A stretch of 64,000 nucleotides of DNA from a virus. Below the pieces are notes generated by a model. That model was not told where the DNA came from. It saw only the letters and a program-made list of their open reading frames with translations, and made no database searches. This document shows, piece after piece, positions 1-64,000 of this stretch. A program made the position numbers and the translations under genes. Location of the stretch: positions 33,257-97,256 of IMG/VR virus record IMGVR_UViG_3300030060_008361; one strand, written 5' to 3'. Numbering within the stretch: the first letter of the stretch is position 1; each line of letters starts with the position of its first letter.

Positions 1-10
1 GGATCTTAAA

Positions 11-826
11 ATGGTTCTAGAATCTCTAAATAAAAAAGGTTATTGCATATCGAATGTTTTTGATCTTGGCGTAGAAAGCTTGTTTGCGCAAAATAAGCAA
101 TATTTGGAGAACCTTGTTGGCAGAGAAGAGATTGGGCATCGATCTGATAGATTACTGAAACACAACCCTATTAGAGATAGAAAAAAGTTTTATGAACTTC
201 AAAACAAGCAACTCCTAGGAAGATCCTTGGGCCTAGAAGATGGAAGCATCATACAATTTTACTTAAATAACGTTTTTTTAGATCTTGCCGAAAAATATCT
301 ACAAGTGGACAATGTAAAGATGAGAAATTGTCTCGTGATGTATCACCCTCAAAATCCCTTCCCACCCTCAGCTAGCCAAAACTGGCATAGAGACCAAGAA
401 GATACCAATACGTTCAAGGTGTTCGTATATTATAATGATGTAAGTAGAGAGAATGGTGCTCTGTGGTATGTCAAGGAAAGTTCTTATGGCAAAAGAAACT
501 CACACATTTGGCCAAATATGCATGGCGGTGCTGCTAATTTAAACCAATCAGCCGTAGCTTCTATACCCAAAGAGGACATAGTTTGTATGGAGGGAAAAGC
601 CGGCACAGTTTGCTTCTTCGATTCTAATGGCTTTCATAAAGGGGGCAGAGTAACAAAAGGACAAAGAATCGCAACACATGCATGTTATCTAAGGCCAGAT
701 GCTCCACACATAAAAAATAGTATTTTACCAACTTTTGAATATGACACTGAAGAGATAAATTTTGTAGATAAAAAGTCAGATGTATACTTGTCTTTATCTG
801 ATAGAAAAAGAGGAGTTATAGAATGA
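11..826 (+). CDS. Phytanoyl-CoA dioxygenase (PhyH)-family 2OG-Fe(II) oxygenase
   Basis: SQNWHRDQED (HxD), FKVFVYYNDV..NGAL, GKAGTVCFFDSNGFHKGG (distal His) and a downstream Arg: PhyH jelly-roll motifs. Confidence 0.8.
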   Translation: MVLESLNKKGYCISNVFDLGVESLFAQNKQYLENLVGREEIGHRSDRLLKHNPIRDRKKFYELQNKQLLGRSLGLEDGSIIQFYLNNVFLDLAEKYLQVDNVKMRNCLVMYHPQNPFPPSASQNWHRDQEDTNTFKVFVYYNDVSRENGALWYVKESSYGKRNSHIWPNMHGGAANLNQSAVASIPKEDIVCMEGKAGTVCFFDSNGFHKGGRVTKGQRIATHACYLRPDAPHIKNSILPTFEYDTEEINFVDKKSDVYLSLSDRKRGVIE

Positions 827-1884
827 TAAAGTGCTTTGAACCCAATATAGAACATTCAGATATTAATAAAGTTTCCGAAGTACTTAAAAGTAAGATACTT
901 GGGTTTGGAGAAAATGTCAATAAGTTTGAAAAAGAATATAAAAAATTCTCAAATAAAACCAACAACATAGGTACCTCGTCTGCTTCGGCTGCAGCCTATA
1001 TTATATTTGAGTATTTATATGAAAAATATGGGGAGTGTGTTGTTTATACTCCATCTTTAGCTTTTGTATCACCAGTGTATGCCGCGTTAAAAAACCAACA
1101 TAAAATTGTGTATGTTGACGTAGATCAAGATCTTCTGATGTGCGGTGATCATTTGAAAAAGATTATAAAGAAAACCGACAAGCATATAGTTGTTATGCCC
1201 ATTTTGTATGGCGGTGTGTCACAAATCAAAGATATATCAGAGATAGCAAAAGAATATAAAGCAACAGTAGTTGTTGACTCTGCTCATTGTATTAGTTCAA
1301 AAATGGATAGTGACTATGATTTTTACTCTTTTCATTCTGTAAAACCAGTCTGTATGTCAAATGGCGGCCTAGTGGCAACAAATGAAGATCCAGAATATTT
1401 CCTACAAGGAAGAAACTTTGGCAGAAAACAAATAAGTGATAGCTATGATTTGGTTCAATCTGGTTTTAACTTCTATCTAAATAACTTGAACGCCACAATA
1501 GGGCTGTCACAGCTAGAGAAGTGTTTAAAAAATGTGAATAAAAGAAAATCAAATTTTAATTTTTTAAAAAATAACTTAGATGGCAAAATAGGCAGGTTTA
1601 CAAATCACGATGAGGGGTCTTCTTATTATCTTTGTAGTGTTATATTAAAACCTGAACTAGAATCTGATAAGATGAGGGAGTATTTAGAAGCAAATGGTGT
1701 CCAAGCTAGTTTTCATTATCCATTTTTACACAAAACCAAACAGTATTTTTGCGACCAGGTTTTAGAAAATTTAGAATCTTACGATAACAAAATAATAAAC
1801 TTGCCAATACACCAGAATTTATCAGATTTGGAGCTAGAAAAGATAGTAAATGAGTGTATTAGTTATAGCAGAAGCAGGTGCTAA
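823..1884 (+). CDS. DegT/DnrJ/EryC1/StrS PLP-dependent sugar aminotransferase (PseC/SpsC-like)
   Basis: VVDSAH, YSFHSVK (PLP lysine), NGGL, GFNFYL, HYP, LPIHQ motifs. Confidence 0.9.
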   Translation: MIKCFEPNIEHSDINKVSEVLKSKILGFGENVNKFEKEYKKFSNKTNNIGTSSASAAAYIIFEYLYEKYGECVVYTPSLAFVSPVYAALKNQHKIVYVDVDQDLLMCGDHLKKIIKKTDKHIVVMPILYGGVSQIKDISEIAKEYKATVVVDSAHCISSKMDSDYDFYSFHSVKPVCMSNGGLVATNEDPEYFLQGRNFGRKQISDSYDLVQSGFNFYLNNLNATIGLSQLEKCLKNVNKRKSNFNFLKNNLDGKIGRFTNHDEGSSYYLCSVILKPELESDKMREYLEANGVQASFHYPFLHKTKQYFCDQVLENLESYDNKIINLPIHQNLSDLELEKIVNECISYSRSRC

Positions 1885-2839
1885 CCATAATAGGAATTTT
1901 GATCAAGCGCTTTCACTTATAAGAGTTGCCCATGAGTCAGGGGCAGATGCAGTAAAATTTCAAACATATTCATCAGAAACGTTATATTCAAAAAACACAC
2001 CAGATTTCGCTGGTTATAAAAACATAAATAATCTCATTAGAGATATAGAGCTGCCTAGAGAATGGCAAGAAGACTTAAAATGCTATTGCGATGAGGTCGG
2101 AATTGAATTTATGTCTACACCGTTTGATGAGGCAGCTGCCGAACAATTAGTAAAGTTGGGAGTAAAGAGATTAAAGATTGCGGGTTTTGAGTCTACGGAT
2201 CCTCGGTTCGTTAGAATGGTCGCCTCTTTTGGGTTACCGCTCGTTGTTTCAGCAGGGATAGGTAGTAACATAGATTCAATTAAGAACATTATAGACTGGG
2301 CAAGTAAAGAACAAACAAATCCAGACATAACAATCCTTCACTGTAATAATGCCTACCCTACGCCAAATACAGATATAAACCTAAACAGGATTGACAATAT
2401 AAGACAAACATACCCAGAAGTCAAGGTGGGCCTATCGGATCACACTGAAAGCATTTTAGCGCCTTCGCTGGCCATTGCCAAAGGCGCAACCTGTATAGAA
2501 AAACATTTTACATTATCAAGACATTTACCAGGTCCAGATCACCCCTTTGCTGTTGAGCCAGCAATGTTAAAGAAAATGATTGACCAAATCAGAGTAGCTG
2601 AGACAATGTGTACTGACACACAACATGCTTTTACTAATAGTGAACAAAAGTTTGTAAAAGCAATGAGGTCTGTGGTTGCTAATCAATCAATTAAAAAAGG
2701 GGACATTTTTACTACAAATAACACCACAACAAAACGACCCTTTCTTGCTGGAAATATTCACTCATCTGAGTATTATAACGTACTCGGAAAACAAGCAGGC
2801 AGAGATTATAATATTGATGAGTTTATAGAAATTGACTAA
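1850..2839 (+). CDS. neuB: Nonulosonic acid synthase (NeuB/PseI/LegI/SpsE family) with C-terminal SAF domain
   Basis: IAEAGANHN, GADAVKFQ, FMSTPFD, LHC..YP, GLSDHT, IEKHFTL, GPDH, RSVVA...IKKGD. Confidence 0.93.
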   Translation: MSVLVIAEAGANHNRNFDQALSLIRVAHESGADAVKFQTYSSETLYSKNTPDFAGYKNINNLIRDIELPREWQEDLKCYCDEVGIEFMSTPFDEAAAEQLVKLGVKRLKIAGFESTDPRFVRMVASFGLPLVVSAGIGSNIDSIKNIIDWASKEQTNPDITILHCNNAYPTPNTDINLNRIDNIRQTYPEVKVGLSDHTESILAPSLAIAKGATCIEKHFTLSRHLPGPDHPFAVEPAMLKKMIDQIRVAETMCTDTQHAFTNSEQKFVKAMRSVVANQSIKKGDIFTTNNTTTKRPFLAGNIHSSEYYNVLGKQAGRDYNIDEFIEID

Positions 2840-3527
2840 GCAAAACGATATGATTTTTATTGTCTCAAAACGCAACATATGGACTGATAGTTTATGTAGT
2901 ATGTTGACAAATAGTGGAATAAATTTTTTACTTTACAGTGATGATAGTTACAAAGATGACCTCATCAAGAAAAATCCGTCATGGGTGTTTTTCTTTCATT
3001 GGTCAAAAATAGTAGAAAAAGATATTTTTTCAAATTATAGATGTGTTGTTTTTCATACAGCAAACTTGCCAAATTATAGAGGCGGTTCTCCCTTGCAAAA
3101 TCAAATATTTGGAGGAGTTCATTCGTCCATGGTTAACGCAATACAAATGACTGAACAAATAGATTCAGGAGACATATATTGTTCTAAGCCTATAAGCTTA
3201 CATGGGTCGCTAACTGATATTTGGATGCAAATTTCAAAAGTAGCGCACCATCTTATATTGATATGTATTAAAAATAACCCAACGCCAAAAGCACAAATTG
3301 GAACACCAACTACACTGAAGAGATTGAAGGGCTCCAAGCTCCTTGAAGTAATGAATAATGAAAGTGACATATGTCAAGTTTATGATCACATAAGGGCCCT
3401 TGATGCTGAAGGGTATGACGAAGCATGTATAAAAGTTGGCAATTTTATGTTATCATTCTCTAGAGCAAAATTAGTTTCCGGAAACCTAGTGATATCAGAT
3501 GTAAAGATACGGAAAGAAATAGAGTAA
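2832..3527 (+). CDS. Sugar N-formyltransferase (Met-tRNA formyltransferase-like); start may be ATG at 2850
   Basis: FHTANLPNYRGGSPLQNQI, IDSGDI, YDHIRALDAEGY formyltransferase motifs; position in a sugar cluster. Confidence 0.85.
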   Translation: MTKQNDMIFIVSKRNIWTDSLCSMLTNSGINFLLYSDDSYKDDLIKKNPSWVFFFHWSKIVEKDIFSNYRCVVFHTANLPNYRGGSPLQNQIFGGVHSSMVNAIQMTEQIDSGDIYCSKPISLHGSLTDIWMQISKVAHHLILICIKNNPTPKAQIGTPTTLKRLKGSKLLEVMNNESDICQVYDHIRALDAEGYDEACIKVGNFMLSFSRAKLVSGNLVISDVKIRKEIE

Positions 3528-3528
3528 G

Positions 3529-4197
3529 ATGTTACCAGTATATGAAAATGTGTTAGTCCTCGCCGCACATCCTGACGATGAAACTTTAGGCTGTGGTGCA
3601 ACAATAAAAAAGCTATCACTATTGGGTAGTAAGATTCGATTAATTGTTTTTACTGATGGAGTTTCATCCAGAGTTCATTCTTCATCCAGTCCCAGGAATG
3701 ATAGACAAACCTTAGACAAGGTATCAGATATTTTGGGAATACACAGTTATTGTACAGGTAACTTTCCAGATAACAAGATGGACACAGTTTCAGCACTAGA
3801 TTTATGTAAATTTGTTGAAAATAATGTAGATTTTAATCCTGATCTGATATTAACTCATGACTCATCTTGCTTAAATGTGGACCATAGAGCTGTAAATAAT
3901 GTGTCTCTTACTGTTTTTAGGCCTCAGTACGGCCTCAAACACAGGATTATGACTTATTATATACCATCTTCTACAGATTATAATTTTAATTCTAAATTTA
4001 ATAGCAATACATATATTGATGTAGGGGGAACATACGGCGATAAATTAAGGTGCTTAGAAGATTGTTACGCAGAAGAAATGCGGCCATGGCCACATAGTCG
4101 AAGTATTAAGAATGTCAAAGCACTAATGAGTACGTGGGGCTCCGAAGTTGGGATAAGATATGCTGAAAAGTTTAATCAATTAGTGAGTATAGAATAG
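3529..4197 (+). CDS. PIG-L/LmbE family N-deacetylase
   Basis: LAAHPDDETLGCG, TDG, PDLILTH, NVDH. Confidence 0.9.
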   Translation: MLPVYENVLVLAAHPDDETLGCGATIKKLSLLGSKIRLIVFTDGVSSRVHSSSSPRNDRQTLDKVSDILGIHSYCTGNFPDNKMDTVSALDLCKFVENNVDFNPDLILTHDSSCLNVDHRAVNNVSLTVFRPQYGLKHRIMTYYIPSSTDYNFNSKFNSNTYIDVGGTYGDKLRCLEDCYAEEMRPWPHSRSIKNVKALMSTWGSEVGIRYAEKFNQLVSIE

Positions 4198-4727
4198 TGA
4201 TAAATGGCAGCAAAATAATGCTCCGAGGCCTTGAGTCTCAAGATATTGAGCAGTTGAGACAATGGAGAAACCTCCCCTCCCTCAGAAGATATTTTAGAGA
4301 GTATCGAGAAATTACAAAAGAAATGCAGCAAGAATGGTTTAGTAATGTAACAACTAAATCAACTGAATTTCACTTTACCATAAACGATAAAAAAAAACAA
4401 AAAATCATAGGCCATTGCGCACTATCATATGTAAACTGGGTCAGCCGTACAGCTGAGTTTGCTATTTACATTGGTGATATGGAGTATAGAGGAAAAGGGT
4501 TTGGATCTGACGCTCTTAGGCAATTATGTAGATATGGCTTTGAGTATTTAAACCTTAATAGAATATGGTGTGAAGTATATAGTAACAACGCCTCATTGGA
4601 CATGTACAGGCATATTGGGTTTAAAGACGAAGGGATGTTAAGAGAGAACTACTACTCAGAAGGTAAATATTGGGACTCTCACATCCTTTCGATGTTAAAA
4701 AGAGATTACGACTCCCGGGAGCAATAA
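4197..4727 (+). CDS. GNAT N-acetyltransferase (PseH/RimJ-like)
   Basis: LRQWRN, AEFAIYIG, YRGKGFG acetyl-CoA motif, GFKDEG; GTG start. Confidence 0.85.
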   Translation: MINGSKIMLRGLESQDIEQLRQWRNLPSLRRYFREYREITKEMQQEWFSNVTTKSTEFHFTINDKKKQKIIGHCALSYVNWVSRTAEFAIYIGDMEYRGKGFGSDALRQLCRYGFEYLNLNRIWCEVYSNNASLDMYRHIGFKDEGMLRENYYSEGKYWDSHILSMLKRDYDSREQ

Positions 4728-4728
4728 T

Positions 4729-5616
4729 ATGAAATGGACTTTTGAAAAAACATGGAAAACTCACAGTATAAAAGATAGTTCTTTTATATATCCCTCATCT
4801 CAATTTAAAGGTAACCCTTTGCAAGGGCTAGAATATGTCAAAAAGGAACTGGTTCCCTATCTGGGGGGAGGAAAAGTTAAGGCTAACAGTGAATGTATAT
4901 ACCAATATAGTGACAATCTTGCTCAAATTGAAGGTTCAAAGATACTTGTAATCGGTGGCGGTCCATCTTCTATGGAATCTCAATATAGTGTTTCTGATTA
5001 TGATCATGTTTTTTCTTGTAATCATTTTTATAACAATGAGACTATAAATAAAATAAAGATGTTTATGGTTTTCTTGGGTGATGAGATTGATTTTGAATCT
5101 AAAAACTTAAAAGATTATTTAAAAAGGAATGATGAAACTTTAATTTGTTTTGAGAATGTAGGAAGGCCAAAGTCAGATCTCGTTAAATTTAAAACAGAAT
5201 ATGGAGAAAGGGTAGTTTGGGGTCATACTAGGTATCATTCCAAGATAGGAGCTATGACAAGAATAATATCTTACCTTTGTAATTTAAAACCCAAGCACAT
5301 ATCTATTGTAGGTATGGATGGGCCAATATTACCAGGCAAAGAAAAGAAGCATTTTCACTCTTTTCAACCTAAAAAATGGCCTGAAACTGGTACATTTGAG
5401 TCTTTATACGATCAGCAAAAAAGAATGAAGAGGTACGTTGAACAATATTTAGAATTTTGGGACTATATATTGCACGATGTAGGCTCTGAAATATCCTTCA
5501 ACAATGTTGGGCACAAACATGCTTGTAACCTTTCAACAGAAATACTGACCGATAAACTAGGAGAAGAGTACCAAGAGTATCTAAACAATCCAGACAAGAG
5601 AGTGGCGAATGGATAA
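4729..5616 (+). CDS. Putative nonulosonate (sialyl-type) glycosyltransferase, CstII/GT42-Maf-like fold
   Basis: ILVIGGGPSS...DHVFSCNHFY and ISIVGMDG resemble CstII IIAGNGPSL...VFRCNQFY and IYLSGIDF. Confidence 0.6.
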   Translation: MKWTFEKTWKTHSIKDSSFIYPSSQFKGNPLQGLEYVKKELVPYLGGGKVKANSECIYQYSDNLAQIEGSKILVIGGGPSSMESQYSVSDYDHVFSCNHFYNNETINKIKMFMVFLGDEIDFESKNLKDYLKRNDETLICFENVGRPKSDLVKFKTEYGERVVWGHTRYHSKIGAMTRIISYLCNLKPKHISIVGMDGPILPGKEKKHFHSFQPKKWPETGTFESLYDQQKRMKRYVEQYLEFWDYILHDVGSEISFNNVGHKHACNLSTEILTDKLGEEYQEYLNNPDKRVANG

Positions 5617-6340
5617 TATTGAAAAACTTTTAATAACTGGTCCCTCAAAAAAGGTCAATGAAATCCCAAAAAAAGAGATAGAAGATCTTTTATCGAATGG
5701 GTATAAAATATTTTCTTATACTGATTCATTGTTTTATTTACAAAAGATAGGTATAAAACCTCATTACTTTTCCTTCTTAGATCCGTACACAATAGGTAGA
5801 AAGATGAATTTTTATGAAAATGATCCCTTTTTATCAGATACTAGCTTGATGATATATGATCTTTATGAAAACGATTTAAGCACTTTTTATAGATATGGTT
5901 TTACCTGTAACAGTTTTATAAGAGACTTCAGAAGTTCGTATGAGAAGTTTATATCTTTAAAGTTTCAAGATAATTTCAAAGAGGTTATAAAAAAAGATTC
6001 CACCTGTATAGATATAACCCATCCTAAGTTTGCTAGTTCATTCTTTGACTATAAAAAACAATTGTACATTTTTAGCGGAAACAAGAAAACAAACACAGAC
6101 AAATTCAGCTGCGTGCTCATACCTATGATTTTAAACTTTTTTCCAAATCTAAAAGAAATAAAATCAGTAGGTTTTGGAGATTTTGACACTCCCAGGTACT
6201 ATAATGACGGCTCAAAAGGTTACCCAGAGTTCATAAATACATTTTATATGATGAAAAACAACACAGTTTTTAACTTAGAGAATTCATCAATTAAGATTGA
6301 TTTTTTTAGAGACAATTTTTATAAAAAGGAGTTGTCATAA
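5609..6340 (+). CDS. Putative Maf (MAF_flag10/DUF115)-like glycosyltransferase
   Basis: LITGPS...IFSYTDSLFYLQKIGIKPHYFSFLDP...IKSVGFGD resembles the Maf pattern GPSL...IF.AD.AL..L...GI.PDY...LD...I...G.D. Confidence 0.55.
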   Translation: MDNIEKLLITGPSKKVNEIPKKEIEDLLSNGYKIFSYTDSLFYLQKIGIKPHYFSFLDPYTIGRKMNFYENDPFLSDTSLMIYDLYENDLSTFYRYGFTCNSFIRDFRSSYEKFISLKFQDNFKEVIKKDSTCIDITHPKFASSFFDYKKQLYIFSGNKKTNTDKFSCVLIPMILNFFPNLKEIKSVGFGDFDTPRYYNDGSKGYPEFINTFYMMKNNTVFNLENSSIKIDFFRDNFYKKELS

Positions 6341-6642
6341 TGATAGTCTATGTTGATATAGATGAGACAATCTGTATAAGTCCTGAAAATCGAGACTACT
6401 CTAAAGCTACACCTATAAAAAAAAACATTAAAAAAATTAATACAATGTACGATAATGGAGACAAAATTGTGTATTGGACAGCCAGAGGAACCGGTTCTGG
6501 TATTGACTGGAGAGATGTAACGGAGCAACAATTTAAAGAGTGGAATGTAAAACACCACGAGCTTCACTTTGGTAAGCCAATATATGATCTTTTTATAGAT
6601 GACAAAAATATAAATTCAGAAACTTTTTTCAAGGAGAAATAA
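6340..6642 (+). CDS. Small HAD-superfamily phosphatase (capsule-biosynthesis phosphatase-like)
   Basis: VDIDETI (DxDxT), WTARG, GKP, FIDDK. Confidence 0.85.
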   Translation: MIVYVDIDETICISPENRDYSKATPIKKNIKKINTMYDNGDKIVYWTARGTGSGIDWRDVTEQQFKEWNVKHHELHFGKPIYDLFIDDKNINSETFFKEK

Positions 6643-6643
6643 A

Positions 6644-6853
6644 ATGAAATTATCTAACCAAGCAATGGGAGCCATCATGATGGCTTTACAAAAGTCCTTA
6701 CTGGAACAAAGCGATATTGTCCCTGTTTTAAAGGAGTTTGACTTTCAAGTTAGCTCAAGTGAGGAACTTCTAGTAAAGAATCCTCCAAATTTTAAAATTA
6801 ACCCAACAGCACCAATAGTAGAAGAAGTAAAAAACACTACTGGATCAGATTAA
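6644..6853 (+). CDS. Hypothetical protein
   Basis: AAGGAG RBS, tight packing with neighbours. Confidence 0.7.
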   Translation: MKLSNQAMGAIMMALQKSLLEQSDIVPVLKEFDFQVSSSEELLVKNPPNFKINPTAPIVEEVKNTTGSD

Positions 6854-6854
6854 T

Positions 6855-7115
6855 ATGCCCCGATACACTTATAAGTGTGATAGTTGTAAAGAGGTCTTTG
6901 AAGTTAGTCATGGCATGTTTTTTGAGCAAGAAAAGTGTATAAAATGTCATAGCCATGGTGATTTGATTAAAGTGCCTGTTTTCAATATTAAAAAGCAAAC
7001 TGAAAAAGCCGCTGAGAAGCGTACAGGCGCCGTTGTAGACGAGTTTATCAAAGATGCCAAGAAAGACCTCAAGCAACAGAGAAGAGAGCTTAAAACGGAA
7101 GTATTTGATAAATGA
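6855..7115 (+). CDS. FmdB-family zinc-ribbon protein
   Basis: MPRYTYKCDSC...FEV...CIKC. Confidence 0.8.
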   Translation: MPRYTYKCDSCKEVFEVSHGMFFEQEKCIKCHSHGDLIKVPVFNIKKQTEKAAEKRTGAVVDEFIKDAKKDLKQQRRELKTEVFDK

Positions 7116-7393
7116 CAGAATTATTTTTAATTACCAGCGCTATTATTAACGTAGTGTTTGTTTTCTACTCCCGATGGCTGATAGGAATACTCAGGGCAAG
7201 AGAAGAGGACATGGCACAACTAGCAGACCAGGTTGCAGACTACGTTGGTCACGTAAAAGCAGTTCATGAAATGGAAATGTTTTATGGAGACCAAACTTTA
7301 CAGACCTTGATACATCACGGAACAGACATGGTGGAGAAGATAGAACAGTTTGATTTTCTGCTTGGCGAGGAACCAGAGGAGCAGGAAAATTGA
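7112..7393 (+). CDS. Hypothetical membrane-anchored protein
   Basis: N-terminal hydrophobic helix LFLITSAIINVVFVFY followed by a helical region. Confidence 0.65.
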   Translation: MTELFLITSAIINVVFVFYSRWLIGILRAREEDMAQLADQVADYVGHVKAVHEMEMFYGDQTLQTLIHHGTDMVEKIEQFDFLLGEEPEEQEN

Positions 7394-8121
7394 CAACAGA
7401 AACACAAGCGAAAAAACCCAAGCCAATAAGGCGCCGAAGAAGAAAGAAAACTAAAAATCAGTATTTTACACGTGTTCACGAAGAAGCAATAATAAGATAC
7501 TGCGCATCAGCATGTTACAAAGAAAGGTCAACGCTTTACGAAAAAATGATACAGCCAGCTTTTAGCGAGATGGTTGATAAAATAATCTTTACATACAAGT
7601 TTAATATCCTTCCAAATATAGACTCTCTACGCGAAGATTGTAAAGTTTGGCTTACAACTATTCTAAATAAGTATGATCCTAATAAGGGCTCTAAAGCTTT
7701 TTCTTATTTTTCTGTTGTTACAAAAAATTGGTTTATACATAAGGTAAAGCAAAACTCCAAAAAAATAAAAAAAGAAGTTTCTTTTGAGAACTTGGTAGAA
7801 AACGGCGGAGCGGATATCTTAGGTACAACTGATCCATCAGAATCTTATGTATCTCAGCGAATAGAGCTTGAGTTCTGGAATAACTTGTTACAAAATTTAG
7901 ATAACTGGGATAAAGACACCCTTAAAAAAAATGAGAAAGCAGTCTTAGAGGCTGTAAAGATACTGCTTCACAACATTGAAGATATAGAAATATTTAATAA
8001 AAAAGCAGTATACCTATATTTAAGAGAGTTAACAGGGCTAAATACAAAGCAGGTTGTTAATAACTTAAACAAATTAAGAGAAAAGTACAGAATGTTTAAA
8101 ACAAAGTGGGATAAAGAGTGA
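7390..8121 (+). CDS. Phage late-transcription sigma factor (T4 gp55-like)
   Basis: NQYFT...AIIRY and YDPNKGSKAFSYFSVVTKNWFIHKVKQ match the gp55/sigma region-2 pattern FDPEK..NPFAYFT; TTG start. Confidence 0.75.
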   Translation: MTTETQAKKPKPIRRRRRKKTKNQYFTRVHEEAIIRYCASACYKERSTLYEKMIQPAFSEMVDKIIFTYKFNILPNIDSLREDCKVWLTTILNKYDPNKGSKAFSYFSVVTKNWFIHKVKQNSKKIKKEVSFENLVENGGADILGTTDPSESYVSQRIELEFWNNLLQNLDNWDKDTLKKNEKAVLEAVKILLHNIEDIEIFNKKAVYLYLRELTGLNTKQVVNNLNKLREKYRMFKTKWDKE

Positions 8122-8137
8122 TTTTTTTTACTAAAAA

Positions 8138-8146
8138 ATAATTATA
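8138..8146 (+). promoter_or_regulatory. Candidate late-promoter motif (ATAATTATA) immediately before ATG 8149
   Basis: Variant of the recurrent intergenic TA(A/T/C)TTAT motif. Confidence 0.35.
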
Positions 8147-8148
8147 GT

Positions 8149-8445
8149 ATGTCAAAGAAGATAGAAGATTTTATAGATCAAGCTAAAAACAACATAACTG
8201 AAGATCGTGCAGCAACTAAGACTTTGCTAATGAATCTGATGAAATACATGCAAAGTAGCGACGACAGACACAGAGAAGTAGGTTTAGTAGCAGCGAAATA
8301 TCTAGAGACCCTTCAAAGATCAAATGAACAATTAGTAAAATTGGCAGCACTGGTGCAGAAAAAATCAGAAAAAAATCAAAATATATCCGAAGAGGATAAG
8401 CAAGATCTTTTTGATATCATTAATAGTTCTGCCAATGAGGATTAG
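8149..8445 (+). CDS. Hypothetical helical protein
   Basis: Amphipathic helices (AAKYLETLQRSNEQLVKLAALVQK); follows the sigma gene. Confidence 0.7.
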   Translation: MSKKIEDFIDQAKNNITEDRAATKTLLMNLMKYMQSSDDRHREVGLVAAKYLETLQRSNEQLVKLAALVQKKSEKNQNISEEDKQDLFDIINSSANED

Positions 8446-8447
8446 GC

Positions 8448-9032
8448 ATGTTTGGAAATAAAAATTTAAAAACCCCAAGATCAAATCCAAAGACTATAAG
8501 ACCGGAAGACCCAAAAGACTCTTGGAAATGGGCAATTAGAAGAGAGTTATCAGGAGAGTCCAAGGAGGACAGACCATATGATAATAAAGTTTATTCCGCT
8601 ACGGTGCTGTACACTTCGTTTATATCTGAAAAAAAGCTCAAGCAGAAGTATGACGAAACCTTTATTGAGTATATTTTAAACAATAGGGGCTTTGATGAAG
8701 GAGAGAATAGAATAATAGTGGAAGCTATAGTATGGGTACCTGAGTATTGCGCATGTTTGCCGACCATCCCAGCGTCCGATGCAAGAAACTTTTTTACATT
8801 TCTAAAAAAACAAACCCCGAAAGGCCAAAAAGAAGGTTTTGACTCTTTGAAAATCAAAAGTGAGGATTTCAAAGGAAAAGAGAGCGCAGAAAATTATTTA
8901 AAAAAAATAAGAAGATTTCCTAAAGTTTATGGTATCTTTGGTTCTGACAAAACTGTGGACATCTCAATAGGATCTAGTATTAATATTACCTTCCCCTATA
9001 GTTACGATATTTATGCGGGAGCTATGGCTTAA
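8448..9032 (+). CDS. Hypothetical protein (start of baseplate module)
   Basis: GAGGA RBS; ORF contiguous with neighbours. Confidence 0.65.
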   Translation: MFGNKNLKTPRSNPKTIRPEDPKDSWKWAIRRELSGESKEDRPYDNKVYSATVLYTSFISEKKLKQKYDETFIEYILNNRGFDEGENRIIVEAIVWVPEYCACLPTIPASDARNFFTFLKKQTPKGQKEGFDSLKIKSEDFKGKESAENYLKKIRRFPKVYGIFGSDKTVDISIGSSINITFPYSYDIYAGAMA

Positions 9033-9047
9033 GCCGAAATAAAACTT

Positions 9048-10592
9048 ATGAGCAATTCAATAAAAGATAAAATAACAAGAAAACCAACTTACTCAATAGA
9101 GAGAACTACAGACAAACAGGGAAAGCAAGGTTGGACAGCAACATATTCTGTAGAAATAGATGGAAAGGAGTATACTGAATCCTCCACTTCTAGTTCTCGT
9201 AATGGAGCCATGAACCAGGTTAAAACTAATTTTGCTATTAAAGTTTCAAATGATTATGAAACATCTGGGATAGTGCCGAGAAATATAGAAAAAGTACTAG
9301 GGTCCTCAGCAACCAGAGAGACATTGGCCCAGGCTCAAACCAGGCAGGTTTCCACAGTAAATGCCACCAGCGAAAATGGAAACTCATCGACCAGCCCGGG
9401 GGCCGAATCACCACAAACTAGAAGTGAAAGTCAGAAACTATCAGATCGCCAAGGTCCACAAACTAGAGAAAATAAAAAAACACACACTAGATCAGAAAAA
9501 CAAAAAAATCACTTACCATGGAAGACTCAGGGAGATAACCAACTAGATGGAAAAGGGGATTTCATACTTCATGATTACGTCCCGGAATACCTTGTCCGCC
9601 CGGGAGAAAAAAACATCAAAGCAGGAATAGGGGGGAAGTCTCAACATATTAACGCCAACATCATTATTGGACAAGATAACTCTCCCTTAGATAAACAAAT
9701 ATTTCAAAAAGATTCATCAAACAGAGACTACACATCAAGGTATGGTGGTTACATGTGCTCTGCGGCCATCGACATTGTTGTGGGTCGCATGGCCCCATTT
9801 CCGCTTAAGAAGATTAGTCAACTAGGTGACATTGTGTGCTCTCCAAGCTTCAACACAGAGTATCCACCAGAATTAGCAAATGAGATGCTTTTAAACGGCA
9901 AGCACCCAGGCTTCATGATGGATGCTGCAAGAATCTATATAAGTCAAATGACGGACGTGGACGAGAATTTTAAAATCACAACAGAGGTATCTGCCGCATC
10001 CCACGAAAACCAGGGAAGCTCTGGCGTCGATCCAGAAAGCACAAAGTGGCAAAAGAAAAAACTAGTTCCAACTAGTGCTATTATGTTAAAATCAGACAAG
10101 TTTAGAATCCACTCTCGCCAGGACGTTAAGATTGTCACCGGTGGCCCCAACGAGTTGTATAATTCTTTAGGCAATAGAATACGACAAAACAACGGCATAC
10201 ACTTGATAGCAGAAAATGGACTTGATAAAAATGGAAATGTCTTGCCCCAGCAGCCAATGGTTTTGGGTTATAACCTAATCAAAGTTTTAGAGCATTATGG
10301 TCTGTTAATAGAGGATGCCGTACAAGCTATGGACGCCATGACTTCTATACAAATGAATTTCAATGCAATAATAGCGAATAATTTTGACTTAATACCAATA
10401 CCAAGTGGTACCACTATACCAAACCCATTTAAAAAGTTAGCAGGCATAATAACCCAATTAGAGCTTTTAGTAAAAACTAGGTTCGGCTCCTTGTTTCAAT
10501 TAATAAATAATTTTAACTTAACTGCTAATTATTTAAGAGATACGGGTGAAAACCAAAACTTTATTTTGAGTAGGTACAATACGGTTAATTAA
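9048..10592 (+). CDS. Putative baseplate central spike/hub protein (gp5/gpV-like C-terminal beta repeats)
   Basis: AIDIVVGR, AARIYISQ, SAIMLKSDKFRIHSRQDVKIVTG, IHLIA, QPMVLG beta-strand repeats; lies upstream of gp25/gp6. Confidence 0.45.
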   Translation: MSNSIKDKITRKPTYSIERTTDKQGKQGWTATYSVEIDGKEYTESSTSSSRNGAMNQVKTNFAIKVSNDYETSGIVPRNIEKVLGSSATRETLAQAQTRQVSTVNATSENGNSSTSPGAESPQTRSESQKLSDRQGPQTRENKKTHTRSEKQKNHLPWKTQGDNQLDGKGDFILHDYVPEYLVRPGEKNIKAGIGGKSQHINANIIIGQDNSPLDKQIFQKDSSNRDYTSRYGGYMCSAAIDIVVGRMAPFPLKKISQLGDIVCSPSFNTEYPPELANEMLLNGKHPGFMMDAARIYISQMTDVDENFKITTEVSAASHENQGSSGVDPESTKWQKKKLVPTSAIMLKSDKFRIHSRQDVKIVTGGPNELYNSLGNRIRQNNGIHLIAENGLDKNGNVLPQQPMVLGYNLIKVLEHYGLLIEDAVQAMDAMTSIQMNFNAIIANNFDLIPIPSGTTIPNPFKKLAGIITQLELLVKTRFGSLFQLINNFNLTANYLRDTGENQNFILSRYNTVN

Positions 10593-13500
10593 ATGTATAA
10601 CAGTTTATATAGATTAGAAATTTCGCATCCTAAAGAAAAGGTATCATTCGGCCCAAGAACGCTCGGTGATATCGGCCGAGATATATTGATTATTAAGCAC
10701 GCCCTAGGTGTTGTGAAACGCCAAGCTGAAATCGCAGCAGATGCTGGTCCGAACGAGGACCTCTCTCTTGTAGATCCAAATCATTGGTTTGATTGCGTAA
10801 AGGGGGTCCCTGTGTCAAATGTGGAAGCGGCAACATTTGATAAAAACCTTCAAAAATACATAACCCGATTTCAGACAGAAAATCAATTTTATATATTAAG
10901 TTACTTGTTTAGTCACTATGCTATACCAGAAACCACTGAAAAAATATACGCTATTAGAAGAAGGGGGTCTTACCAGGCACCACAATTAGAAGACCATGAA
11001 ACAGCTAGCACCATTTCGCCATGGGTAACTTCTGGTGCGAATAGGACGCTCTTGCCGGCCGGCAAGAGTATATCTTTGTCAAGTAGAGCGGAAGATAGTC
11101 CTACTGTTCAAAGATATCAGACTCATCAATTCTTGTCAAAGCAGGTTGAAAAAATTTCCAGTTTATATAATTCCGAATTCGGATCAATTGGAGAAGCTAC
11201 TTTGGCTGTTATGCATGGTTGGCTACCCAGAACAACACTGTCTAGTCAATCTTACCACTATGATGCGAAAACGTTCGAGCATTTATCAGAAGCGCACGAT
11301 CTAGTTTTAAAGCCAGTTTATTACTCTAGGTTTGATGAGGATTCGCAAAACGATGGCATACAAAGAAGTTCCTCTGAAGATGAGAATATAGTTAGTAGTT
11401 TCTATAATGTGCTGGATAGGGAAGATTCACAACAGGTAATAGGAGAGTACTATCGACAGGTGTCACTATCTGAAAAAATAGATTTTAACCTGGAAGAAGA
11501 AGTACAAATATCTACGACAAGCATCAATTACAGCTTGGAAGATTTTAGCCTGGTCTCTTATGATACTTCCACAAGATCTGGGCCCACTCGCCCGGACGGA
11601 TCAGGCGGATATGAAAGCATACTTTATAAAGCCATAGAACAAATTAGCGACCCTGCTAATAACGTACCCAGAGCAGAAAATATTAGGGCCCTTTCAAATA
11701 AAGATTACTCCGAAGCACTCAACAGAATATCCGAGCCGGATCCATTGATAGATCCAGATCCTTTTTTAGTTAATGATTCAACCATAGGGTACTTTAATAG
11801 AACTGACTACACATTAGAGAATTTGCCACCTTTCATGCCAACAGGTGACCAACCCGATGACGCCACCACGCGGGAATACTCTGTAGTAATAAGGTCACTA
11901 GAAGACAAGGCTCTAGCAGAAATACTTAAATTCTATGGAAAGCCAGAAATATTTTATCTAGATACAAGAAACGAAGAATTTAGAAAAACTTTTATCGACA
12001 AATCTGGAGAAAGAGCCTTCTTTAATTCCGAAGATCGCTTCTTTCGGCCAAAAGACAAAGAAGGCAGCTTATTGAATTCTGTGTACAAACCTGAAAAAGA
12101 TTTAGTATGGGTTTTGACAACAATGTATACTGAAGCATCTCTTAATTTGATAGAGACACACCCCGGCGAATATGAAATATATCAAGATTTTGAAACACCC
12201 GTTCCGTCAGGGCTCCCGGGCGCAGCCCCTGTGGCCAACCCTAATGATCCATTGATAAGGTTTGTTGAATTTGTCACGCCCTCTTTAAGGCCAGGAGATA
12301 ACTATAGAGCAAAGTTTCATATAAATAAATCTAAGCTAGATTTTATTAAAAATGGCTATACAGATAAAGAACAGCATAATTTATTGATACAGCAATTTTC
12401 TGATGCTAGTAAGAGATCGCAAAATGTTATAAACCCTCTTAATAAAATAGACGAAGACTGCAGTATAAAAGAGGGAGAATCGCCACCTCCAGAACAAACT
12501 AGTTCACCATTTACAATAGGAAGATCAGAGAGAGACGAAAAAAGAAGATATCAAGAATATAGGGCTTTAACCTCAAAAAGAAAAAAAGAAATACAAAGAG
12601 CGCTTAGAGAAGCTACACTAGAGTCTTTTGAAAGTAACAGCGGCGCAAATTCTGTAAATGTAGATTTGGGCGTCCTTGGTAATGCTAATTTAAACTTTGA
12701 TACATTTAATGCTAATCCTTATGATTATACAACAGGGGTACTAAATACTTTCGGTAGCCTTATATCGTCTGGTGTAGATGCAAATATATCAAACCCGACT
12801 TTGAGTAAATACACCGACTTAAAAATTAGTTTTCCAAATTTACAATCAAGGGCTCAGCTAGCTTCATCAGACCTTAGAAAAGCCTACATGGCATCGATAA
12901 AAGAAAGAATAACTTTTAACGATACAAAGTTTAACGGAGCAAAAGAGGCGCTACTTTTAGGAAATTTACCAGCAGAGCTTAGGCAGTGTATACAAAGAAA
13001 TAAAGTCCCAAAAGATCCACCGTTTCGTTTTGGTGACGAGCCTTTTGGTATTGGTGAGGGAAACTACTTTGATGTTAGTCCGCTATCTAGATTTACCGGA
13101 ACGTTTTTAAATGAGATACAGTTTACGTTCGATCAGGTACCAGGAGGGATGCAAATTTCAGGTATCAAGGCTGGAGACTCATATGTGCCCACTTCGGAAA
13201 TCAAAAAATATAGATCACTAAGTAACCCAAGGACAGTAGCTTACTTGGCTCAGATATATGATATGACCGGAGGACAGCTCAACCAGGACCTTGGTCTAAA
13301 AAGCCTGTTTGATTTCGATGTGCCAGCCTGTCATGAAATAGGCCTGGGCAAAAGAGGTCTTGGATACTTAAAAAAATACACACCAGGACTGAAGGGAAAC
13401 CTTGAGGAATTTAACCCTATTAGTCAGTGGTATCAAGAGAACGTTGAAGATCCATTCTACAAATGGGTTGATAGATCAAAAAGCAATCTAAGCAGAACGT

Positions 13501-16500
13501 GGAACACTAGCTTTAACGAAGATCAGATGCTTCAGCTTTTGGGCAAAACATGTGAGTTGAGAGTTGTCTATAAAGATTTTCTAAAAAAACTAAGCCTGCC
13601 GGGTCTTTTGTGTGACTTTATAAAATGTTTAAGACTACCGGGCTTTGATCTTAAAATTCCAAATTTTCAACTGCCACCGTTTCCAAATATTGATATATTT
13701 GGTTGGTACAAAAATTTGGTAAATTTCATACTAAAGCAGCTTTTTGATATTGTTGTGAGAATTGCTTGTACTTTTGTGAGAATGATTATAGATTTTTTAA
13801 ATTTTCCATTCTGCCAAGAACAGTTAAGGGATCAACTTTATGGAGAACTTTCTAGTACGTCGCCAATCGTACAGCAGGCCGTTGTGGATGGTTTGACAGA
13901 CCTGGGAATTAAGATGTCTGATGATAATATAGACTCTGTAAAGGACTTTGCTGAACAATCTTTACTTTTCTTAACTGGAGAAGAGGTCTGTAGACTTCTT
14001 AACGGGGAAAGAATTGACCCTGTGTCTATGTCAATGTTAGAGCGCTTAGCTTCCAAAAATGAAATAGACGATTTAAATTCTGAAGATAGAATTATAGAGT
14101 TTTTTAATACAATAGGAGTTTTCATCCCTGACGGTTTTTGTGAAAACCTCCAAAGCGATGCTCTTAACAACTGGGCCCTTGGGTCTTTTGGTTGTGATGA
14201 GACAACTTCTTATGTGGATCAAATAAGAAAAAGAATGCTCGCCGGCGGAGCTTCTGACGAAGAGATTGACAAAGCTGTAGAGCTAGCCAATAAGAACCTT
14301 CAAGACCAAGCAGATAAACTACAGGCTTTGGGGGAAGTTGGAATATCTGATTTGCTGCCTGATGTGGTTAACTTTGGAGACCCAAATGCAATTATTAATG
14401 ACTTGCCACCGAGCCTCAAAGAACAGTCAACAACGGCAGCCAAAGGCTTGTTTGAGTCTGCCAGAATGGCCTATCTTAGTTCTTTAAGTAATTTTGCCCC
14501 ATCTTTGTTTCTCTCGGCCCCAAGAATTACAAGACCACCGGATCCTGATTTTGACTACGATTCTCAAATTATAGTCAGTACTATACTAGAGAGGTTTAAA
14601 ATTTTCACTTTATTGGTGGAAGAATATGAAGCTTCAAATCCAGGTCAGCCCCCTGGACGAACAGAACTGGTAAAAAGACTAAATGCCCTATATCAAGTTT
14701 ATGAGACGGAGGGCCCTTCAGGCCAAAAAGTCTGTAAAACATATAGGTGGAACCCAGACGCCGGAATTTTTGGCAGTGCTAATCAAGGTGACTTTTATAC
14801 GAGCGACAGTAGAAACTTTGAACCAATAACTCTTCAGCAAATAGCGGAATCACCACCAACCCTTGAAGTAGCTCTTAAGCCAGTGGGGCACGTTGAGAAT
14901 GGGTACTATTTACCACTACCATCCGACACTCCACCAGCACAGAGGGAGCAATTACGCGGGACTAATAAAGCACCAAGCGCTGCCGAAGCAGGGTCTAGAT
15001 TTAATTTAAACAGTATAGAGTGTACAAGCATAATAGGAGAAGTAATAAGCGTCCCAGCGATTTCAGCACTTGATTCTCCAATTGAGGTTCCAATACCAGC
15101 TATATGTACTGTGATTCCTCTAGAAGAATCAAATCTAGCAAATTTTACTTTTGTCATGCCGCTTCTTATGGAGGTTCGCGCTGTAGAGTTAAGTAATCTA
15201 AACGCAGAAGCTTTACCCGAAAACCAACAAGAAGTTCTACCGGCCAATCTTCCTGATATTATGCTCAATAGAATATTGGTTAATAGAATTACTGAGCTAA
15301 GATCGGAACTGGGGTTTCACTTAACCAGAGTATCCTCGATCAAACAAGGTAATGAATACCTAGGAGGAATAAGAGAGCTGTTTTCTTTGACACAGGAAAA
15401 TATGCTAGAAAACTTAAAAATAGAAAATAGAAATCAAGACAACCGCATAGAAGTAGTTGATGTTGCTACTTTAAATAACGGACCAATAAAATTAGAAACA
15501 AACTTTGGAGCCCTACAGTCAGGACTTAAATATCAAGAGCATCTAGACGAACAAGCAAGAGAGAGGGAAGACATATTAGAGTCTGGAGTCAGAAGAGATG
15601 CTTATACAATAAAGCTATATAAAGACAATATGTTTAGAGTACGAAACTCCGAAGGGTTTCTAGATCCTAGAACTGAGGATAACGCCGTTGAAATAAACGT
15701 ATGCGATATTATAGAAATAAATCAAGACGAAAAAACTCTGTATTCTAGAAGAGAACTTCTTGCAAGAAGAGTGGCCAAAAGCTTGAGAAGTTTTTCTGAG
15801 CTTTATGGCCAAGTTGACTTTACAGATGGGCAAATGAATTCCGTGGCAACCGCATTCGAAAATAAAATATATTCCAAGGCTATGGAGGGTGTTTTTGAGC
15901 AGGTGTTTTTTGCCACAAGACAATCAAGAATATATGACGAAGAAAATTATTATCCAGAATTTCAAAGGCGAGTTTCAGGAGAGGCTTACTATAATGAAGA
16001 CAAACAATGTTATAAAAATAGATTTAATGTTCCGCAGCTAGCAATTCTTTCTTTTGATAAAATTGTTACAGAAGAATTGGGTAGTCAAATTTCTAAAGAA
16101 CTGGCAAAAGAAGAAGGGTACCCTTACAATATTGATTATAACAGCGCTGGCCCTGTTGAAAGGGCAATACAGAATGTGTGTTTAATAGGTTTTATTAGAA
16201 TATGTTTAGTAGAGCTTTTACTTAAGGGTTCACTGGTATATACATCCTGGGATTTTGAAGAAGTGTTTCAAGAAAAATCAATCCAAGAGTTTATATTCCA
16301 ATATATAAAATCAGAACTAAACAGAAAAGAGTCAATGAAGCAAAACTGGAAATCAATGGTTTCCCAAATAACCGGCATAGACAATTATGAAATAGCATTA
16401 AGAAAATTAGTAGAAAATCAATCAATGAAGTTGTTAGATTTATCAAAAGAAGTGTTTCAAAATGCCCCAACAGCAGAGGGAGATGAATTTTTAAGTTGGT

Positions 16501-19500
16501 ACGCGAAAAACTACGTACCTCAATCACATTGCTCTAAAAATGTACAAACAGTCAGCGGTACCCGCCCTGAAATAATAACTGAGACGCTGGTAGATACATT
16601 TGGCAATATTATAGGTACTCGCTCTGGACAAGAGTCAGGGTCTAGAAACTTGGGTGATTTTTATTGGATGCATCCCCTTAGAGACAGTAGTAATTTTGAT
16701 TTTCTTACTGAGTTGGCCCGGACCTCCCCAGCACCAGGTGATGAACCTCCGGTATCAGTTGAACAATTAAACGCTAACGCCCAAGCTGCTAGCTATGTTG
16801 AAGGTGATGATCCATTTTTTCACATAGAGCACTATTTAGAGGTCGTCGGACCCTTGGCCTCCGTGGAGAGTTTAGTGATCCCCGGCCGTCAAATAGTTGA
16901 CGAAATAATAAATATACCAGATTTTAGTCCTGGCAACCTAGAGGAAAGTAGAAGAAACAAGCTCACGCGCATCCGCGCAAATGAAAGCAGGGGGGTCCCG
17001 CAAGACCATCGCGCTATTGGCGGCGCCTTCGCAGGCCAAATAAGAGATAGGGAGTATATGAATATTTCCTCTGCTAGAGCACGCTTTAGAAATTTGATGC
17101 CGTTTTTTGAGCGTTATTATGCGAGTTATGGTTTTTCTGCCAGGCCTCAAATTGAAGGCGGCGCGGCGGGAACAGCAGAAGAAAGGTTAGTCGAGATTGA
17201 TTTTGCCTCTGTTAATGACCCCAACAAATTCTCTGAGCTAACTGAAATTTTTCATATAGAAGACTTTATTAGTGCTTTAAGATTTGCGCTCGCAGATAGT
17301 AACTTAGATAAATTTAGAAACCATTTACTCGGCCTTATGCATTATGTGCCAGACCCAGATGATTTTGACTACCCAATAGAAGATACACAATTACGCGCTG
17401 CACACTCAATGCCTGAGACGATTAGAAGAACACCAGTAAGGTTTATAAAAAAGATTAGAAAAATAATAAAAGTTAAAAATGATTTCTTATCGCACCCTTA
17501 TAAAGACTTTTATTATGGCCAGGGCGACATTCTTGATTACAGAGCTAAAATCTTTACAGACCCAAAGCAAGCATATCAGTTTCTGGAAACAGACGGCACC
17601 GGGGACTCAAATAGTTTTAGAAACAGCTTTGTAAATGAGGTAGAAGAAGTTCAAGAGGAGACAAGATGGTTCATTGTATCGGCTAACGGAGAAGATATCA
17701 TATCTATTCTTCAGCAAGCTGATGAAAGTATATTTCAGCCAAATGCTGACGGCCGAGACATTGCCCGGGCAAGCGTATCTTTGCCTAAATCTGGAAGGAC
17801 AATGTTGTACAGTTCTTTTTGCAGCGGTCAACATGTAGAGCTACACAATAATCTTTCTTCAAATAGTCCTGAATTTACTAAATTTTTAGACCAAAATAAA
17901 GTTAAATTAAAATCTGGACTAGAAGATACCCGACCGATAAGAAGCATAAGTCATCATAGAGTTGCTGGCAATAATGCAACAAATTTTAATGAATCTCGTG
18001 CTAAAATAGGTGGACTATTAAGAGTTGATTTTGAAACCTCAAACGGACCATCTAAACTTCAACTATCTACAAGTCAAGAAGGAATGGGCGCAATAGTCCT
18101 CGATGGCGGCCCATCGGATGTCATAAACCTTGTCTCTGGCCAAAGAAACGAAGAGTCAAAAGACTTTTTAAGATTTCAGCCAGAACAACTTTCCGATACT
18201 ACACACGAAGTATTTTCAAATAAAATTGGTGAATTTCGAAATGATGAGTCCTATAGGTTTTATAAAACACAGTGGAAGAACTCTCTAGGAGCTGACCTTA
18301 TTAGCAACCTTGGCGAATCCAGCGCGCTTGTAGAGGAAGTTTGGCATGAAACAGTTATAGAATTCTCAGGCGATTCGTCTATATTAGCCGGCCTGTACGG
18401 TTCCCAAACTATAGGCGAAACTATGGACCCAGCAGTTTTGAATTTTATACCAGATCAACAAACAAAAGACAAGTTTACTAATAAAGTTCTACCAATTGTA
18501 AAAAACCAGCTTGGTCAAGGTGATCGATTCCGCTCAGCCTATGGTAATATATATGGTCCTACTTTTTGGTACGACAGAAAGGGCGATAATGCCTACGCCG
18601 GGCCGGCCCGAGGCTTGGGTAATAATATTTACGGCCCGTTTATAGCGAGGCCCATGGGCATAGATAAGTTTACAAATTTTAAATTTACTAGCGGAATTTT
18701 AACTAATAATGGCAAGTCTACTCAAAAATCTGATGACGCGAAAGAGAATTATCTTTCTTTAATTTCGCCATTTAAACACAGAGTTATAGATTGGGCATCC
18801 GACGCCGGAACCTCCGACAATCCGGAAGAAGTTACCATGGTGAGTATTTTTGATAATTTAGAATACATGTCGAGTAGAACACCCTCCGTAGAAGGCGACC
18901 GGTACGACTGGCTTAAATATAATAGACCATACTGGTCAGATCCAAACATAGTCGAAAACATGGAAGCGGAAGCCGGAGGAAATAAATTTTCTAGAACTAG
19001 AATGTACATACACAAAACGCCAAAAATTGGCTTTGGTGCTGATGAGGATATCAGATCTGTCGCCTATCCCAAACTTACCTTGTTGCCTCCAAACATATAC
19101 AGGGTTCCTTTAAGGCTTTTGATAACACAGGTGTATATAGAGAATGAAGTAAAAGCCGCATATGCTAGATTTGTCGCACCAAAATATATCCAAAATATGG
19201 CAAAAGACAGAGAGGTGGATGTATATAACGATTATGATCCAAGTCAAATCATCCCGATCGGGTCACCTAGGCCGCCTGGTGTAGACCCTTATGTTAGTGG
19301 TGGTCCAACATCTCAAAACGTGTCGACACTAAATCAAGCGATGAGAAACATATTTGATGATTATGATCTTTTTATGTCAAGAATGAGCTTGCCAGATAGG
19401 ACCAATAGAGATGCGATCGTCCAACGATTTTTCTTTGGCGACAACAGGCAGTTTCCAAATTTTTCAAGAGAAACTTACAGAAGCCTCACATCCGCCGCCG

Positions 19501-22500
19501 AGAACGCCGATATAAAAATAAACCCACACGCTTTTAATTGTGAAATGCGGTTCGATGATCCTAAGATCTATTGTTCAATAGAAAGGATATATTCGGAAGC
19601 GTTTGAGATGGAAACCAAACAAGCCACATGGAACTCAAATCAAGAATTGGACAAACTGTTTAGCGAAAATCGAGGATTTTTATTAAGGAAGACACAAAAC
19701 CCAATTCCATCCCAAGATGCACTTGAGCAAGTAATGAAATATACCGAAGATAATGTCCAGGTCTACGCTGGCGAGAACACCGTTGGCCTCAACGTTAATC
19801 CTGCCCAAGACGACTCGGAATATATACACAATCGGGGAGCTACATATAACCCATCAGTTGTTTATAAGAGCAAAACAAATCTAATAAATCACCTTGAATC
19901 ATTACATTACTTTTATCACACACCGGTAAATAAATTTGCTAAAGGTCATTCTCACCAGATGTTTCATAGAATAACTTTCTCTATTCACAACTTATTACAG
20001 TGGTATCTAAGAAGCAGAACGCAGGATTCTTTCTGGGGCCTGTTAACGCCAAGCAACACTGGCAAGCACACAGCCCAATATGGTCTAAAGGGAGTTCAAG
20101 CTCAGCCATTAGTTCAACATTCTGTGTACCGAGACGACGCAGGTCGAGCAGGAAGACAATTTGTTGGTCATCGTTCTTATTATATACCAACTGCTCCATG
20201 GTCTCATGCTATGCATAGGACTTCTTTTGATGGAAATAGTTTTGGAACGAAAGCAGACAGGATGAGATTTTATTTTAGTAGTGAGAAACCACAAAAAAAT
20301 ATCCCCGGTCGGGGTGATAACAACAGCAACCCATACTGTCATAGGTATTATTATCGCCCCGGCGTAATGACTTTGATGCATGACTTTGCTGAATATTGGA
20401 AAGATTCCCGATCTGTTGGCATCACGTCTTTCGGCCCGCAGGCTACAATACACAATAATCCCAAGTCTATTGATAATTATAGTGGAGATTTATCTTTTAG
20501 AGCTTGGTCTATTAACTATAGAAATTTTTCAAAAACAGATAAAATAATTGATTCAACAATTACCAGAGATGGCATCGGGCACTATTTTGTAAACTACAAT
20601 AGAATATCTGGTCCGCACATAAAAGAATATGGGTCCTCAATGTTTTATGGCGACGGCCGTTTTTCTTTGGCAGATATATGTAACTTTTTTTGCTCAAATA
20701 TAACTACTATCTTTAGAACAGCGCAACAATTAAAAGATTCAGATACGCGACCCAGCGGCCAAGGCCAACAACCATTAACATCCCTAGAAGGCTTCATCAA
20801 GAAGGCCGTTGACGGATTGTTTGTAAATCAAGCAACGGACGGGGCTAGTGTGTATCAGACTGATTTTTTTAAAATATTGTTCAAACTTCTAGAAAGTTCT
20901 ACAACAAATTATGACGAAATAGGTATAACGGATTCGGTTATAAGAAATGCTTTTGGTAGCTTGATGGGCGACGGGCGCGACGACGCCGGCGACTCCTGGT
21001 TATATACTATAAGGGAAATTCTCTCGCCCGGACGCCCACTGCCATCATCTGCTTTAATTGGCATACCTAGAGAAAATAGAATTCAAAATAGGTTCGCTGA
21101 TAAATTAAATGCTATTCTTGATACGCAGATAAGTTTTTTAAATGAGATGATAAAGAAGACTGGCGCCTTAGCACAATACCAAGTTAGGACAGAATCGTGT
21201 GTCAATAAGAATAATGTCTATTCTGAGCAAGAAAAATGCTTAAAAGCAATGGAATTTATGAGAAGGTTGTTGGTTTTTGCGAAACAAAAAGCGCCATCAT
21301 TTATGTCAAAATTAGCGGTAATGGCTCTCGCATGCCGGCATGGGTTTGCTACAAATATGGTAAACATGTTTGATAATGGATTTAACGCAACTATTGGTGG
21401 AATGTCTACAAGAACGTTTACTAGAGCTAGAAGAATAGTTGATGGTGCCAAGTATGAACAAGCCAAGCTTGGGCTCTACTGGTTTCATGTTCTTGTGGCT
21501 GGCTTGGGCTTAGCAGGCACAACAGGGCTTTACAACAATGGGGCTGACTCACCTATTGGTGATGACGGGCGCGCCTGGAAAGATACTGGAACTTCTAATT
21601 ATTGCGTCTTGAGGAATAAAACTTTGGTGGGGGTTCAAAATGGGTACACACAAGCTTTAACTAGGATATTTAAGTTGATCTGCATGCCCGGAATGTTTCC
21701 GGCTGGAACATGGCTGACAAAACAGCGCGACAAATGGATGAATCTTGCAAATAAAAACTGGAAATCTGGAAAATATTGCTCCTTTAGGATAAATGGGAGA
21801 CAAATACAAGACACATACGATAACTACACCTTGAGTTTTCGCCTAGGCGCCGGCTATTCGCCATTCGCTCAACTCAAGCCAAGAGATGAGTTTTTTGGTG
21901 GATATACTGGTGGAGGCTCCGTAGGCCACAAAGTTGCTGGCGCCCCTCAAGGCGGCGCGCAGTATGCCCCCATGCAGCCTGGTGGACAGTCATTTAGTCG
22001 AGCTGTTATGGAATATGGACTCAAACCGACTCAGGCAATCACTCTAGAAAAAATGACACAGTTTTTACCCGGAGGTCTTTTAAATTACAGAGCATCGTGG
22101 ACCAATGCTGCGGCAACACAACAGTGGAAAGATACTGTTGCGGCCAATAACCCCGACGCGAATAACACAAAATCTGCTCCCTCAATATTTTTAAATTTTA
22201 TCAATCGGCAGATCAACAGCGGGGACCCCAAATGGGATCCAACCCTCGGTGACCGCGATGCCAGTCCCAGCTTTCCTATTGTGTTCGAATATGAGCCATC
22301 CAGATTTGTCAATCCAACTATAGATGAAATATTGGACGATCTAAAAACTATCGTTCGAAATGTTAGATCAGAATCAGTAGGACAAGAGGAGTGGGTAAGA
22401 GTCTTTATAGAAACAATGACGCCTGCCTTTAATAGTGATGATTGGTCGTTGGTTACACAAAAAGGAATTTCTAATTTAGCTCGGAACTATGGCATGGAAG

Positions 22501-24674
22501 AAAATGTCAATAGCCAATTTTTTTACCAACCAGAAGAGAGGCGCCTATCCGGTCTGAATTCTGGACCAAGGCTCCGGCAGACGGTGATAAACAATTCAGC
22601 ACCAAACGCCAAAACCTTTGAAGGTGAGTATCAGGGCGACATCGGCGCCGTATATGCCGCGGTCGGTGGAAATTACACGTCCGGACGAATAAACCTGGAA
22701 GACAATAAAGTGTGGCCACTTTATGGTGCTTCTGATCAATTAGCGTATGTTGCGCACAATATTGACAGGAAAGATTATAGCCCATATGCTAATAAGAATC
22801 AAATATTTACTTCTGCCGGCAGAAACACTTTAGTACCAGTCGTTTATAATGTAGATGGTATATCAAAATATTTTCATTTTGATAAGTTTGAAGCCGGCTC
22901 TGTGTTTAGGGAAGAAAACCTTTATGTCATCACGCGGGCAAGATCTGAAGACTTTTTATCAAAAATGAGTTTAGATGAGTATAGACAATTGGTAAAAACT
23001 GGGTTTATCCGTGACCACCTTAATTTAAAGGGATATTCATTAGGAAACTCGCCGGCGACTGAGAACGAATACAGCAACGCTCTTTCAAAAAACGCACTTC
23101 TGTCCCCAGCAGGCATTTTCAAACATTTAGCTAATCGCATGAATGTACTACTAAGAAAACCACCAAATTCACCTGGAGAACAAGGGCCTCCACTATATAT
23201 GCTTATTATGTACGCAATGAGATCAAATTGGATCAACGCGTTTGAGAACTATACAGATATTCCGCAAACCCTCAACAGGATGATTGATAACCAAGAGGTG
23301 GTTGTTGGAGATGCAATTGTAAATAATCTTTTGTCAAAATCAAAAATACACCAGAAAGCGAGATTAGTTTTTAATGTTCCAAGAATAAAAGACACAATAT
23401 CTGACCAACAATTTAGAAATCTTTTATCATCTGATTCATTAGCACTACTTTCTCAAGAACAGAGAAGCTTTTATATGAATGGAGTACACAGGGCCAACAC
23501 TGCTGCTATGCTTAGCATACCACTTACTTTTAAGCAAGAGGATGTTTCAACCTTCGGTACCGGTACATCATCTGATATATTTGTTGATTGCTACAATTTA
23601 GAAAACCTTAAAGAAAAATTTGAACTGCGCGCCCCATGGATGGCACAGCAACTTTTGGAGCAGGAGGATTCTAAAGTTTATTTTGAATATATATTTCCGA
23701 CAAAAAGGTACCAAGCACTATCAACAATATTTGCCACCACAACTTTGTCAGGGTACAGTACAATGCCCACTTTCATGGAAAGCCCAAAAGCTAGCCTGTC
23801 TTTCCTAATGAACATAGCGGGTTTAAATTCTCAAGAAAGAAGCAGGTTTTTTAATAATATGAGCCAGTCAGATCTTTATAAGGCGTTTACGGATAATAAA
23901 GTATCGGATGCACGTGGAATGGAGTGTTTTGATTTGCCATTTTCTACAGAGTTTTTAGAAGACTTTATGAGTATGTTGTTGGAGGCAATTAAAGAATTTC
24001 CATCTCTTCTCTTCAGGGGTATCGCCAGTGTGGTCGACCCGGCCTACAAAGAGATGAAGCTTCATTATCAAAATTGCGAAATAAATGAGTTAACATTCGG
24101 CGCCATAAATACAAAATCGGCAGATAAGATTGACAGAATAGATCTCAGGCGAGGAAATATCGACAATGCGGAATCGCTCAAAGCAGGTCTTCAGTTTAGA
24201 GAAGATAGAAAGAAAGACGGTAAATATTCACCATTGGTCTCTACTTTCTCTAGAGATATAGTATATTCTTTTGATGAGTTATTATCTTTCACACCAAACA
24301 CAAAGCCAATAAAATATACAATGAGGCATTTTATAAATTATCTCTACAAAGGTCCTTTGTCATTGTTTGACGGAGCATTCCAGTTTACAATACCTTGTGT
24401 AGAAAAAGCAGATTTTAGTTGGGACCCCAGCGGGACTTTGAATTCAGGCCGATACGGTCACCCGATATCTCCACTGACAGCCATTGCTCTAGCTATGCCT
24501 GAATTAAAAGGTGATAAAAAACTTAGAGAAATATCTGGCACATGTTCTATAGAGGATAATAATGTCGCTGCCCTTTATTCTAGAGGTTCCCTGGAGGATC
24601 CAGAGTTACAGTGTGAAGATGTGCCGCCGAATGCTTTCGGGGACAAGATACCAAATCCAGATGATTTCAAATAA
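10593..24674 (+). CDS. Giant (4693 aa) putative virion/baseplate-associated protein with an N-terminal PG_binding_1-like motif
   Basis: 14 kb open frame between the gp5-like gene and gp25; LGDIGRDILIIKHALG...FDKNLQKYITRFQ...FGSIGEATL. Confidence 0.7.
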   Translation: MYNSLYRLEISHPKEKVSFGPRTLGDIGRDILIIKHALGVVKRQAEIAADAGPNEDLSLVDPNHWFDCVKGVPVSNVEAATFDKNLQKYITRFQTENQFYILSYLFSHYAIPETTEKIYAIRRRGSYQAPQLEDHETASTISPWVTSGANRTLLPAGKSISLSSRAEDSPTVQRYQTHQFLSKQVEKISSLYNSEFGSIGEATLAVMHGWLPRTTLSSQSYHYDAKTFEHLSEAHDLVLKPVYYSRFDEDSQNDGIQRSSSEDENIVSSFYNVLDREDSQQVIGEYYRQVSLSEKIDFNLEEEVQISTTSINYSLEDFSLVSYDTSTRSGPTRPDGSGGYESILYKAIEQISDPANNVPRAENIRALSNKDYSEALNRISEPDPLIDPDPFLVNDSTIGYFNRTDYTLENLPPFMPTGDQPDDATTREYSVVIRSLEDKALAEILKFYGKPEIFYLDTRNEEFRKTFIDKSGERAFFNSEDRFFRPKDKEGSLLNSVYKPEKDLVWVLTTMYTEASLNLIETHPGEYEIYQDFETPVPSGLPGAAPVANPNDPLIRFVEFVTPSLRPGDNYRAKFHINKSKLDFIKNGYTDKEQHNLLIQQFSDASKRSQNVINPLNKIDEDCSIKEGESPPPEQTSSPFTIGRSERDEKRRYQEYRALTSKRKKEIQRALREATLESFESNSGANSVNVDLGVLGNANLNFDTFNANPYDYTTGVLNTFGSLISSGVDANISNPTLSKYTDLKISFPNLQSRAQLASSDLRKAYMASIKERITFNDTKFNGAKEALLLGNLPAELRQCIQRNKVPKDPPFRFGDEPFGIGEGNYFDVSPLSRFTGTFLNEIQFTFDQVPGGMQISGIKAGDSYVPTSEIKKYRSLSNPRTVAYLAQIYDMTGGQLNQDLGLKSLFDFDVPACHEIGLGKRGLGYLKKYTPGLKGNLEEFNPISQWYQENVEDPFYKWVDRSKSNLSRTWNTSFNEDQMLQLLGKTCELRVVYKDFLKKLSLPGLLCDFIKCLRLPGFDLKIPNFQLPPFPNIDIFGWYKNLVNFILKQLFDIVVRIACTFVRMIIDFLNFPFCQEQLRDQLYGELSSTSPIVQQAVVDGLTDLGIKMSDDNIDSVKDFAEQSLLFLTGEEVCRLLNGERIDPVSMSMLERLASKNEIDDLNSEDRIIEFFNTIGVFIPDGFCENLQSDALNNWALGSFGCDETTSYVDQIRKRMLAGGASDEEIDKAVELANKNLQDQADKLQALGEVGISDLLPDVVNFGDPNAIINDLPPSLKEQSTTAAKGLFESARMAYLSSLSNFAPSLFLSAPRITRPPDPDFDYDSQIIVSTILERFKIFTLLVEEYEASNPGQPPGRTELVKRLNALYQVYETEGPSGQKVCKTYRWNPDAGIFGSANQGDFYTSDSRNFEPITLQQIAESPPTLEVALKPVGHVENGYYLPLPSDTPPAQREQLRGTNKAPSAAEAGSRFNLNSIECTSIIGEVISVPAISALDSPIEVPIPAICTVIPLEESNLANFTFVMPLLMEVRAVELSNLNAEALPENQQEVLPANLPDIMLNRILVNRITELRSELGFHLTRVSSIKQGNEYLGGIRELFSLTQENMLENLKIENRNQDNRIEVVDVATLNNGPIKLETNFGALQSGLKYQEHLDEQAREREDILESGVRRDAYTIKLYKDNMFRVRNSEGFLDPRTEDNAVEINVCDIIEINQDEKTLYSRRELLARRVAKSLRSFSELYGQVDFTDGQMNSVATAFENKIYSKAMEGVFEQVFFATRQSRIYDEENYYPEFQRRVSGEAYYNEDKQCYKNRFNVPQLAILSFDKIVTEELGSQISKELAKEEGYPYNIDYNSAGPVERAIQNVCLIGFIRICLVELLLKGSLVYTSWDFEEVFQEKSIQEFIFQYIKSELNRKESMKQNWKSMVSQITGIDNYEIALRKLVENQSMKLLDLSKEVFQNAPTAEGDEFLSWYAKNYVPQSHCSKNVQTVSGTRPEIITETLVDTFGNIIGTRSGQESGSRNLGDFYWMHPLRDSSNFDFLTELARTSPAPGDEPPVSVEQLNANAQAASYVEGDDPFFHIEHYLEVVGPLASVESLVIPGRQIVDEIINIPDFSPGNLEESRRNKLTRIRANESRGVPQDHRAIGGAFAGQIRDREYMNISSARARFRNLMPFFERYYASYGFSARPQIEGGAAGTAEERLVEIDFASVNDPNKFSELTEIFHIEDFISALRFALADSNLDKFRNHLLGLMHYVPDPDDFDYPIEDTQLRAAHSMPETIRRTPVRFIKKIRKIIKVKNDFLSHPYKDFYYGQGDILDYRAKIFTDPKQAYQFLETDGTGDSNSFRNSFVNEVEEVQEETRWFIVSANGEDIISILQQADESIFQPNADGRDIARASVSLPKSGRTMLYSSFCSGQHVELHNNLSSNSPEFTKFLDQNKVKLKSGLEDTRPIRSISHHRVAGNNATNFNESRAKIGGLLRVDFETSNGPSKLQLSTSQEGMGAIVLDGGPSDVINLVSGQRNEESKDFLRFQPEQLSDTTHEVFSNKIGEFRNDESYRFYKTQWKNSLGADLISNLGESSALVEEVWHETVIEFSGDSSILAGLYGSQTIGETMDPAVLNFIPDQQTKDKFTNKVLPIVKNQLGQGDRFRSAYGNIYGPTFWYDRKGDNAYAGPARGLGNNIYGPFIARPMGIDKFTNFKFTSGILTNNGKSTQKSDDAKENYLSLISPFKHRVIDWASDAGTSDNPEEVTMVSIFDNLEYMSSRTPSVEGDRYDWLKYNRPYWSDPNIVENMEAEAGGNKFSRTRMYIHKTPKIGFGADEDIRSVAYPKLTLLPPNIYRVPLRLLITQVYIENEVKAAYARFVAPKYIQNMAKDREVDVYNDYDPSQIIPIGSPRPPGVDPYVSGGPTSQNVSTLNQAMRNIFDDYDLFMSRMSLPDRTNRDAIVQRFFFGDNRQFPNFSRETYRSLTSAAENADIKINPHAFNCEMRFDDPKIYCSIERIYSEAFEMETKQATWNSNQELDKLFSENRGFLLRKTQNPIPSQDALEQVMKYTEDNVQVYAGENTVGLNVNPAQDDSEYIHNRGATYNPSVVYKSKTNLINHLESLHYFYHTPVNKFAKGHSHQMFHRITFSIHNLLQWYLRSRTQDSFWGLLTPSNTGKHTAQYGLKGVQAQPLVQHSVYRDDAGRAGRQFVGHRSYYIPTAPWSHAMHRTSFDGNSFGTKADRMRFYFSSEKPQKNIPGRGDNNSNPYCHRYYYRPGVMTLMHDFAEYWKDSRSVGITSFGPQATIHNNPKSIDNYSGDLSFRAWSINYRNFSKTDKIIDSTITRDGIGHYFVNYNRISGPHIKEYGSSMFYGDGRFSLADICNFFCSNITTIFRTAQQLKDSDTRPSGQGQQPLTSLEGFIKKAVDGLFVNQATDGASVYQTDFFKILFKLLESSTTNYDEIGITDSVIRNAFGSLMGDGRDDAGDSWLYTIREILSPGRPLPSSALIGIPRENRIQNRFADKLNAILDTQISFLNEMIKKTGALAQYQVRTESCVNKNNVYSEQEKCLKAMEFMRRLLVFAKQKAPSFMSKLAVMALACRHGFATNMVNMFDNGFNATIGGMSTRTFTRARRIVDGAKYEQAKLGLYWFHVLVAGLGLAGTTGLYNNGADSPIGDDGRAWKDTGTSNYCVLRNKTLVGVQNGYTQALTRIFKLICMPGMFPAGTWLTKQRDKWMNLANKNWKSGKYCSFRINGRQIQDTYDNYTLSFRLGAGYSPFAQLKPRDEFFGGYTGGGSVGHKVAGAPQGGAQYAPMQPGGQSFSRAVMEYGLKPTQAITLEKMTQFLPGGLLNYRASWTNAAATQQWKDTVAANNPDANNTKSAPSIFLNFINRQINSGDPKWDPTLGDRDASPSFPIVFEYEPSRFVNPTIDEILDDLKTIVRNVRSESVGQEEWVRVFIETMTPAFNSDDWSLVTQKGISNLARNYGMEENVNSQFFYQPEERRLSGLNSGPRLRQTVINNSAPNAKTFEGEYQGDIGAVYAAVGGNYTSGRINLEDNKVWPLYGASDQLAYVAHNIDRKDYSPYANKNQIFTSAGRNTLVPVVYNVDGISKYFHFDKFEAGSVFREENLYVITRARSEDFLSKMSLDEYRQLVKTGFIRDHLNLKGYSLGNSPATENEYSNALSKNALLSPAGIFKHLANRMNVLLRKPPNSPGEQGPPLYMLIMYAMRSNWINAFENYTDIPQTLNRMIDNQEVVVGDAIVNNLLSKSKIHQKARLVFNVPRIKDTISDQQFRNLLSSDSLALLSQEQRSFYMNGVHRANTAAMLSIPLTFKQEDVSTFGTGTSSDIFVDCYNLENLKEKFELRAPWMAQQLLEQEDSKVYFEYIFPTKRYQALSTIFATTTLSGYSTMPTFMESPKASLSFLMNIAGLNSQERSRFFNNMSQSDLYKAFTDNKVSDARGMECFDLPFSTEFLEDFMSMLLEAIKEFPSLLFRGIASVVDPAYKEMKLHYQNCEINELTFGAINTKSADKIDRIDLRRGNIDNAESLKAGLQFREDRKKDGKYSPLVSTFSRDIVYSFDELLSFTPNTKPIKYTMRHFINYLYKGPLSLFDGAFQFTIPCVEKADFSWDPSGTLNSGRYGHPISPLTAIALAMPELKGDKKLREISGTCSIEDNNVAALYSRGSLEDPELQCEDVPPNAFGDKIPNPDDFK

Positions 24675-24699
24675 GAAACATTATTTATAAAACAATTTT

Positions 24700-24708
24700 C
24701 TACTTATA
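24700..24708 (+). promoter_or_regulatory. Candidate late promoter CTACTTATA upstream of gp25
   Basis: Intergenic, followed by AGAGG RBS and ATG 24723; shared motif. Confidence 0.5.
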
Positions 24709-24722
24709 GTAGAGGTACTAAA

Positions 24723-25181
24723 ATGGAGTTTTTAAATAGAAAGCCGCAGCTTCAACCAAAATGGCCACTTAGGGTCGGTCCCGAAGATGGACCATATGAA
24801 GCAATAAAAAATACTGTAGAATCCATAAACCAGAATTTTATATTTTTGTTACAAACGATCCCAGGTGAATGGCCTATGAATCCAGATTTAGGAGTAGGTA
24901 TAGCAAGGTATCTTTTCGAAGGTTACCGATCACCTGAATTAGATGAGTTTAAATCTAGGTTAAAAAATCAATTATCTAAATATTTGCCACAAATAAAATT
25001 AATAAATTCCAATTTTATACACTCCGATAGCGACCAGGATTCACTCACCACTATTTTAAGAATAACATATTCGGTAGAGTTGCTAGGCATAATTCAAGAA
25101 ATAGATTTTGGACTTGATAACTCAAATAAAACAAATGTCACCATTAGGTCTTCTAACTCAAAAATTGGAAAAGAATTATAG
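24723..25181 (+). CDS. gp25: Baseplate wedge subunit (T4 gp25/GPW-like)
   Basis: INQNFIFLLQTIPGEWPMNPDLGVGIARYLFE; QLSKYLPQI. Confidence 0.88.
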   Translation: MEFLNRKPQLQPKWPLRVGPEDGPYEAIKNTVESINQNFIFLLQTIPGEWPMNPDLGVGIARYLFEGYRSPELDEFKSRLKNQLSKYLPQIKLINSNFIHSDSDQDSLTTILRITYSVELLGIIQEIDFGLDNSNKTNVTIRSSNSKIGKEL

Positions 25182-25223
25182 AAAAATATATTTACTTTAT
25201 AAAAACATAAGAGAATTAACTTT

Positions 25224-27056
25224 ATGACAACAATAAATACTAAAATTACTAAAAAGAAAGTACCAGTGGATTATACCAAAAAGGGCTTTGAAGAAATAAA
25301 AGAAGATTTAAAAAGCCATATAAAAACATACTATCCAGATACGTATCAGGATTTTAGTAAATCATCTTTTGGTTCGATGATGTTTGATCTGGTTTCTTAT
25401 ATAGGAGACCAGCTTCACTATTATATAGATCACAATGCAAATGAAGCAAATCCAATGTTTTCAAAAGAGGTTTCAAATGTTTTTCAACATATTACAGCAA
25501 TAGGCGGCCAGCCTGAGACTACAGTATCAACTTTTGGACTAGTGGATCTTTATTTGCCAATTCCAGCAAAATCTATTGGAATTGGAGTAGACACAAATTA
25601 TAATTTTGTTATTCATGCTGGATCAACATATAGGACTCAGGGGGGGAACGTTTTCACACAAATGGAAGATGTATCAGTTAACCTGGCAAACTCAGAAATT
25701 ATTGGACACAAAACAAATACAGATGGGTCCAAACTAAGTTATTACTTACTAAAAGCAAAAATACCAATCACCTCTGGAGAAGTTAAAGATTTTGTTGTTG
25801 AAGTGGGTGAATATAGGAAGTTTTTAAAAATAGAAATACCTGATTCTGGAGTGACAGAAATAATAAAAATTCTTGACTCTGAGAAAAGGGAATACTATAG
25901 AGTAGATAATTTAACACAAGACACAATATATAAATCGGTCATCGACCCTTCTGTGGACAAAGATAGTCCAATTAGGGTTAGATTAAAAGCACAGCCAGTA
26001 CCTAGAAGATTTATAAAACAAACAGATTTAGATAGGACATTTATACACTTTGGCTATGGTTCTGGAGGGGACGAGACAACAAACTCTTTAGTTGATCCTT
26101 CAAAACTCGTATTAAAAAGAGCTGGCGGCGAATACATTTCTAGTCCTAAGCAAAACCCGTACAACATCTTAACGTCTAATGCGCTGGGCGTAGCACCGCA
26201 AAATACAACACTTACGATAACATACAGAAGTAACAGCAATCTTAATTCAAATGCCGCAGCAGGAACAATAAATCAGGTTTTAAACCCAATAATGTCCTTT
26301 AACAATGAACACTTGCTAGATGAGGCAAAAGTCTCATATATAAGAGACAATATTCAAATATTCAACGAACAGCCAATTAATGGCCATGTTACAATATCAA
26401 ATACAGAAGAGTTAAAAAAGAGGCATTTAGGTAATTATTCATCGCAAGGTAGAGCGGTAACTAAGCAAGATTATATAAGCGCTATATACTCAATGCCATC
26501 TCACTTTGGGGCAATTAAGAGAGCCTGTGTGGTTAGGGACAACAACGATTTAACAAGAAACCTTAATATATATCTAATATCTGAAAGTGCAGCTGGAAAA
26601 ATGGAAGCACCTTCTTTAATAGTAAAACAGAATTTGAAAACTTGGATAAATTCTATGAAAATGATATCAGATAGTGTTGACCTGTTTGATGCTCATGTCA
26701 TTAACCTTGCATTAGATCTTAAATTTCAAGTGTCACCGAGTTCTAACCCACAGACTCTGCTAACGGAAGTTAAAAGAAAAATTCACGACGAGCTGATGAA
26801 CATAGCACCAGACATAGGAGAGCCGTTTTACATAACAGAGGTTTATAGAATTTTGCGCTCTATACCAGAAGTTGTTTCCGTTCCGCAGAGAGATGGGGTT
26901 ATTGTTAGAAATGTTGTTGGCGGAGGCAGATACAGTAATAACTCCTATGACATAAGGTACAATATGTCAACAGATGAAAGTGTAATATATATACCTCAAG
27001 ACTCCATATGGGAAATAAAATTTTTGGACGATATTAGGGGAACGGTTACAAAATAA
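25224..27056 (+). CDS. gp6: Baseplate wedge protein (T4 gp6/baseplate J-like)
   Basis: DY....FEEIKEDL, YQDFSKSSFG, SYIGDQLHYYID, IHFGYG, RAVTKQDY. Confidence 0.88.
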   Translation: MTTINTKITKKKVPVDYTKKGFEEIKEDLKSHIKTYYPDTYQDFSKSSFGSMMFDLVSYIGDQLHYYIDHNANEANPMFSKEVSNVFQHITAIGGQPETTVSTFGLVDLYLPIPAKSIGIGVDTNYNFVIHAGSTYRTQGGNVFTQMEDVSVNLANSEIIGHKTNTDGSKLSYYLLKAKIPITSGEVKDFVVEVGEYRKFLKIEIPDSGVTEIIKILDSEKREYYRVDNLTQDTIYKSVIDPSVDKDSPIRVRLKAQPVPRRFIKQTDLDRTFIHFGYGSGGDETTNSLVDPSKLVLKRAGGEYISSPKQNPYNILTSNALGVAPQNTTLTITYRSNSNLNSNAAAGTINQVLNPIMSFNNEHLLDEAKVSYIRDNIQIFNEQPINGHVTISNTEELKKRHLGNYSSQGRAVTKQDYISAIYSMPSHFGAIKRACVVRDNNDLTRNLNIYLISESAAGKMEAPSLIVKQNLKTWINSMKMISDSVDLFDAHVINLALDLKFQVSPSSNPQTLLTEVKRKIHDELMNIAPDIGEPFYITEVYRILRSIPEVVSVPQRDGVIVRNVVGGGRYSNNSYDIRYNMSTDESVIYIPQDSIWEIKFLDDIRGTVTK

Positions 27057-28882
27057 TGACTATTAAAAGATATAACTCAGAAAAAGATAACACGATTATA
27101 AATGCCCTTAGGGAAAACTTGACCGCTAGAGGTACAGCCGCAAACCTTGGCTCATCAGATATACTTGAAGTTTTTTCTATTTATGGGCAATCAGCCACAA
27201 GTTCTTTAGAACAAGCAAGAATATTGGTTCAGTTTCCAATATCTTCAATTTCTGCTGATAGGGATAGTGGTATAATCCCCGCTTCTGGATCGGTTACCTT
27301 TAAATTAAAATTACACAACACTCCACATGGACAAACTACACCTAAAAAATACAACCTTATGGCTCATCCGATTGTAAGATCATGGACCGAAGGTGATGGC
27401 TTAGATATGGAACAATACATGGACACAGAGGCTAGCAATTGGATATCTGCTAGTGATGGGGTTGTGTGGCATTCAACGGGTTCGGATTATGCTAGTTCCT
27501 CATACGTCGACCCAGATATAGTTCCACTAGAGTATAAGCAGTATTTTGAGTCTGGAATTGAAAATATTGATATTGATATCACTGGAATAACTGAAGAGTG
27601 GATTAAGCATTACAAAGGAACCAAAACAGCAGCAACTGCAAGTATAAACTTTCTACAGAATCCTTCCGCAGACCAGACTATAAAAATATACTCCCACGAA
27701 GGAGAGGAGTATTTTTACACTTTTATAGCCGGATCCGGCTATTCTGTTAACAATGATGTGTTTCTGCAGTTATCAGGATCAACAGCCGCCACCGCAGAAG
27801 CGTTTGAAAACAGAATTAGATCAGATTTTGCCGGCAAGATTACAACTGAATTTAAAGAATCAGCAACAGTCATAAATTTGACCCAGTCAGTGGCTGGACT
27901 TCACGGAAACACTTATATCACAACAAACGCCCCAGCAAACACTATTAAAGTCGACGGCTTTGGCGGTGGAACAGGTATGCCAAATTATGGACTAATACTA
28001 AAACTCAGAGATGATTATGAAGATGGTTCAAGACTAAGGTCGTACTATACAAAAAAGTTTTATTCTAGAAGTTCTCATGAGTTCTTTCTGAAGCCTAAAG
28101 TAGAGGCCCAATGGGATGGTGCCACAAAAGACGATAGAAATTATATATTAAAGTCTAGCAGCTTGGCACCAGCAAGCGACAACTTAAACAATATCTACCT
28201 TTACAACAGAGTGAGGGGGAACCTGGTAGATATACCAAACACAGGTACGAGTATAATAGTTGAATTTTACCCAACTTTAGGAGGCTCTAAAGAAAATATA
28301 GTACAGGTTAGCGGACCAGCCGCAGATCACGTTTCGGCTAGCCGTGAAAGCGAGGGGGTATACAAGGCAACCTTTGCTTATTCCGGATCAGAAACAACCC
28401 TATATGATGTATGGTCTAGATCCACAAATGGAACAGAGGTTGAGTTGGTTACCGGTTCCGGGTTTACAGTATATACAGATCCTGTAGATGCCACATATTC
28501 AGTTCCAGATTATGTAGCAAATATAACAAACTTGAAATCTTCTTACTTACAGTCCGAAAAAGCGACCTTTAGAGTCTACACCAGAAATAAAAATTGGTCA
28601 CCAAATATATACACAAAAGCAACTCAAGACGCCCCGGTAAATAATATAAGAGATATGTATTATAAAATAACTAAAGTTTCGGACAATTATGAGGTAATAT
28701 CATATTCGACTGGAAGTAGTACTAGTTACTCTTCTCTTTCATACGATAAAGACGGCTCTTATTTTGATTTAGATATGGCGCTTTTACAAAAAAATAATGC
28801 CTATGAAATATCATTTGTTTTTAAAGACGGGGCTAATTATATAGAGCTACTAGAAAAGTTTAGGTTTAGAATTGATCCATGA
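27056..28882 (+). CDS. Baseplate/virion structural protein (DNRLRE-like beta-sandwich plus inserted module)
   Basis: DNTI, ARILVQF, RSWTEG, IDIT, NYGLILK, FYSR...KPKVEAQW; follows gp6. Confidence 0.65.
   Translation: MTIKRYNSEKDNTIINALRENLTARGTAANLGSSDILEVFSIYGQSATSSLEQARILVQFPISSISADRDSGIIPASGSVTFKLKLHNTPHGQTTPKKYNLMAHPIVRSWTEGDGLDMEQYMDTEASNWISASDGVVWHSTGSDYASSSYVDPDIVPLEYKQYFESGIENIDIDITGITEEWIKHYKGTKTAATASINFLQNPSADQTIKIYSHEGEEYFYTFIAGSGYSVNNDVFLQLSGSTAATAEAFENRIRSDFAGKITTEFKESATVINLTQSVAGLHGNTYITTNAPANTIKVDGFGGGTGMPNYGLILKLRDDYEDGSRLRSYYTKKFYSRSSHEFFLKPKVEAQWDGATKDDRNYILKSSSLAPASDNLNNIYLYNRVRGNLVDIPNTGTSIIVEFYPTLGGSKENIVQVSGPAADHVSASRESEGVYKATFAYSGSETTLYDVWSRSTNGTEVELVTGSGFTVYTDPVDATYSVPDYVANITNLKSSYLQSEKATFRVYTRNKNWSPNIYTKATQDAPVNNIRDMYYKITKVSDNYEVISYSTGSSTSYSSLSYDKDGSYFDLDMALLQKNNAYEISFVFKDGANYIELLEKFRFRIDP
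27617..27976 (+). repeat. Inserted ~120-aa module, copy 1 (TAATASI...TAATA...INLTQ..AG..GN...FGGG)
   Basis: Protein-level similarity to copies at 32350, 33820 and 40081. Confidence 0.65.
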
Positions 28883-31800
28883 GTGAATATAAAATTTTAG
28901 GTGACAACCAAGAAGAGCAAAGAAAACTTACAATTCTTGGCTCTGGAAAGTACGAAAGAATATCTGCTGATAGTAATGCTGCCTTCAACGAAGCTGCTGA
29001 GTCGAACAAGTATGTTGAAGAGTACAAGAAACTAGTTGAAAGAGTTTTACCGAATATAGACACAAGGGAGCCGAGCACTTTTGCTTTTTATGGTAGTGCA
29101 GAAAAGTATTATGAAAACTCCTTCAAATACATTCAAAATTCATATCCCTATGATGGCTCAAGACTGGAAAAAGTACAATGGTCCCTCAGCGCATCAGCAA
29201 TTGATTTGGCAATACTTCAACATGAGTACCCAAAAGAAACCGGCTTTGTAAACTTTTCTCCATCCGGATGGGGCACAATATCTACAACGTCTGGTAAGTA
29301 TGGTCTACCATCAACACAAGAATACATAAAATTTTCTGGAGGGCCATACGTTGGATCAGTATTTGATGCTTCCACCGGCCGCGAAAGCGGACTAAAAATA
29401 AATCCAACTCAAGGAAACACTTTGGAGTTTTGGCTTAAGAAAGACGAGTTTGCCACAACAAAGACAGATTCAGAGGTGGTTTTTGATTCCTATACCATTG
29501 ACTACGCCGAGGGAAACTCTTCTTACGGTAGATTTTTGCTAGAAGTTTCCTCAAGTGCGAATTCGCCATTTTATCTAACATACATGTCAGGCACAACAGG
29601 AATCAACAGAAGTCAAATCGGAGCCGGCACTACAGCTGCTACGGTAGCAGATGGTAACTGGCACCATTACGCTTTTGTTGTGTTTCATAGCAGTTCTCAT
29701 CTTTATACCGAGCTTTATGTTGACGGCAAATATGATTCAACTAAAACAACAGCTATAGCTTCAATGGGCGATGTAGAAGACTATTTTAACGGTACAATTG
29801 GCGCTCTGGCTACAACAAAAGATTCCCAAGGTGGCTTGGGGTATGGTAAGCTTGATGGATCTATAGATGAGTTGAGGTTCTGGAAAACAAGAAGAACAGC
29901 AAAGGATGTAGGGAACTACTTTGACTTCCCGGTTCATGGGGCAACAGACAAAGAACAAATAAACAGCATACTTGGATTGTACTATAAATTTAACGAAGGC
30001 GTACTATCGGACCCAAGCGCAGATAAAGTAATTTTGGATTATTCGGGAAGACTAAACAATGGAACTTTTGTTGGGTATACGTCTTCTTCTAGAAATACAG
30101 GGTCGGCTATAACATTAAGTCAAGACACGGTAACTACAGAAAAAGAACTAGGGGATCCCATAATAAACTCCAATTCGAGCAAAGTTACATCAGCCTTACA
30201 GGTCCTGAAAGATATCGCGAGCCCTCACGATGAATATAATAATTCCTCTATATTTAAATCTGTACCTCAATGGGCTTATGAGCCAGCGGCCGGCTCCAGT
30301 AACTTGGACAGTGAATTTTCTATTTTACTTCAAACGATGGCAAGCAAGTTTGATTCAATAAAACTTTTGATAGATGGTATACCGAGACTCGGGTTTAAAA
30401 CTTATTCAGACTTTACTTTTGCAAAAGGGTCTGTAAATTATACCCAAAACTTTGGTACTCTTCTTGGGTGCCAAAGCGACTTTGATATAGCATTTAGCAA
30501 CCTTGGAGAGACTGATAAGTTTTCAGCTCAAAATCTTCTATCTAGAAACTTTGATATTCTGGAATTACCCATAGTAAATAAGTCAAATTTAGACCAATAT
30601 TTGTATAATTTAAAATTTTCTAAGACCGATCCTACAACCGGGTTAGGGTCTTTCTTAGTGGATTCAAAATCAGAAGACATAAAGAATAAGATTCTAAACT
30701 CTATTTATGTAAATCTAGATAAAATATACAACACAAAGGGAACTCTATCTTCTTTTAGAAACTTGATTCGGTGCTTTGGTGTTGATGAAAAGTTGATTTC
30801 CCCAAATATGTATGGGAACAATGAGCAGATACCGATCGATAACACGCCGTTTATTGAGCCTGTTGATATAAACGCTCTGTGCCTAGATGACAAAAACAAC
30901 CAAGTAACACTTTTTCAGTCCTCTTCTACATCAACAGAAGATAGGCACTATATAGAAGGTAAAAGTTCTGGACCGATTTCTTTTGAGACCAGAGTTATAT
31001 TTCCAGAAATGGACTTATCTTCTGTAAGCCCAACGACCACAAATACTAGTATCTTTGGATTAAACCGAACAGAAACAACGCACATAGGCATTCCAGCTGC
31101 TAATCACTGCGGCTTTAGGGTTAGCGCTGTAAAGCAATCTTTACACCATAAATCAGCATACTTTACTTTATCTAGCTCAGCCGGAATTTTTGATGAAATT
31201 ACGACAGACTATTATAACAATGTATACAGCAATTCAAATTGGCACCTTTCTGTAAGGTTCTCAGAAGACACGTCAGTAAAACTATCAGATTTTAATGTAA
31301 AGGGCACTAAAAAATATAAAGTAGAGTTTAGTGGGCATCATTATGATTTAGATGTCTTACTTCATAGCTTTAACTTGTCATCATCAATAAGCCAAGCAAA
31401 TTATTCAAACTTTATACAAGCTAATAAAAGCGTATTCATAGGTGCTGAAAGAGCAGATATAACAGGATCATTAAGCAAAAAAACAGAGTGTAAATTCTTA
31501 AACTTTAATGTATGGGATGATTACTTAGAAAATACAGAACTTAAAACGCATGCTCAATCATATAACAATAACGGTCGCCTGCTGCCCATGCAGCAAGTCG
31601 ACAATAATCAATCTGACACTTCATTAAAGGGTGACACGCTTGTTTTAAATTGGCAATTTGAAAACGTGTCGTACAACGACACTAACACAACTTTGACAGT
31701 CACAGATAGCACTAGTGGGTCTTTAGGCGATGTAAACAAACTCGGAGTAATCAAAGGGTATAAATACCCAGGAACTACAACGGCTTATGGCAATAAGGCA

Positions 31801-34800
31801 GATATAGTAGATAAAGAACATTTAGGAAATATTACATACAAAGAAATAGATAACTTAATATCTCGCCCAAGAGTTGAAATAAAAGAAAGAGAAGTTGACG
31901 TTTTCAAGCTTGACAGTAGACCTGTTTCTTATACGTTTTCTTACGAAAAAAGCATGTATCAGATTGTCTCTAGAGAGATGCTTAAGATGCTTTCGGGTGT
32001 TTCCGTATTTAACAACTTGATAGGAGAGGTAGTCAATAAATATAGGGTTGATTACAAGTCACTTGAAAAATTAAGAGAAAGATTTTATAAGCAAGTAGAA
32101 AACGACATAGATTTTGAAAGATTTGTAGAGTTTTATAAGTGGATGGATTCATCCCTTGGGGGCATGCTTGAACAATTACAGCCGGCTTCTTCTAATATGA
32201 ACCTTGGAATTCAAGACGTCGTTGAGAGTCACGCTCTTGAGAGAAATAAATATGCCCACATGCTTCCTACTTTTGAGCACAAGGATCCTAAAATTGAAGG
32301 ACAAATATTAGGTATAAATGAGCTTCTTTACGACTGGGAACACGGCCATGCGACTCCACCGGCAGCATCTACCGCAACAATCACTTTTACCGGAACCGTC
32401 GCTGATCAACCCGAAGCTCTAATAATAACCTCCGTAGACGCAGATGGAGCAAGGACAACGAAAACTTACCTGGCAGCCGGCGGAAATGATGCCGCCAGTG
32501 GCCAATTCGTCCGTGAGGGTGGCGTCGCAGCCACTGCAGCTGGTCTTAAAGCAGCGATTGAACACAACGTGCGTGGCCATGGCAACAAAATCACAGTATC
32601 AGTTGACGGAGGCGTGGTAACCTTAACCCAAGCGGCAAAAGGCAAAGCTGGTAATGTATCCATCGGCGGAACCTTAAATAGTGATGGCAATGCTTCCGTA
32701 TCAGGCTTCTCAGGCGGCACTGGCCTAGACCAAGCTGAAAACTGCCTTTGGTGGCAAGATAGAGCAGAGAGAGATGGAGTGCTGACAATAGCAGGCGCAC
32801 CAAATAACAATAGAGAAATCCTAAGAGAAAGGACAAATAATATTTCTGTAAGTGGTTCAACTTATGTCTTGCGTAAGCTTATAAGACCATATAAAGTAAC
32901 AATGAATAAATCAACGTTGCTAGATATGGGCTCCAACAGAAATGCTAATAAAATACAAGGTTTCTACAAAATAGTAAACTCAAACCCACAAAAACAAATA
33001 AGCTTGAGTAAGAGCGATATATACGAGTTTAAAAAGTGCGACGATGTTACAGACCCACAAAAAGAAAGGCTGTATGTTGCAAAAACTAATACGACAGGAA
33101 CATCTGGCTACCTGGATGTTGATGCTGATGCAGCATTTCCGTTTAGTCTTTATAGTTCATCAGCTGAAAACAGGCAAGATTTTGCGGTTTTTCAGGATGG
33201 TTTAGCAGTAACCAACAATCACGATGACCAAAGAGCGTCCTTACAAGGTCCGTTTGTTAGAGAGAATGTTGGTGGTATGCCACACAGAAGGGTAAAATTT
33301 GGAACAGATAAGGATGAAAGACCAGAAGCATATGCTCTTTCGGCTAATAGTAATACTCTAACACTAAGCAGAGTGCCTCTAGGGTCTCCTAAATCACAAA
33401 TCTCGCTTGGCCAACAAGCGGTATATAACGTGACTAATATAAAGACAGACACCTTATCTAGTGTTAAGAAAGTTGGAAACTATGACAAAGCATACGAAAT
33501 AGTACAAATAGCCGGCAGAAAGTTAAACAACAGGCTCTTGACTATTAGTAGTAGCATACCTAACAGCCCAATAAGGGCGGGCTTTATAAAGGATACTGTT
33601 GATTATAAAATTGCTGACCGACCTAGAAGCGAGCATATTTTTGTAAGTAGATTTTCATCTCCCGGAGGCCCAGAGACCCATGCTGCAGCTGCCAGAGATT
33701 TTGAGTCAGGGGAGCTTTCAATATACAACACAGTAAACTATAGAAATTTATCAGTAAGGCAGCCACTAAACAAATTACATTCAGAGAAAAATGAAAAGTC
33801 AGGCTACCGTCTGGGCCATGGCACAACAGCTGCAACTGCAACTATAAAAGTCACCGACGCCGGCGGAGTGGGCCACGGCGAAGTTTTTAAATTGTCCACG
33901 TTTAACGGTGTTGAAATTACATACACCATTAATGGCGGAGTTGCGCAAGCAGCCGGTGGCGGCTCTGGCACCTCTGCAACAGTCGGTTTTTCAGGGGTTG
34001 GCGGCGGAGCAACCGGCAAGGTTAATGCAGCTAGCGCTATTGCTATAGCAATCAATGCCACCACCGGCGCCGGCTTCATAGCAGAGTCAGATGGTGTTGA
34101 TACTGTTACAGTGACACAGACACAACTAGGCGCCATAGGAAATAGAGTGAATGTTGATACAGTTAGTGGCGTAACTATTTCAAACTTTGCTGGTGGAAGT
34201 GATGGCATGCCATCTGTACATATGACGAACAGAAACTTATTCCACTCAGTTGTGGACAATGAGATTGACAACGCCGCAACAAAATCAGACAATTTCTATG
34301 CTCAGCACCCAATACCACAAAATGACATTCAGTATGCTTGGATAACTGCTAGTACCACAACAGGAAAAACGGACTTTGTAGAAAATAATCTGGGCTTTGG
34401 CCACCAACACACGTATTCTACTGGAAGTAAAAAAGCTTTAGAATTTACAACTAGTAAGACATTCCAAAACCCTGTACTGGTACAGGAGTTTATCGGTTCC
34501 GGCTCTGTAGCGGATTCAAACCCAGCAAATATGCTTGGGTATTCTATCACTTCTCATGGTGACTACGTGGCTGTTGGCGAGCCTGATGCGGTAATAGATG
34601 GGTTTAGAGAAGCCGGAAAAGTACATATTTACAAAAAACTAGCAGGAAGATTTAAAGAAGTACAAGTGCTTCAAGGTTCTGATGCTCGCAGCGGCGCAAC
34701 GAGTAGTGAAAAACAGTTTGGCTTTTCGGTGTCTATGAAGAAAAATATACTTGCTGTTGGCTCAAGGCAAAGTAATACCGCTAGTTACGATGATGGCCAT

Positions 34801-37800
34801 AACGCTCAAGGTAAGGTTGTAATCTTTGAAAGGCTCGGCGGCTCTGACTCTTGGACACAAACAAGAGAAATCGGCCCGCCGACCACTCATGCCCAAACAT
34901 ACAGCTATTTTGGACAATCATTAGAATTTTCACCAGATGGAGAAACACTAATTGTTGGCGCGCCTGAGGATGACACAGTATCTTCTAATCATGGAGCAAT
35001 AATAGTTTTTGATAGATCAAGCAGATATCAGTTTACTCACTTTTTAACATCCTCAGCTGGCACTGCTGATTCACAGATTGGCTTTACAGTATCTTTCGGC
35101 AAAACAACAGACAATATAGAAACTATCGCAGCAGGAGCACACAGACTGGATGGCGGTCGCGGCAAAGTAGAGATTTTTGAATATAAATATATCGATGCTG
35201 CAACAGGCACAACGTGGAGAAATACACAAACTTTAACAGCACTAGATAACAATGCCAATGATAATTTTGGTTATTCTGTAGGCATAGAGAGTGATTACCT
35301 TGTTATTGGAGCACCAGGAGACAATTCTAGCCTAGGTTCGGCATATATTTTTCAAAAAATTGATGGGACTTGGAAGCAGATACAAAAGCTCAACCCAAAA
35401 GGCGTAACAGGATCCTATAGGATTGGATATAAAGTATCGATAAAAAATGGAGTCATATATCTTGGAGGCTATATAAATGATTCAGACGCTCAAGGGGCAG
35501 TCTTAGTTTATGAAAAAATAGGCTCACAGTGGGCTGAAGTAAAGACAATACTAACAACTGATTATGATAGAGTCACCGAAGATGGAACTACTGATGTAGA
35601 GGCGTTTTCGATAGAGATACTACCTGTTGATGATCTTTTGTTTGTGGGTGCCTCACGAACAACGGTTAGTTCTAATATAAAGGGTTCTCTTTACATACTG
35701 GAAAGAAAAGGAAAAAGCTGGGCAGATGTACAAGTAAATTATGCCGGAATTAATTTGGGTATTGTTGAAGAGGTAGATATTGATAACAACACTATACAAC
35801 CTCTGACAAAGACTACGATAGGTCAGTTGTTGCTACATAGGCAGGGCCCATATGGTTGGCCAACCTGGAAACAGCTCAGGGGGTATCAACACCCAGTTGC
35901 CAGAGCGCACAAAAAAAATAACATATATTCAGTTGCTTACATAGAGCAGTACCCAGATCCATTTGAGTTCAACAGAAAATCAATACTCATGTCTGGAAAC
36001 AGTGCAGATTCAACATATTTAGAAATTGATAAAACCAGGGAAATATTTAAAAATAAATCAGAAATATCTTTATTTGCTTGGATTAAACATCCGCAAGCTG
36101 ATGACTCAGAGTCACACAACCTTTTCGCTATAAACACAGGCACAGGTGGCAATCGATTTGCTTTTTCGATAAAAGGAACACAAGCTTATACTTTTGACGC
36201 CCCCGGTGTCCTTGCGATATATCAAACTCCGAATGTTGGCTGGAAAATGTCATCCGGTATTCGCATCGACGACAACGAGTGGCACCACATTGGATTTACT
36301 TACAGGCAGTTAAGTACAACCTCTGGAGAAATAGAACTTTTTCTGGACGGAAAATCACAAGGCAGTAAAATAACAGTTGGTGCTTTCTCTAATATAGTCG
36401 ATGGCCAAAAAGATAAAGTTAGTATTGGTCATGAATTCGACGGATCACTAACTACTAGTGATTTTTGGAAAGGGTACATATCTGATTTTGCAATTTGGGA
36501 CAAGCAACTTACAGATGTTGAAGTTGCAAGCCTAATAAGGCATGAAAAGCCAACTGATGACTCGCGATTTCGAGGCCTTGCTAATCGTTTTCACCCTGAA
36601 AATAAATCAAAAGCAGGTCTGAAATCATTCGGACCAATCGATTTACGCACACACGATACCTTTAATAGACTCCAGGTTTGGTATAGGATGGGTGATGGAT
36701 CCCGAAATAATTTAAAAGATTCTATAAAAGCTAGATTTTTAACTGTCGAGGACTCTATACACAAAATATACAACAACGCCAACATCGGCAGCCGCGGCTA
36801 CTATCATGCCAGGCCAACAGGCTCGGCCAGCAACCAGAGCATGACCATTGTAGACGTGAGGAACGAGCTACCAGGTACTGTAATGAATAGGCATGCCCAA
36901 CGAGACCGTCCAAACGGCAAACTACAATACAGGTCTCAATTTGGCAACCCGGCTCTCAGCCCGGGCATGAACAGCGGGTATCGATACGCCCGGGACAGCA
37001 TGTTCCGAAAAAAACTTACTGGAATGTTCGATGTAGAAAATCCATATGAAAGAGCAAGATACTTAGATGATCACGGACCTAAAGTTGAAGACTTGGCCAC
37101 AAACAACTTTGTGTACGGTACCGTTTCAGACCACAGGAGAAATGTTAATTACAAAGACATACCAGTAACAGAAAGATTTAACCCGATGGTCATGACCGTA
37201 CACTCAGAAAATGCCCCATTGCTTTTCCATGACCCGGAAAATTTAAGGGTCATACCAGGAGAGGCGTTTCAGTCAATAGAAGACCCCAGAAGCCCAAGGC
37301 ATTTCGATGTGCGCCACAATACAGAAGATATAGATCAGCAAAAAAGAGAATTGTCTTGGAACCTAGACCAAGCCTATTATGCTTCTTTTACAAAAAATGT
37401 CTCTTACGGTAAAAAAATTGACCTTTGGAAAGACAACCCATATATGACGCCTTTTGGCCAAGTTGGAATTAGAAAGACATTTCAAAATGATATCACTACT
37501 TTTGCTGAAATGCTAATATTGACAGACTCCAACAAAGAAGAAGACAAACGTAATACTTTCACTCCTCTTTTTAATAATATAATTAAAAAGAATGATGAGG
37601 GAAATAAGAAGCTTATAGAGATAAATTACATAGAGAAGATATACCCTAGAGAAATTAATACTTTTACAAAGCATGCCCGTGAACGAGAGCAATATGATTT
37701 TCATGGATGGAAAAAATTACGTGATAATAGAAATGTTCTTTTAAGTGGTAATGTTAACCACTTTAATGACGAAGCGCTTCTTAAGTTGTCTACAGTTTCC

Positions 37801-40800
37801 GCTTTTCCTCACTATACAACTAACGATGAAAATAATGATAAAAAATCATTTTTTGGAACATTTGATGCTTTGGACGTTAGGTTGAGCACAAACACAACTA
37901 ATTTGCCAATAGTTTGTAATATAAGCGCATCAGTTTGGCCCCTAGATTCAAGAAAGGTCTTTACAGAGCTGCCGGTTGAGATTGGGCAATCCTACTTTAA
38001 CGATGCGGATAATTTCTTACAGTCTCGCGACCAAGGCACTCGCGCAGAGGGCATTCTACAAAATGATTTTAGTACATTCCCATTAGGGTATAATGGCCTA
38101 TATGGTACGCCTCCTTTTTCAATGGTCTATAACAGAAGAATCCCTCAGGCAATGTTAGGAAAGTATGATGTTGTAGATGACGTTTACAGTGACACCATAA
38201 ATACGGCTCACTTTACTACGACGGACGGTAACAATTCAACAGTTCCGCACAGGCAAATAAATAATACAGATATAACCCTGGGTACAACTGGGGTTACGCA
38301 TTCTAGTGCTAGCGTCTATATGACGGTTCTTTCCGGTCACACTTCAAATGCTGACGGGAAGCTTAATATAATAGAAGAAATATCAGGCAGTACAAGTCTT
38401 TCAATATTTTTCTGGGCAACCAGAGCAGAGGTTTATGCGACAGGGTTTGAAGCAACTGATTCAGCTGACGACATTTACGTTGAGTATTCTCCGGTTTCAA
38501 ACTTTAGCAGTGGTGTTGCCACTGTGTCAGAAAGTTTTAAGAAGTCTTCGACAACAACTTCCACTGATCAACTAGAGAGTCTTAGTAACTCCTCTGCCGG
38601 TAGAATACAAAGAGATGATCTACCAAACAGTTCGACACTAGATTATTACAAGATAGATATCTCAGTACCAGTTAATGGGGGTTTTTACAGGTTAAGAAAG
38701 GAGTCTGATGCATCTCCAGGCTTTGGGGACACTGTAGCGATATTCGAATTTGGGTATTCTACTCAACGAGCAGGCGAGTTTCTTGCTGGCGAAGCTATGT
38801 GGGAGGCTACCTCTGGAACCTTGGGTCCCTTTTATGATTCTTATAAAGAATATTCTTTTGGGGATATAAGACTAATTGCACAAGATCACTCAGTGATACC
38901 TGAATTTAGAATGAGCGAATTTGTCGAAGAGGTACTCAACAACGAAAGAACCTACCCAGAGAATGACTCTATAGAAGACCCGCTTTCGTATTGGCCAGAC
39001 TTTTTATCATTAACGGGCGCCATACATCAAAAGTCATCAGGTGACTTGGATATAGGCGGCCAGTTTTTTAAAACATATTCAAACAGTGATTTTCTAAAAT
39101 ATTTTGAAGTGGTAGATAATGAAATAACACATCATCAGCACCCCGTTACGCATACTAGGTTGACTTTAAAATGTAAAGCAGCCATGAAGTTTTTACCATA
39201 TAGGGGGTTTTACCCTGCGGAAAGAGTTGTACAAATTTGTGACTTGTTTCACAAAAATTATTTAAGCGACGATGTATTGAATAGTTTAGCTCAAAAAAGA
39301 AACGATTCCGGAATAGTGATGACGACTTCTAATACAAGGAAATATCTTAACCTTCGAGCAAACGCTTCAAGATATCAAGCTACTAAGCCCCTTTTCGGCC
39401 CGGGCGTTTTAATGAACTCTATTAAAGCTGGCGTCGCTGTAGACTATCCGATTTTTACGGGAAGTTTTGATACCGTGTCATCTAGACTACCAACAACCGC
39501 ATCTCTTAAGATTTTTTCAACTCTTAATATACCTAATAGTACAACGTTTACAGGATCAATAATTAACAACACAGAAGATGACGGAATGCCAAGAATAAAA
39601 AGTTCAGTCACTAGAAGAGTTAAGTTTGAAGATATGCTCAATCCTTCAAATTTATTTAGTGAAAATATTTTTGACAATGAGCCTCATCCAAGCGCAAGTT
39701 TACAATATGGAACAAAACATTGGAATAGGATAATCGAGCGCCCTGCTGTATTTGGTTCGTTTGAGAAAGATTCGTTATTAGACGACTTGGGGGTTTCGTT
39801 TGAAAATACCGAAATAGGGTTTGCAAATCAAATTTCGCCTTACACTCGGGCAATTCATAACTTTGCTGCTGAGACGGTCAACTTCTTTGTTGAAGACGGT
39901 CATTTGACAACTTTAATATCAAAGCCCATTGATGAGTATTTTGTTTCGGGTGAAACGCACAAAATGAGGGTTAGATTAACGAATGTTAATAACGTCATGT
40001 ATGACAGACATTCAGCATTCGGTCCACCGGTCGATGATTCGGGCAACGGCCTGCAATTGAAAAAATTAACATTGGTTTCGCAGCCATCAAACGCCTCATT
40101 GAGTTTGACGCTTGATGACCCAGACAACTATTCTTCTTTACTGTCAACAATTGTTGATGTTAATCAGCTGCCTGCTATTACTGCCTCGTCAGTTGATAAC
40201 TCCACGTCTGCTAGAAAGGTTATAATTAAATTTTATAGCGCCAATGCCGCATGGTCAGTACCCCCTGCGGACAACTATTCAGACGACACAACATCCGCCG
40301 CGGGCCCTGTTTTGTATGTTAATGTTGATACACCTGCAGCCGGCGCCGATCCAGACGAAAGAAAGAGTTCTATGGCCTCTTCTATAAAAGATCATCTAGA
40401 TAGGTCAGAAGCAGTAAAAGATTATTGGACAACTTCTGTAAGCGGAAACTCCCTATCTATATCAGCAAATTGGTTTGGATCAGCGAGCGGCGTTAGTTTT
40501 TCAACAGTTGACGCGGATACAATTGCTATTTTATCATCTTCAACAAAACCAAGAGTATTTGTTGAGTCTAGTTCGATATCTTTCTCGGGAGGACAAGCAG
40601 AAAACCAAGCAACATACACTTCAACTACGGAAACCATAACATCTTCACACGGATTTATGCCGTATGTTCCTCCGTTTTTGGATCCAAATTCTAGTCCATA
40701 TGTTGAAATATCTTTCACACCAACAGAAACAAAAAATTTCTCAGCCGAAGAGATAATACAAAATTCAACATATGAGTATTACAACTTTAAAGCAACACCA

Positions 40801-42384
40801 AACAATGCGGCCACAAATACAAATTATCAAGAAGCTATGTCATTGTCAGCGTCTTTAAACTTGGGAATATGTGTATCTCTACACACCGACAGCTACAGTA
40901 CCACGATAAACGACAACTCTGTTTCTTCAATTCTATCAGATAACCGCGTCGAACATCCCGGTCAAAATTTTGGATATGAAGATGTTTTTGACCAAGGAAA
41001 TGGGGCACCAAAAGATAGATGGGTCATACAAACAAAGTGGGAAACGCCCGTTATGGATTTCGCAGAAGCAAAAGTTTCAGCATTAAACATAGATGGCAAT
41101 ACAATACAGGAAGTTACAGGCTCTCCATGGAAAGATAGATATTGGGACTCTTATTATGTAAAAAATGCCCAACTAAGAGAGAGTACTCCGGGATCTTTTA
41201 TGACTGGTTCCACTGGAATATGGCACCAAAAAGGAAGCATAATAGATAAACAGACTGAATCAAACTTGGTAAAGGGGTATTTCCTTTCTGCTGAGGATGT
41301 TAAGGGCTCTCCTGGATTGGCCACCAAGCTTGGCTTTATTGGAAATGCCGAAAAAACCGAAGGTGGAGACAGCCTCAAGTTAGCTAAAGGTTTTAGAAGA
41401 AGAGTCGGCCCAATTGAAAATAGAAAAATGGTCAAAGAGGCCATCGTCGCAATTCCTTATGTCGCAAACCCAAATTCAACTCGCCAGGTTCAGTTCGTAC
41501 CTCTTGACATGCACGTTTTCGAAGCTGCTCAAGCATCCCTTCAGAGTTTAAAGCACGAATTAAACTGGATGCAGATTTCGAACCAAGTAACTTCTCTTGA
41601 TGACTACAGGAGGCTAGTGGCCAAATATAAGCATAAGACTGAAAATTATATTAGCGAAGCGCCAATAAATGCGGTAGAGTACCAACTTCATATGATGGAA
41701 CAGTTTGTGTTACCACCATCTTTAGATTTTCTGCTAACGAATCAAGAGCCGTTTATGATGTACTTTTTTCAGTTTAGGGCATCTTTTGACAAGACAGATA
41801 TAAGCAATATTTGGCAAAATCTATATCCTGAATCGAACAGCGCCGCAGCAAAAGCAAGATACTCTTGCGTAGACCGCTCTTTTGATGGAAGAATAACTCC
41901 CTTAAAGGATGTGTCATATGTTAGTCACTACTTGGATACTTTGCCTGTTTCCGGAAGAAAACTTTCACCAGTAAAGCAAACATCTATATACGATCTATTT
42001 TCACCTAGAGGACGACTAAGTAACGCAAAAACACGCTGGTTAGTCTTCAAGGTCAAAGAAAGAGCCCTTACTAACCTTGAGGCAATCAGAAAGAGGTCTG
42101 TTGATCCAAGATCAAACAATATTGATAAGTTCGAATATATTAAAGAATCGGAATCATCAGATGGCACTGGCTCACCAGCCCCTGAGCCATATTTTAATCC
42201 AGCATTTGGAAACGCGGGTGTGCTAACAAACGATCCCGCACCCGATACTGAGCCCCGTCAACCCGGAGTCCAATTTAATTGGCCTTATGACTACTTTTCC
42301 TTTGTTGAACTAGTTAAGTTAGAGGCAAAAATAGACTCTTATACATTTGGTATTCCGCCAATTGATGATGGCGGTATTAGTTAA
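28879..42384 (+). CDS. Giant (4501 aa) baseplate wedge/adhesin protein: gp7/P2-gpI-like core, LamG domains, FG-GAP beta-propeller
   Basis: TLEFWLK..WHHYAF..LYVDG..GSIDELRFW (LamG); TKGTLSSFRNLIRCFG (tail protein I/gp7-like); FGxS...VGAP..G.V.IF repeats; a further LamG (FAWIK..WHHIGF..FLDG..GYISDFAIWD). Confidence 0.8.
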   Translation: MSEYKILGDNQEEQRKLTILGSGKYERISADSNAAFNEAAESNKYVEEYKKLVERVLPNIDTREPSTFAFYGSAEKYYENSFKYIQNSYPYDGSRLEKVQWSLSASAIDLAILQHEYPKETGFVNFSPSGWGTISTTSGKYGLPSTQEYIKFSGGPYVGSVFDASTGRESGLKINPTQGNTLEFWLKKDEFATTKTDSEVVFDSYTIDYAEGNSSYGRFLLEVSSSANSPFYLTYMSGTTGINRSQIGAGTTAATVADGNWHHYAFVVFHSSSHLYTELYVDGKYDSTKTTAIASMGDVEDYFNGTIGALATTKDSQGGLGYGKLDGSIDELRFWKTRRTAKDVGNYFDFPVHGATDKEQINSILGLYYKFNEGVLSDPSADKVILDYSGRLNNGTFVGYTSSSRNTGSAITLSQDTVTTEKELGDPIINSNSSKVTSALQVLKDIASPHDEYNNSSIFKSVPQWAYEPAAGSSNLDSEFSILLQTMASKFDSIKLLIDGIPRLGFKTYSDFTFAKGSVNYTQNFGTLLGCQSDFDIAFSNLGETDKFSAQNLLSRNFDILELPIVNKSNLDQYLYNLKFSKTDPTTGLGSFLVDSKSEDIKNKILNSIYVNLDKIYNTKGTLSSFRNLIRCFGVDEKLISPNMYGNNEQIPIDNTPFIEPVDINALCLDDKNNQVTLFQSSSTSTEDRHYIEGKSSGPISFETRVIFPEMDLSSVSPTTTNTSIFGLNRTETTHIGIPAANHCGFRVSAVKQSLHHKSAYFTLSSSAGIFDEITTDYYNNVYSNSNWHLSVRFSEDTSVKLSDFNVKGTKKYKVEFSGHHYDLDVLLHSFNLSSSISQANYSNFIQANKSVFIGAERADITGSLSKKTECKFLNFNVWDDYLENTELKTHAQSYNNNGRLLPMQQVDNNQSDTSLKGDTLVLNWQFENVSYNDTNTTLTVTDSTSGSLGDVNKLGVIKGYKYPGTTTAYGNKADIVDKEHLGNITYKEIDNLISRPRVEIKEREVDVFKLDSRPVSYTFSYEKSMYQIVSREMLKMLSGVSVFNNLIGEVVNKYRVDYKSLEKLRERFYKQVENDIDFERFVEFYKWMDSSLGGMLEQLQPASSNMNLGIQDVVESHALERNKYAHMLPTFEHKDPKIEGQILGINELLYDWEHGHATPPAASTATITFTGTVADQPEALIITSVDADGARTTKTYLAAGGNDAASGQFVREGGVAATAAGLKAAIEHNVRGHGNKITVSVDGGVVTLTQAAKGKAGNVSIGGTLNSDGNASVSGFSGGTGLDQAENCLWWQDRAERDGVLTIAGAPNNNREILRERTNNISVSGSTYVLRKLIRPYKVTMNKSTLLDMGSNRNANKIQGFYKIVNSNPQKQISLSKSDIYEFKKCDDVTDPQKERLYVAKTNTTGTSGYLDVDADAAFPFSLYSSSAENRQDFAVFQDGLAVTNNHDDQRASLQGPFVRENVGGMPHRRVKFGTDKDERPEAYALSANSNTLTLSRVPLGSPKSQISLGQQAVYNVTNIKTDTLSSVKKVGNYDKAYEIVQIAGRKLNNRLLTISSSIPNSPIRAGFIKDTVDYKIADRPRSEHIFVSRFSSPGGPETHAAAARDFESGELSIYNTVNYRNLSVRQPLNKLHSEKNEKSGYRLGHGTTAATATIKVTDAGGVGHGEVFKLSTFNGVEITYTINGGVAQAAGGGSGTSATVGFSGVGGGATGKVNAASAIAIAINATTGAGFIAESDGVDTVTVTQTQLGAIGNRVNVDTVSGVTISNFAGGSDGMPSVHMTNRNLFHSVVDNEIDNAATKSDNFYAQHPIPQNDIQYAWITASTTTGKTDFVENNLGFGHQHTYSTGSKKALEFTTSKTFQNPVLVQEFIGSGSVADSNPANMLGYSITSHGDYVAVGEPDAVIDGFREAGKVHIYKKLAGRFKEVQVLQGSDARSGATSSEKQFGFSVSMKKNILAVGSRQSNTASYDDGHNAQGKVVIFERLGGSDSWTQTREIGPPTTHAQTYSYFGQSLEFSPDGETLIVGAPEDDTVSSNHGAIIVFDRSSRYQFTHFLTSSAGTADSQIGFTVSFGKTTDNIETIAAGAHRLDGGRGKVEIFEYKYIDAATGTTWRNTQTLTALDNNANDNFGYSVGIESDYLVIGAPGDNSSLGSAYIFQKIDGTWKQIQKLNPKGVTGSYRIGYKVSIKNGVIYLGGYINDSDAQGAVLVYEKIGSQWAEVKTILTTDYDRVTEDGTTDVEAFSIEILPVDDLLFVGASRTTVSSNIKGSLYILERKGKSWADVQVNYAGINLGIVEEVDIDNNTIQPLTKTTIGQLLLHRQGPYGWPTWKQLRGYQHPVARAHKKNNIYSVAYIEQYPDPFEFNRKSILMSGNSADSTYLEIDKTREIFKNKSEISLFAWIKHPQADDSESHNLFAINTGTGGNRFAFSIKGTQAYTFDAPGVLAIYQTPNVGWKMSSGIRIDDNEWHHIGFTYRQLSTTSGEIELFLDGKSQGSKITVGAFSNIVDGQKDKVSIGHEFDGSLTTSDFWKGYISDFAIWDKQLTDVEVASLIRHEKPTDDSRFRGLANRFHPENKSKAGLKSFGPIDLRTHDTFNRLQVWYRMGDGSRNNLKDSIKARFLTVEDSIHKIYNNANIGSRGYYHARPTGSASNQSMTIVDVRNELPGTVMNRHAQRDRPNGKLQYRSQFGNPALSPGMNSGYRYARDSMFRKKLTGMFDVENPYERARYLDDHGPKVEDLATNNFVYGTVSDHRRNVNYKDIPVTERFNPMVMTVHSENAPLLFHDPENLRVIPGEAFQSIEDPRSPRHFDVRHNTEDIDQQKRELSWNLDQAYYASFTKNVSYGKKIDLWKDNPYMTPFGQVGIRKTFQNDITTFAEMLILTDSNKEEDKRNTFTPLFNNIIKKNDEGNKKLIEINYIEKIYPREINTFTKHAREREQYDFHGWKKLRDNRNVLLSGNVNHFNDEALLKLSTVSAFPHYTTNDENNDKKSFFGTFDALDVRLSTNTTNLPIVCNISASVWPLDSRKVFTELPVEIGQSYFNDADNFLQSRDQGTRAEGILQNDFSTFPLGYNGLYGTPPFSMVYNRRIPQAMLGKYDVVDDVYSDTINTAHFTTTDGNNSTVPHRQINNTDITLGTTGVTHSSASVYMTVLSGHTSNADGKLNIIEEISGSTSLSIFFWATRAEVYATGFEATDSADDIYVEYSPVSNFSSGVATVSESFKKSSTTTSTDQLESLSNSSAGRIQRDDLPNSSTLDYYKIDISVPVNGGFYRLRKESDASPGFGDTVAIFEFGYSTQRAGEFLAGEAMWEATSGTLGPFYDSYKEYSFGDIRLIAQDHSVIPEFRMSEFVEEVLNNERTYPENDSIEDPLSYWPDFLSLTGAIHQKSSGDLDIGGQFFKTYSNSDFLKYFEVVDNEITHHQHPVTHTRLTLKCKAAMKFLPYRGFYPAERVVQICDLFHKNYLSDDVLNSLAQKRNDSGIVMTTSNTRKYLNLRANASRYQATKPLFGPGVLMNSIKAGVAVDYPIFTGSFDTVSSRLPTTASLKIFSTLNIPNSTTFTGSIINNTEDDGMPRIKSSVTRRVKFEDMLNPSNLFSENIFDNEPHPSASLQYGTKHWNRIIERPAVFGSFEKDSLLDDLGVSFENTEIGFANQISPYTRAIHNFAAETVNFFVEDGHLTTLISKPIDEYFVSGETHKMRVRLTNVNNVMYDRHSAFGPPVDDSGNGLQLKKLTLVSQPSNASLSLTLDDPDNYSSLLSTIVDVNQLPAITASSVDNSTSARKVIIKFYSANAAWSVPPADNYSDDTTSAAGPVLYVNVDTPAAGADPDERKSSMASSIKDHLDRSEAVKDYWTTSVSGNSLSISANWFGSASGVSFSTVDADTIAILSSSTKPRVFVESSSISFSGGQAENQATYTSTTETITSSHGFMPYVPPFLDPNSSPYVEISFTPTETKNFSAEEIIQNSTYEYYNFKATPNNAATNTNYQEAMSLSASLNLGICVSLHTDSYSTTINDNSVSSILSDNRVEHPGQNFGYEDVFDQGNGAPKDRWVIQTKWETPVMDFAEAKVSALNIDGNTIQEVTGSPWKDRYWDSYYVKNAQLRESTPGSFMTGSTGIWHQKGSIIDKQTESNLVKGYFLSAEDVKGSPGLATKLGFIGNAEKTEGGDSLKLAKGFRRRVGPIENRKMVKEAIVAIPYVANPNSTRQVQFVPLDMHVFEAAQASLQSLKHELNWMQISNQVTSLDDYRRLVAKYKHKTENYISEAPINAVEYQLHMMEQFVLPPSLDFLLTNQEPFMMYFFQFRASFDKTDISNIWQNLYPESNSAAAKARYSCVDRSFDGRITPLKDVSYVSHYLDTLPVSGRKLSPVKQTSIYDLFSPRGRLSNAKTRWLVFKVKERALTNLEAIRKRSVDPRSNNIDKFEYIKESESSDGTGSPAPEPYFNPAFGNAGVLTNDPAPDTEPRQPGVQFNWPYDYFSFVELVKLEAKIDSYTFGIPPIDDGGIS
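32350..32724 (+). repeat. Inserted ~120-aa module, copy 2
   Basis: AASTATITF...AATAAGLKAAI...VVTLTQAAKGKAGN...FSGGTG; visibly more GC-rich than flanks. Confidence 0.7.
33820..34206 (+). repeat. Inserted ~125-aa module, copy 3
   Basis: TAATATIKV...AASAIAIAIN...TVTVTQTQLGAIGN...FAGGSDG. Confidence 0.7.
34534..35703 (+). repeat. FG-GAP-type repeats (about 7-bladed beta-propeller) within the 4501-aa ORF
   Basis: LGYSI..VAVGEP, FGFSV..LAVGS, FGQSL..LIVGAP, IGFTV..AAGAH, FGYSV..LVIGAP, IGYKV..LGG, FSIEI..LFVGAS. Confidence 0.8.
40081..40600 (+). repeat. Inserted module, degenerate copy 4
   Basis: ASLSLTL...MASSIKDHL...TTSVSGNSLSISA..FG...FSGG. Confidence 0.4.
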
Positions 42385-42407
42385 AACCGGACCAGACTGG
42401 AGCAGAT

Positions 42408-43265
42408 ATGTCATTTTTTGATAAAAAGCAAGAAGTAATAGATATTCGCCTAACGCAGTTTGGCAAAAACCTATTAGCAAGAGGCTTTTTTAAGCCTGTT
42501 TATTATAGGTTTTTTGATGATGACATTATTTACAATTCAAACTGCGCTGGTATCAAAGAAGAGCAAAACAGAACAGAAGAAAGAATACTAGAAGCACAAA
42601 GGCTGAAAACACAACACCTCACGCTTAGTGTTGAAGAAAAGTTCGACCAAAATCAGGAATTAATAAATTCAGGTAGTGTAAAGACTTTTATGGAAATATC
42701 CAGAAGACAAGACCCCTTGTTTACAGAAGCTATATTGAAATACCCATTAGAGAATAGTAAGCTAAACTCTAATGTGGCCCCTAGGTTTGAACTAAACCTT
42801 CAGGGAGCAAAAATTGACAAGGTCGATGACTCTATCAACGTTGATGGAGTTAGTTTGCCTGTTCCTCAATTGCAGGTAACGGCCTCTTATACTTTGTATA
42901 GAGATTCTAGGAATGAAAATCCTGAAAATCAAATTTCTCCAATGTTGTATGATAGTGAAAACTATATTGATTTAACGAGAGATAGAGTTGATTTTCTTAA
43001 TAAGACTTCTTTTTATATAGATAGGCAAGATTTAATTATAGATCTGCAAGAGTATGGTGTAGATTTGGGATTGGATAATTTTGAAATAGAATTGTTTGAA
43101 ATACAGGAACAGGACAGAGAAGATGGAACCAAAAAACAAATCTTAACAAGGGTTGAAAGCGAAACAAAATTTAAAAAAATATTAAATATAAGAACAGATT
43201 CAATGGTAGAGAAGCAATCCAAAAGAGATAAATCAGGAAGAGCGACACCTAGAGGAAGATCATAA
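42408..43265 (+). CDS. Virion structural protein, N-terminus paralogous to the 50286 ORF
   Basis: IDIRLTQFGKNLLARG.FKPVYYRFFDDDIIY versus ILDAVLTDTGRQRMAQG.FRITKFALGDEEIDY. Confidence 0.65.
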   Translation: MSFFDKKQEVIDIRLTQFGKNLLARGFFKPVYYRFFDDDIIYNSNCAGIKEEQNRTEERILEAQRLKTQHLTLSVEEKFDQNQELINSGSVKTFMEISRRQDPLFTEAILKYPLENSKLNSNVAPRFELNLQGAKIDKVDDSINVDGVSLPVPQLQVTASYTLYRDSRNENPENQISPMLYDSENYIDLTRDRVDFLNKTSFYIDRQDLIIDLQEYGVDLGLDNFEIELFEIQEQDREDGTKKQILTRVESETKFKKILNIRTDSMVEKQSKRDKSGRATPRGRS

Positions 43266-46200
43266 TGCCAGCTGACGTATTGACAGTACAAGCACTTGAA
43301 AATTTCAAAAATTCAATTCCGTATGGTCTCGACATGAATTTTGAAAGTGCCCTGCCGCCTTATAAAATAAATTCTGTCGTTGCTGCTGTTAGGAGCGAGG
43401 AAGGCTCGACTGTAGGCATCATCGATGTCAACTGCTCGATAAGCAGAGATCTCACTTTAAAGTATGACTCTTGGATAGGGTCCTCAGAGTTTTTAAAATA
43501 TGTAAATTTTTACTTTATCTTAGCAGGGTCCCCAGATTCCAGGTCTGGCGTAGGACAAGACCACGTTAATGCCTTATATTATCCAGACACAAGAGCTTTT
43601 GGGCTATCAATGCTCAATCCGGATTTCTCAGATTCTTTATCAAATTGGGACAGGCCCTGGGCGGCGGACATATCCTTTGATCAGTTGTATCAGCAATATG
43701 GATTTTTATCAACAGGTTATATAAATGCGAATGACGTATATAATGGTCAAAGATCTACTTTCTCTTATGCTGATGCCTCAGGTCAAGGTCAGTTTGATAT
43801 TGATTCCGGCCGGTATACCGGCACTCCGTTGGACAACGACGAAGATATGGACGTCATTACCGCGAGTCTCCGTGGAAGGTCAGCTTCGACAGTCAGCCAA
43901 ACAGTCGGCAGAGAAACTTTTTTTAATATTGTGCTGCCGTTCTTTATTCCTGATAGTTTTTTTGAACGCTTCGGTGAAAAAAGTTTGTCAGTATATTCTT
44001 TTTGCCAACTAGACATAAATACATTGGCAAGTGATTATAATTTAGGCCAATATATCTCTAATTTAAGTGTTTTTGGTGGCCCACTAAAGTATGAAAAAAT
44101 ACTAAAATGGAATAACCTCCATCAGCAATGGAGCAAATCTACCACCAGATCTATTTTTCAAGACTCCCAAGGCAACCCCTACAGTGGCCTGACACACTTT
44201 CATGGAAAGGATCCAGAAACAGGAGTAGGCACTGGCCCTGATGGTTATACTGGCTGGATGGAAGGTCCAGCTTCTGGGCACATGGCTGGTAGAAAAAAGT
44301 TATCTCGGCGCACTATGCCAAACAATAAGGTGGTTATGTCTACGCAGGGCAGCGCTTTAGATTATGAGGGCATGCCCTTGTCTCATCGTTTTAGTGTTGG
44401 GCCCTTGTCTGGGGTTGAGAACCCTCTAGAGATTACAATAAACAACTTTGCTACACCATATGGTAATTTGAGACTTGGAGAGGACCTAATGAGAGCCCTC
44501 AGATCAGAGACGGGACTAGCAGAAATTATTAAAGCATCGCCTGAGTCTGGAAGGGTCATAAAAAGCGAATTAGAGAAGTTTCAAGATCGCATATTTAAAA
44601 GGCTTGTACTTAGATCCCAAAAGAGACCAAGTGAATTAAAAATGTTCAGCAACGAAAACAATCCAAATTTACAATCTTTTAACGCTGAAACTTTTAATTA
44701 TTCACTCGCAGCTGTATTGAATCTTGAAGACCTTGTTGCATCAAACTCAAAACTTGGGCATCTTATAGATTTTCATAGAGACAATATAGCTGGCAGCTCT
44801 ATAGAAGAAATAAGAAATGATGTTTCTAAATCTAACTCTTATGATTTTATAACTTTGTGTCTGCTCCGGTGTAACACTCAAAATGTTCAGCTTTATAGAA
44901 AAAGAGTGGAAAATCAGCCATCTTTTAACAACAGATCATCAGCTCCAATATATGGCGACTATAACACAAACGTTGTAAAAAGAAAATTTATTTTCAATGA
45001 GTTATCGGATGGGGCAATACCAGGCCAAACTTTAGATTCTATTATATACAACATAGATGGAATCCCATCATTATCTAATGTAGACTCTCAAGGTAGGGCA
45101 ACAATATCTCGCGAAGCTACTTCGGCAATTGATTGTACTTTGTCTTTTGGCAATTTTAAGAACAGCCCCGAAGGGATGATCGTCCCGATGTCAATACAGG
45201 ATTATGATTTATTTTACGAAACATCATATGGAAACTATAAATACGAGTTAGAGCTTAATCTTACTGACGGGCCCGTAGAATATATGAAACAGGCGGTCTC
45301 TGAGTTCTCCGTTCTTTTGGATAGGTATAGATCATATGTTAGTGAATATGAAAGATATATAATTGCTCAAACTGGCAATATGATTGCAGGCCCCGCCGAG
45401 TTCTCCAGAGCAATGAGGATAAATATGGCAGTGGCCATGAACTCAGAAGGCAATCCGGATCAAAAATATGGCCCACTTCTAAATCAGCTTGTTGCTTACT
45501 ATTCTTTTTTGTTGTTTGTTTTAACTCGCTCTTCAGCCCTTCTGGATACAGAAATGAAAGAGGAGTTAATCTCTTCTTTACAATATAAGAATTATAGTTT
45601 TCCAACTGTGCGATTTTTTCTTGACAAATGTAACACCTTGGAGCACACATTGAGAACTATGGTACATGGAAAAGACATTGACATTGAAAACACACTCAAC
45701 ATGGGTACCCATAAAAGATCAGCGTCTTTCAACGTAAGCAAAGAACATCCAGCCTCAGCCATGAATATTAAAGGGGAGTTGCCAAATGTAATGGTAGCCC
45801 ACCCTCCGGGTACTGTTTTTATTGATTATTCTAATATAGATCTAAGGAACCCAGAAATATCGGACAGCTATCGGCTATTTTACATCCACCGTACTCGTTA
45901 TGGTGAATCTCTGGATATAAAAACCGCTAGAATTCGCCGCGGCCCGGATGGTAGCATATACGTTAAACCTAATGCTGTTCCGACAAGGGTCGATATCGCC
46001 CATGCAAATGAAGTACCTGCTCATGATGGTCAGGGGATTGCGATGGATGCTGCCCCAGCAGCCAACAATGCCATCGATGCCGCGGCAGCAGCAGTTGATA
46101 ATGCTATGGATATGCTCGGAGGCATGACTTGGTCAAGCCTTGTTTCTAAGGCAGCATCGCTCAATCCAGATTTACAATCTGGTTGTGGCGATATACTAGA

Positions 46201-49200
46201 GGACGAAACTGTGATAACCGAAGACGTGTCACAAGCAGTGTTGGACTCAATATTGAGTAATGAGGACTTCGATATAATTAGAGAAAATACCAGAGATAAT
46301 AATGATAATTTTCTCTTTAGGGAGGATGCGATTCCTCTTCTTGCGGATACTATTGCAAGATCAGTATTTATGAACGTATACATTGAGCCGGCTTCGATGG
46401 CTGACGCACTGACTCCTGTCCCTGATCCCAATGCCATCACTTCCAACGGCTTCATACCTCGCCAAAGATTCTACCGCGAAGAGTCTGACTCTTCCGGCGC
46501 GTCAACGACGACTCAGACTGATACAGGGAATACTGAAACAGAGACAACCATAAGCGAGCTTTATGCTTCAGGTCAGTTACATGCCGCGGGCGAGGCCACA
46601 GCCAACGGAGATTTATCCGAGCCTCTCGGTATTTTCACTGTTGGTGGCGCCCACGACACCGCTATCGCTGCCGGAGGCCTTGATCTTGGCGCTATCCTTT
46701 CATCAACAGGGCCAAGTTTAGCCGGCGGCCCCCTTGCTGCTGGTTCACTCGGTGCCGGCTTATTTGCTGGGGGTGCTGTTACTGGACTGGCGGGGCGCTC
46801 GGAGGCAGTGGGCCCGCCAGCGGATTCGGAGGAGGGTCACCAATTGGCTATTGAAGATATTTGCAAAATTCCGCCACCACCACCACCTCCACCTGGAGGG
46901 CAAAATGGAGGAGGAAACCAGCCTGGGAACGGTGAAGAAGGAGATGGCGTCCCAGAAGTTGTACCACAACGCTTAGAAGCGGGACAGGCGCCTTATCCGC
47001 AACCATACAGGCCAGTTGGCAATCAAAATCAAGGAGCACTTGGTAATGACCATATACCCAGACCCGGCACAACACCTAGGTTCGCCGCGGCCTCAAGAGA
47101 GATAACAACTATTCCTAGTCAATTCTTTTTATCACAAAACTTTAACACACAGTTGGTTTATGAAAGATTGGAGATGCACAAACCTGAAAACGAAAGGGGT
47201 AAGAGGTCGCCTTTTCATGGAAGTGTTTGGTTCACTAATCACAGACCAAATCCGCAACCAGATAACATATCCGATGATGCAGATCTCTTTCGCTGGAGTC
47301 AAATGGCCATATGGGCATCTGATAATAATTCTGAGAAGTTTTTTATGCCAGCCCTTGCCTTTGCCCCGAACCTGACGGCGCTTGGCATTCTCGGTATGTT
47401 TTTTATCAATGATCTAGATTTTTACGAAGATCTCTTAGAACAGCTTGGCATTCCCCTCGACCAATTGCCATTGCCAATAACCAAGCCGGCCAATCCTGTT
47501 GGTATTATTTCGGATATGCCGAACTGGCCCGAGGCGCCCATATTTACGGTGTCCCCCTTCGCCCCAGCGAGAGGGGGAGTCGGTGGCCTTGATCTGGCGC
47601 CAAACTATACATTGGAAAATGTTATAAATGTTGTAGGTCCAATGCATACTACAGAAACATTGTGGTTTAGTCTTCTCAACAGAGGCTTAGTCGGATCCGC
47701 GGGCATGCCTGGCTTTACTGTTAATGATCGATTAACCTTGGCTGGAGAAAAGTTTATAGAGAATATGTTTCCTAGCGCAATAAAGAATAGTAATCAATTA
47801 TCTGAAAAACAAAAATACGATATGTTTTTGGAGATATTTTTAAATGGCAAGGAGTCTGGTCAATGGGATCAATTTACTAATCTTCCAAACTCTTTTAGTT
47901 CGACAGAGGATTATTATAGAACCCCAAATATTACTAGGGGCAACCTATACTTAGATTACGTTTTTGATGCTCCTGTTGCTTTTTTTGAGGATGAATTAAA
48001 CAACATACTTCTTTCACCATTTCATAGTGCAAAAATAAAAGTACAAGTAGACAATGTAGAAAACTTAGTATCTGGTCGATTTAAAAACATACATCAGATA
48101 CCTAATTTGTATTACTATTACAATTTTTTGGAAATAGAAAAAAAATATGCTAAACCAGGGGGAAGACTAACAAGGGGCAATATAGGAGACAGGGTACCAG
48201 AAGGTGAATGGGATTATGTTATCACAACACTTTCTATTATTGACGAGTATCGCAAGCATGGCCGCATAAGAAAGAGTGAATTAGAGACGCCGCGAACTTT
48301 AAAATTCCCCTCAGACAGAGTCAAAAACCTGCCACAAGTTAATGAATTTATAAAAAAATATGCTGTTAATTTTGTTGAAATAACAATAAACACTAAGCAG
48401 GGCGGGCCGATTAATGCCATGCTTCAAAGAAACAAAATGGACAGAGTTGTTTTAGAAAAAATGGCACCATCATATGATTCGATTAACGAGGCACCACCGA
48501 ATGATTTTTTTGGAATAGGTGCCATTGACTCTGCTCTTATTAAGTCAAGTACTTATGTTTTAGATGACTCATTCCTAGGGATAGAAGAAGAGGGTAATCA
48601 AAACTCTATTTTAAATACTATTAACGATAGAACAGAAAGTTTTGTACATACAAAAATGGTACCTGGGCTCTTTAAAAACCTTAAAGATGATATACTGGCT
48701 GCGGAGGGTCTTGAGTATCAAGAGGTTGATGAATATAGTTATCCTCTAAGGTACACCCATTGTGAGGATAAAAACTTACTAAAACTGGAAGAATCGATTA
48801 GAAGCCAAATTTTTATGTCACAAGCAGAAACTTTTATTGCCGAGTCTTCTGTAGGCAGAAATTATGCTAATATTTTAGAAGGAAAAAAAGCATATTCAGA
48901 AGTTGTAGGATATAAGGTTAGCAAGTTTCAGTGGGACGAAGAGAGTGAAACATACTCAGATCAACCAGTACAAGAATTGTACTTTATGGATAGTGATGAA
49001 GTAGAGACAATTAGCTATGTAGATACCCAGGTTTTACCATTTACTAAATATAAATATTCCATAGAAACAATAAACTTAGTTTTAGCGACCAGGTACGAAT
49101 ATACAGGAGTTGCCATTCAATCTCCACAGTTTCAAATATCAGTGGTATCACATCTGGATCCACTTTTGATCACCGCTCCTTTTTATGAGGAAGTGGTAGA

Positions 49201-50191
49201 TGTTATAGACCATCCACCTTTGGCTCCTCAAGTTAACTTTTTGCCATATCAGGGTGTTGATGATAGGTTTGGTGTCTTATTAACATCAAATTATGGAGAA
49301 GTCAAAGAAAAAATAATAAGCTTAAATCCTGAGAACGACAATTTTGATTTTGGTGAAGCTTTGTATAAAACAGACTCACTGCCATCAGCCTTTCAGTGGT
49401 TTCGACTAGATCGTCCACCGGAAAAGTATTCAGATTTTTTCTATTCAGAGAATGATTTTGTAGAAGCTAGCAACAAAACTGGTTTTATAACTCAGGATAT
49501 TGAGCCAAATAAATATTATTATTACATATTTCGAACATGGGATAATATGGATATTGAAAATCCAGACTATTCTAAAGCATTGTCCTCTAATCCAACAGAT
49601 GTTTTTAGAGTTAGAATAGTTAGTTATCAAAATGGTATATTTATGGAAGTGGAAGTCTATGATATGTTTGAAAAAAGAAAAGAAGTAAAGGTAGATTTTG
49701 AAAGGCTTTTAAAAGTACAGCCAAGCTTTAAGCAGACTCTTATTAATTTTAAACAAGCTTTCGACGAAATATATAACAGTGGCAGAATAACGATCCCAGA
49801 AAACAGCCTAACTAATCTAAGAAAAAGATTAAACTTAATAAGTAATGAAAATAAAAATTTTGTAGCAGACGAATTTGAATTTCAAAAGGCTGCGCCTGGT
49901 ATAGAGTTAGTTTCCATAGGTACGACCCCTGGTGAGTCCGATAATTATATATGGAATAAGAGGTATAAGTTAAGAATAAAATCTAAAAATTCTGGTAAGG
50001 CTGTAGATTTAAATATAAAGTTTGTCCAAGAAAAACAAACTCTATCAAATAATGACGAAAGCGGCCCCCCGCCGGAAAGCGAATACGAAGTGGTCCTGGG
50101 GCCGGATGAGCGAATTGAGGAAGTCGACGGGAATCTATATGTCGTCTTTGGCGATGACAACGACCCCAGCGATGGAGGTTCATATACTTGA
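43265..50191 (+). CDS. Large (2308 aa) structural protein with central Ala/Gly/Pro-rich region and C-terminal FnIII-like domains
   Basis: SYVDTQVLPFTKYKYSI and DIEPNKYYYYIFR..SSNPT FnIII-like strands; Pro8 tract. Confidence 0.65.
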   Translation: MPADVLTVQALENFKNSIPYGLDMNFESALPPYKINSVVAAVRSEEGSTVGIIDVNCSISRDLTLKYDSWIGSSEFLKYVNFYFILAGSPDSRSGVGQDHVNALYYPDTRAFGLSMLNPDFSDSLSNWDRPWAADISFDQLYQQYGFLSTGYINANDVYNGQRSTFSYADASGQGQFDIDSGRYTGTPLDNDEDMDVITASLRGRSASTVSQTVGRETFFNIVLPFFIPDSFFERFGEKSLSVYSFCQLDINTLASDYNLGQYISNLSVFGGPLKYEKILKWNNLHQQWSKSTTRSIFQDSQGNPYSGLTHFHGKDPETGVGTGPDGYTGWMEGPASGHMAGRKKLSRRTMPNNKVVMSTQGSALDYEGMPLSHRFSVGPLSGVENPLEITINNFATPYGNLRLGEDLMRALRSETGLAEIIKASPESGRVIKSELEKFQDRIFKRLVLRSQKRPSELKMFSNENNPNLQSFNAETFNYSLAAVLNLEDLVASNSKLGHLIDFHRDNIAGSSIEEIRNDVSKSNSYDFITLCLLRCNTQNVQLYRKRVENQPSFNNRSSAPIYGDYNTNVVKRKFIFNELSDGAIPGQTLDSIIYNIDGIPSLSNVDSQGRATISREATSAIDCTLSFGNFKNSPEGMIVPMSIQDYDLFYETSYGNYKYELELNLTDGPVEYMKQAVSEFSVLLDRYRSYVSEYERYIIAQTGNMIAGPAEFSRAMRINMAVAMNSEGNPDQKYGPLLNQLVAYYSFLLFVLTRSSALLDTEMKEELISSLQYKNYSFPTVRFFLDKCNTLEHTLRTMVHGKDIDIENTLNMGTHKRSASFNVSKEHPASAMNIKGELPNVMVAHPPGTVFIDYSNIDLRNPEISDSYRLFYIHRTRYGESLDIKTARIRRGPDGSIYVKPNAVPTRVDIAHANEVPAHDGQGIAMDAAPAANNAIDAAAAAVDNAMDMLGGMTWSSLVSKAASLNPDLQSGCGDILEDETVITEDVSQAVLDSILSNEDFDIIRENTRDNNDNFLFREDAIPLLADTIARSVFMNVYIEPASMADALTPVPDPNAITSNGFIPRQRFYREESDSSGASTTTQTDTGNTETETTISELYASGQLHAAGEATANGDLSEPLGIFTVGGAHDTAIAAGGLDLGAILSSTGPSLAGGPLAAGSLGAGLFAGGAVTGLAGRSEAVGPPADSEEGHQLAIEDICKIPPPPPPPPGGQNGGGNQPGNGEEGDGVPEVVPQRLEAGQAPYPQPYRPVGNQNQGALGNDHIPRPGTTPRFAAASREITTIPSQFFLSQNFNTQLVYERLEMHKPENERGKRSPFHGSVWFTNHRPNPQPDNISDDADLFRWSQMAIWASDNNSEKFFMPALAFAPNLTALGILGMFFINDLDFYEDLLEQLGIPLDQLPLPITKPANPVGIISDMPNWPEAPIFTVSPFAPARGGVGGLDLAPNYTLENVINVVGPMHTTETLWFSLLNRGLVGSAGMPGFTVNDRLTLAGEKFIENMFPSAIKNSNQLSEKQKYDMFLEIFLNGKESGQWDQFTNLPNSFSSTEDYYRTPNITRGNLYLDYVFDAPVAFFEDELNNILLSPFHSAKIKVQVDNVENLVSGRFKNIHQIPNLYYYYNFLEIEKKYAKPGGRLTRGNIGDRVPEGEWDYVITTLSIIDEYRKHGRIRKSELETPRTLKFPSDRVKNLPQVNEFIKKYAVNFVEITINTKQGGPINAMLQRNKMDRVVLEKMAPSYDSINEAPPNDFFGIGAIDSALIKSSTYVLDDSFLGIEEEGNQNSILNTINDRTESFVHTKMVPGLFKNLKDDILAAEGLEYQEVDEYSYPLRYTHCEDKNLLKLEESIRSQIFMSQAETFIAESSVGRNYANILEGKKAYSEVVGYKVSKFQWDEESETYSDQPVQELYFMDSDEVETISYVDTQVLPFTKYKYSIETINLVLATRYEYTGVAIQSPQFQISVVSHLDPLLITAPFYEEVVDVIDHPPLAPQVNFLPYQGVDDRFGVLLTSNYGEVKEKIISLNPENDNFDFGEALYKTDSLPSAFQWFRLDRPPEKYSDFFYSENDFVEASNKTGFITQDIEPNKYYYYIFRTWDNMDIENPDYSKALSSNPTDVFRVRIVSYQNGIFMEVEVYDMFEKRKEVKVDFERLLKVQPSFKQTLINFKQAFDEIYNSGRITIPENSLTNLRKRLNLISNENKNFVADEFEFQKAAPGIELVSIGTTPGESDNYIWNKRYKLRIKSKNSGKAVDLNIKFVQEKQTLSNNDESGPPPESEYEVVLGPDERIEEVDGNLYVVFGDDNDPSDGGSYT

Positions 50192-50202
50192 TAGCTTATA
50201 TT

Positions 50203-50247
50203 ACTAATTATAAAAAAGGATTATTTTGAATAAAAATACTATTTATT
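50203..50247 (+). promoter_or_regulatory. Two candidate late-promoter motifs (ACTAATTATA 50203-50212; ACTATTTATT 50238-50247)
   Basis: Located in the largest intergenic gap, upstream of AGGAG RBS and ATG 50286. Confidence 0.55.
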
Positions 50248-50285
50248 AATGATTTTCAGTATTTTTTTTAAACAGGAGTATTTAA

Positions 50286-51353
50286 ATGGCTTTTTTAGAC
50301 AATTCGGGTGATATTATACTTGATGCGGTATTAACAGATACTGGCCGTCAAAGAATGGCGCAGGGCACTTTTAGGATCACAAAATTTGCCCTTGGAGATG
50401 AGGAAATAGATTACGGTCTTTTTAACGAAAACCACCCCAGCGGATCCGCTTTTTATGATCTAAAAGTAATGCAAACTCCAGTTTTAGAATCTTTTACTAA
50501 TAACACGTCTTTGATGAAAAGCAAGCTTGTGACAATGACAAGAAACAACATTCTTTATTTGCCGATGCTCAAGTTGAACGACAATGTAGATAACAGGACG
50601 TCCGACGCGAATGCGAATTATAGCTTTCAGGGGTATATACTTCTAGCGGATTTAAACACAGAAAGCAATGGCGACGCCGCCAATACTATGTTCCCCCTTA
50701 GAGAGGGGCTACTCCGCGGCGCCAGCCGAGAGACACAAAACCAAGATCTAACAAACCACATTGCTATTGATCAGGGTATTGATACTAGTGATGGTGGTAT
50801 ATCTTTTAGACAAACAATGCCTTCGGACTTAGTTGAGACAGCGTACTTAGTAAAAATGGACCACAGGCTTTTGCGACTTGAGGTTCCTACGTTTGATTTT
50901 GGTACAACAGATGCAGTAACTAATCAATTCATAGATGACGATGGCATAGCTACATATTATGTGGTTTTGGGCGATGGGTATAACGCTATCGAGGGCCCAC
51001 CCCCAATCGGGAAACAATATCAAGACGACCGAGAAAGACAAAGAATTGTAACAAACAACCCACCGGTCGCTGAGCAAAATAATGCCGCATCTGATTACCA
51101 TGAAGTCTTCGCTGGCCCTCTTGGTAGCATCTTAAGGATATCTCCAAAGACATCTCATCTTGTCCGCCAAGGTACCGCACTATTTGATGAGCTAGGCACT
51201 TCAGCTAATGGGTCCTCTTTTCAGATGAGCAGCCGAGCCGGCTTGACTAAAAACATAGGAAATTACCAACACATTGATACGGTTATAAGCATTGTTGGCG
51301 TGACAACTGGATATGCCATCGATGTACCGATAAGAATAATAAAGAAATCATAA
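50286..51353 (+). CDS. Baseplate/tail structural protein (N-terminal half of a DUF3751/P2 gpH-like motif)
   Basis: AVLTDTGRQRMAQG..RITKFALGD. Confidence 0.6.
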   Translation: MAFLDNSGDIILDAVLTDTGRQRMAQGTFRITKFALGDEEIDYGLFNENHPSGSAFYDLKVMQTPVLESFTNNTSLMKSKLVTMTRNNILYLPMLKLNDNVDNRTSDANANYSFQGYILLADLNTESNGDAANTMFPLREGLLRGASRETQNQDLTNHIAIDQGIDTSDGGISFRQTMPSDLVETAYLVKMDHRLLRLEVPTFDFGTTDAVTNQFIDDDGIATYYVVLGDGYNAIEGPPPIGKQYQDDRERQRIVTNNPPVAEQNNAASDYHEVFAGPLGSILRISPKTSHLVRQGTALFDELGTSANGSSFQMSSRAGLTKNIGNYQHIDTVISIVGVTTGYAIDVPIRIIKKS

Positions 51354-51368
51354 GTTTAGGAGATAGTA

Positions 51369-52400
51369 ATGGCTAATACATTTTTCAAGAGTTTTTCGGA
51401 ATCCGACAGAACTTCATCAAGAACGCTTCTCCATGAAGCCATACCGATAACGGGAACTCTTGTTTCGGGTACTTACAATAACAATGAAAACATAAAATCA
51501 TTTTCACATGGAATGTTTAAATCGGTTTATGACTATCCGTATTTAAGTTCATCAGCCAACCACATATTTGACGTATCCTATGGGTATTCTAGCGCATCAA
51601 CTTATCTTGCCACAACTAATGTTCAACACGATAAGAAGAGAAGTATGTATAATCAGATGGCACAAGTCTTAGCTGGTTATGATACCAGAAGTAAGGTTAG
51701 GGCTTTCGATTCAGATGGCAATTACTCTACCACTGGGGACAAGTTTCACGACGCATATTTTGTTAGTTTTTCTAGATTGCTTGTAAAAGACGAAATAAAG
51801 AAGGGAAGTTTTTCAATGACCTTCGGAACTGCATCAGCATATGCCACTGCATTAAATGATGTTTTAACAATAACTGATGTCGAAGCAACTGGTAATTATA
51901 AAATTAATTCACCAGCCGGAGAATTCGGCTTACTTAAAGATCACGCGGGCAACAAATACGGACTTATCTATTATCAGGCCGGCCTTGCTGTATTAACAAG
52001 TAGTGTTCTTGGCGATGGCGATGGCACTCATGTTAGGTTGAATACTAGTAATTATTCTCAAAAACAAATGACAACCGGCTCAACACTTGATGCTATAAAT
52101 GATGGATTTATTCATAGAATAGCTAACATATCCTTTAACAACACAACAGAGCTTAATTCTACAATTTATTTCTGTAGAGCGAATCATAATGAATTTAACT
52201 ATAGCTCTAATCCAACTTACATTACTGGTAGTAAAATAGTAGTTAAAGCTAACGACCTTATGATGCCACCAAGATCATATGTTACAACCGTAGGGCTCTA
52301 TTCGGCTGACAATGCTTTATTGGCTGTGGCAAAGCTTTCCGAGCCATTAAGAAAAGATCCAACTAACGAGTTGACCTTGAGGGTCAGACTGGACTACTAA
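51369..52400 (+). CDS. Baseplate/tail structural protein (paralog of 52402 ORF)
   Basis: IKKGSF, GLIYYQAG, EFNYSSNPT, YVTTVGLY..DNALLAVAKLSEPLRK..LRVRLDY. Confidence 0.65.
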   Translation: MANTFFKSFSESDRTSSRTLLHEAIPITGTLVSGTYNNNENIKSFSHGMFKSVYDYPYLSSSANHIFDVSYGYSSASTYLATTNVQHDKKRSMYNQMAQVLAGYDTRSKVRAFDSDGNYSTTGDKFHDAYFVSFSRLLVKDEIKKGSFSMTFGTASAYATALNDVLTITDVEATGNYKINSPAGEFGLLKDHAGNKYGLIYYQAGLAVLTSSVLGDGDGTHVRLNTSNYSQKQMTTGSTLDAINDGFIHRIANISFNNTTELNSTIYFCRANHNEFNYSSNPTYITGSKIVVKANDLMMPPRSYVTTVGLYSADNALLAVAKLSEPLRKDPTNELTLRVRLDY

Positions 52401-52401
52401 A

Positions 52402-53604
52402 ATGTCATACAAAAGGTTTGCCCCAAAAGATCTAGTTTATAGTACTCTTGTGGCCAAGCCAGAGCACAAATTTATAGTACATAGTGGATCTGTGTACAAA
52501 GATAATGAAATATTACCTGATGGCGACTTTAGCAATAAGGTAAAACATATTTCTGACGGGCAAGTCAGCCTCCATGAACTAAATATTAACAGACCTGCTA
52601 ACTCCCTTGTGTATGGATTCATAAGTAAAGACTCTACCAGATACTCCTATAGGACGATATCTACATCCAACTTTGATGATACATCACAATTTCAATATGG
52701 CAACATAATAACTCAAAGCTACCCTATAAAGGCCGGCCTTTCTAGGATATATGTGCCTTCTGGGCAAGAATATGATAACGTAACTTTTGCAAATGTTGAT
52801 ACGCCATCATTTGCCGCGGCCAATAAGAAATATATTTTGGCACTAAAGAATGCTCTAAACCATAGAGAACAATTTGGCCAAAGCTTTTCTTTTGGAAATA
52901 TCGGCACCAGCTCTGTTAACATGGTGTGCGTGCCTGGTATATTTTATGGATCCAAGATTGACAAGGGCAGTATTCAATTAAACTACTATATAACGGGCGC
53001 TCTCATGGCTCAGCTAGAAGATGAAAACAAAGACGGTGTTCTGGTTGAGACTTATGGCCCACAATCAGGCTCTGTTGCTGGTGTGGCGTTATATGAACAT
53101 GGCCTAATGTTGCTCACCGGCGATTGGGACCTTTCTTCTGGTAATCATACTGATAAATTTTTTAGTGCCACTCCAAGTGCACCATCATGGCTTTCATTTG
53201 GAACAGGAATGCCAATTGTAGGACAACCTATAGCAAGTAGTTCGGTTTCTGCGTCGGCATATGGAATAAACTTTAAGGGTCTAAATAAGATACCGACTTT
53301 GACTATGTTTTCTTATGCTAATAAAAATGAGTGTAATTTTTCAAATAATCCAACCTTTCTGGAAACAGGATCTTACGGCTCAACTTCTACCAACTCTTCA
53401 TACCAGCAAAACTCTCAAAAAATAAAAAATATAGTTAAATCAGATTTCGCTAATTACAGCGCATCATTTGAAAGCACTACTTTTATTTCTAAAGTTGGGA
53501 TTTATGATGAAAACAAAAATTTGATAGCAATAGCTACATTGGCGAATCCAATAAAAAAGACCCCATCTAGAGACTACATGATAAAAATGAGAATGGATTT
53601 TTAA
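52402..53604 (+). CDS. Baseplate/tail structural protein (paralog of 51369 ORF)
   Basis: IDKGSI, GVALYEHG, ECNFSNNPT, FISKVGIYDENKNLIAIATLANPIKK..IKMRMDF. Confidence 0.65.
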   Translation: MSYKRFAPKDLVYSTLVAKPEHKFIVHSGSVYKDNEILPDGDFSNKVKHISDGQVSLHELNINRPANSLVYGFISKDSTRYSYRTISTSNFDDTSQFQYGNIITQSYPIKAGLSRIYVPSGQEYDNVTFANVDTPSFAAANKKYILALKNALNHREQFGQSFSFGNIGTSSVNMVCVPGIFYGSKIDKGSIQLNYYITGALMAQLEDENKDGVLVETYGPQSGSVAGVALYEHGLMLLTGDWDLSSGNHTDKFFSATPSAPSWLSFGTGMPIVGQPIASSSVSASAYGINFKGLNKIPTLTMFSYANKNECNFSNNPTFLETGSYGSTSTNSSYQQNSQKIKNIVKSDFANYSASFESTTFISKVGIYDENKNLIAIATLANPIKKTPSRDYMIKMRMDF

Positions 53605-53605
53605 A

Positions 53606-54241
53606 GTGGATGTCATACTAGAGGGTAAGTTTGAGCTTTTAATCCTCAGAAATAAATTTTTAAAAAACAGTTTCGAAATGACAAACAAAATAGCAAACAA
53701 GGCTCAACCCTTATTTGCAAAAGAGCTATCTGCCCGGCTTGGTTATCCTGAAGAATCAGAAAAGACAGAGGAAAAACCTGTGACCCCACAGGAGTCAAGT
53801 AAAGAGCCCACAGCGGACCAACCCAATATTGATTCAAAAACAGAAGAAGAAATAATTGAAGCAAAGAAGGAAGAGAAAGACGAAAGTTTAAAAGGCGTAT
53901 TTAAAAAGATAGCCTCAAGAGTGCACCCAGATAAATTACAAAATTTATCAGAGTTTGAAAAAGATTATAAAAAAAGCCTTTTTGAAAAAGCAAGAATGGC
54001 TTTAGATACAAATGATTATTATGGTATAGTAGAGGTAGCTGAAGAACTTGGCATCGAGCCACCTCCGCCAAGTAGAAAGCAAATTGAACTAATGAAAAAA
54101 ACAAACGAAGAACTAGAAAACAAAGTTAACGAAATACAAAACTCTGTATTATGGAAATGGTATTACGCTGACGAAGAAGCTAGAGAGTTCTTGATGAGTA
54201 AATATATTGAAAAACTACAACAAATGCATGCTGGGACTTGA
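53606..54241 (+). CDS. J-domain (DnaJ-like) co-chaperone
   Basis: LKGVFKKIASRVHPDKL...LFEKARMAL (helix II-HPD-helix III); GTG start. Confidence 0.75.
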   Translation: MDVILEGKFELLILRNKFLKNSFEMTNKIANKAQPLFAKELSARLGYPEESEKTEEKPVTPQESSKEPTADQPNIDSKTEEEIIEAKKEEKDESLKGVFKKIASRVHPDKLQNLSEFEKDYKKSLFEKARMALDTNDYYGIVEVAEELGIEPPPPSRKQIELMKKTNEELENKVNEIQNSVLWKWYYADEEAREFLMSKYIEKLQQMHAGT

Positions 54242-54758
54242 TATCTCAACTTCTATAACTGGCGCCACAGTAATCCAAGACGGACAAATAAAAGAAAGCT
54301 TTTTTTGGGATACTAGAAATAAAAACAAATTTCCGTCTCTTTACGACAAGGCAGCCTTCATCAAAGAGAGCATAGTTAGACTTAAAAAGTGGTATGACAT
54401 ATCAGATATCTATATAGAGCAGTCACTCCATTCTTTCCGCTCAGGTTTTTCATCTGCGCAAACACTATCGACATTATCCAGATTCAATGGTATAGTATCT
54501 TGGCTGTGTTATGAGGTTTTTGATATCCAACCCAAGATGATTGCAGCCACATCAGCCAGAAAGCAAGCTGGTGTCGGCATCAAGCGAGGCGACAATGCTA
54601 AAGAAAAAGTTTTGCAGTTTGTTATTGACAACTACCCCGATATTGAGATAATATATACGAAGCATGGGAATCCAAAACCAGGAATGTTGGATATGTGCGA
54701 TAGTATTATTATAGCTTTGGCAGGGGACAAAATTGCACGAGAAGAGGGAAATACTTAA
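54228..54758 (+). CDS. ruvC: RuvC-like Holliday junction resolvase
   Basis: MLGLDISTSITG, IYIEQ, AKEKV, DMCDSIIIA acidic catalytic motifs; ATG 54228 preferred over TTG 54207. Confidence 0.85.
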   Translation: MLGLDISTSITGATVIQDGQIKESFFWDTRNKNKFPSLYDKAAFIKESIVRLKKWYDISDIYIEQSLHSFRSGFSSAQTLSTLSRFNGIVSWLCYEVFDIQPKMIAATSARKQAGVGIKRGDNAKEKVLQFVIDNYPDIEIIYTKHGNPKPGMLDMCDSIIIALAGDKIAREEGNT

Positions 54759-55650
54759 AAAAGCCTTTGGAAGACCATGGTTTAGCGGCGGCGAGATGCT
54801 TTTTCATTGCCCTAAGTGCGACCACGATAAAAAGAAAATGTCTGTCAATATTGACAAAAACGCTTTTAAGTGCTGGATTTGCGGATATTCAGGCAATAAA
54901 ATTTCTTATCTTGTTAGCAAGCACGCCCCAGAGTATTACGCCGAATGGTCTAACATAGCAGATGAGGTTGATTTATCAAAGTATGAGTTCATTTTTGATG
55001 AACCAGAAGAATTGCCAGACCAAGTAATCAACTTTCCGCAAGAATTTAAATCACTTACAGGCCCTAAGGCTGGTGATAAGAAAAAAGCACTAGAGTATTT
55101 GTACTCCAGAGATATCACGGACTTAGACATTCTCCGGTGGAAGATAGGCTTTTGCGACTTTGGCGAGTATCAAGGTAGAGTAATTATCCCATCTTTCAAT
55201 AGAAAAGGCCAGCTTAACTACTTTGTCGCTCGCTCTTATGGCGACGACTGGATGAAATACAAAAATCCTAGAGCAAGTAAGGACTTGGTATTTAACGATT
55301 TAAATATTGACTGGGATGATGATATAATAATTGTAGAGGGAGCGTTCGATGCAATACGACACAAAAACTGCATTCCCATTCTTGGGTCTAGCTTGCGAGA
55401 GAATCACAAGCTCTTCCAAAAGATATGTCGGAGCAAACGTGAGGTATTCCTTGCTCTTGACGAGGATGCGAAAAGCAAAGAGTTTTCTATAGCAAAGAAG
55501 TTTCGTGAATATGGGGTTGCTTGCAAGAGTATTCCAGTGAACCCATATCCAGATCTTGCAGAGATGCCACGAGACGAGTTTTTGACCAGAAAACAAAATG
55601 CTGACTTTATAACAGATTTAGACTATTTAGAATATAAACTTGACTTTTGA
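54733..55650 (+). CDS. dnaG: DNA primase (zinc finger + TOPRIM)
   Basis: CPKC..H...FKCWIC, YLYSR, RVIIP, KYKNP, IVEGAFDA, ALDED. Confidence 0.9.
   Translation: MHEKREILKKAFGRPWFSGGEMLFHCPKCDHDKKKMSVNIDKNAFKCWICGYSGNKISYLVSKHAPEYYAEWSNIADEVDLSKYEFIFDEPEELPDQVINFPQEFKSLTGPKAGDKKKALEYLYSRDITDLDILRWKIGFCDFGEYQGRVIIPSFNRKGQLNYFVARSYGDDWMKYKNPRASKDLVFNDLNIDWDDDIIIVEGAFDAIRHKNCIPILGSSLRENHKLFQKICRSKREVFLALDEDAKSKEFSIAKKFREYGVACKSIPVNPYPDLAEMPRDEFLTRKQNADFITDLDYLEYKLDF
55622..55629 (+). promoter_or_regulatory. Candidate late-promoter motif ACTATTTA inside the primase 3' end
   Basis: About 30 nt upstream of ATG 55661, with a GAGGAG RBS in between. Confidence 0.35.
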
Positions 55651-55660
55651 GGAGCCAATA

Positions 55661-55831
55661 ATGCAAATCACCAAAAGAAGATTAAAAGAAATCATCAAAG
55701 AAGAAATGGAGCACCTTGCCGAATCTGGCGATGTCAATGCTATTACTGAATCTGAAAAGATGGCATTCCAAATCATCCTAGAGAAACTTTCCCCAAATCA
55801 ACTAGAAGAACTAGGTCTCAAAAGAATTTAG
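55661..55831 (+). CDS. Small acidic protein MQITKRRLKEIIKEE... (candidate internal head protein)
   Basis: GAGGAG RBS then ATG 55661; several I/L-x-E sites. Confidence 0.65.
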   Translation: MQITKRRLKEIIKEEMEHLAESGDVNAITESEKMAFQIILEKLSPNQLEELGLKRI

Positions 55832-55860
55832 TTGACACCCTCCGCAACTCCTGCTATACT
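55832..55860 (+). promoter_or_regulatory. Near-consensus sigma70 promoter TTGACA-17 bp-TATACT with extended -10 TG
   Basis: TTGACA 55832-55837, TG 55852-55853, TATACT 55855-55860; GGAGGA RBS 55882-55887. Confidence 0.9.
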
Positions 55861-55890
55861 AGTCCTACAATAACAGTTATCGGAGGATAA

Positions 55891-58800
55891 ATGAGATTTG
55901 CTCATATTGCGGACACACACATCCGCAACCTAAAGTATCATTTTGAATATAGAGAAGTATTCAAACAATTATATAAATCACTAAAAGAAGAAAAAGTAGA
56001 TTACATCGTTCACTGCGGAGATATCGCACACACTAAAACACAAATATCACCAGAGTTTGTGGACATGTGTCGTGAGTTCTTTGAGAGTTTAGCAGAAATA
56101 GCACCAACCTATATTATACTAGGCAATCACGATGGCAACTTAAGAAATGGCAGCAGACAAGATGCCCTGTCGCCTATTGCCCGGGCCATAAACTCTCCAA
56201 GGCTTACTCTTATTAAGAATGCAGGAGAAGTAAAACTTACAGATGAGTTCTGCTTAAACGTTCTTTCTGTGTTTGATGAGGACAATTGGGTCAAGCCAAC
56301 TGACACTGGTGCGATTAATATAGCACTATATCATGGTGCGATTGACAAGTCTAAGACAGATAGTAATTGGACATTAGGAGGTGACCATGACATTGGGATT
56401 TTCGATCACTTTGATTTTGCTTTTCTTGGTGATATTCACAAAACACAAAAATTAGATAAAGAAGGTCGTATTTGGTATGCTGGCTCCACAGTCCAGCAGA
56501 ACTTTGGCGAGTCCTTGGATAAAGGCTATCTATTGTGGGACATTGAAAGCAAGGATGAGTTTGTCAATAGACTTATCACTTTCAACAACCCAAAGCCATT
56601 CGTTACACTAGAACTGACAAAGGCAGGAAACTTACCAAGAAAGAAGCCACCAGAAGGAGCAAGACTTCGTATTGTTTCTGATGAGAACGTAACTCTCGAC
56701 AAGGTAAGAAAAGCAGTAGACATTGTAAAATACAAGTACAAACCAGAGTCAGTTACCTATCTTAACAGAGCAGCCGGCAAGCAGATAACAGTACAAGCTC
56801 CTGAGGGTTTGAAAAAGCAAGACCTCCGCGATCTTAAAACGCAAGAAACACTTATGCAGGAATACCTAAAGGAATATGATGTTACTGACGAAGTGATGAC
56901 TAAGGTATATGAACTAAACAAGAAATACAATGTACAAATTGAAGAAGACGAAGATGTGTTGAGAAACGTACATTGGTCCTTACAGAGCTTAGAATGGGAC
57001 AACCTGTTCAACTATGGCGACGGCAATAGCGTTGACTTCACCAAGTTAGAGGGCATTGTAGGCATCTTCGGCAAGAACTATTCAGGTAAGTCCTCTATTG
57101 TAGATACTTTACTATATTCTCTCTACAACTCCACTAGTAAATCTATTAGAAAGAACCTAAACATCATTAACCAGAATCGTGATGATTGTAGAGCGGCTGC
57201 GACTATAAAGATTGATGATAATGAATATGTTGTAGAAAGAGTCTCTGAGAAGTATACAAAGCGCTTAAAGGGTGTTGAGACCCTAGAGGCAAGCACTGAC
57301 CTTGAGTTCTATAGAAAAGACCTTACAGGGAACGTAGAGGGGCTTAATGGAACATCTAGACAGGACACAGACAAGAACGTAAGAAAGTATTTTGGAACGC
57401 TAAACGACTTCCTCATGACCTCTATGGCTAGCCAGCTTGATTCATTATCATTTATCAACGAGGGTTCGACTAAGCGTAAAGAATTCTTGGCTAAGTTTCT
57501 TGACCTACAAATCTTTGATAAGAAGTTTAAGATGGCAAAAGAAGACTCTGCTATGACTAAGGCCGCCCTAAGGAGACTAGAGGGTACTGACTTTGAGACG
57601 CAAATATCTGAAGTCAAAAGAGATATCACAAAAAGCGAACTTGGTATTGAGTCCAATAAAGCATCATGTTTAGAAATCAGAGACACTATATCAGATGCGA
57701 ACAAAGAGATGATAGCAATAGAGGCAAAGATTGAGTCGGTCCCAGCGGAGATTATTGACCCTGTGATGACTTCACGAGCTATCAGAACAAAAGAAAAAAC
57801 AATTCTTGATATCACCTCCAAAAAAACAAAATCTATAGAAGAGCTTAGGCTCAGCGAGGACAAGTATGAAAAGATTGCTAGCTTTGTAGAGAAGTTCGAT
57901 ATCGCTTCATACATGGAAAAGAAAGAACTCATTACTCAGAATAAGAAAAAGATAGATGAGCTTGTTCATAGTATTAAGTTACAGAGCGAAGCAAGAGATA
58001 GAAACATAAAGAAGCAAGATTTACTGAGAGATGTGCCATGTGGTTCACAATTTCCATCTTGCAAGTTCATTAAGGATGCACACCAAGCTGGTGAGCTTAT
58101 TCAGATTTGCGAGTCCAAGATATCTACTTTCTCAAGAGATGTAAACAAGGCTGGAGAAGACCTAAGAGAGAATGACCCAGATACTATTGAGAGCCATATA
58201 GCTAAATATAATCTTCTTCTTGAGAAGCGAAACGTTTTAGCTACAAGTATTGCTAACAATAAGTTGTTTATCGAAAAGGCAGAAAGCTCACTGTTCAAAG
58301 AGCAAGTTGAGCTTCAAGATCTTGAAAGTAAAAGCTTTGAATATGAGCAGAATAAAGATGCAATCGAAAACCTTAAAGAATTAATCTCATCACGAGATGA
58401 AAAGAAAGTCTTTATTAGAAAGTGCGAATCAAAACTTCAAGATTGTGAAAACAAGATTATGGCTCTGCACAAGAAGCATGGCTCACTAGAACAGAAATTA
58501 AGGCACCTAGAAGAGGGTTTTGAAGAATACGAAACACTTAAAGATGACTTTGCAGCATATCACTTGCTTATGACCTGTTGTCATCCTAATGGTGTGTCGT
58601 ATGAGATTATCAAGGAACGCTTACCGTTTATTAATCAGGAGATCGCAAAGATACTTACAAACATTGTTGACTTCGAGGTATTCATCACTAATGCAGATGA
58701 CAAGCTTGATATTCTTATTAAACACCCCAAGCATGACGCGAGACCACTAGAGATGGGCTCGGGAGCAGAAAAGACTATCGCAGCCATGGCGATCCGCCTA

Positions 58801-59028
58801 GCTTTTCTTACGGTTTCAAGTTTGCCTAAGTCCGACCTATTTATATTAGATGAGCCTGGCACAGCACTTGATGAAGAGAACATGGAAGGCTTTGTTAGGA
58901 TTTTAGATATGATAAAGGGGTACTTTAAAACAGTTATTCTTATTTCGCATCTAGATAGTCTAAAGGATTGTGTTGATATGCAAATCAATATCGAAAGAAA
59001 AGATGGATTTGCTCATGTAAACATTTAG
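55891..59028 (+). CDS. Fused SbcD-SbcC (Mre11-Rad50; T4 gp47-gp46-like) nuclease/ATPase
   Basis: ADTH, CGDI, GNHD, HG, LGDIH phosphoesterase motifs; GKNYSGKSS Walker A, coiled coil, GSGAE signature, ILDEP Walker B, ISH. Confidence 0.93.
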   Translation: MRFAHIADTHIRNLKYHFEYREVFKQLYKSLKEEKVDYIVHCGDIAHTKTQISPEFVDMCREFFESLAEIAPTYIILGNHDGNLRNGSRQDALSPIARAINSPRLTLIKNAGEVKLTDEFCLNVLSVFDEDNWVKPTDTGAINIALYHGAIDKSKTDSNWTLGGDHDIGIFDHFDFAFLGDIHKTQKLDKEGRIWYAGSTVQQNFGESLDKGYLLWDIESKDEFVNRLITFNNPKPFVTLELTKAGNLPRKKPPEGARLRIVSDENVTLDKVRKAVDIVKYKYKPESVTYLNRAAGKQITVQAPEGLKKQDLRDLKTQETLMQEYLKEYDVTDEVMTKVYELNKKYNVQIEEDEDVLRNVHWSLQSLEWDNLFNYGDGNSVDFTKLEGIVGIFGKNYSGKSSIVDTLLYSLYNSTSKSIRKNLNIINQNRDDCRAAATIKIDDNEYVVERVSEKYTKRLKGVETLEASTDLEFYRKDLTGNVEGLNGTSRQDTDKNVRKYFGTLNDFLMTSMASQLDSLSFINEGSTKRKEFLAKFLDLQIFDKKFKMAKEDSAMTKAALRRLEGTDFETQISEVKRDITKSELGIESNKASCLEIRDTISDANKEMIAIEAKIESVPAEIIDPVMTSRAIRTKEKTILDITSKKTKSIEELRLSEDKYEKIASFVEKFDIASYMEKKELITQNKKKIDELVHSIKLQSEARDRNIKKQDLLRDVPCGSQFPSCKFIKDAHQAGELIQICESKISTFSRDVNKAGEDLRENDPDTIESHIAKYNLLLEKRNVLATSIANNKLFIEKAESSLFKEQVELQDLESKSFEYEQNKDAIENLKELISSRDEKKVFIRKCESKLQDCENKIMALHKKHGSLEQKLRHLEEGFEEYETLKDDFAAYHLLMTCCHPNGVSYEIIKERLPFINQEIAKILTNIVDFEVFITNADDKLDILIKHPKHDARPLEMGSGAEKTIAAMAIRLAFLTVSSLPKSDLFILDEPGTALDEENMEGFVRILDMIKGYFKTVILISHLDSLKDCVDMQINIERKDGFAHVNI

Positions 59029-59036
59029 GAGGACCT

Positions 59037-59246
59037 ATGAGCATGGTAGATAAGATAAAGGCAATTGCCGACAAATATACAGAAAGATTTATATCAAGAA
59101 AGTTTTTGGCATGGATTACAGCAACTGGTCTGTGCGTGTATGGTACAGTGACAAGTAGCGACTGGGTCGCAGTTACCCTAGCCTACATTGGGTCACAAGC
59201 CTTAGTTGACCTTGCAGTTAAATGGAAGCATGGACCAAGCGAATGA
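59037..59246 (+). CDS. Putative holin (two TM helices)
   Basis: SRKFLAWITATGLCVYG / WVAVTLAYIGSQALVD; AGGAGG RBS. Confidence 0.6.
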   Translation: MSMVDKIKAIADKYTERFISRKFLAWITATGLCVYGTVTSSDWVAVTLAYIGSQALVDLAVKWKHGPSE

Positions 59247-59650
59247 TGAGCTGGTTAGTTGTTAAAAAGACTCTTAAATCTTCTTGGCTTTGGCTAAAAA
59301 CGTATTGGCACGTACCGCTACTAATTATCTGGAGTATTGTAGTGTATGTATTATCAAAGAGAAACACAGATGCACTAGTCGAAGTAATGGAAGCCAGAAA
59401 AGAATCTTATGAAAAACAAATAAACGAGTTAAAAACTCGCCACAATAATGAGATTATAGAGAGAGACAGATTAATAAAACAATATCATGAAACAGTTTCT
59501 GCTATTGAGAAGAAGTATGAAGAACAAAAAAAGAAACTGAAAGTAAAAGAAAAGAAAAAGATTAAAGAGATTATTAAAAAGTCCAAAGGAGAACCAGATG
59601 TTATCAAAGCTGAGATTGAAAAAAGCTTTGGCTTTGTTTTTGTTGATTAG
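59243..59650 (+). CDS. Putative i-spanin-like protein (N-terminal TM + coiled coil)
   Basis: VPLLIIWSIVVYVL then a long charged coiled coil; ATGA overlap with the holin stop. Confidence 0.5.
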   Translation: MMSWLVVKKTLKSSWLWLKTYWHVPLLIIWSIVVYVLSKRNTDALVEVMEARKESYEKQINELKTRHNNEIIERDRLIKQYHETVSAIEKKYEEQKKKLKVKEKKKIKEIIKKSKGEPDVIKAEIEKSFGFVFVD

Positions 59651-60050
59651 TTTTATACCGCTTACCCTCCAGGCTCAAGAACAAAGAGGCAGGTACACAA
59701 GGCTATTAGAAGGCAACTCATCACCATTTGATGCTTGGTGTTTTGATGACCCTGCGTTTGCTATCATAAAAACAAAGATTGAGACCATGCAAGAAGCCTG
59801 TGACTTGGCCACTAGAAAGGCAGTAGAACAAGAGCAAGCCAGATATTCCTTAAAAGTAAAAAACCTAGAATTAAGATTGGATACTTTAAAGAAAGAAACA
59901 GACAATATCATTCTTATAAAAGATCAAGAAATCAAGAAGCTAGAACAAGCAGCGCTCAAGCGCCCCGGCGACTACTCTATCTGGTGGGCAACCGGCGGCA
60001 TTGTAGTTGGTGTACTGGGAACATTAGCAATTGTTTTTGCGGTGAAATAA
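59598..60050 (+). CDS. Secreted/membrane coiled-coil protein (signal peptide + C-terminal TM), spanin-like
   Basis: KKALALFLLISFIPLTLQA signal; WWATGGIVVGVLGTLAIVFAV C-terminal TM; AAGGAG RBS inside the upstream gene. Confidence 0.55.
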   Translation: MLSKLRLKKALALFLLISFIPLTLQAQEQRGRYTRLLEGNSSPFDAWCFDDPAFAIIKTKIETMQEACDLATRKAVEQEQARYSLKVKNLELRLDTLKKETDNIILIKDQEIKKLEQAALKRPGDYSIWWATGGIVVGVLGTLAIVFAVK

Positions 60051-60051
60051 A

Positions 60052-60414
60052 ATGGATTATAACGAAATAGCTAAATATGAAAAAGCAATAAAGGATAAAT
60101 ACGGAAATGAAGCGATTCAAAACCCTAAGAAAAACTGGGACGAAAAAAAAGAAGCCAAGTACTTGGAAGAACTCAAAGCTTTTTACAAGGGGTCTTCGCG
60201 CAAAAAGAAACGCGAGAAAACAGAAGGCTTTGAGGTGATTCACAAAAAAGCAGCAAAAGAAGTAGAGCGGACCTGTCCTGTATGTGGTTCGTACTCTATG
60301 AGTTCTAGGGATGATCTGTACATGAACAAGTTTCAGTGCTGCTTTAAATGTTACATTCAGCACGTTGAGGACAGAGAAGAAAGGTGGAAAACAGGCTGGA
60401 GACCTGAAAGATAA
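60052..60414 (+). CDS. Hypothetical zinc-binding protein
   Basis: CPVC...CCFKC. Confidence 0.7.
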   Translation: MDYNEIAKYEKAIKDKYGNEAIQNPKKNWDEKKEAKYLEELKAFYKGSSRKKKREKTEGFEVIHKKAAKEVERTCPVCGSYSMSSRDDLYMNKFQCCFKCYIQHVEDREERWKTGWRPER

Positions 60415-60440
60415 CTATTTATATTGTAAACTATTTATAT
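60413..60440 (+). promoter_or_regulatory. Tandem 12-bp direct repeat AACTATTTATAT (60413-60424, 60429-60440), candidate late promoters
   Basis: Exact duplicate directly before AGAGGA RBS and the 166-aa/TerL/portal genes. Confidence 0.6.
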
Positions 60441-60455
60441 AGAGGATTTTAATAC

Positions 60456-60956
60456 ATGGCTACTACTTTAGAAATCGTTAATGCTATATCGCAAGTTCTT
60501 GCGAATACTTATGATGGTGCTCTTGATGAGAGTGGAGAACCGGTCAAGATTGGTCTCCGCAGAGAAGAGGGTAATCCGCTTGTTGACCATAGGGTTATGG
60601 ATGGCTTCGGCGCCCATGTATCCGCGGATCGTCTTCACATCAAATACCATGCCGAGATCCCCCTTAAAGAAGTACACGCAAACGGTTTTGAGGGCGAAAT
60701 GGAATCAATGGTTGAAAAGGTCAAGTCTTTCATTCAGAAAGAGTACAATAAGATTGCAAAAGGCTCGCTTTCACTTTCTGATCCAAGCGAGGTTGATGTT
60801 CTTGTTGAGTATATTTCCCGAATCAGGTGTAGCGTAAAAGTTCACAAGTGCTATAAGATTGGTGGCACTGATGCAGAATCCAAAGACGGAGACAGCGATG
60901 AACGACCAACCGACCCAGCGTTTGACAAGATGATGAAATTAGGTGGCCTTAAGTAA
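60456..60956 (+). CDS. Hypothetical protein upstream of TerL
   Basis: RBS, clean ORF. Confidence 0.75.
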   Translation: MATTLEIVNAISQVLANTYDGALDESGEPVKIGLRREEGNPLVDHRVMDGFGAHVSADRLHIKYHAEIPLKEVHANGFEGEMESMVEKVKSFIQKEYNKIAKGSLSLSDPSEVDVLVEYISRIRCSVKVHKCYKIGGTDAESKDGDSDERPTDPAFDKMMKLGGLK

Positions 60957-60965
60957 GAGGGCTAA

Positions 60966-62552
60966 ATGACAGTTCGTCTAACCAAGAAAGAAATAATGAA
61001 AGAGATAGTCAAGTGTGGAAAGACACCAGACTATTTTATCAACACTTACGCAAAGATTACTCATCCACAAAAAGGCCTAATACCTTTTCATCTTTACAAT
61101 TTTCAAAAAGATTTATTGAATCATTTCCAAGATTATCGCTTCAATGTAATATTGAAAGCGCGTCAGCTTGGCATATCAACCATATCAGCTGCTTATGTTG
61201 CCTGGTTGATGATGTTTCATCGTGAGAAGAATGTTCTTGTTATAGCGACAAAGTTTAGCACAGCAGCAAACCTAGTAAAGAAAGTAAAAGCAATAATAAA
61301 GAATCTACCAGAGTGGTTAAGAATTTCTAATGTTGACATTGACAATAGAACAAGTTTCGTACTTTCTAACGGCTCACAGATAAAAGCCTCATCCACATCA
61401 GGCGATGCTGGTCGTTCAGAGGCCTTGTCTCTGTTGGTGATCGATGAGGCTGCCCACGTTGAGGGTCTAGAAGACCTGTGGATGGGTCTCTACCCTACAC
61501 TATCTACTGGTGGTCGCTGTATAGCTCTCTCAACTCCAAATGGTGTTGGTAACTGGTTTCACAAGATATATACCGAAGCAGAAAGTCAAGAGAATGATTT
61601 TCATCCAACGATTCTTCCATGGCAGGTTCACCCAGATAGAGACCAAGCTTGGTTTGAGAAAGAGACGAAAAACATGTCTCGTAGAGAAATAGCTCAAGAA
61701 CTTGAATGTAATTTTAATATGTCAGGCGAAACGGTTTTTGCAGCAGACGATTTAGAAAAGTATCTTAATATGGCCCGAGAACCAAAATATAGAACGGGAT
61801 TTGATAGAAATCTTTGGATATGGGAAAACTATCAAGAGGGTAGGAGTTATTTTATATCTGCCGATGTTGCTAGAGGTGATGGGAAGGACTTTTCGACAGC
61901 AGTAGTGTTTGATATCGGAACCATGGAGCTTGTGGCTGAATATAGAGGAAAATTAACCCCTGATCTTTTTTCTAAAGTTTTGTATGATATTGGTGTAGAA
62001 TATGGTAAGTGCTTATTGGTTGTAGAAAATAACACGGTTGGCTTTGCTGTGCTTGATAAGTTAAGAGAGGCGCAATATCCAAATCTTTATTATTCAATTA
62101 AATCAACTCATGAATATGTAGAGGAACATATAGCGGAAAATTTAAACAATGCCGTCGCTGGTTTTTCAATGACTTCTAAAACAAGGCCGCTAATAGTGGC
62201 AAAGATGGAAGAATTCATAAGAAATGACCTAATTAAAATATATTCTACTCGCATTTTAAGTGAAATGAAAACTTTTGTTTGGAATAATGGTAGAGCAGAG
62301 GCAATGAGGTCTTATAACGATGACTTGATTATGGCCACAGCAGTTGCTTGTTGGATTAGGGACACAGCTCTAGCAACAAACCAAAGAGACGTAGAATACA
62401 GTAAGGCATTTGTGGGAGCGATAACGAAGACCAGCCATGAACTAGACACAAGAATAAATGGTATGATCGGAGTCAGAAACATGAAACTTCAAAAAGATGC
62501 GAACAAGCATGTGAAAACCTTAAGTGATTTTCCATGGCTATTTAAGGGATAA
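60966..62552 (+). CDS. terL: Terminase large subunit (T4 gp17-like)
   Basis: LKARQLGIST Walker A, LVIDEAA Walker B, STPNG, QELEC, ADVARGDGKDFS, VENN, NDDLIMA. Confidence 0.96.
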   Translation: MTVRLTKKEIMKEIVKCGKTPDYFINTYAKITHPQKGLIPFHLYNFQKDLLNHFQDYRFNVILKARQLGISTISAAYVAWLMMFHREKNVLVIATKFSTAANLVKKVKAIIKNLPEWLRISNVDIDNRTSFVLSNGSQIKASSTSGDAGRSEALSLLVIDEAAHVEGLEDLWMGLYPTLSTGGRCIALSTPNGVGNWFHKIYTEAESQENDFHPTILPWQVHPDRDQAWFEKETKNMSRREIAQELECNFNMSGETVFAADDLEKYLNMAREPKYRTGFDRNLWIWENYQEGRSYFISADVARGDGKDFSTAVVFDIGTMELVAEYRGKLTPDLFSKVLYDIGVEYGKCLLVVENNTVGFAVLDKLREAQYPNLYYSIKSTHEYVEEHIAENLNNAVAGFSMTSKTRPLIVAKMEEFIRNDLIKIYSTRILSEMKTFVWNNGRAEAMRSYNDDLIMATAVACWIRDTALATNQRDVEYSKAFVGAITKTSHELDTRINGMIGVRNMKLQKDANKHVKTLSDFPWLFKG

Positions 62553-62555
62553 ACC

Positions 62556-64000
62556 ATGTCAGATAAAAAGAAGATAAACAAAAACAGCACAAGAAATCCT
62601 CAAAGCCTATTGTTTAGGAGATTAACGAGACTACTGTCGGGACCTCTAACTAACTATAGAACTCAAACAAATCATAGATTACGTAGGATTGATCTAGATA
62701 AATACTCGTCAAAGTTTACTTCTGCCGGCGGAAAGGATTTTAAGAAAACAGCATACAACCCATATGACAACTTACAAGCTCAAGCCATGGCCAGTATGCA
62801 AAGAACAGAACGCTATGTTGATTTTGATCAAATGGAGTATACACCAGAGATAGCATCAGCGATGGATATCTATGCTGATGAGATGACGACTCACAGCTCA
62901 TTGAATAGCGTTCTTGATATCAAGACAGACAACGAAGAGATAAAGCTTATATTACGAACTTTATACTATGATATTTTAAACATAGAATATAATTTGTTTT
63001 CTTGGTGCCGCGCTATGTGTAAGTACGGCGACTTTTTTCTTTATTTGGATCTAGATGAAAGTCTTGGGATAACAAGTGTCATAGGTTTACCAACTCAAGA
63101 GGTAGAAAGACTAGAAGGGGAGGACAAGTCCAATCCCAATTATCTACAGTATCAGTGGAACTCAGCCGGCTTAACCTTTGAAAATTGGCAGGTGGCACAT
63201 TTCAGGGTGCTTGGTAATGATAAGTATTCTCCATATGGCACCTCTGTTCTTGAGCCGGCCCGACGAATATGGCGCCAGCTTACTTTGCTTGAAGATGCTA
63301 TGATGGCATACAGGATTGTGCGCTCACCAGAAAGAAGAGCATTCTATATCGACGTTGGTAATATTCCTCCACAAGATGTAGAGCAATATATGCAGAAAGC
63401 AATGACCCAAATGAAGAGAAACCAGGTTGTCGATCCAGACACCGGTCGAGTAGACCTTCGATACAACCCACTATCCGTTGAGGAAGATTACTTTATTCCT
63501 GTTCGCGGTGGCACTAGTGGTACAAAGATTGAGTCCATTGCTGGAGGCAAGTACACTGGAGATATCGATGACGTAAAGTATCTACGAGACAAATTGTTTT
63601 CAGCTCTAAAGATTCCAGCTAGTTATCTGTCCTCTGATGCTGAGAAAGCCCAAGAAGATAAAACAACCCTGGCACAAAAAGATATAAGATTTGCCCGAAC
63701 AGTACAAAGACTTCAAAGGTCCATTATAACAGAACTAGAAAAGGTTGGAATTATCCATCTTTATACGCTTGGTTATAGAGACGAAGATCTTGTCAGTTTT
63801 AAGGTAGAACTAAACAATCCTTCAAAAATTGCCGAGATGCAGGAGTTAGAGCACTGGAAGACAAAGTTCGACATCGCTTCATCAGCAACAGAAGGGTTCT
63901 TTTCAAAGCAATGGCTAGCAAAGAAGTTGTTCGGAATGTCTGACGATGAATTTGTTCGTTGTCGTAGAGAGATGTTCTATGATCGCCGATTTGAAGCAGC
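62556..64000 (+). CDS. gp20: Portal protein (T4 gp20-like), truncated by the window end; absent from the ORF track
   Basis: Manual translation from ATG 62556: MSDKKK...PEIASAMDIYADE...LLEDAMMAYRIVRSPERRAFYIDVGNIP...EEDYFIPVRGG...IDDVKYLRDKLFSALKIP...DIRFARTVQRLQ. Confidence 0.95.
   Translation, partial: MSDKKKINKNSTRNPQSLLFRRLTRLLSGPLTNYRTQTNHRLRRIDLDKYSSKFTSAGGKDFKKTAYNPYDNLQAQAMASMQRTERYVDFDQMEYTPEIASAMDIYADEMTTHSSLNSVLDIKTDNEEIKLILRTLYYDILNIEYNLFSWCRAMCKYGDFFLYLDLDESLGITSVIGLPTQEVERLEGEDKSNPNYLQYQWNSAGLTFENWQVAHFRVLGNDKYSPYGTSVLEPARRIWRQLTLLEDAMMAYRIVRSPERRAFYIDVGNIPPQDVEQYMQKAMTQMKRNQVVDPDTGRVDLRYNPLSVEEDYFIPVRGGTSGTKIESIAGGKYTGDIDDVKYLRDKLFSALKIPASYLSSDAEKAQEDKTTLAQKDIRFARTVQRLQRSIITELEKVGIIHLYTLGYRDEDLVSFKVELNNPSKIAEMQELEHWKTKFDIASSATEGFFSKQWLAKKLFGMSDDEFVRCRREMFYDRRFEA

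Follow-up and report, generated by a model that had tools for sequence, protein, structure and literature searches.

The sequence PHI-[ST]-[GAS]-S(-PHI), in which PHI is a hydrophobic residue, is most likely a short linear motif under selection at beta-strand ends and loops, and its excess in the outer baseplate proteins amounts to three- to eight-fold across the whole phage lineage. As judged by sequence comparison, the motif is tracked at the lineage level by a conserved glycosyltransferase, GTb, which is encoded outside the window. The reading that we favour, with somewhat less than even confidence, is that PHI-[ST]-[GAS]-S would serve as the acceptor motif for phage-encoded O-glycosylation of the virion.

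The window is the whole stretch of 64,000 nucleotides that was analysed. The source phage is an uncultured marine T4-like phage. The features discussed below are listed in Table 1.

Table 1. Location and motif content of the features discussed in the text (positions in the window unless stated otherwise).
Feature	Position	Strand	[ST][GAS]S sites, observed vs expected	Remarks
Part of glycan island (second nonulosonate module)	11..4727	+		Pfam matches
295-aa ORF, candidate CMP-(non)ulosonate transferase	4729..5616	+		First "Maf-like" gene of the original prediction
243-aa ORF, weakly Maf/MptE-like	5609..6340	+		Second "Maf-like" gene of the original prediction
p4693, giant protein (4693 aa)	10593..24674	+	5 vs 11.0	Motif-poor
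gp6-like baseplate wedge protein	25224..27056	+	0 vs 1.6	Motif-free; phrog_6, baseplate wedge subunit
p608, outer baseplate protein right behind gp6 (608 aa)	27056..28882	+	12 vs 3.4 (z 4.8)	Motif-rich
p4501, giant baseplate protein (4501 aa)	28879..42384	+	39 vs 19.2 (z 4.7)	Motif-rich; Laminin_G_3 and FG-GAP domains (Pfam)
p285, small baseplate-region protein (285 aa)	42408..43265	+	2 vs 0.3	Motif-rich family
p2308, large virion protein	43265..50191	+	3 vs 5.7	Motif-poor
p355, baseplate-region protein	50286..51353	+	1 vs 0.8	Motif-poor
p343, conserved baseplate/fibre-attachment protein (343 aa)	51369..52400	+	7 vs 2.0	Motif-rich
p400, p343 paralog with common C-terminal domain (400 aa)	52402..53604	+	7 vs 2.5	Motif-rich
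GTb, GT4-family glycosyltransferase (412 aa)	contig 23518-24756			8.5 kb upstream of the window

Motif counts in the window

Three forms of the motif were scored: the [ST][GAS]S tripeptide, the 4-mer with a hydrophobic residue (I/L/V/F/Y/M) at position -1, and TGS. The original prediction had claimed a selective enrichment of the motif in a subset of baseplate proteins, and all of its counts were reproduced. In the five focus proteins pooled (p608, p4501, p285, p343 and p400), the tripeptide occurred 67 times against 27.6 expected (z 7.8), the 4-mer 33 times against 8.3 (z 8.8) and TGS 16 times against 3.5 (z 6.7; p 9e-7, or 7e-3 when corrected for all 8000 tripeptides). None of 2000 shuffles was as high as the pooled observed values, and the excess persisted when residues were shuffled inside windows of 20, 40 and 100 aa.

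The order of the residues matters, as the permutations of TGS were found only 4-6 times each in the window. The final serine is also required: [ST][GAS]T was not enriched, x-G-S reached 5.4x against 2.5x for x-G-T, and x-A-S 2.9x against 1.0x for x-A-T. Tripeptides made of S/T/G/A are 1.55-fold over-represented in these proteins, and such clumping of small residues covers only part of the motif excess. The C-terminal homology of p343 and p400 (23% identity) was the sole blastp match among the motif-rich proteins, so internal repeats do not account for the excess. Moreover, serine codons of both the AGY and TCN types are used at the motif sites, which leaves no DNA-level cause and places the effect on the protein.

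Of the 20 TGS tripeptides encoded on the whole 97-kb contig, 16 fall in the five focus proteins, which make up about 20% of the residues. Elsewhere in the proteome, the motif stood at about 1.0 of expectation. The claimed selectivity was borne out, as gp6, the 4693-aa giant and the enzymes were at or below expectation. In the neighbouring virion proteins, the 4-mer was found once against 6.5 expected, and 19 of the 2000 shuffles were equally low.

The families of the motif-rich proteins showed the same excess. Among 120 metagenomic homologs of p608, the motif reached 3.15x and TGS 7.7x, against 0.93x for [ST][GAS]T, and about nine of the p608 sites are kept in at least 85% of 76 sequences. The sites of p4501 are scattered, with no tandem arrays; its 4-mer count was 22 against 5.8 expected (z 6.9), its excess held under local shuffles, and in its orthologous fragments the motif reached 3.2x and the 4-mer 5.7x. 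The corresponding values were 3.7x and 8.2x (TGS 7.2x) for 66 orthologs of p285 and 3.6x and 8.0x for 84 orthologs of p343, and 108 orthologs of p400 gave 3.85x for the motif and 8.1x for TGS. Conserved sites include LSSSA (69/73) and LTASV (67/73) in p343, where many other sites are variable, and LTGSW (81/93) in p400.

In p4693, by contrast with the motif-rich proteins, neither TGS nor any hydrophobic-prefixed site was present (3.4 of the latter expected). The gp6 orthologs contained one motif against 8 expected, and the gp6 proteins of two other phages of the group, immuto and Mel-JY01, were at expectation too. In 72 orthologous pieces of p2308, the motif stood at 0.59x and TGS at 0.39x, while 75 orthologs of p355 gave 0.40x for the 4-mer and 0.23x for TGS. 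In alignments of the p355 family, forward T[GA]S formed six column clusters against 13-21 for its permutations, and the family thus shows signs of motif avoidance at the sequence level.

The motif in related and unrelated phages

The same protein families were enriched in about 80 related marine contigs, in Flavobacterium phage immuto and in Microcystis phage Mel-JY01; the last two are cultured members of the motif-bearing group. In orthologs of the enriched families, TGS was found 435 times against 57-165 for its permutations, while in control families it was the rarest permutation (12 against 27-62). The proteins downstream of gp6 contained 67 4-mers against 11.3 expected in immuto and 37 against 6.5 in Mel-JY01. 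A short linear motif is characterised by an excess over composition that recurs in several families with no detectable homology and in independent genomes, and such an excess was observed here.

Further fibre proteins of the relatives were also motif-enriched. They carry tandem motif arrays with a period of 5, 6 or 9 residues and regular aromatic residues, and the 1053-aa tail spike of immuto holds 60 motif sites in dense arrays. None of the capsid, sheath or tube-sized ORFs of G003, a complete relative, was flagged for the motif. The virion proteins of the lineage have almost no annotated homologs.

Forward T[GA]S formed 34 column clusters and its permutations about 17, yet it was about four times as frequent as they were. 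As the clusters are only about twice those of the permutations, the motif excess is, on this alignment evidence, owed more to retention than to recurrent origin.

Homologous baseplate proteins of LR756508, RM378 and T4 showed little or no motif excess, and those of LR756508 and RM378 keep the fold-defining blocks with the motif mostly missing. The loop behind a conserved NPT[YF] block contains [ST][GS]S in 8 of 9 paralogs from GTb-positive phages, against DPTS and STNS in the two homologs from GTb-poor phages. Two sites (PHI-SGS-PHI and G-SGS) nevertheless survive in the GTb-poor phages LR756508 and RM378.

The GTa-GTb glycosyltransferase pair

GTb matched PF00534 (Glycos_transf_1) with 30.7 bits against a cut-off of 26.4 bits, and PF20706 (GT4-conflict) was also matched. 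All eight complete relatives carry GTb at full length, as do immuto (E 2e-45) and Mel-JY01 (E 7e-50); a scan of 50,697 phage records gave no further instance. T4 and LR756508 lack it. RM378 has no more than a divergent ORF in which no catalytic domain was detectable, and is not a clean GTb negative. The partner gene GTa served as an internal control, as it occurs in the complete relatives, immuto and Mel-JY01 as well as in T4, LR756508 and RM378.

More than 590 relatives of GTa were counted in IMG/VR. In the 68 GTa loci that extend far enough downstream to be scored, GTb always adjoined it, and no clade member lacking GTb was found among them. The link between GTb and the motif is drawn from very few deep branches, and one event in a common ancestor might account for it. 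A PD-(D/E)XK nuclease gene precedes the pair, and the sugars may therefore go to something other than the virion, for instance a polysaccharide or even DNA. The GTb reading frame was about 680-700 aa long in four of six NeuB-positive relatives and in none of eight NeuB-negative ones, and weak Maf-like matches were found in two of these long frames. Such a distribution suggests that GTb is linked to the nonulosonate step.

Position of the sites in the protein models

In two models, the AlphaFold mapping proposed with the original prediction put the sites in loops and at the ends of strands. The model of p608 (AF2, pLDDT 84) is a chain of Ig-like beta-sandwiches whose sites lie mostly at strand boundaries, with a modest preference (67% against a background of 50%). 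In the model of p343 (pLDDT 79), which gave no fold match in the PDB, 54 of 57 mapped motif columns are outside mid-strand. In both proteins the sites occupy strand ends, positions just before strands, loops and helix caps. The window sites are dispersed in folded domains, with only one or two short gaps per protein.

It is quite possible that these positions reflect an unmodified turn element, specific to the lineage and reused in shuffled beta-sandwich and fibre modules, in which Thr/Ser ends a beta-strand, Gly/Ala/Ser forms the tight turn and the following element is capped by Ser. The sites at the C-terminal ends of strands, just before strands and at helix N-caps, together with the Ig-like fold of p608, are in line with such an element. 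Serine is preferred over threonine in turns and threonine at strand ends, which fits it as well, as does the occurrence of LSASV and FSGSGSG in the frameworks of antibody V-kappa. Many sites are kept across about 50% sequence divergence, and the fibres of the relatives hold periodic [ST][AG]S[YF]xx arrays and the recurring module A-[AE]-I-TGS-L-x-V. The same features count against glycosylation, because strongly conserved sites, two of them persisting in GTb-poor phages, behave like structural residues and the periodic arrays resemble a structural repeat. The predominance of retention over recurrent origin and the modest boundary preference in p608 also count against it. With a promiscuous cytoplasmic writer, avoidance of a 3-4-residue motif would be expected in the remaining proteome, which shows none.

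However, the site contexts are heterogeneous and form no single supersecondary unit, and no homology was detectable between the enriched families. The proteins gp7-12, gp34-37 and Hoc of T4 and pb1-pb10 of T5 showed no motif excess and were all at expectation, which indicates that the motif is not a generic feature of fibres or beta-sandwiches; this applies to Ig-like and FN3-rich tail proteins too. A turn element would also be expected in the LR756508 and RM378 homologs, given their retained fold-defining blocks, and would not predict the under-representation in neighbouring virion proteins. Glycosylation is favoured by the enrichment of at least five families without detectable mutual homology in the window beside under-represented neighbours, and by a motif that is ordered, Ser-specific and replicated in immuto and Mel-JY01. 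The distribution of GTb, its long reading frames in NeuB-positive relatives, the loop behind the NPT[YF] block and the placing of the sites in well-modelled domains count in its favour as well. Even if purely structural, the motif would still be a signature separating outer from inner baseplate proteins.

The glycan island and the nearby Maf-like genes

The window part of the glycan island encodes PhyH-like, DegT aminotransferase, NeuB synthase, formyltransferase, PIG-L deacetylase and GNAT proteins, which are paralogs of those of an upstream module. A PseB-like dehydratase immediately before the window scored 274 bits, under the equivalog cut-off of 408 bits. The gene set for CMP-nonulosonate (Pse/Leg/Neu) biosynthesis is complete in this phage, with three NeuB paralogs (PF03102, 231-264 bits), DegT, two GNAT genes, CTP_transf_3, formyltransferase and PIG-L.

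Four ORFs of this phage gave weak MptE/Maf-like or sialyltransferase-like signals. The 295-aa ORF had no match in Pfam, PHROG or NCBIfam; its structure neighbours in the ESM Atlas were MptE-like (TM 0.58), GT29 sialyltransferase-like (0.51-0.70) and WaaZ (0.53), which point to a transferase as a lead only. The 243-aa ORF matched PF01973 (MptE-like/DUF115) at E 8.5e-4 with 15 bits, is 24% identical to an upstream 268-aa MptE-like ORF (E 0.004) and has one ESM Atlas neighbour cluster that is 20% MptE-like. The 673-aa and 268-aa ORFs reached 28.7 and 23.7 bits, and all of these PF01973 scores are below the cut-off of 34.6 bits.

The original prediction had named the nearby Maf-like transferases as writers of the motif. 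That they attach nonulosonic acid directly to Ser/Thr of the motif, in the manner of Maf on flagellin, is unlikely, although the large Pse/Leg-type pathway (three NeuB paralogs, PseB, DegT and CMP-transferase) and the four weakly matching ORFs speak for it. Of 18 related records, only 6 have NeuB (2 of the 8 complete genomes), and weak Maf/MptE-like matches are confined to this contig and three relatives whose genomes are incomplete. The motif excess was just as high (3-4.6x) in six complete genomes without NeuB or PF01973 matches; the motif is therefore not tracked by the proposed writers, which are unsupported as the enzymes that define it. Moreover, the Atlas neighbours include sialyl and Kdo transferases that extend glycans, and capping of a glycan fits equally well. 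Every relative has a glycan island headed by the conserved GT-B pair, and every complete relative carries GT1/GT4 genes, including five of five NeuB-less genomes. The predicted co-occurrence with glycosyltransferase clusters thus failed for the NeuB and Maf-like genes and held, at the lineage level, for GTb.

Recognition by another partner, through Ser phosphorylation or acylation or the docking of a fibre/baseplate assembly chaperone on PHI-[ST]-x-S, is likewise improbable: a short ordered motif over-represented in co-functioning proteins without detectable homology is the classical signature of recognition, but no kinase, acyltransferase or chaperone was found to track it, and co-variation was seen for just one lineage-specific gene, which encodes a glycosyltransferase. 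Chance, or picking of the motif after the sequence had been viewed combined with Ser/Thr/Gly-rich composition and small-residue clumping, is very improbable and effectively refuted by the pooled z values, the tripeptide correction for TGS, the local shuffles, the permutation controls and the replication in independent phages.

Proposed glycosylation of the outer baseplate

The sequon reading itself remained viable and gained some comparative support. In the glycosylation model, a soluble GT-B enzyme of the GTa-GTb pair, for which GTb is the best candidate, would add the first sugar to the serine hydroxyl in folded turns late in infection, and variable downstream enzymes would lengthen the glycan. 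In this phage, the glycan may be capped with a Pse/Leg-type nonulosonate made by the three NeuB paralogs, PseB, DegT, GNAT, formyltransferase, PIG-L deacetylase and CMP-transferase. The cap would be added by Maf/sialyltransferase-like proteins, namely the 673-aa GTc-Maf fusion, the 268-aa ORF and the 295- and 243-aa ORFs of the window.

If the motif is an acceptor site, virion glycosylation would be predictable from sequence in widespread marine and freshwater phages, the proteins and residues carrying sugars could be singled out, and the 15-20 kb of variable sugar pathways beside the structural genes would be explained. Possible roles would be the shielding of the receptor-binding apparatus from proteases, non-productive adsorption and host glycan-directed defences, or the tuning of adhesion. 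A broader picture, put forward with more reserve, is that in the "Far-T4" phages, a very large and mostly uncultured aquatic group, the soluble GTa-GTb core pair writes sugars on PHI-[ST]-[GAS]-S turns of outward-facing proteins while inner ones avoid the motif, and a hypervariable island sets the chemistry, here a formylated/acetylated nonulosonate cap. If true, this would be the first case of a phage tail apparatus coated with glycans in a sequon-directed way. A literature search found no paper on this phage lineage.

Comparison with known systems

O-glycosylation in folded domains is known from eukaryotic EGF/TSR repeats (POGLUT1, C-X-S-X-[PA]-C; POFUT1/2) and from the bacterial autotransporter heptosyltransferases TibC/AAH. 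As proposed here, a short Ser consensus is read only in a folded beta-rich domain, and with such reading the rest of the proteome would not need to avoid the motif, but the enzymes and substrates are unrelated to those of the phage. Chlorovirus capsids and mimivirus fibrils carry virus-encoded glycosylation, N-linked at atypical sequons in the chloroviruses. These viruses also coat virion surface structures by means of their own variable glycan gene clusters, and the best PDB match of GTb was B736L of chlorovirus NY-2A (3oy2), although marginal at E 0.0065 (E 0.0013 for GTc). They differ in being giant viruses of eukaryotes with different linkages.

Maf proteins (PF01973) O-nonulosonylate flagellin in Campylobacter, Helicobacter, Magnetospirillum and others, at surface-exposed Ser/Thr that are often beside hydrophobic residues and follow no strict sequon. 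The phage likewise has a Pse/Leg-type CMP-nonulosonate pathway beside candidate MptE/Maf-like transferases. In contrast to those systems, the Maf-like signals of the clade are sub-threshold and sporadic, the motif is independent of them, and the candidate acceptors are baseplate proteins instead of flagellin.

The GT4-family enzymes GtfA/GtfB (serine-rich-repeat proteins) and SdgA/SdgB (Ser-Asp repeats) are cytoplasmic Ser-O-glycosyltransferases of Gram-positive adhesins. Common features are a GT4 (Glycos_transf_1) enzyme, two adjacent GT-B genes and short Ser-containing motifs as acceptors, putative in the phage (SAS, S-x-S in the adhesins), which the dense [ST][AG]S arrays in the relatives' fibres resemble. 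However, the likeness of GTb is generic (E 0.06 to GtfA in the PDB, 4pqg), and it was rejected as an equivalog of GtfA or SdgA, with scores far under the cut-offs (TIGR02918, 18 against 574.6 bits; NF047880, 16 against 800 bits). The GtfA and SdgA substrates are disordered low-complexity repeats, whereas the window motif is dispersed in folded domains.

Virions of the mycobacteriophages Che8, Corndog and Myrna are reportedly O-glycosylated by phage-encoded glycosyltransferases. The targets are said to be capsid and tail-tube subunits, with sites in Ser/Thr-rich C-terminal tails. Here, in contrast, the candidate sites are dispersed turns within folded outer baseplate and fibre proteins, with capsid and sheath unenriched (G003), and the glycan island is much larger, variable and known from its genes alone. 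The mycobacteriophage study, Freeman et al. 2023 (Cell Host Microbe), is cited in PMC11256854. In both cases, a lytic phage's own glycosyltransferase genes are proposed to decorate Ser/Thr of its structural proteins in the cytoplasm, and in the present lineage glycosyltransferases are present in every phage showing candidate acceptor sites.

Phage, relatives and genome layout

On a viral contig of 97 kb, the window takes up the 64 kb at the right end. The contig comes from an uncultured marine T4-like phage, the complete relatives of which have genomes of 185-194 kb. The left end holds the tail of a sugar-gene island (PhyH-like, DegT, NeuB, formyltransferase, PIG-L and GNAT genes and two unannotated ORFs). 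The middle is a baseplate and structural module encoding, in order, a 514-aa protein, a 4693-aa giant (p4693), gp25, gp6, p608, p4501, p285, p2308, p355, p343 and p400 (names with p give the length in residues), and replication genes occupy the right end. The closest cultured phages by protein similarity (about 25-32% identity) are Flavobacterium phage vB_FspM_immuto, Microcystis phage Mel-JY01 and Rhodothermus phage RM378; LR756508, a 484-kb uncultured phage, is also among the nearest at this level. No match to gp6 of T4 or RM378 was found that could serve as the root for a tree of the lineage. Homologs of p608 number more than 1400 in metagenomes, one of them in a MAG labelled Maribacter sp. 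(Flavobacteriia). This record and the relationship to a Flavobacterium phage are a hint that the host belongs to Bacteroidota, unless the homolog was mis-binned.

To the right of p400, one 1045-aa ORF joins a Mre11-like phosphoesterase (Metallophos) to a Rad50/SMC ATPase as a gp47-gp46 fusion; ORFs matching it in size alone follow the primase gene in the complete relative G003 (1051 aa) and in Mel-JY01 (1066 aa). Eight gene starts on the + strand, those of gp25, p4501 and p355 among them, have a candidate late promoter, CTA[TAC]TTAT (CTAHTTAT), 11-47 nt upstream. These account for half of its 16 occurrences, and no gene start is preceded by the T4 late promoter TATAAATA. CTAHTTAT has no occurrence in the glycan island, which is gap-free, so this is uninformative on expression timing.

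Coordinates of the features discussed in the text
Feature	Sequence	Position
CTA[TAC]TTAT sites	window	24700, 28833, 50239, 60415-60431
CTA[TAC]TTAT sites	contig	3665, 5515, 12061
GTa, split (frame 1, then frame 2)	contig	22264-23515
GTb	contig	23518-24756
673-aa ORF, GT-B glycosyltransferase fused to a weak MptE/Maf-like domain	contig	24753-26774
Two tandem paralogous nonulosonate modules	contig; window	26778-33265; 11-6340
p343 and p400, with the C-terminal block ...NEFNYS.NPT[YF]... VGLY...LLAVAKLS.P..K...	window	51369-53604
gp47-gp46 fusion	window	55891-59028
GTa, split	Mel-JY01	4442-5933
Cytidylyltransferase, two genes after GTa	LR756508	4561-5199
'Tail spike', 1053 aa	immuto	25993-29151

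Motif excess in the baseplate proteins

A recount reproduced all of the [ST][GAS]S (3-mer) counts of the original prediction, which had proposed selective enrichment of this motif in certain baseplate proteins. The observed and expected numbers were 12 and 3.4 in p608, 39 and 19.2 in p4501, 7 and 2.0 in p343, 7 and 2.5 in p400, and 2 and 0.3 in p285, against 0 and 1.6 in gp6, 5 and 11.0 in p4693, and 3 and 5.7 in p2308. Taken together, the five rich proteins contain 67 3-mers vs 27.6 expected (z 7.8), 33 4-mers, which have a hydrophobic residue at -1, vs 8.3 (z 8.8; 22 vs 5.8 in p4501), and 16 TGS vs 3.5; the significance of TGS holds after correction for all 8000 tripeptides. The predicted enrichment also persisted within 20-, 40- and 100-aa window shuffles, which rules out local composition as its source, and it is larger than small-residue clumping in general (1.55x). 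Internal repeats or shared domains were rejected as well, blastp at 1e-3 detecting only the C-terminal homology of p343 and p400, and a DNA-level motif is excluded because serine at the sites is encoded by both AGY and TCN codons. In the contrast virion proteins of the window the 4-mer is modestly under-represented (1 vs 6.5 expected, a value as low being reached in 19 of 2000 shuffles).

The motif is ordered and Ser-specific. TGS is found 16 times in the window vs 4-6 for each of its five permutations, [ST][GAS]T and S[GA]T occur about as often as expected, and the consensus context is PHI-[ST]-[GAS]-S-PHI (PHI, hydrophobic residue), with a hydrophobic residue at -1 in 49-62% and at +3 in 43-49% of sites (background 31% for both). 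Among the permutations, the motif orders are the least frequent in the control families (TGS 12 vs 27-62, TAS 13 vs 36-53), and in p355 forward T[GA]S falls in 6 column clusters vs 13-21 for the permutations.

Distribution among protein families and phages

The survey of orthologs from about 80 related IMG/VR contigs showed that the excess is a property of protein families and of one lineage. Orthologs of p343, p400, p285, p608 and p4501 are enriched 3.2-3.9x in the 3-mer, 5.3-8.2x in the 4-mer and 5.6-8.1x in TGS, and those of p355, p2308, gp6 and p4693 have the 3-mer at 0.1-1.0x and the 4-mer and TGS not above expectation. For 120 metagenomic homologs of p608 the values were 3.15x (3-mer), 7.7x (TGS) and 0.93x ([ST][GAS]T). 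The excess in G003 is confined to the post-gp6 proteins and one 1259-aa protein elsewhere, the other 116 ORFs giving 0.99x, and the proteins downstream of gp6 contain 67 4-mers vs 11.3 expected in immuto and 37 vs 6.5 in Mel-JY01. No excess was found in T4 gp7-gp12, gp34-gp37 and Hoc or in T5 pb1-pb10; on this small baseline it is therefore not a generic trait of fibres or of Ig-like/FN3 tail proteins.

The immuto 'tail spike' carries 60 [ST][GAS]S sites in tandem arrays with a spacing of 5, 6 or 9 residues, regular Tyr/Phe and 28% Ser+Thr, and its C-terminal region resembles trimeric autotransporter adhesin heads (BpaC 7o23, E 6e-10; YadA_head weak). Such periodic structural arrays, and the A-[AE]-I-TGS-L-x-V module of relatives, are absent from the window's own proteins.

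Structural position and conservation of the sites

The positions of the sites were taken from DSSP states of AF2 models, with alignment columns from 73 orthologs of p343 and 76 of p608. The p343 model (pLDDT 79) had no PDB match at E<=0.001 in Foldseek and none above Z 3.8 in VIA-align (Z<=3.8), and p608 (pLDDT 84, pTM 0.81) is modelled as a chain of Ig-like beta-sandwiches. In the models, motif columns are located at the C-ends of strands, immediately ahead of strands, at helix N-caps and within loops, and mid-strand in only 3 of 57 (p343) and 5 of 61 (p608). The bias over background is clear for p343 and modest for p608 (67% of columns at strand boundaries vs a background of 50%), and the contexts are heterogeneous, not one repeated supersecondary unit.

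Several sites are strongly conserved, namely LSSSA (69/73) and LTASV (67/73) in p343, LTGSW (81/93) in p400 and about nine sites kept at >=85% in p608; many further sites vary among orthologs. By a column-cluster proxy, the forward motif originates about 1.6-2x as often as its permutations and occurs about 4x as often, and retention therefore outweighs recurrent gain. The C-terminal block of p343/p400 is itself conserved in the marine phages, immuto, Mel-JY01, RM378 and LR756508.

Glycosyltransferases and the motif

The island upstream of the window begins in a constant manner with a nuclease gene and two successive GT-B glycosyltransferases, GTa (433-483 aa) and GTb (412 aa in this contig), followed by a variable part. 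No relative without any glycan genes was found, all having GT genes; each of the five NeuB-less complete relatives searched carries two or three GT1/GT4 genes, as a rule alongside further genes for sugars. A cytidylyltransferase in LR756508 and a UDP-galactopyranose-mutase-like gene within the baseplate region of RM378 were also observed, so that every Far-T4-type phage seems to carry some sort of glycan genes.

Presence of GTa and GTb and strength of the motif excess
Phage	GTa	GTb	Motif excess
Marine clade, 8/8 complete relatives	present	full-length	strong
Flavobacterium phage immuto	present	present (E 2e-45)	strong
Microcystis phage Mel-JY01	present (split)	present (E 7e-50)	strong
LR756508	present	absent	weak: 3-mer ~1.9x, 4-mer and TGS at expectation
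RM378	present	divergent ORF, no detectable catalytic domain	weak: 3-mer ~1.5x
T4	absent	absent	none

The proteins of LR756508 and RM378 are comparable because gp6 and/or the p343 family are common to them and the window phage; RM378 is not a clean GTb negative. GTb was not found in any other record among 50,697 phage records. GTa, present in all Far-T4 phages examined, serves as an internal control. Its relatives in IMG/VR exceed 590, and a search that used it as bait gave 68 scorable loci, all of them with GTb adjacent. The GTb-motif link depends on very few deep lineages and may go back to one historical event. The search for an acceptor of GTb from its sequence gave weak, generic GT-B matches only.

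In the p343 family, the loop after the NPT[YF] block has [ST][GS]S in eight of nine paralogs of GTb-positive phages, the two GTb-poor homologs having DPTS and STNS; two other SGS sites are common to both groups.

GTa lies about 10-11 kb before the first base of the window. In this contig, and likewise in Mel-JY01, where it is annotated as 190-aa and 302-aa genes, it is interrupted at one and the same inter-domain point, where its N-terminal Rossmann half ends and the C-terminal one begins; G003 and immuto have a single unsplit 433-483-aa gene. The split form could be a real two-polypeptide GT-B enzyme or a recurrent frameshift.

Nonulosonate and Maf-like genes

The upstream island further contains a run of GT-B glycosyltransferases, an RmlD-like reductase, two further NeuB paralogs, a second GNAT, a CMP-transferase, a PseB-like dehydratase and ORFs with sub-threshold MptE/Maf-like matches, and the ESM Atlas neighbours of the two unannotated window ORFs are MptE-like, GT29 sialyltransferase-like and WaaZ-like, which is a lead only. 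Judged from these genes and neighbours, nonulosonate transfer by the phage is plausible. Both nonulosonate modules include NeuB, GNAT, an MptE-like ORF and a PhyH-like dioxygenase. The three NeuB paralogs in total share 30-32% identity, and two distinct nonulosonic acids may therefore be produced.

NeuB occurs in 6/18 related records and in 2/8 complete ones, and Maf-like matches were limited to this contig and three incomplete relatives. Whether or not a genome has these genes, its motif excess is the same. NeuB and Maf were accordingly dropped as its correlates, the Maf/NeuB module does not define the motif, and the nearby Maf-like transferases put forward in the original prediction as its writers are not upheld.

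The GTb frame is about 680-700 aa long in 4/6 NeuB-positive vs 0/8 NeuB-negative relatives, with a weak Maf-like match in two; in this contig the Maf-like domain lies on GTc, the next paralog, instead of GTb. This suggests a bifunctional glycosyl and nonulosonyl enzyme, and the long frames and fusions accompanying NeuB tie the conserved glycosyltransferases to the nonulosonate step.

Interpretation of the motif and comparison with known systems

We tentatively favour, short of holding it probable, the view that the motif is a candidate acceptor or recognition site of virion O-glycosylation. GTb, the conserved GT-B enzyme, would be the likely primer at the motif, and the variable island, including the nonulosonate module of this phage, would act as extender and cap. 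This best explains a short ordered motif in co-functioning families without detectable mutual homology, its absence from the equivalent proteins of unrelated phages, its weaker showing where relatives are poor in GTb, and the slight sign that adjacent virion proteins avoid it. The strong positional conservation of sites, the sites common to GTb-poor phages and the periodic aromatic-containing arrays in fibre proteins of relatives are better accounted for by an unmodified, lineage-specific strand-end or turn element, a serious though somewhat doubtful second choice, against which stand the heterogeneous contexts and the lack of a single repeated supersecondary unit. Our literature search found no paper on virion glycosylation in this lineage.

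The tentatively favoured O-glycosylation has its closest parallels in the following known systems. Maf flagellin glycosylation has its pathway in common with this phage, but co-occurrence of the motif with Maf was not found here. With the GT4 Ser-O-glycosyltransferases of Gram-positive adhesins (GtfA/B, SdgA/B), whose acceptors are of the Ser-x-Ser type, the phage enzyme has its superfamily in common, but it did not prove to be a member of their specific families. Folded-domain sequons such as that of POGLUT1 are comparable by analogy only. Virion glycosylation in mycobacteriophages is likewise phage-encoded, but its targets and site architecture differ from those described here.
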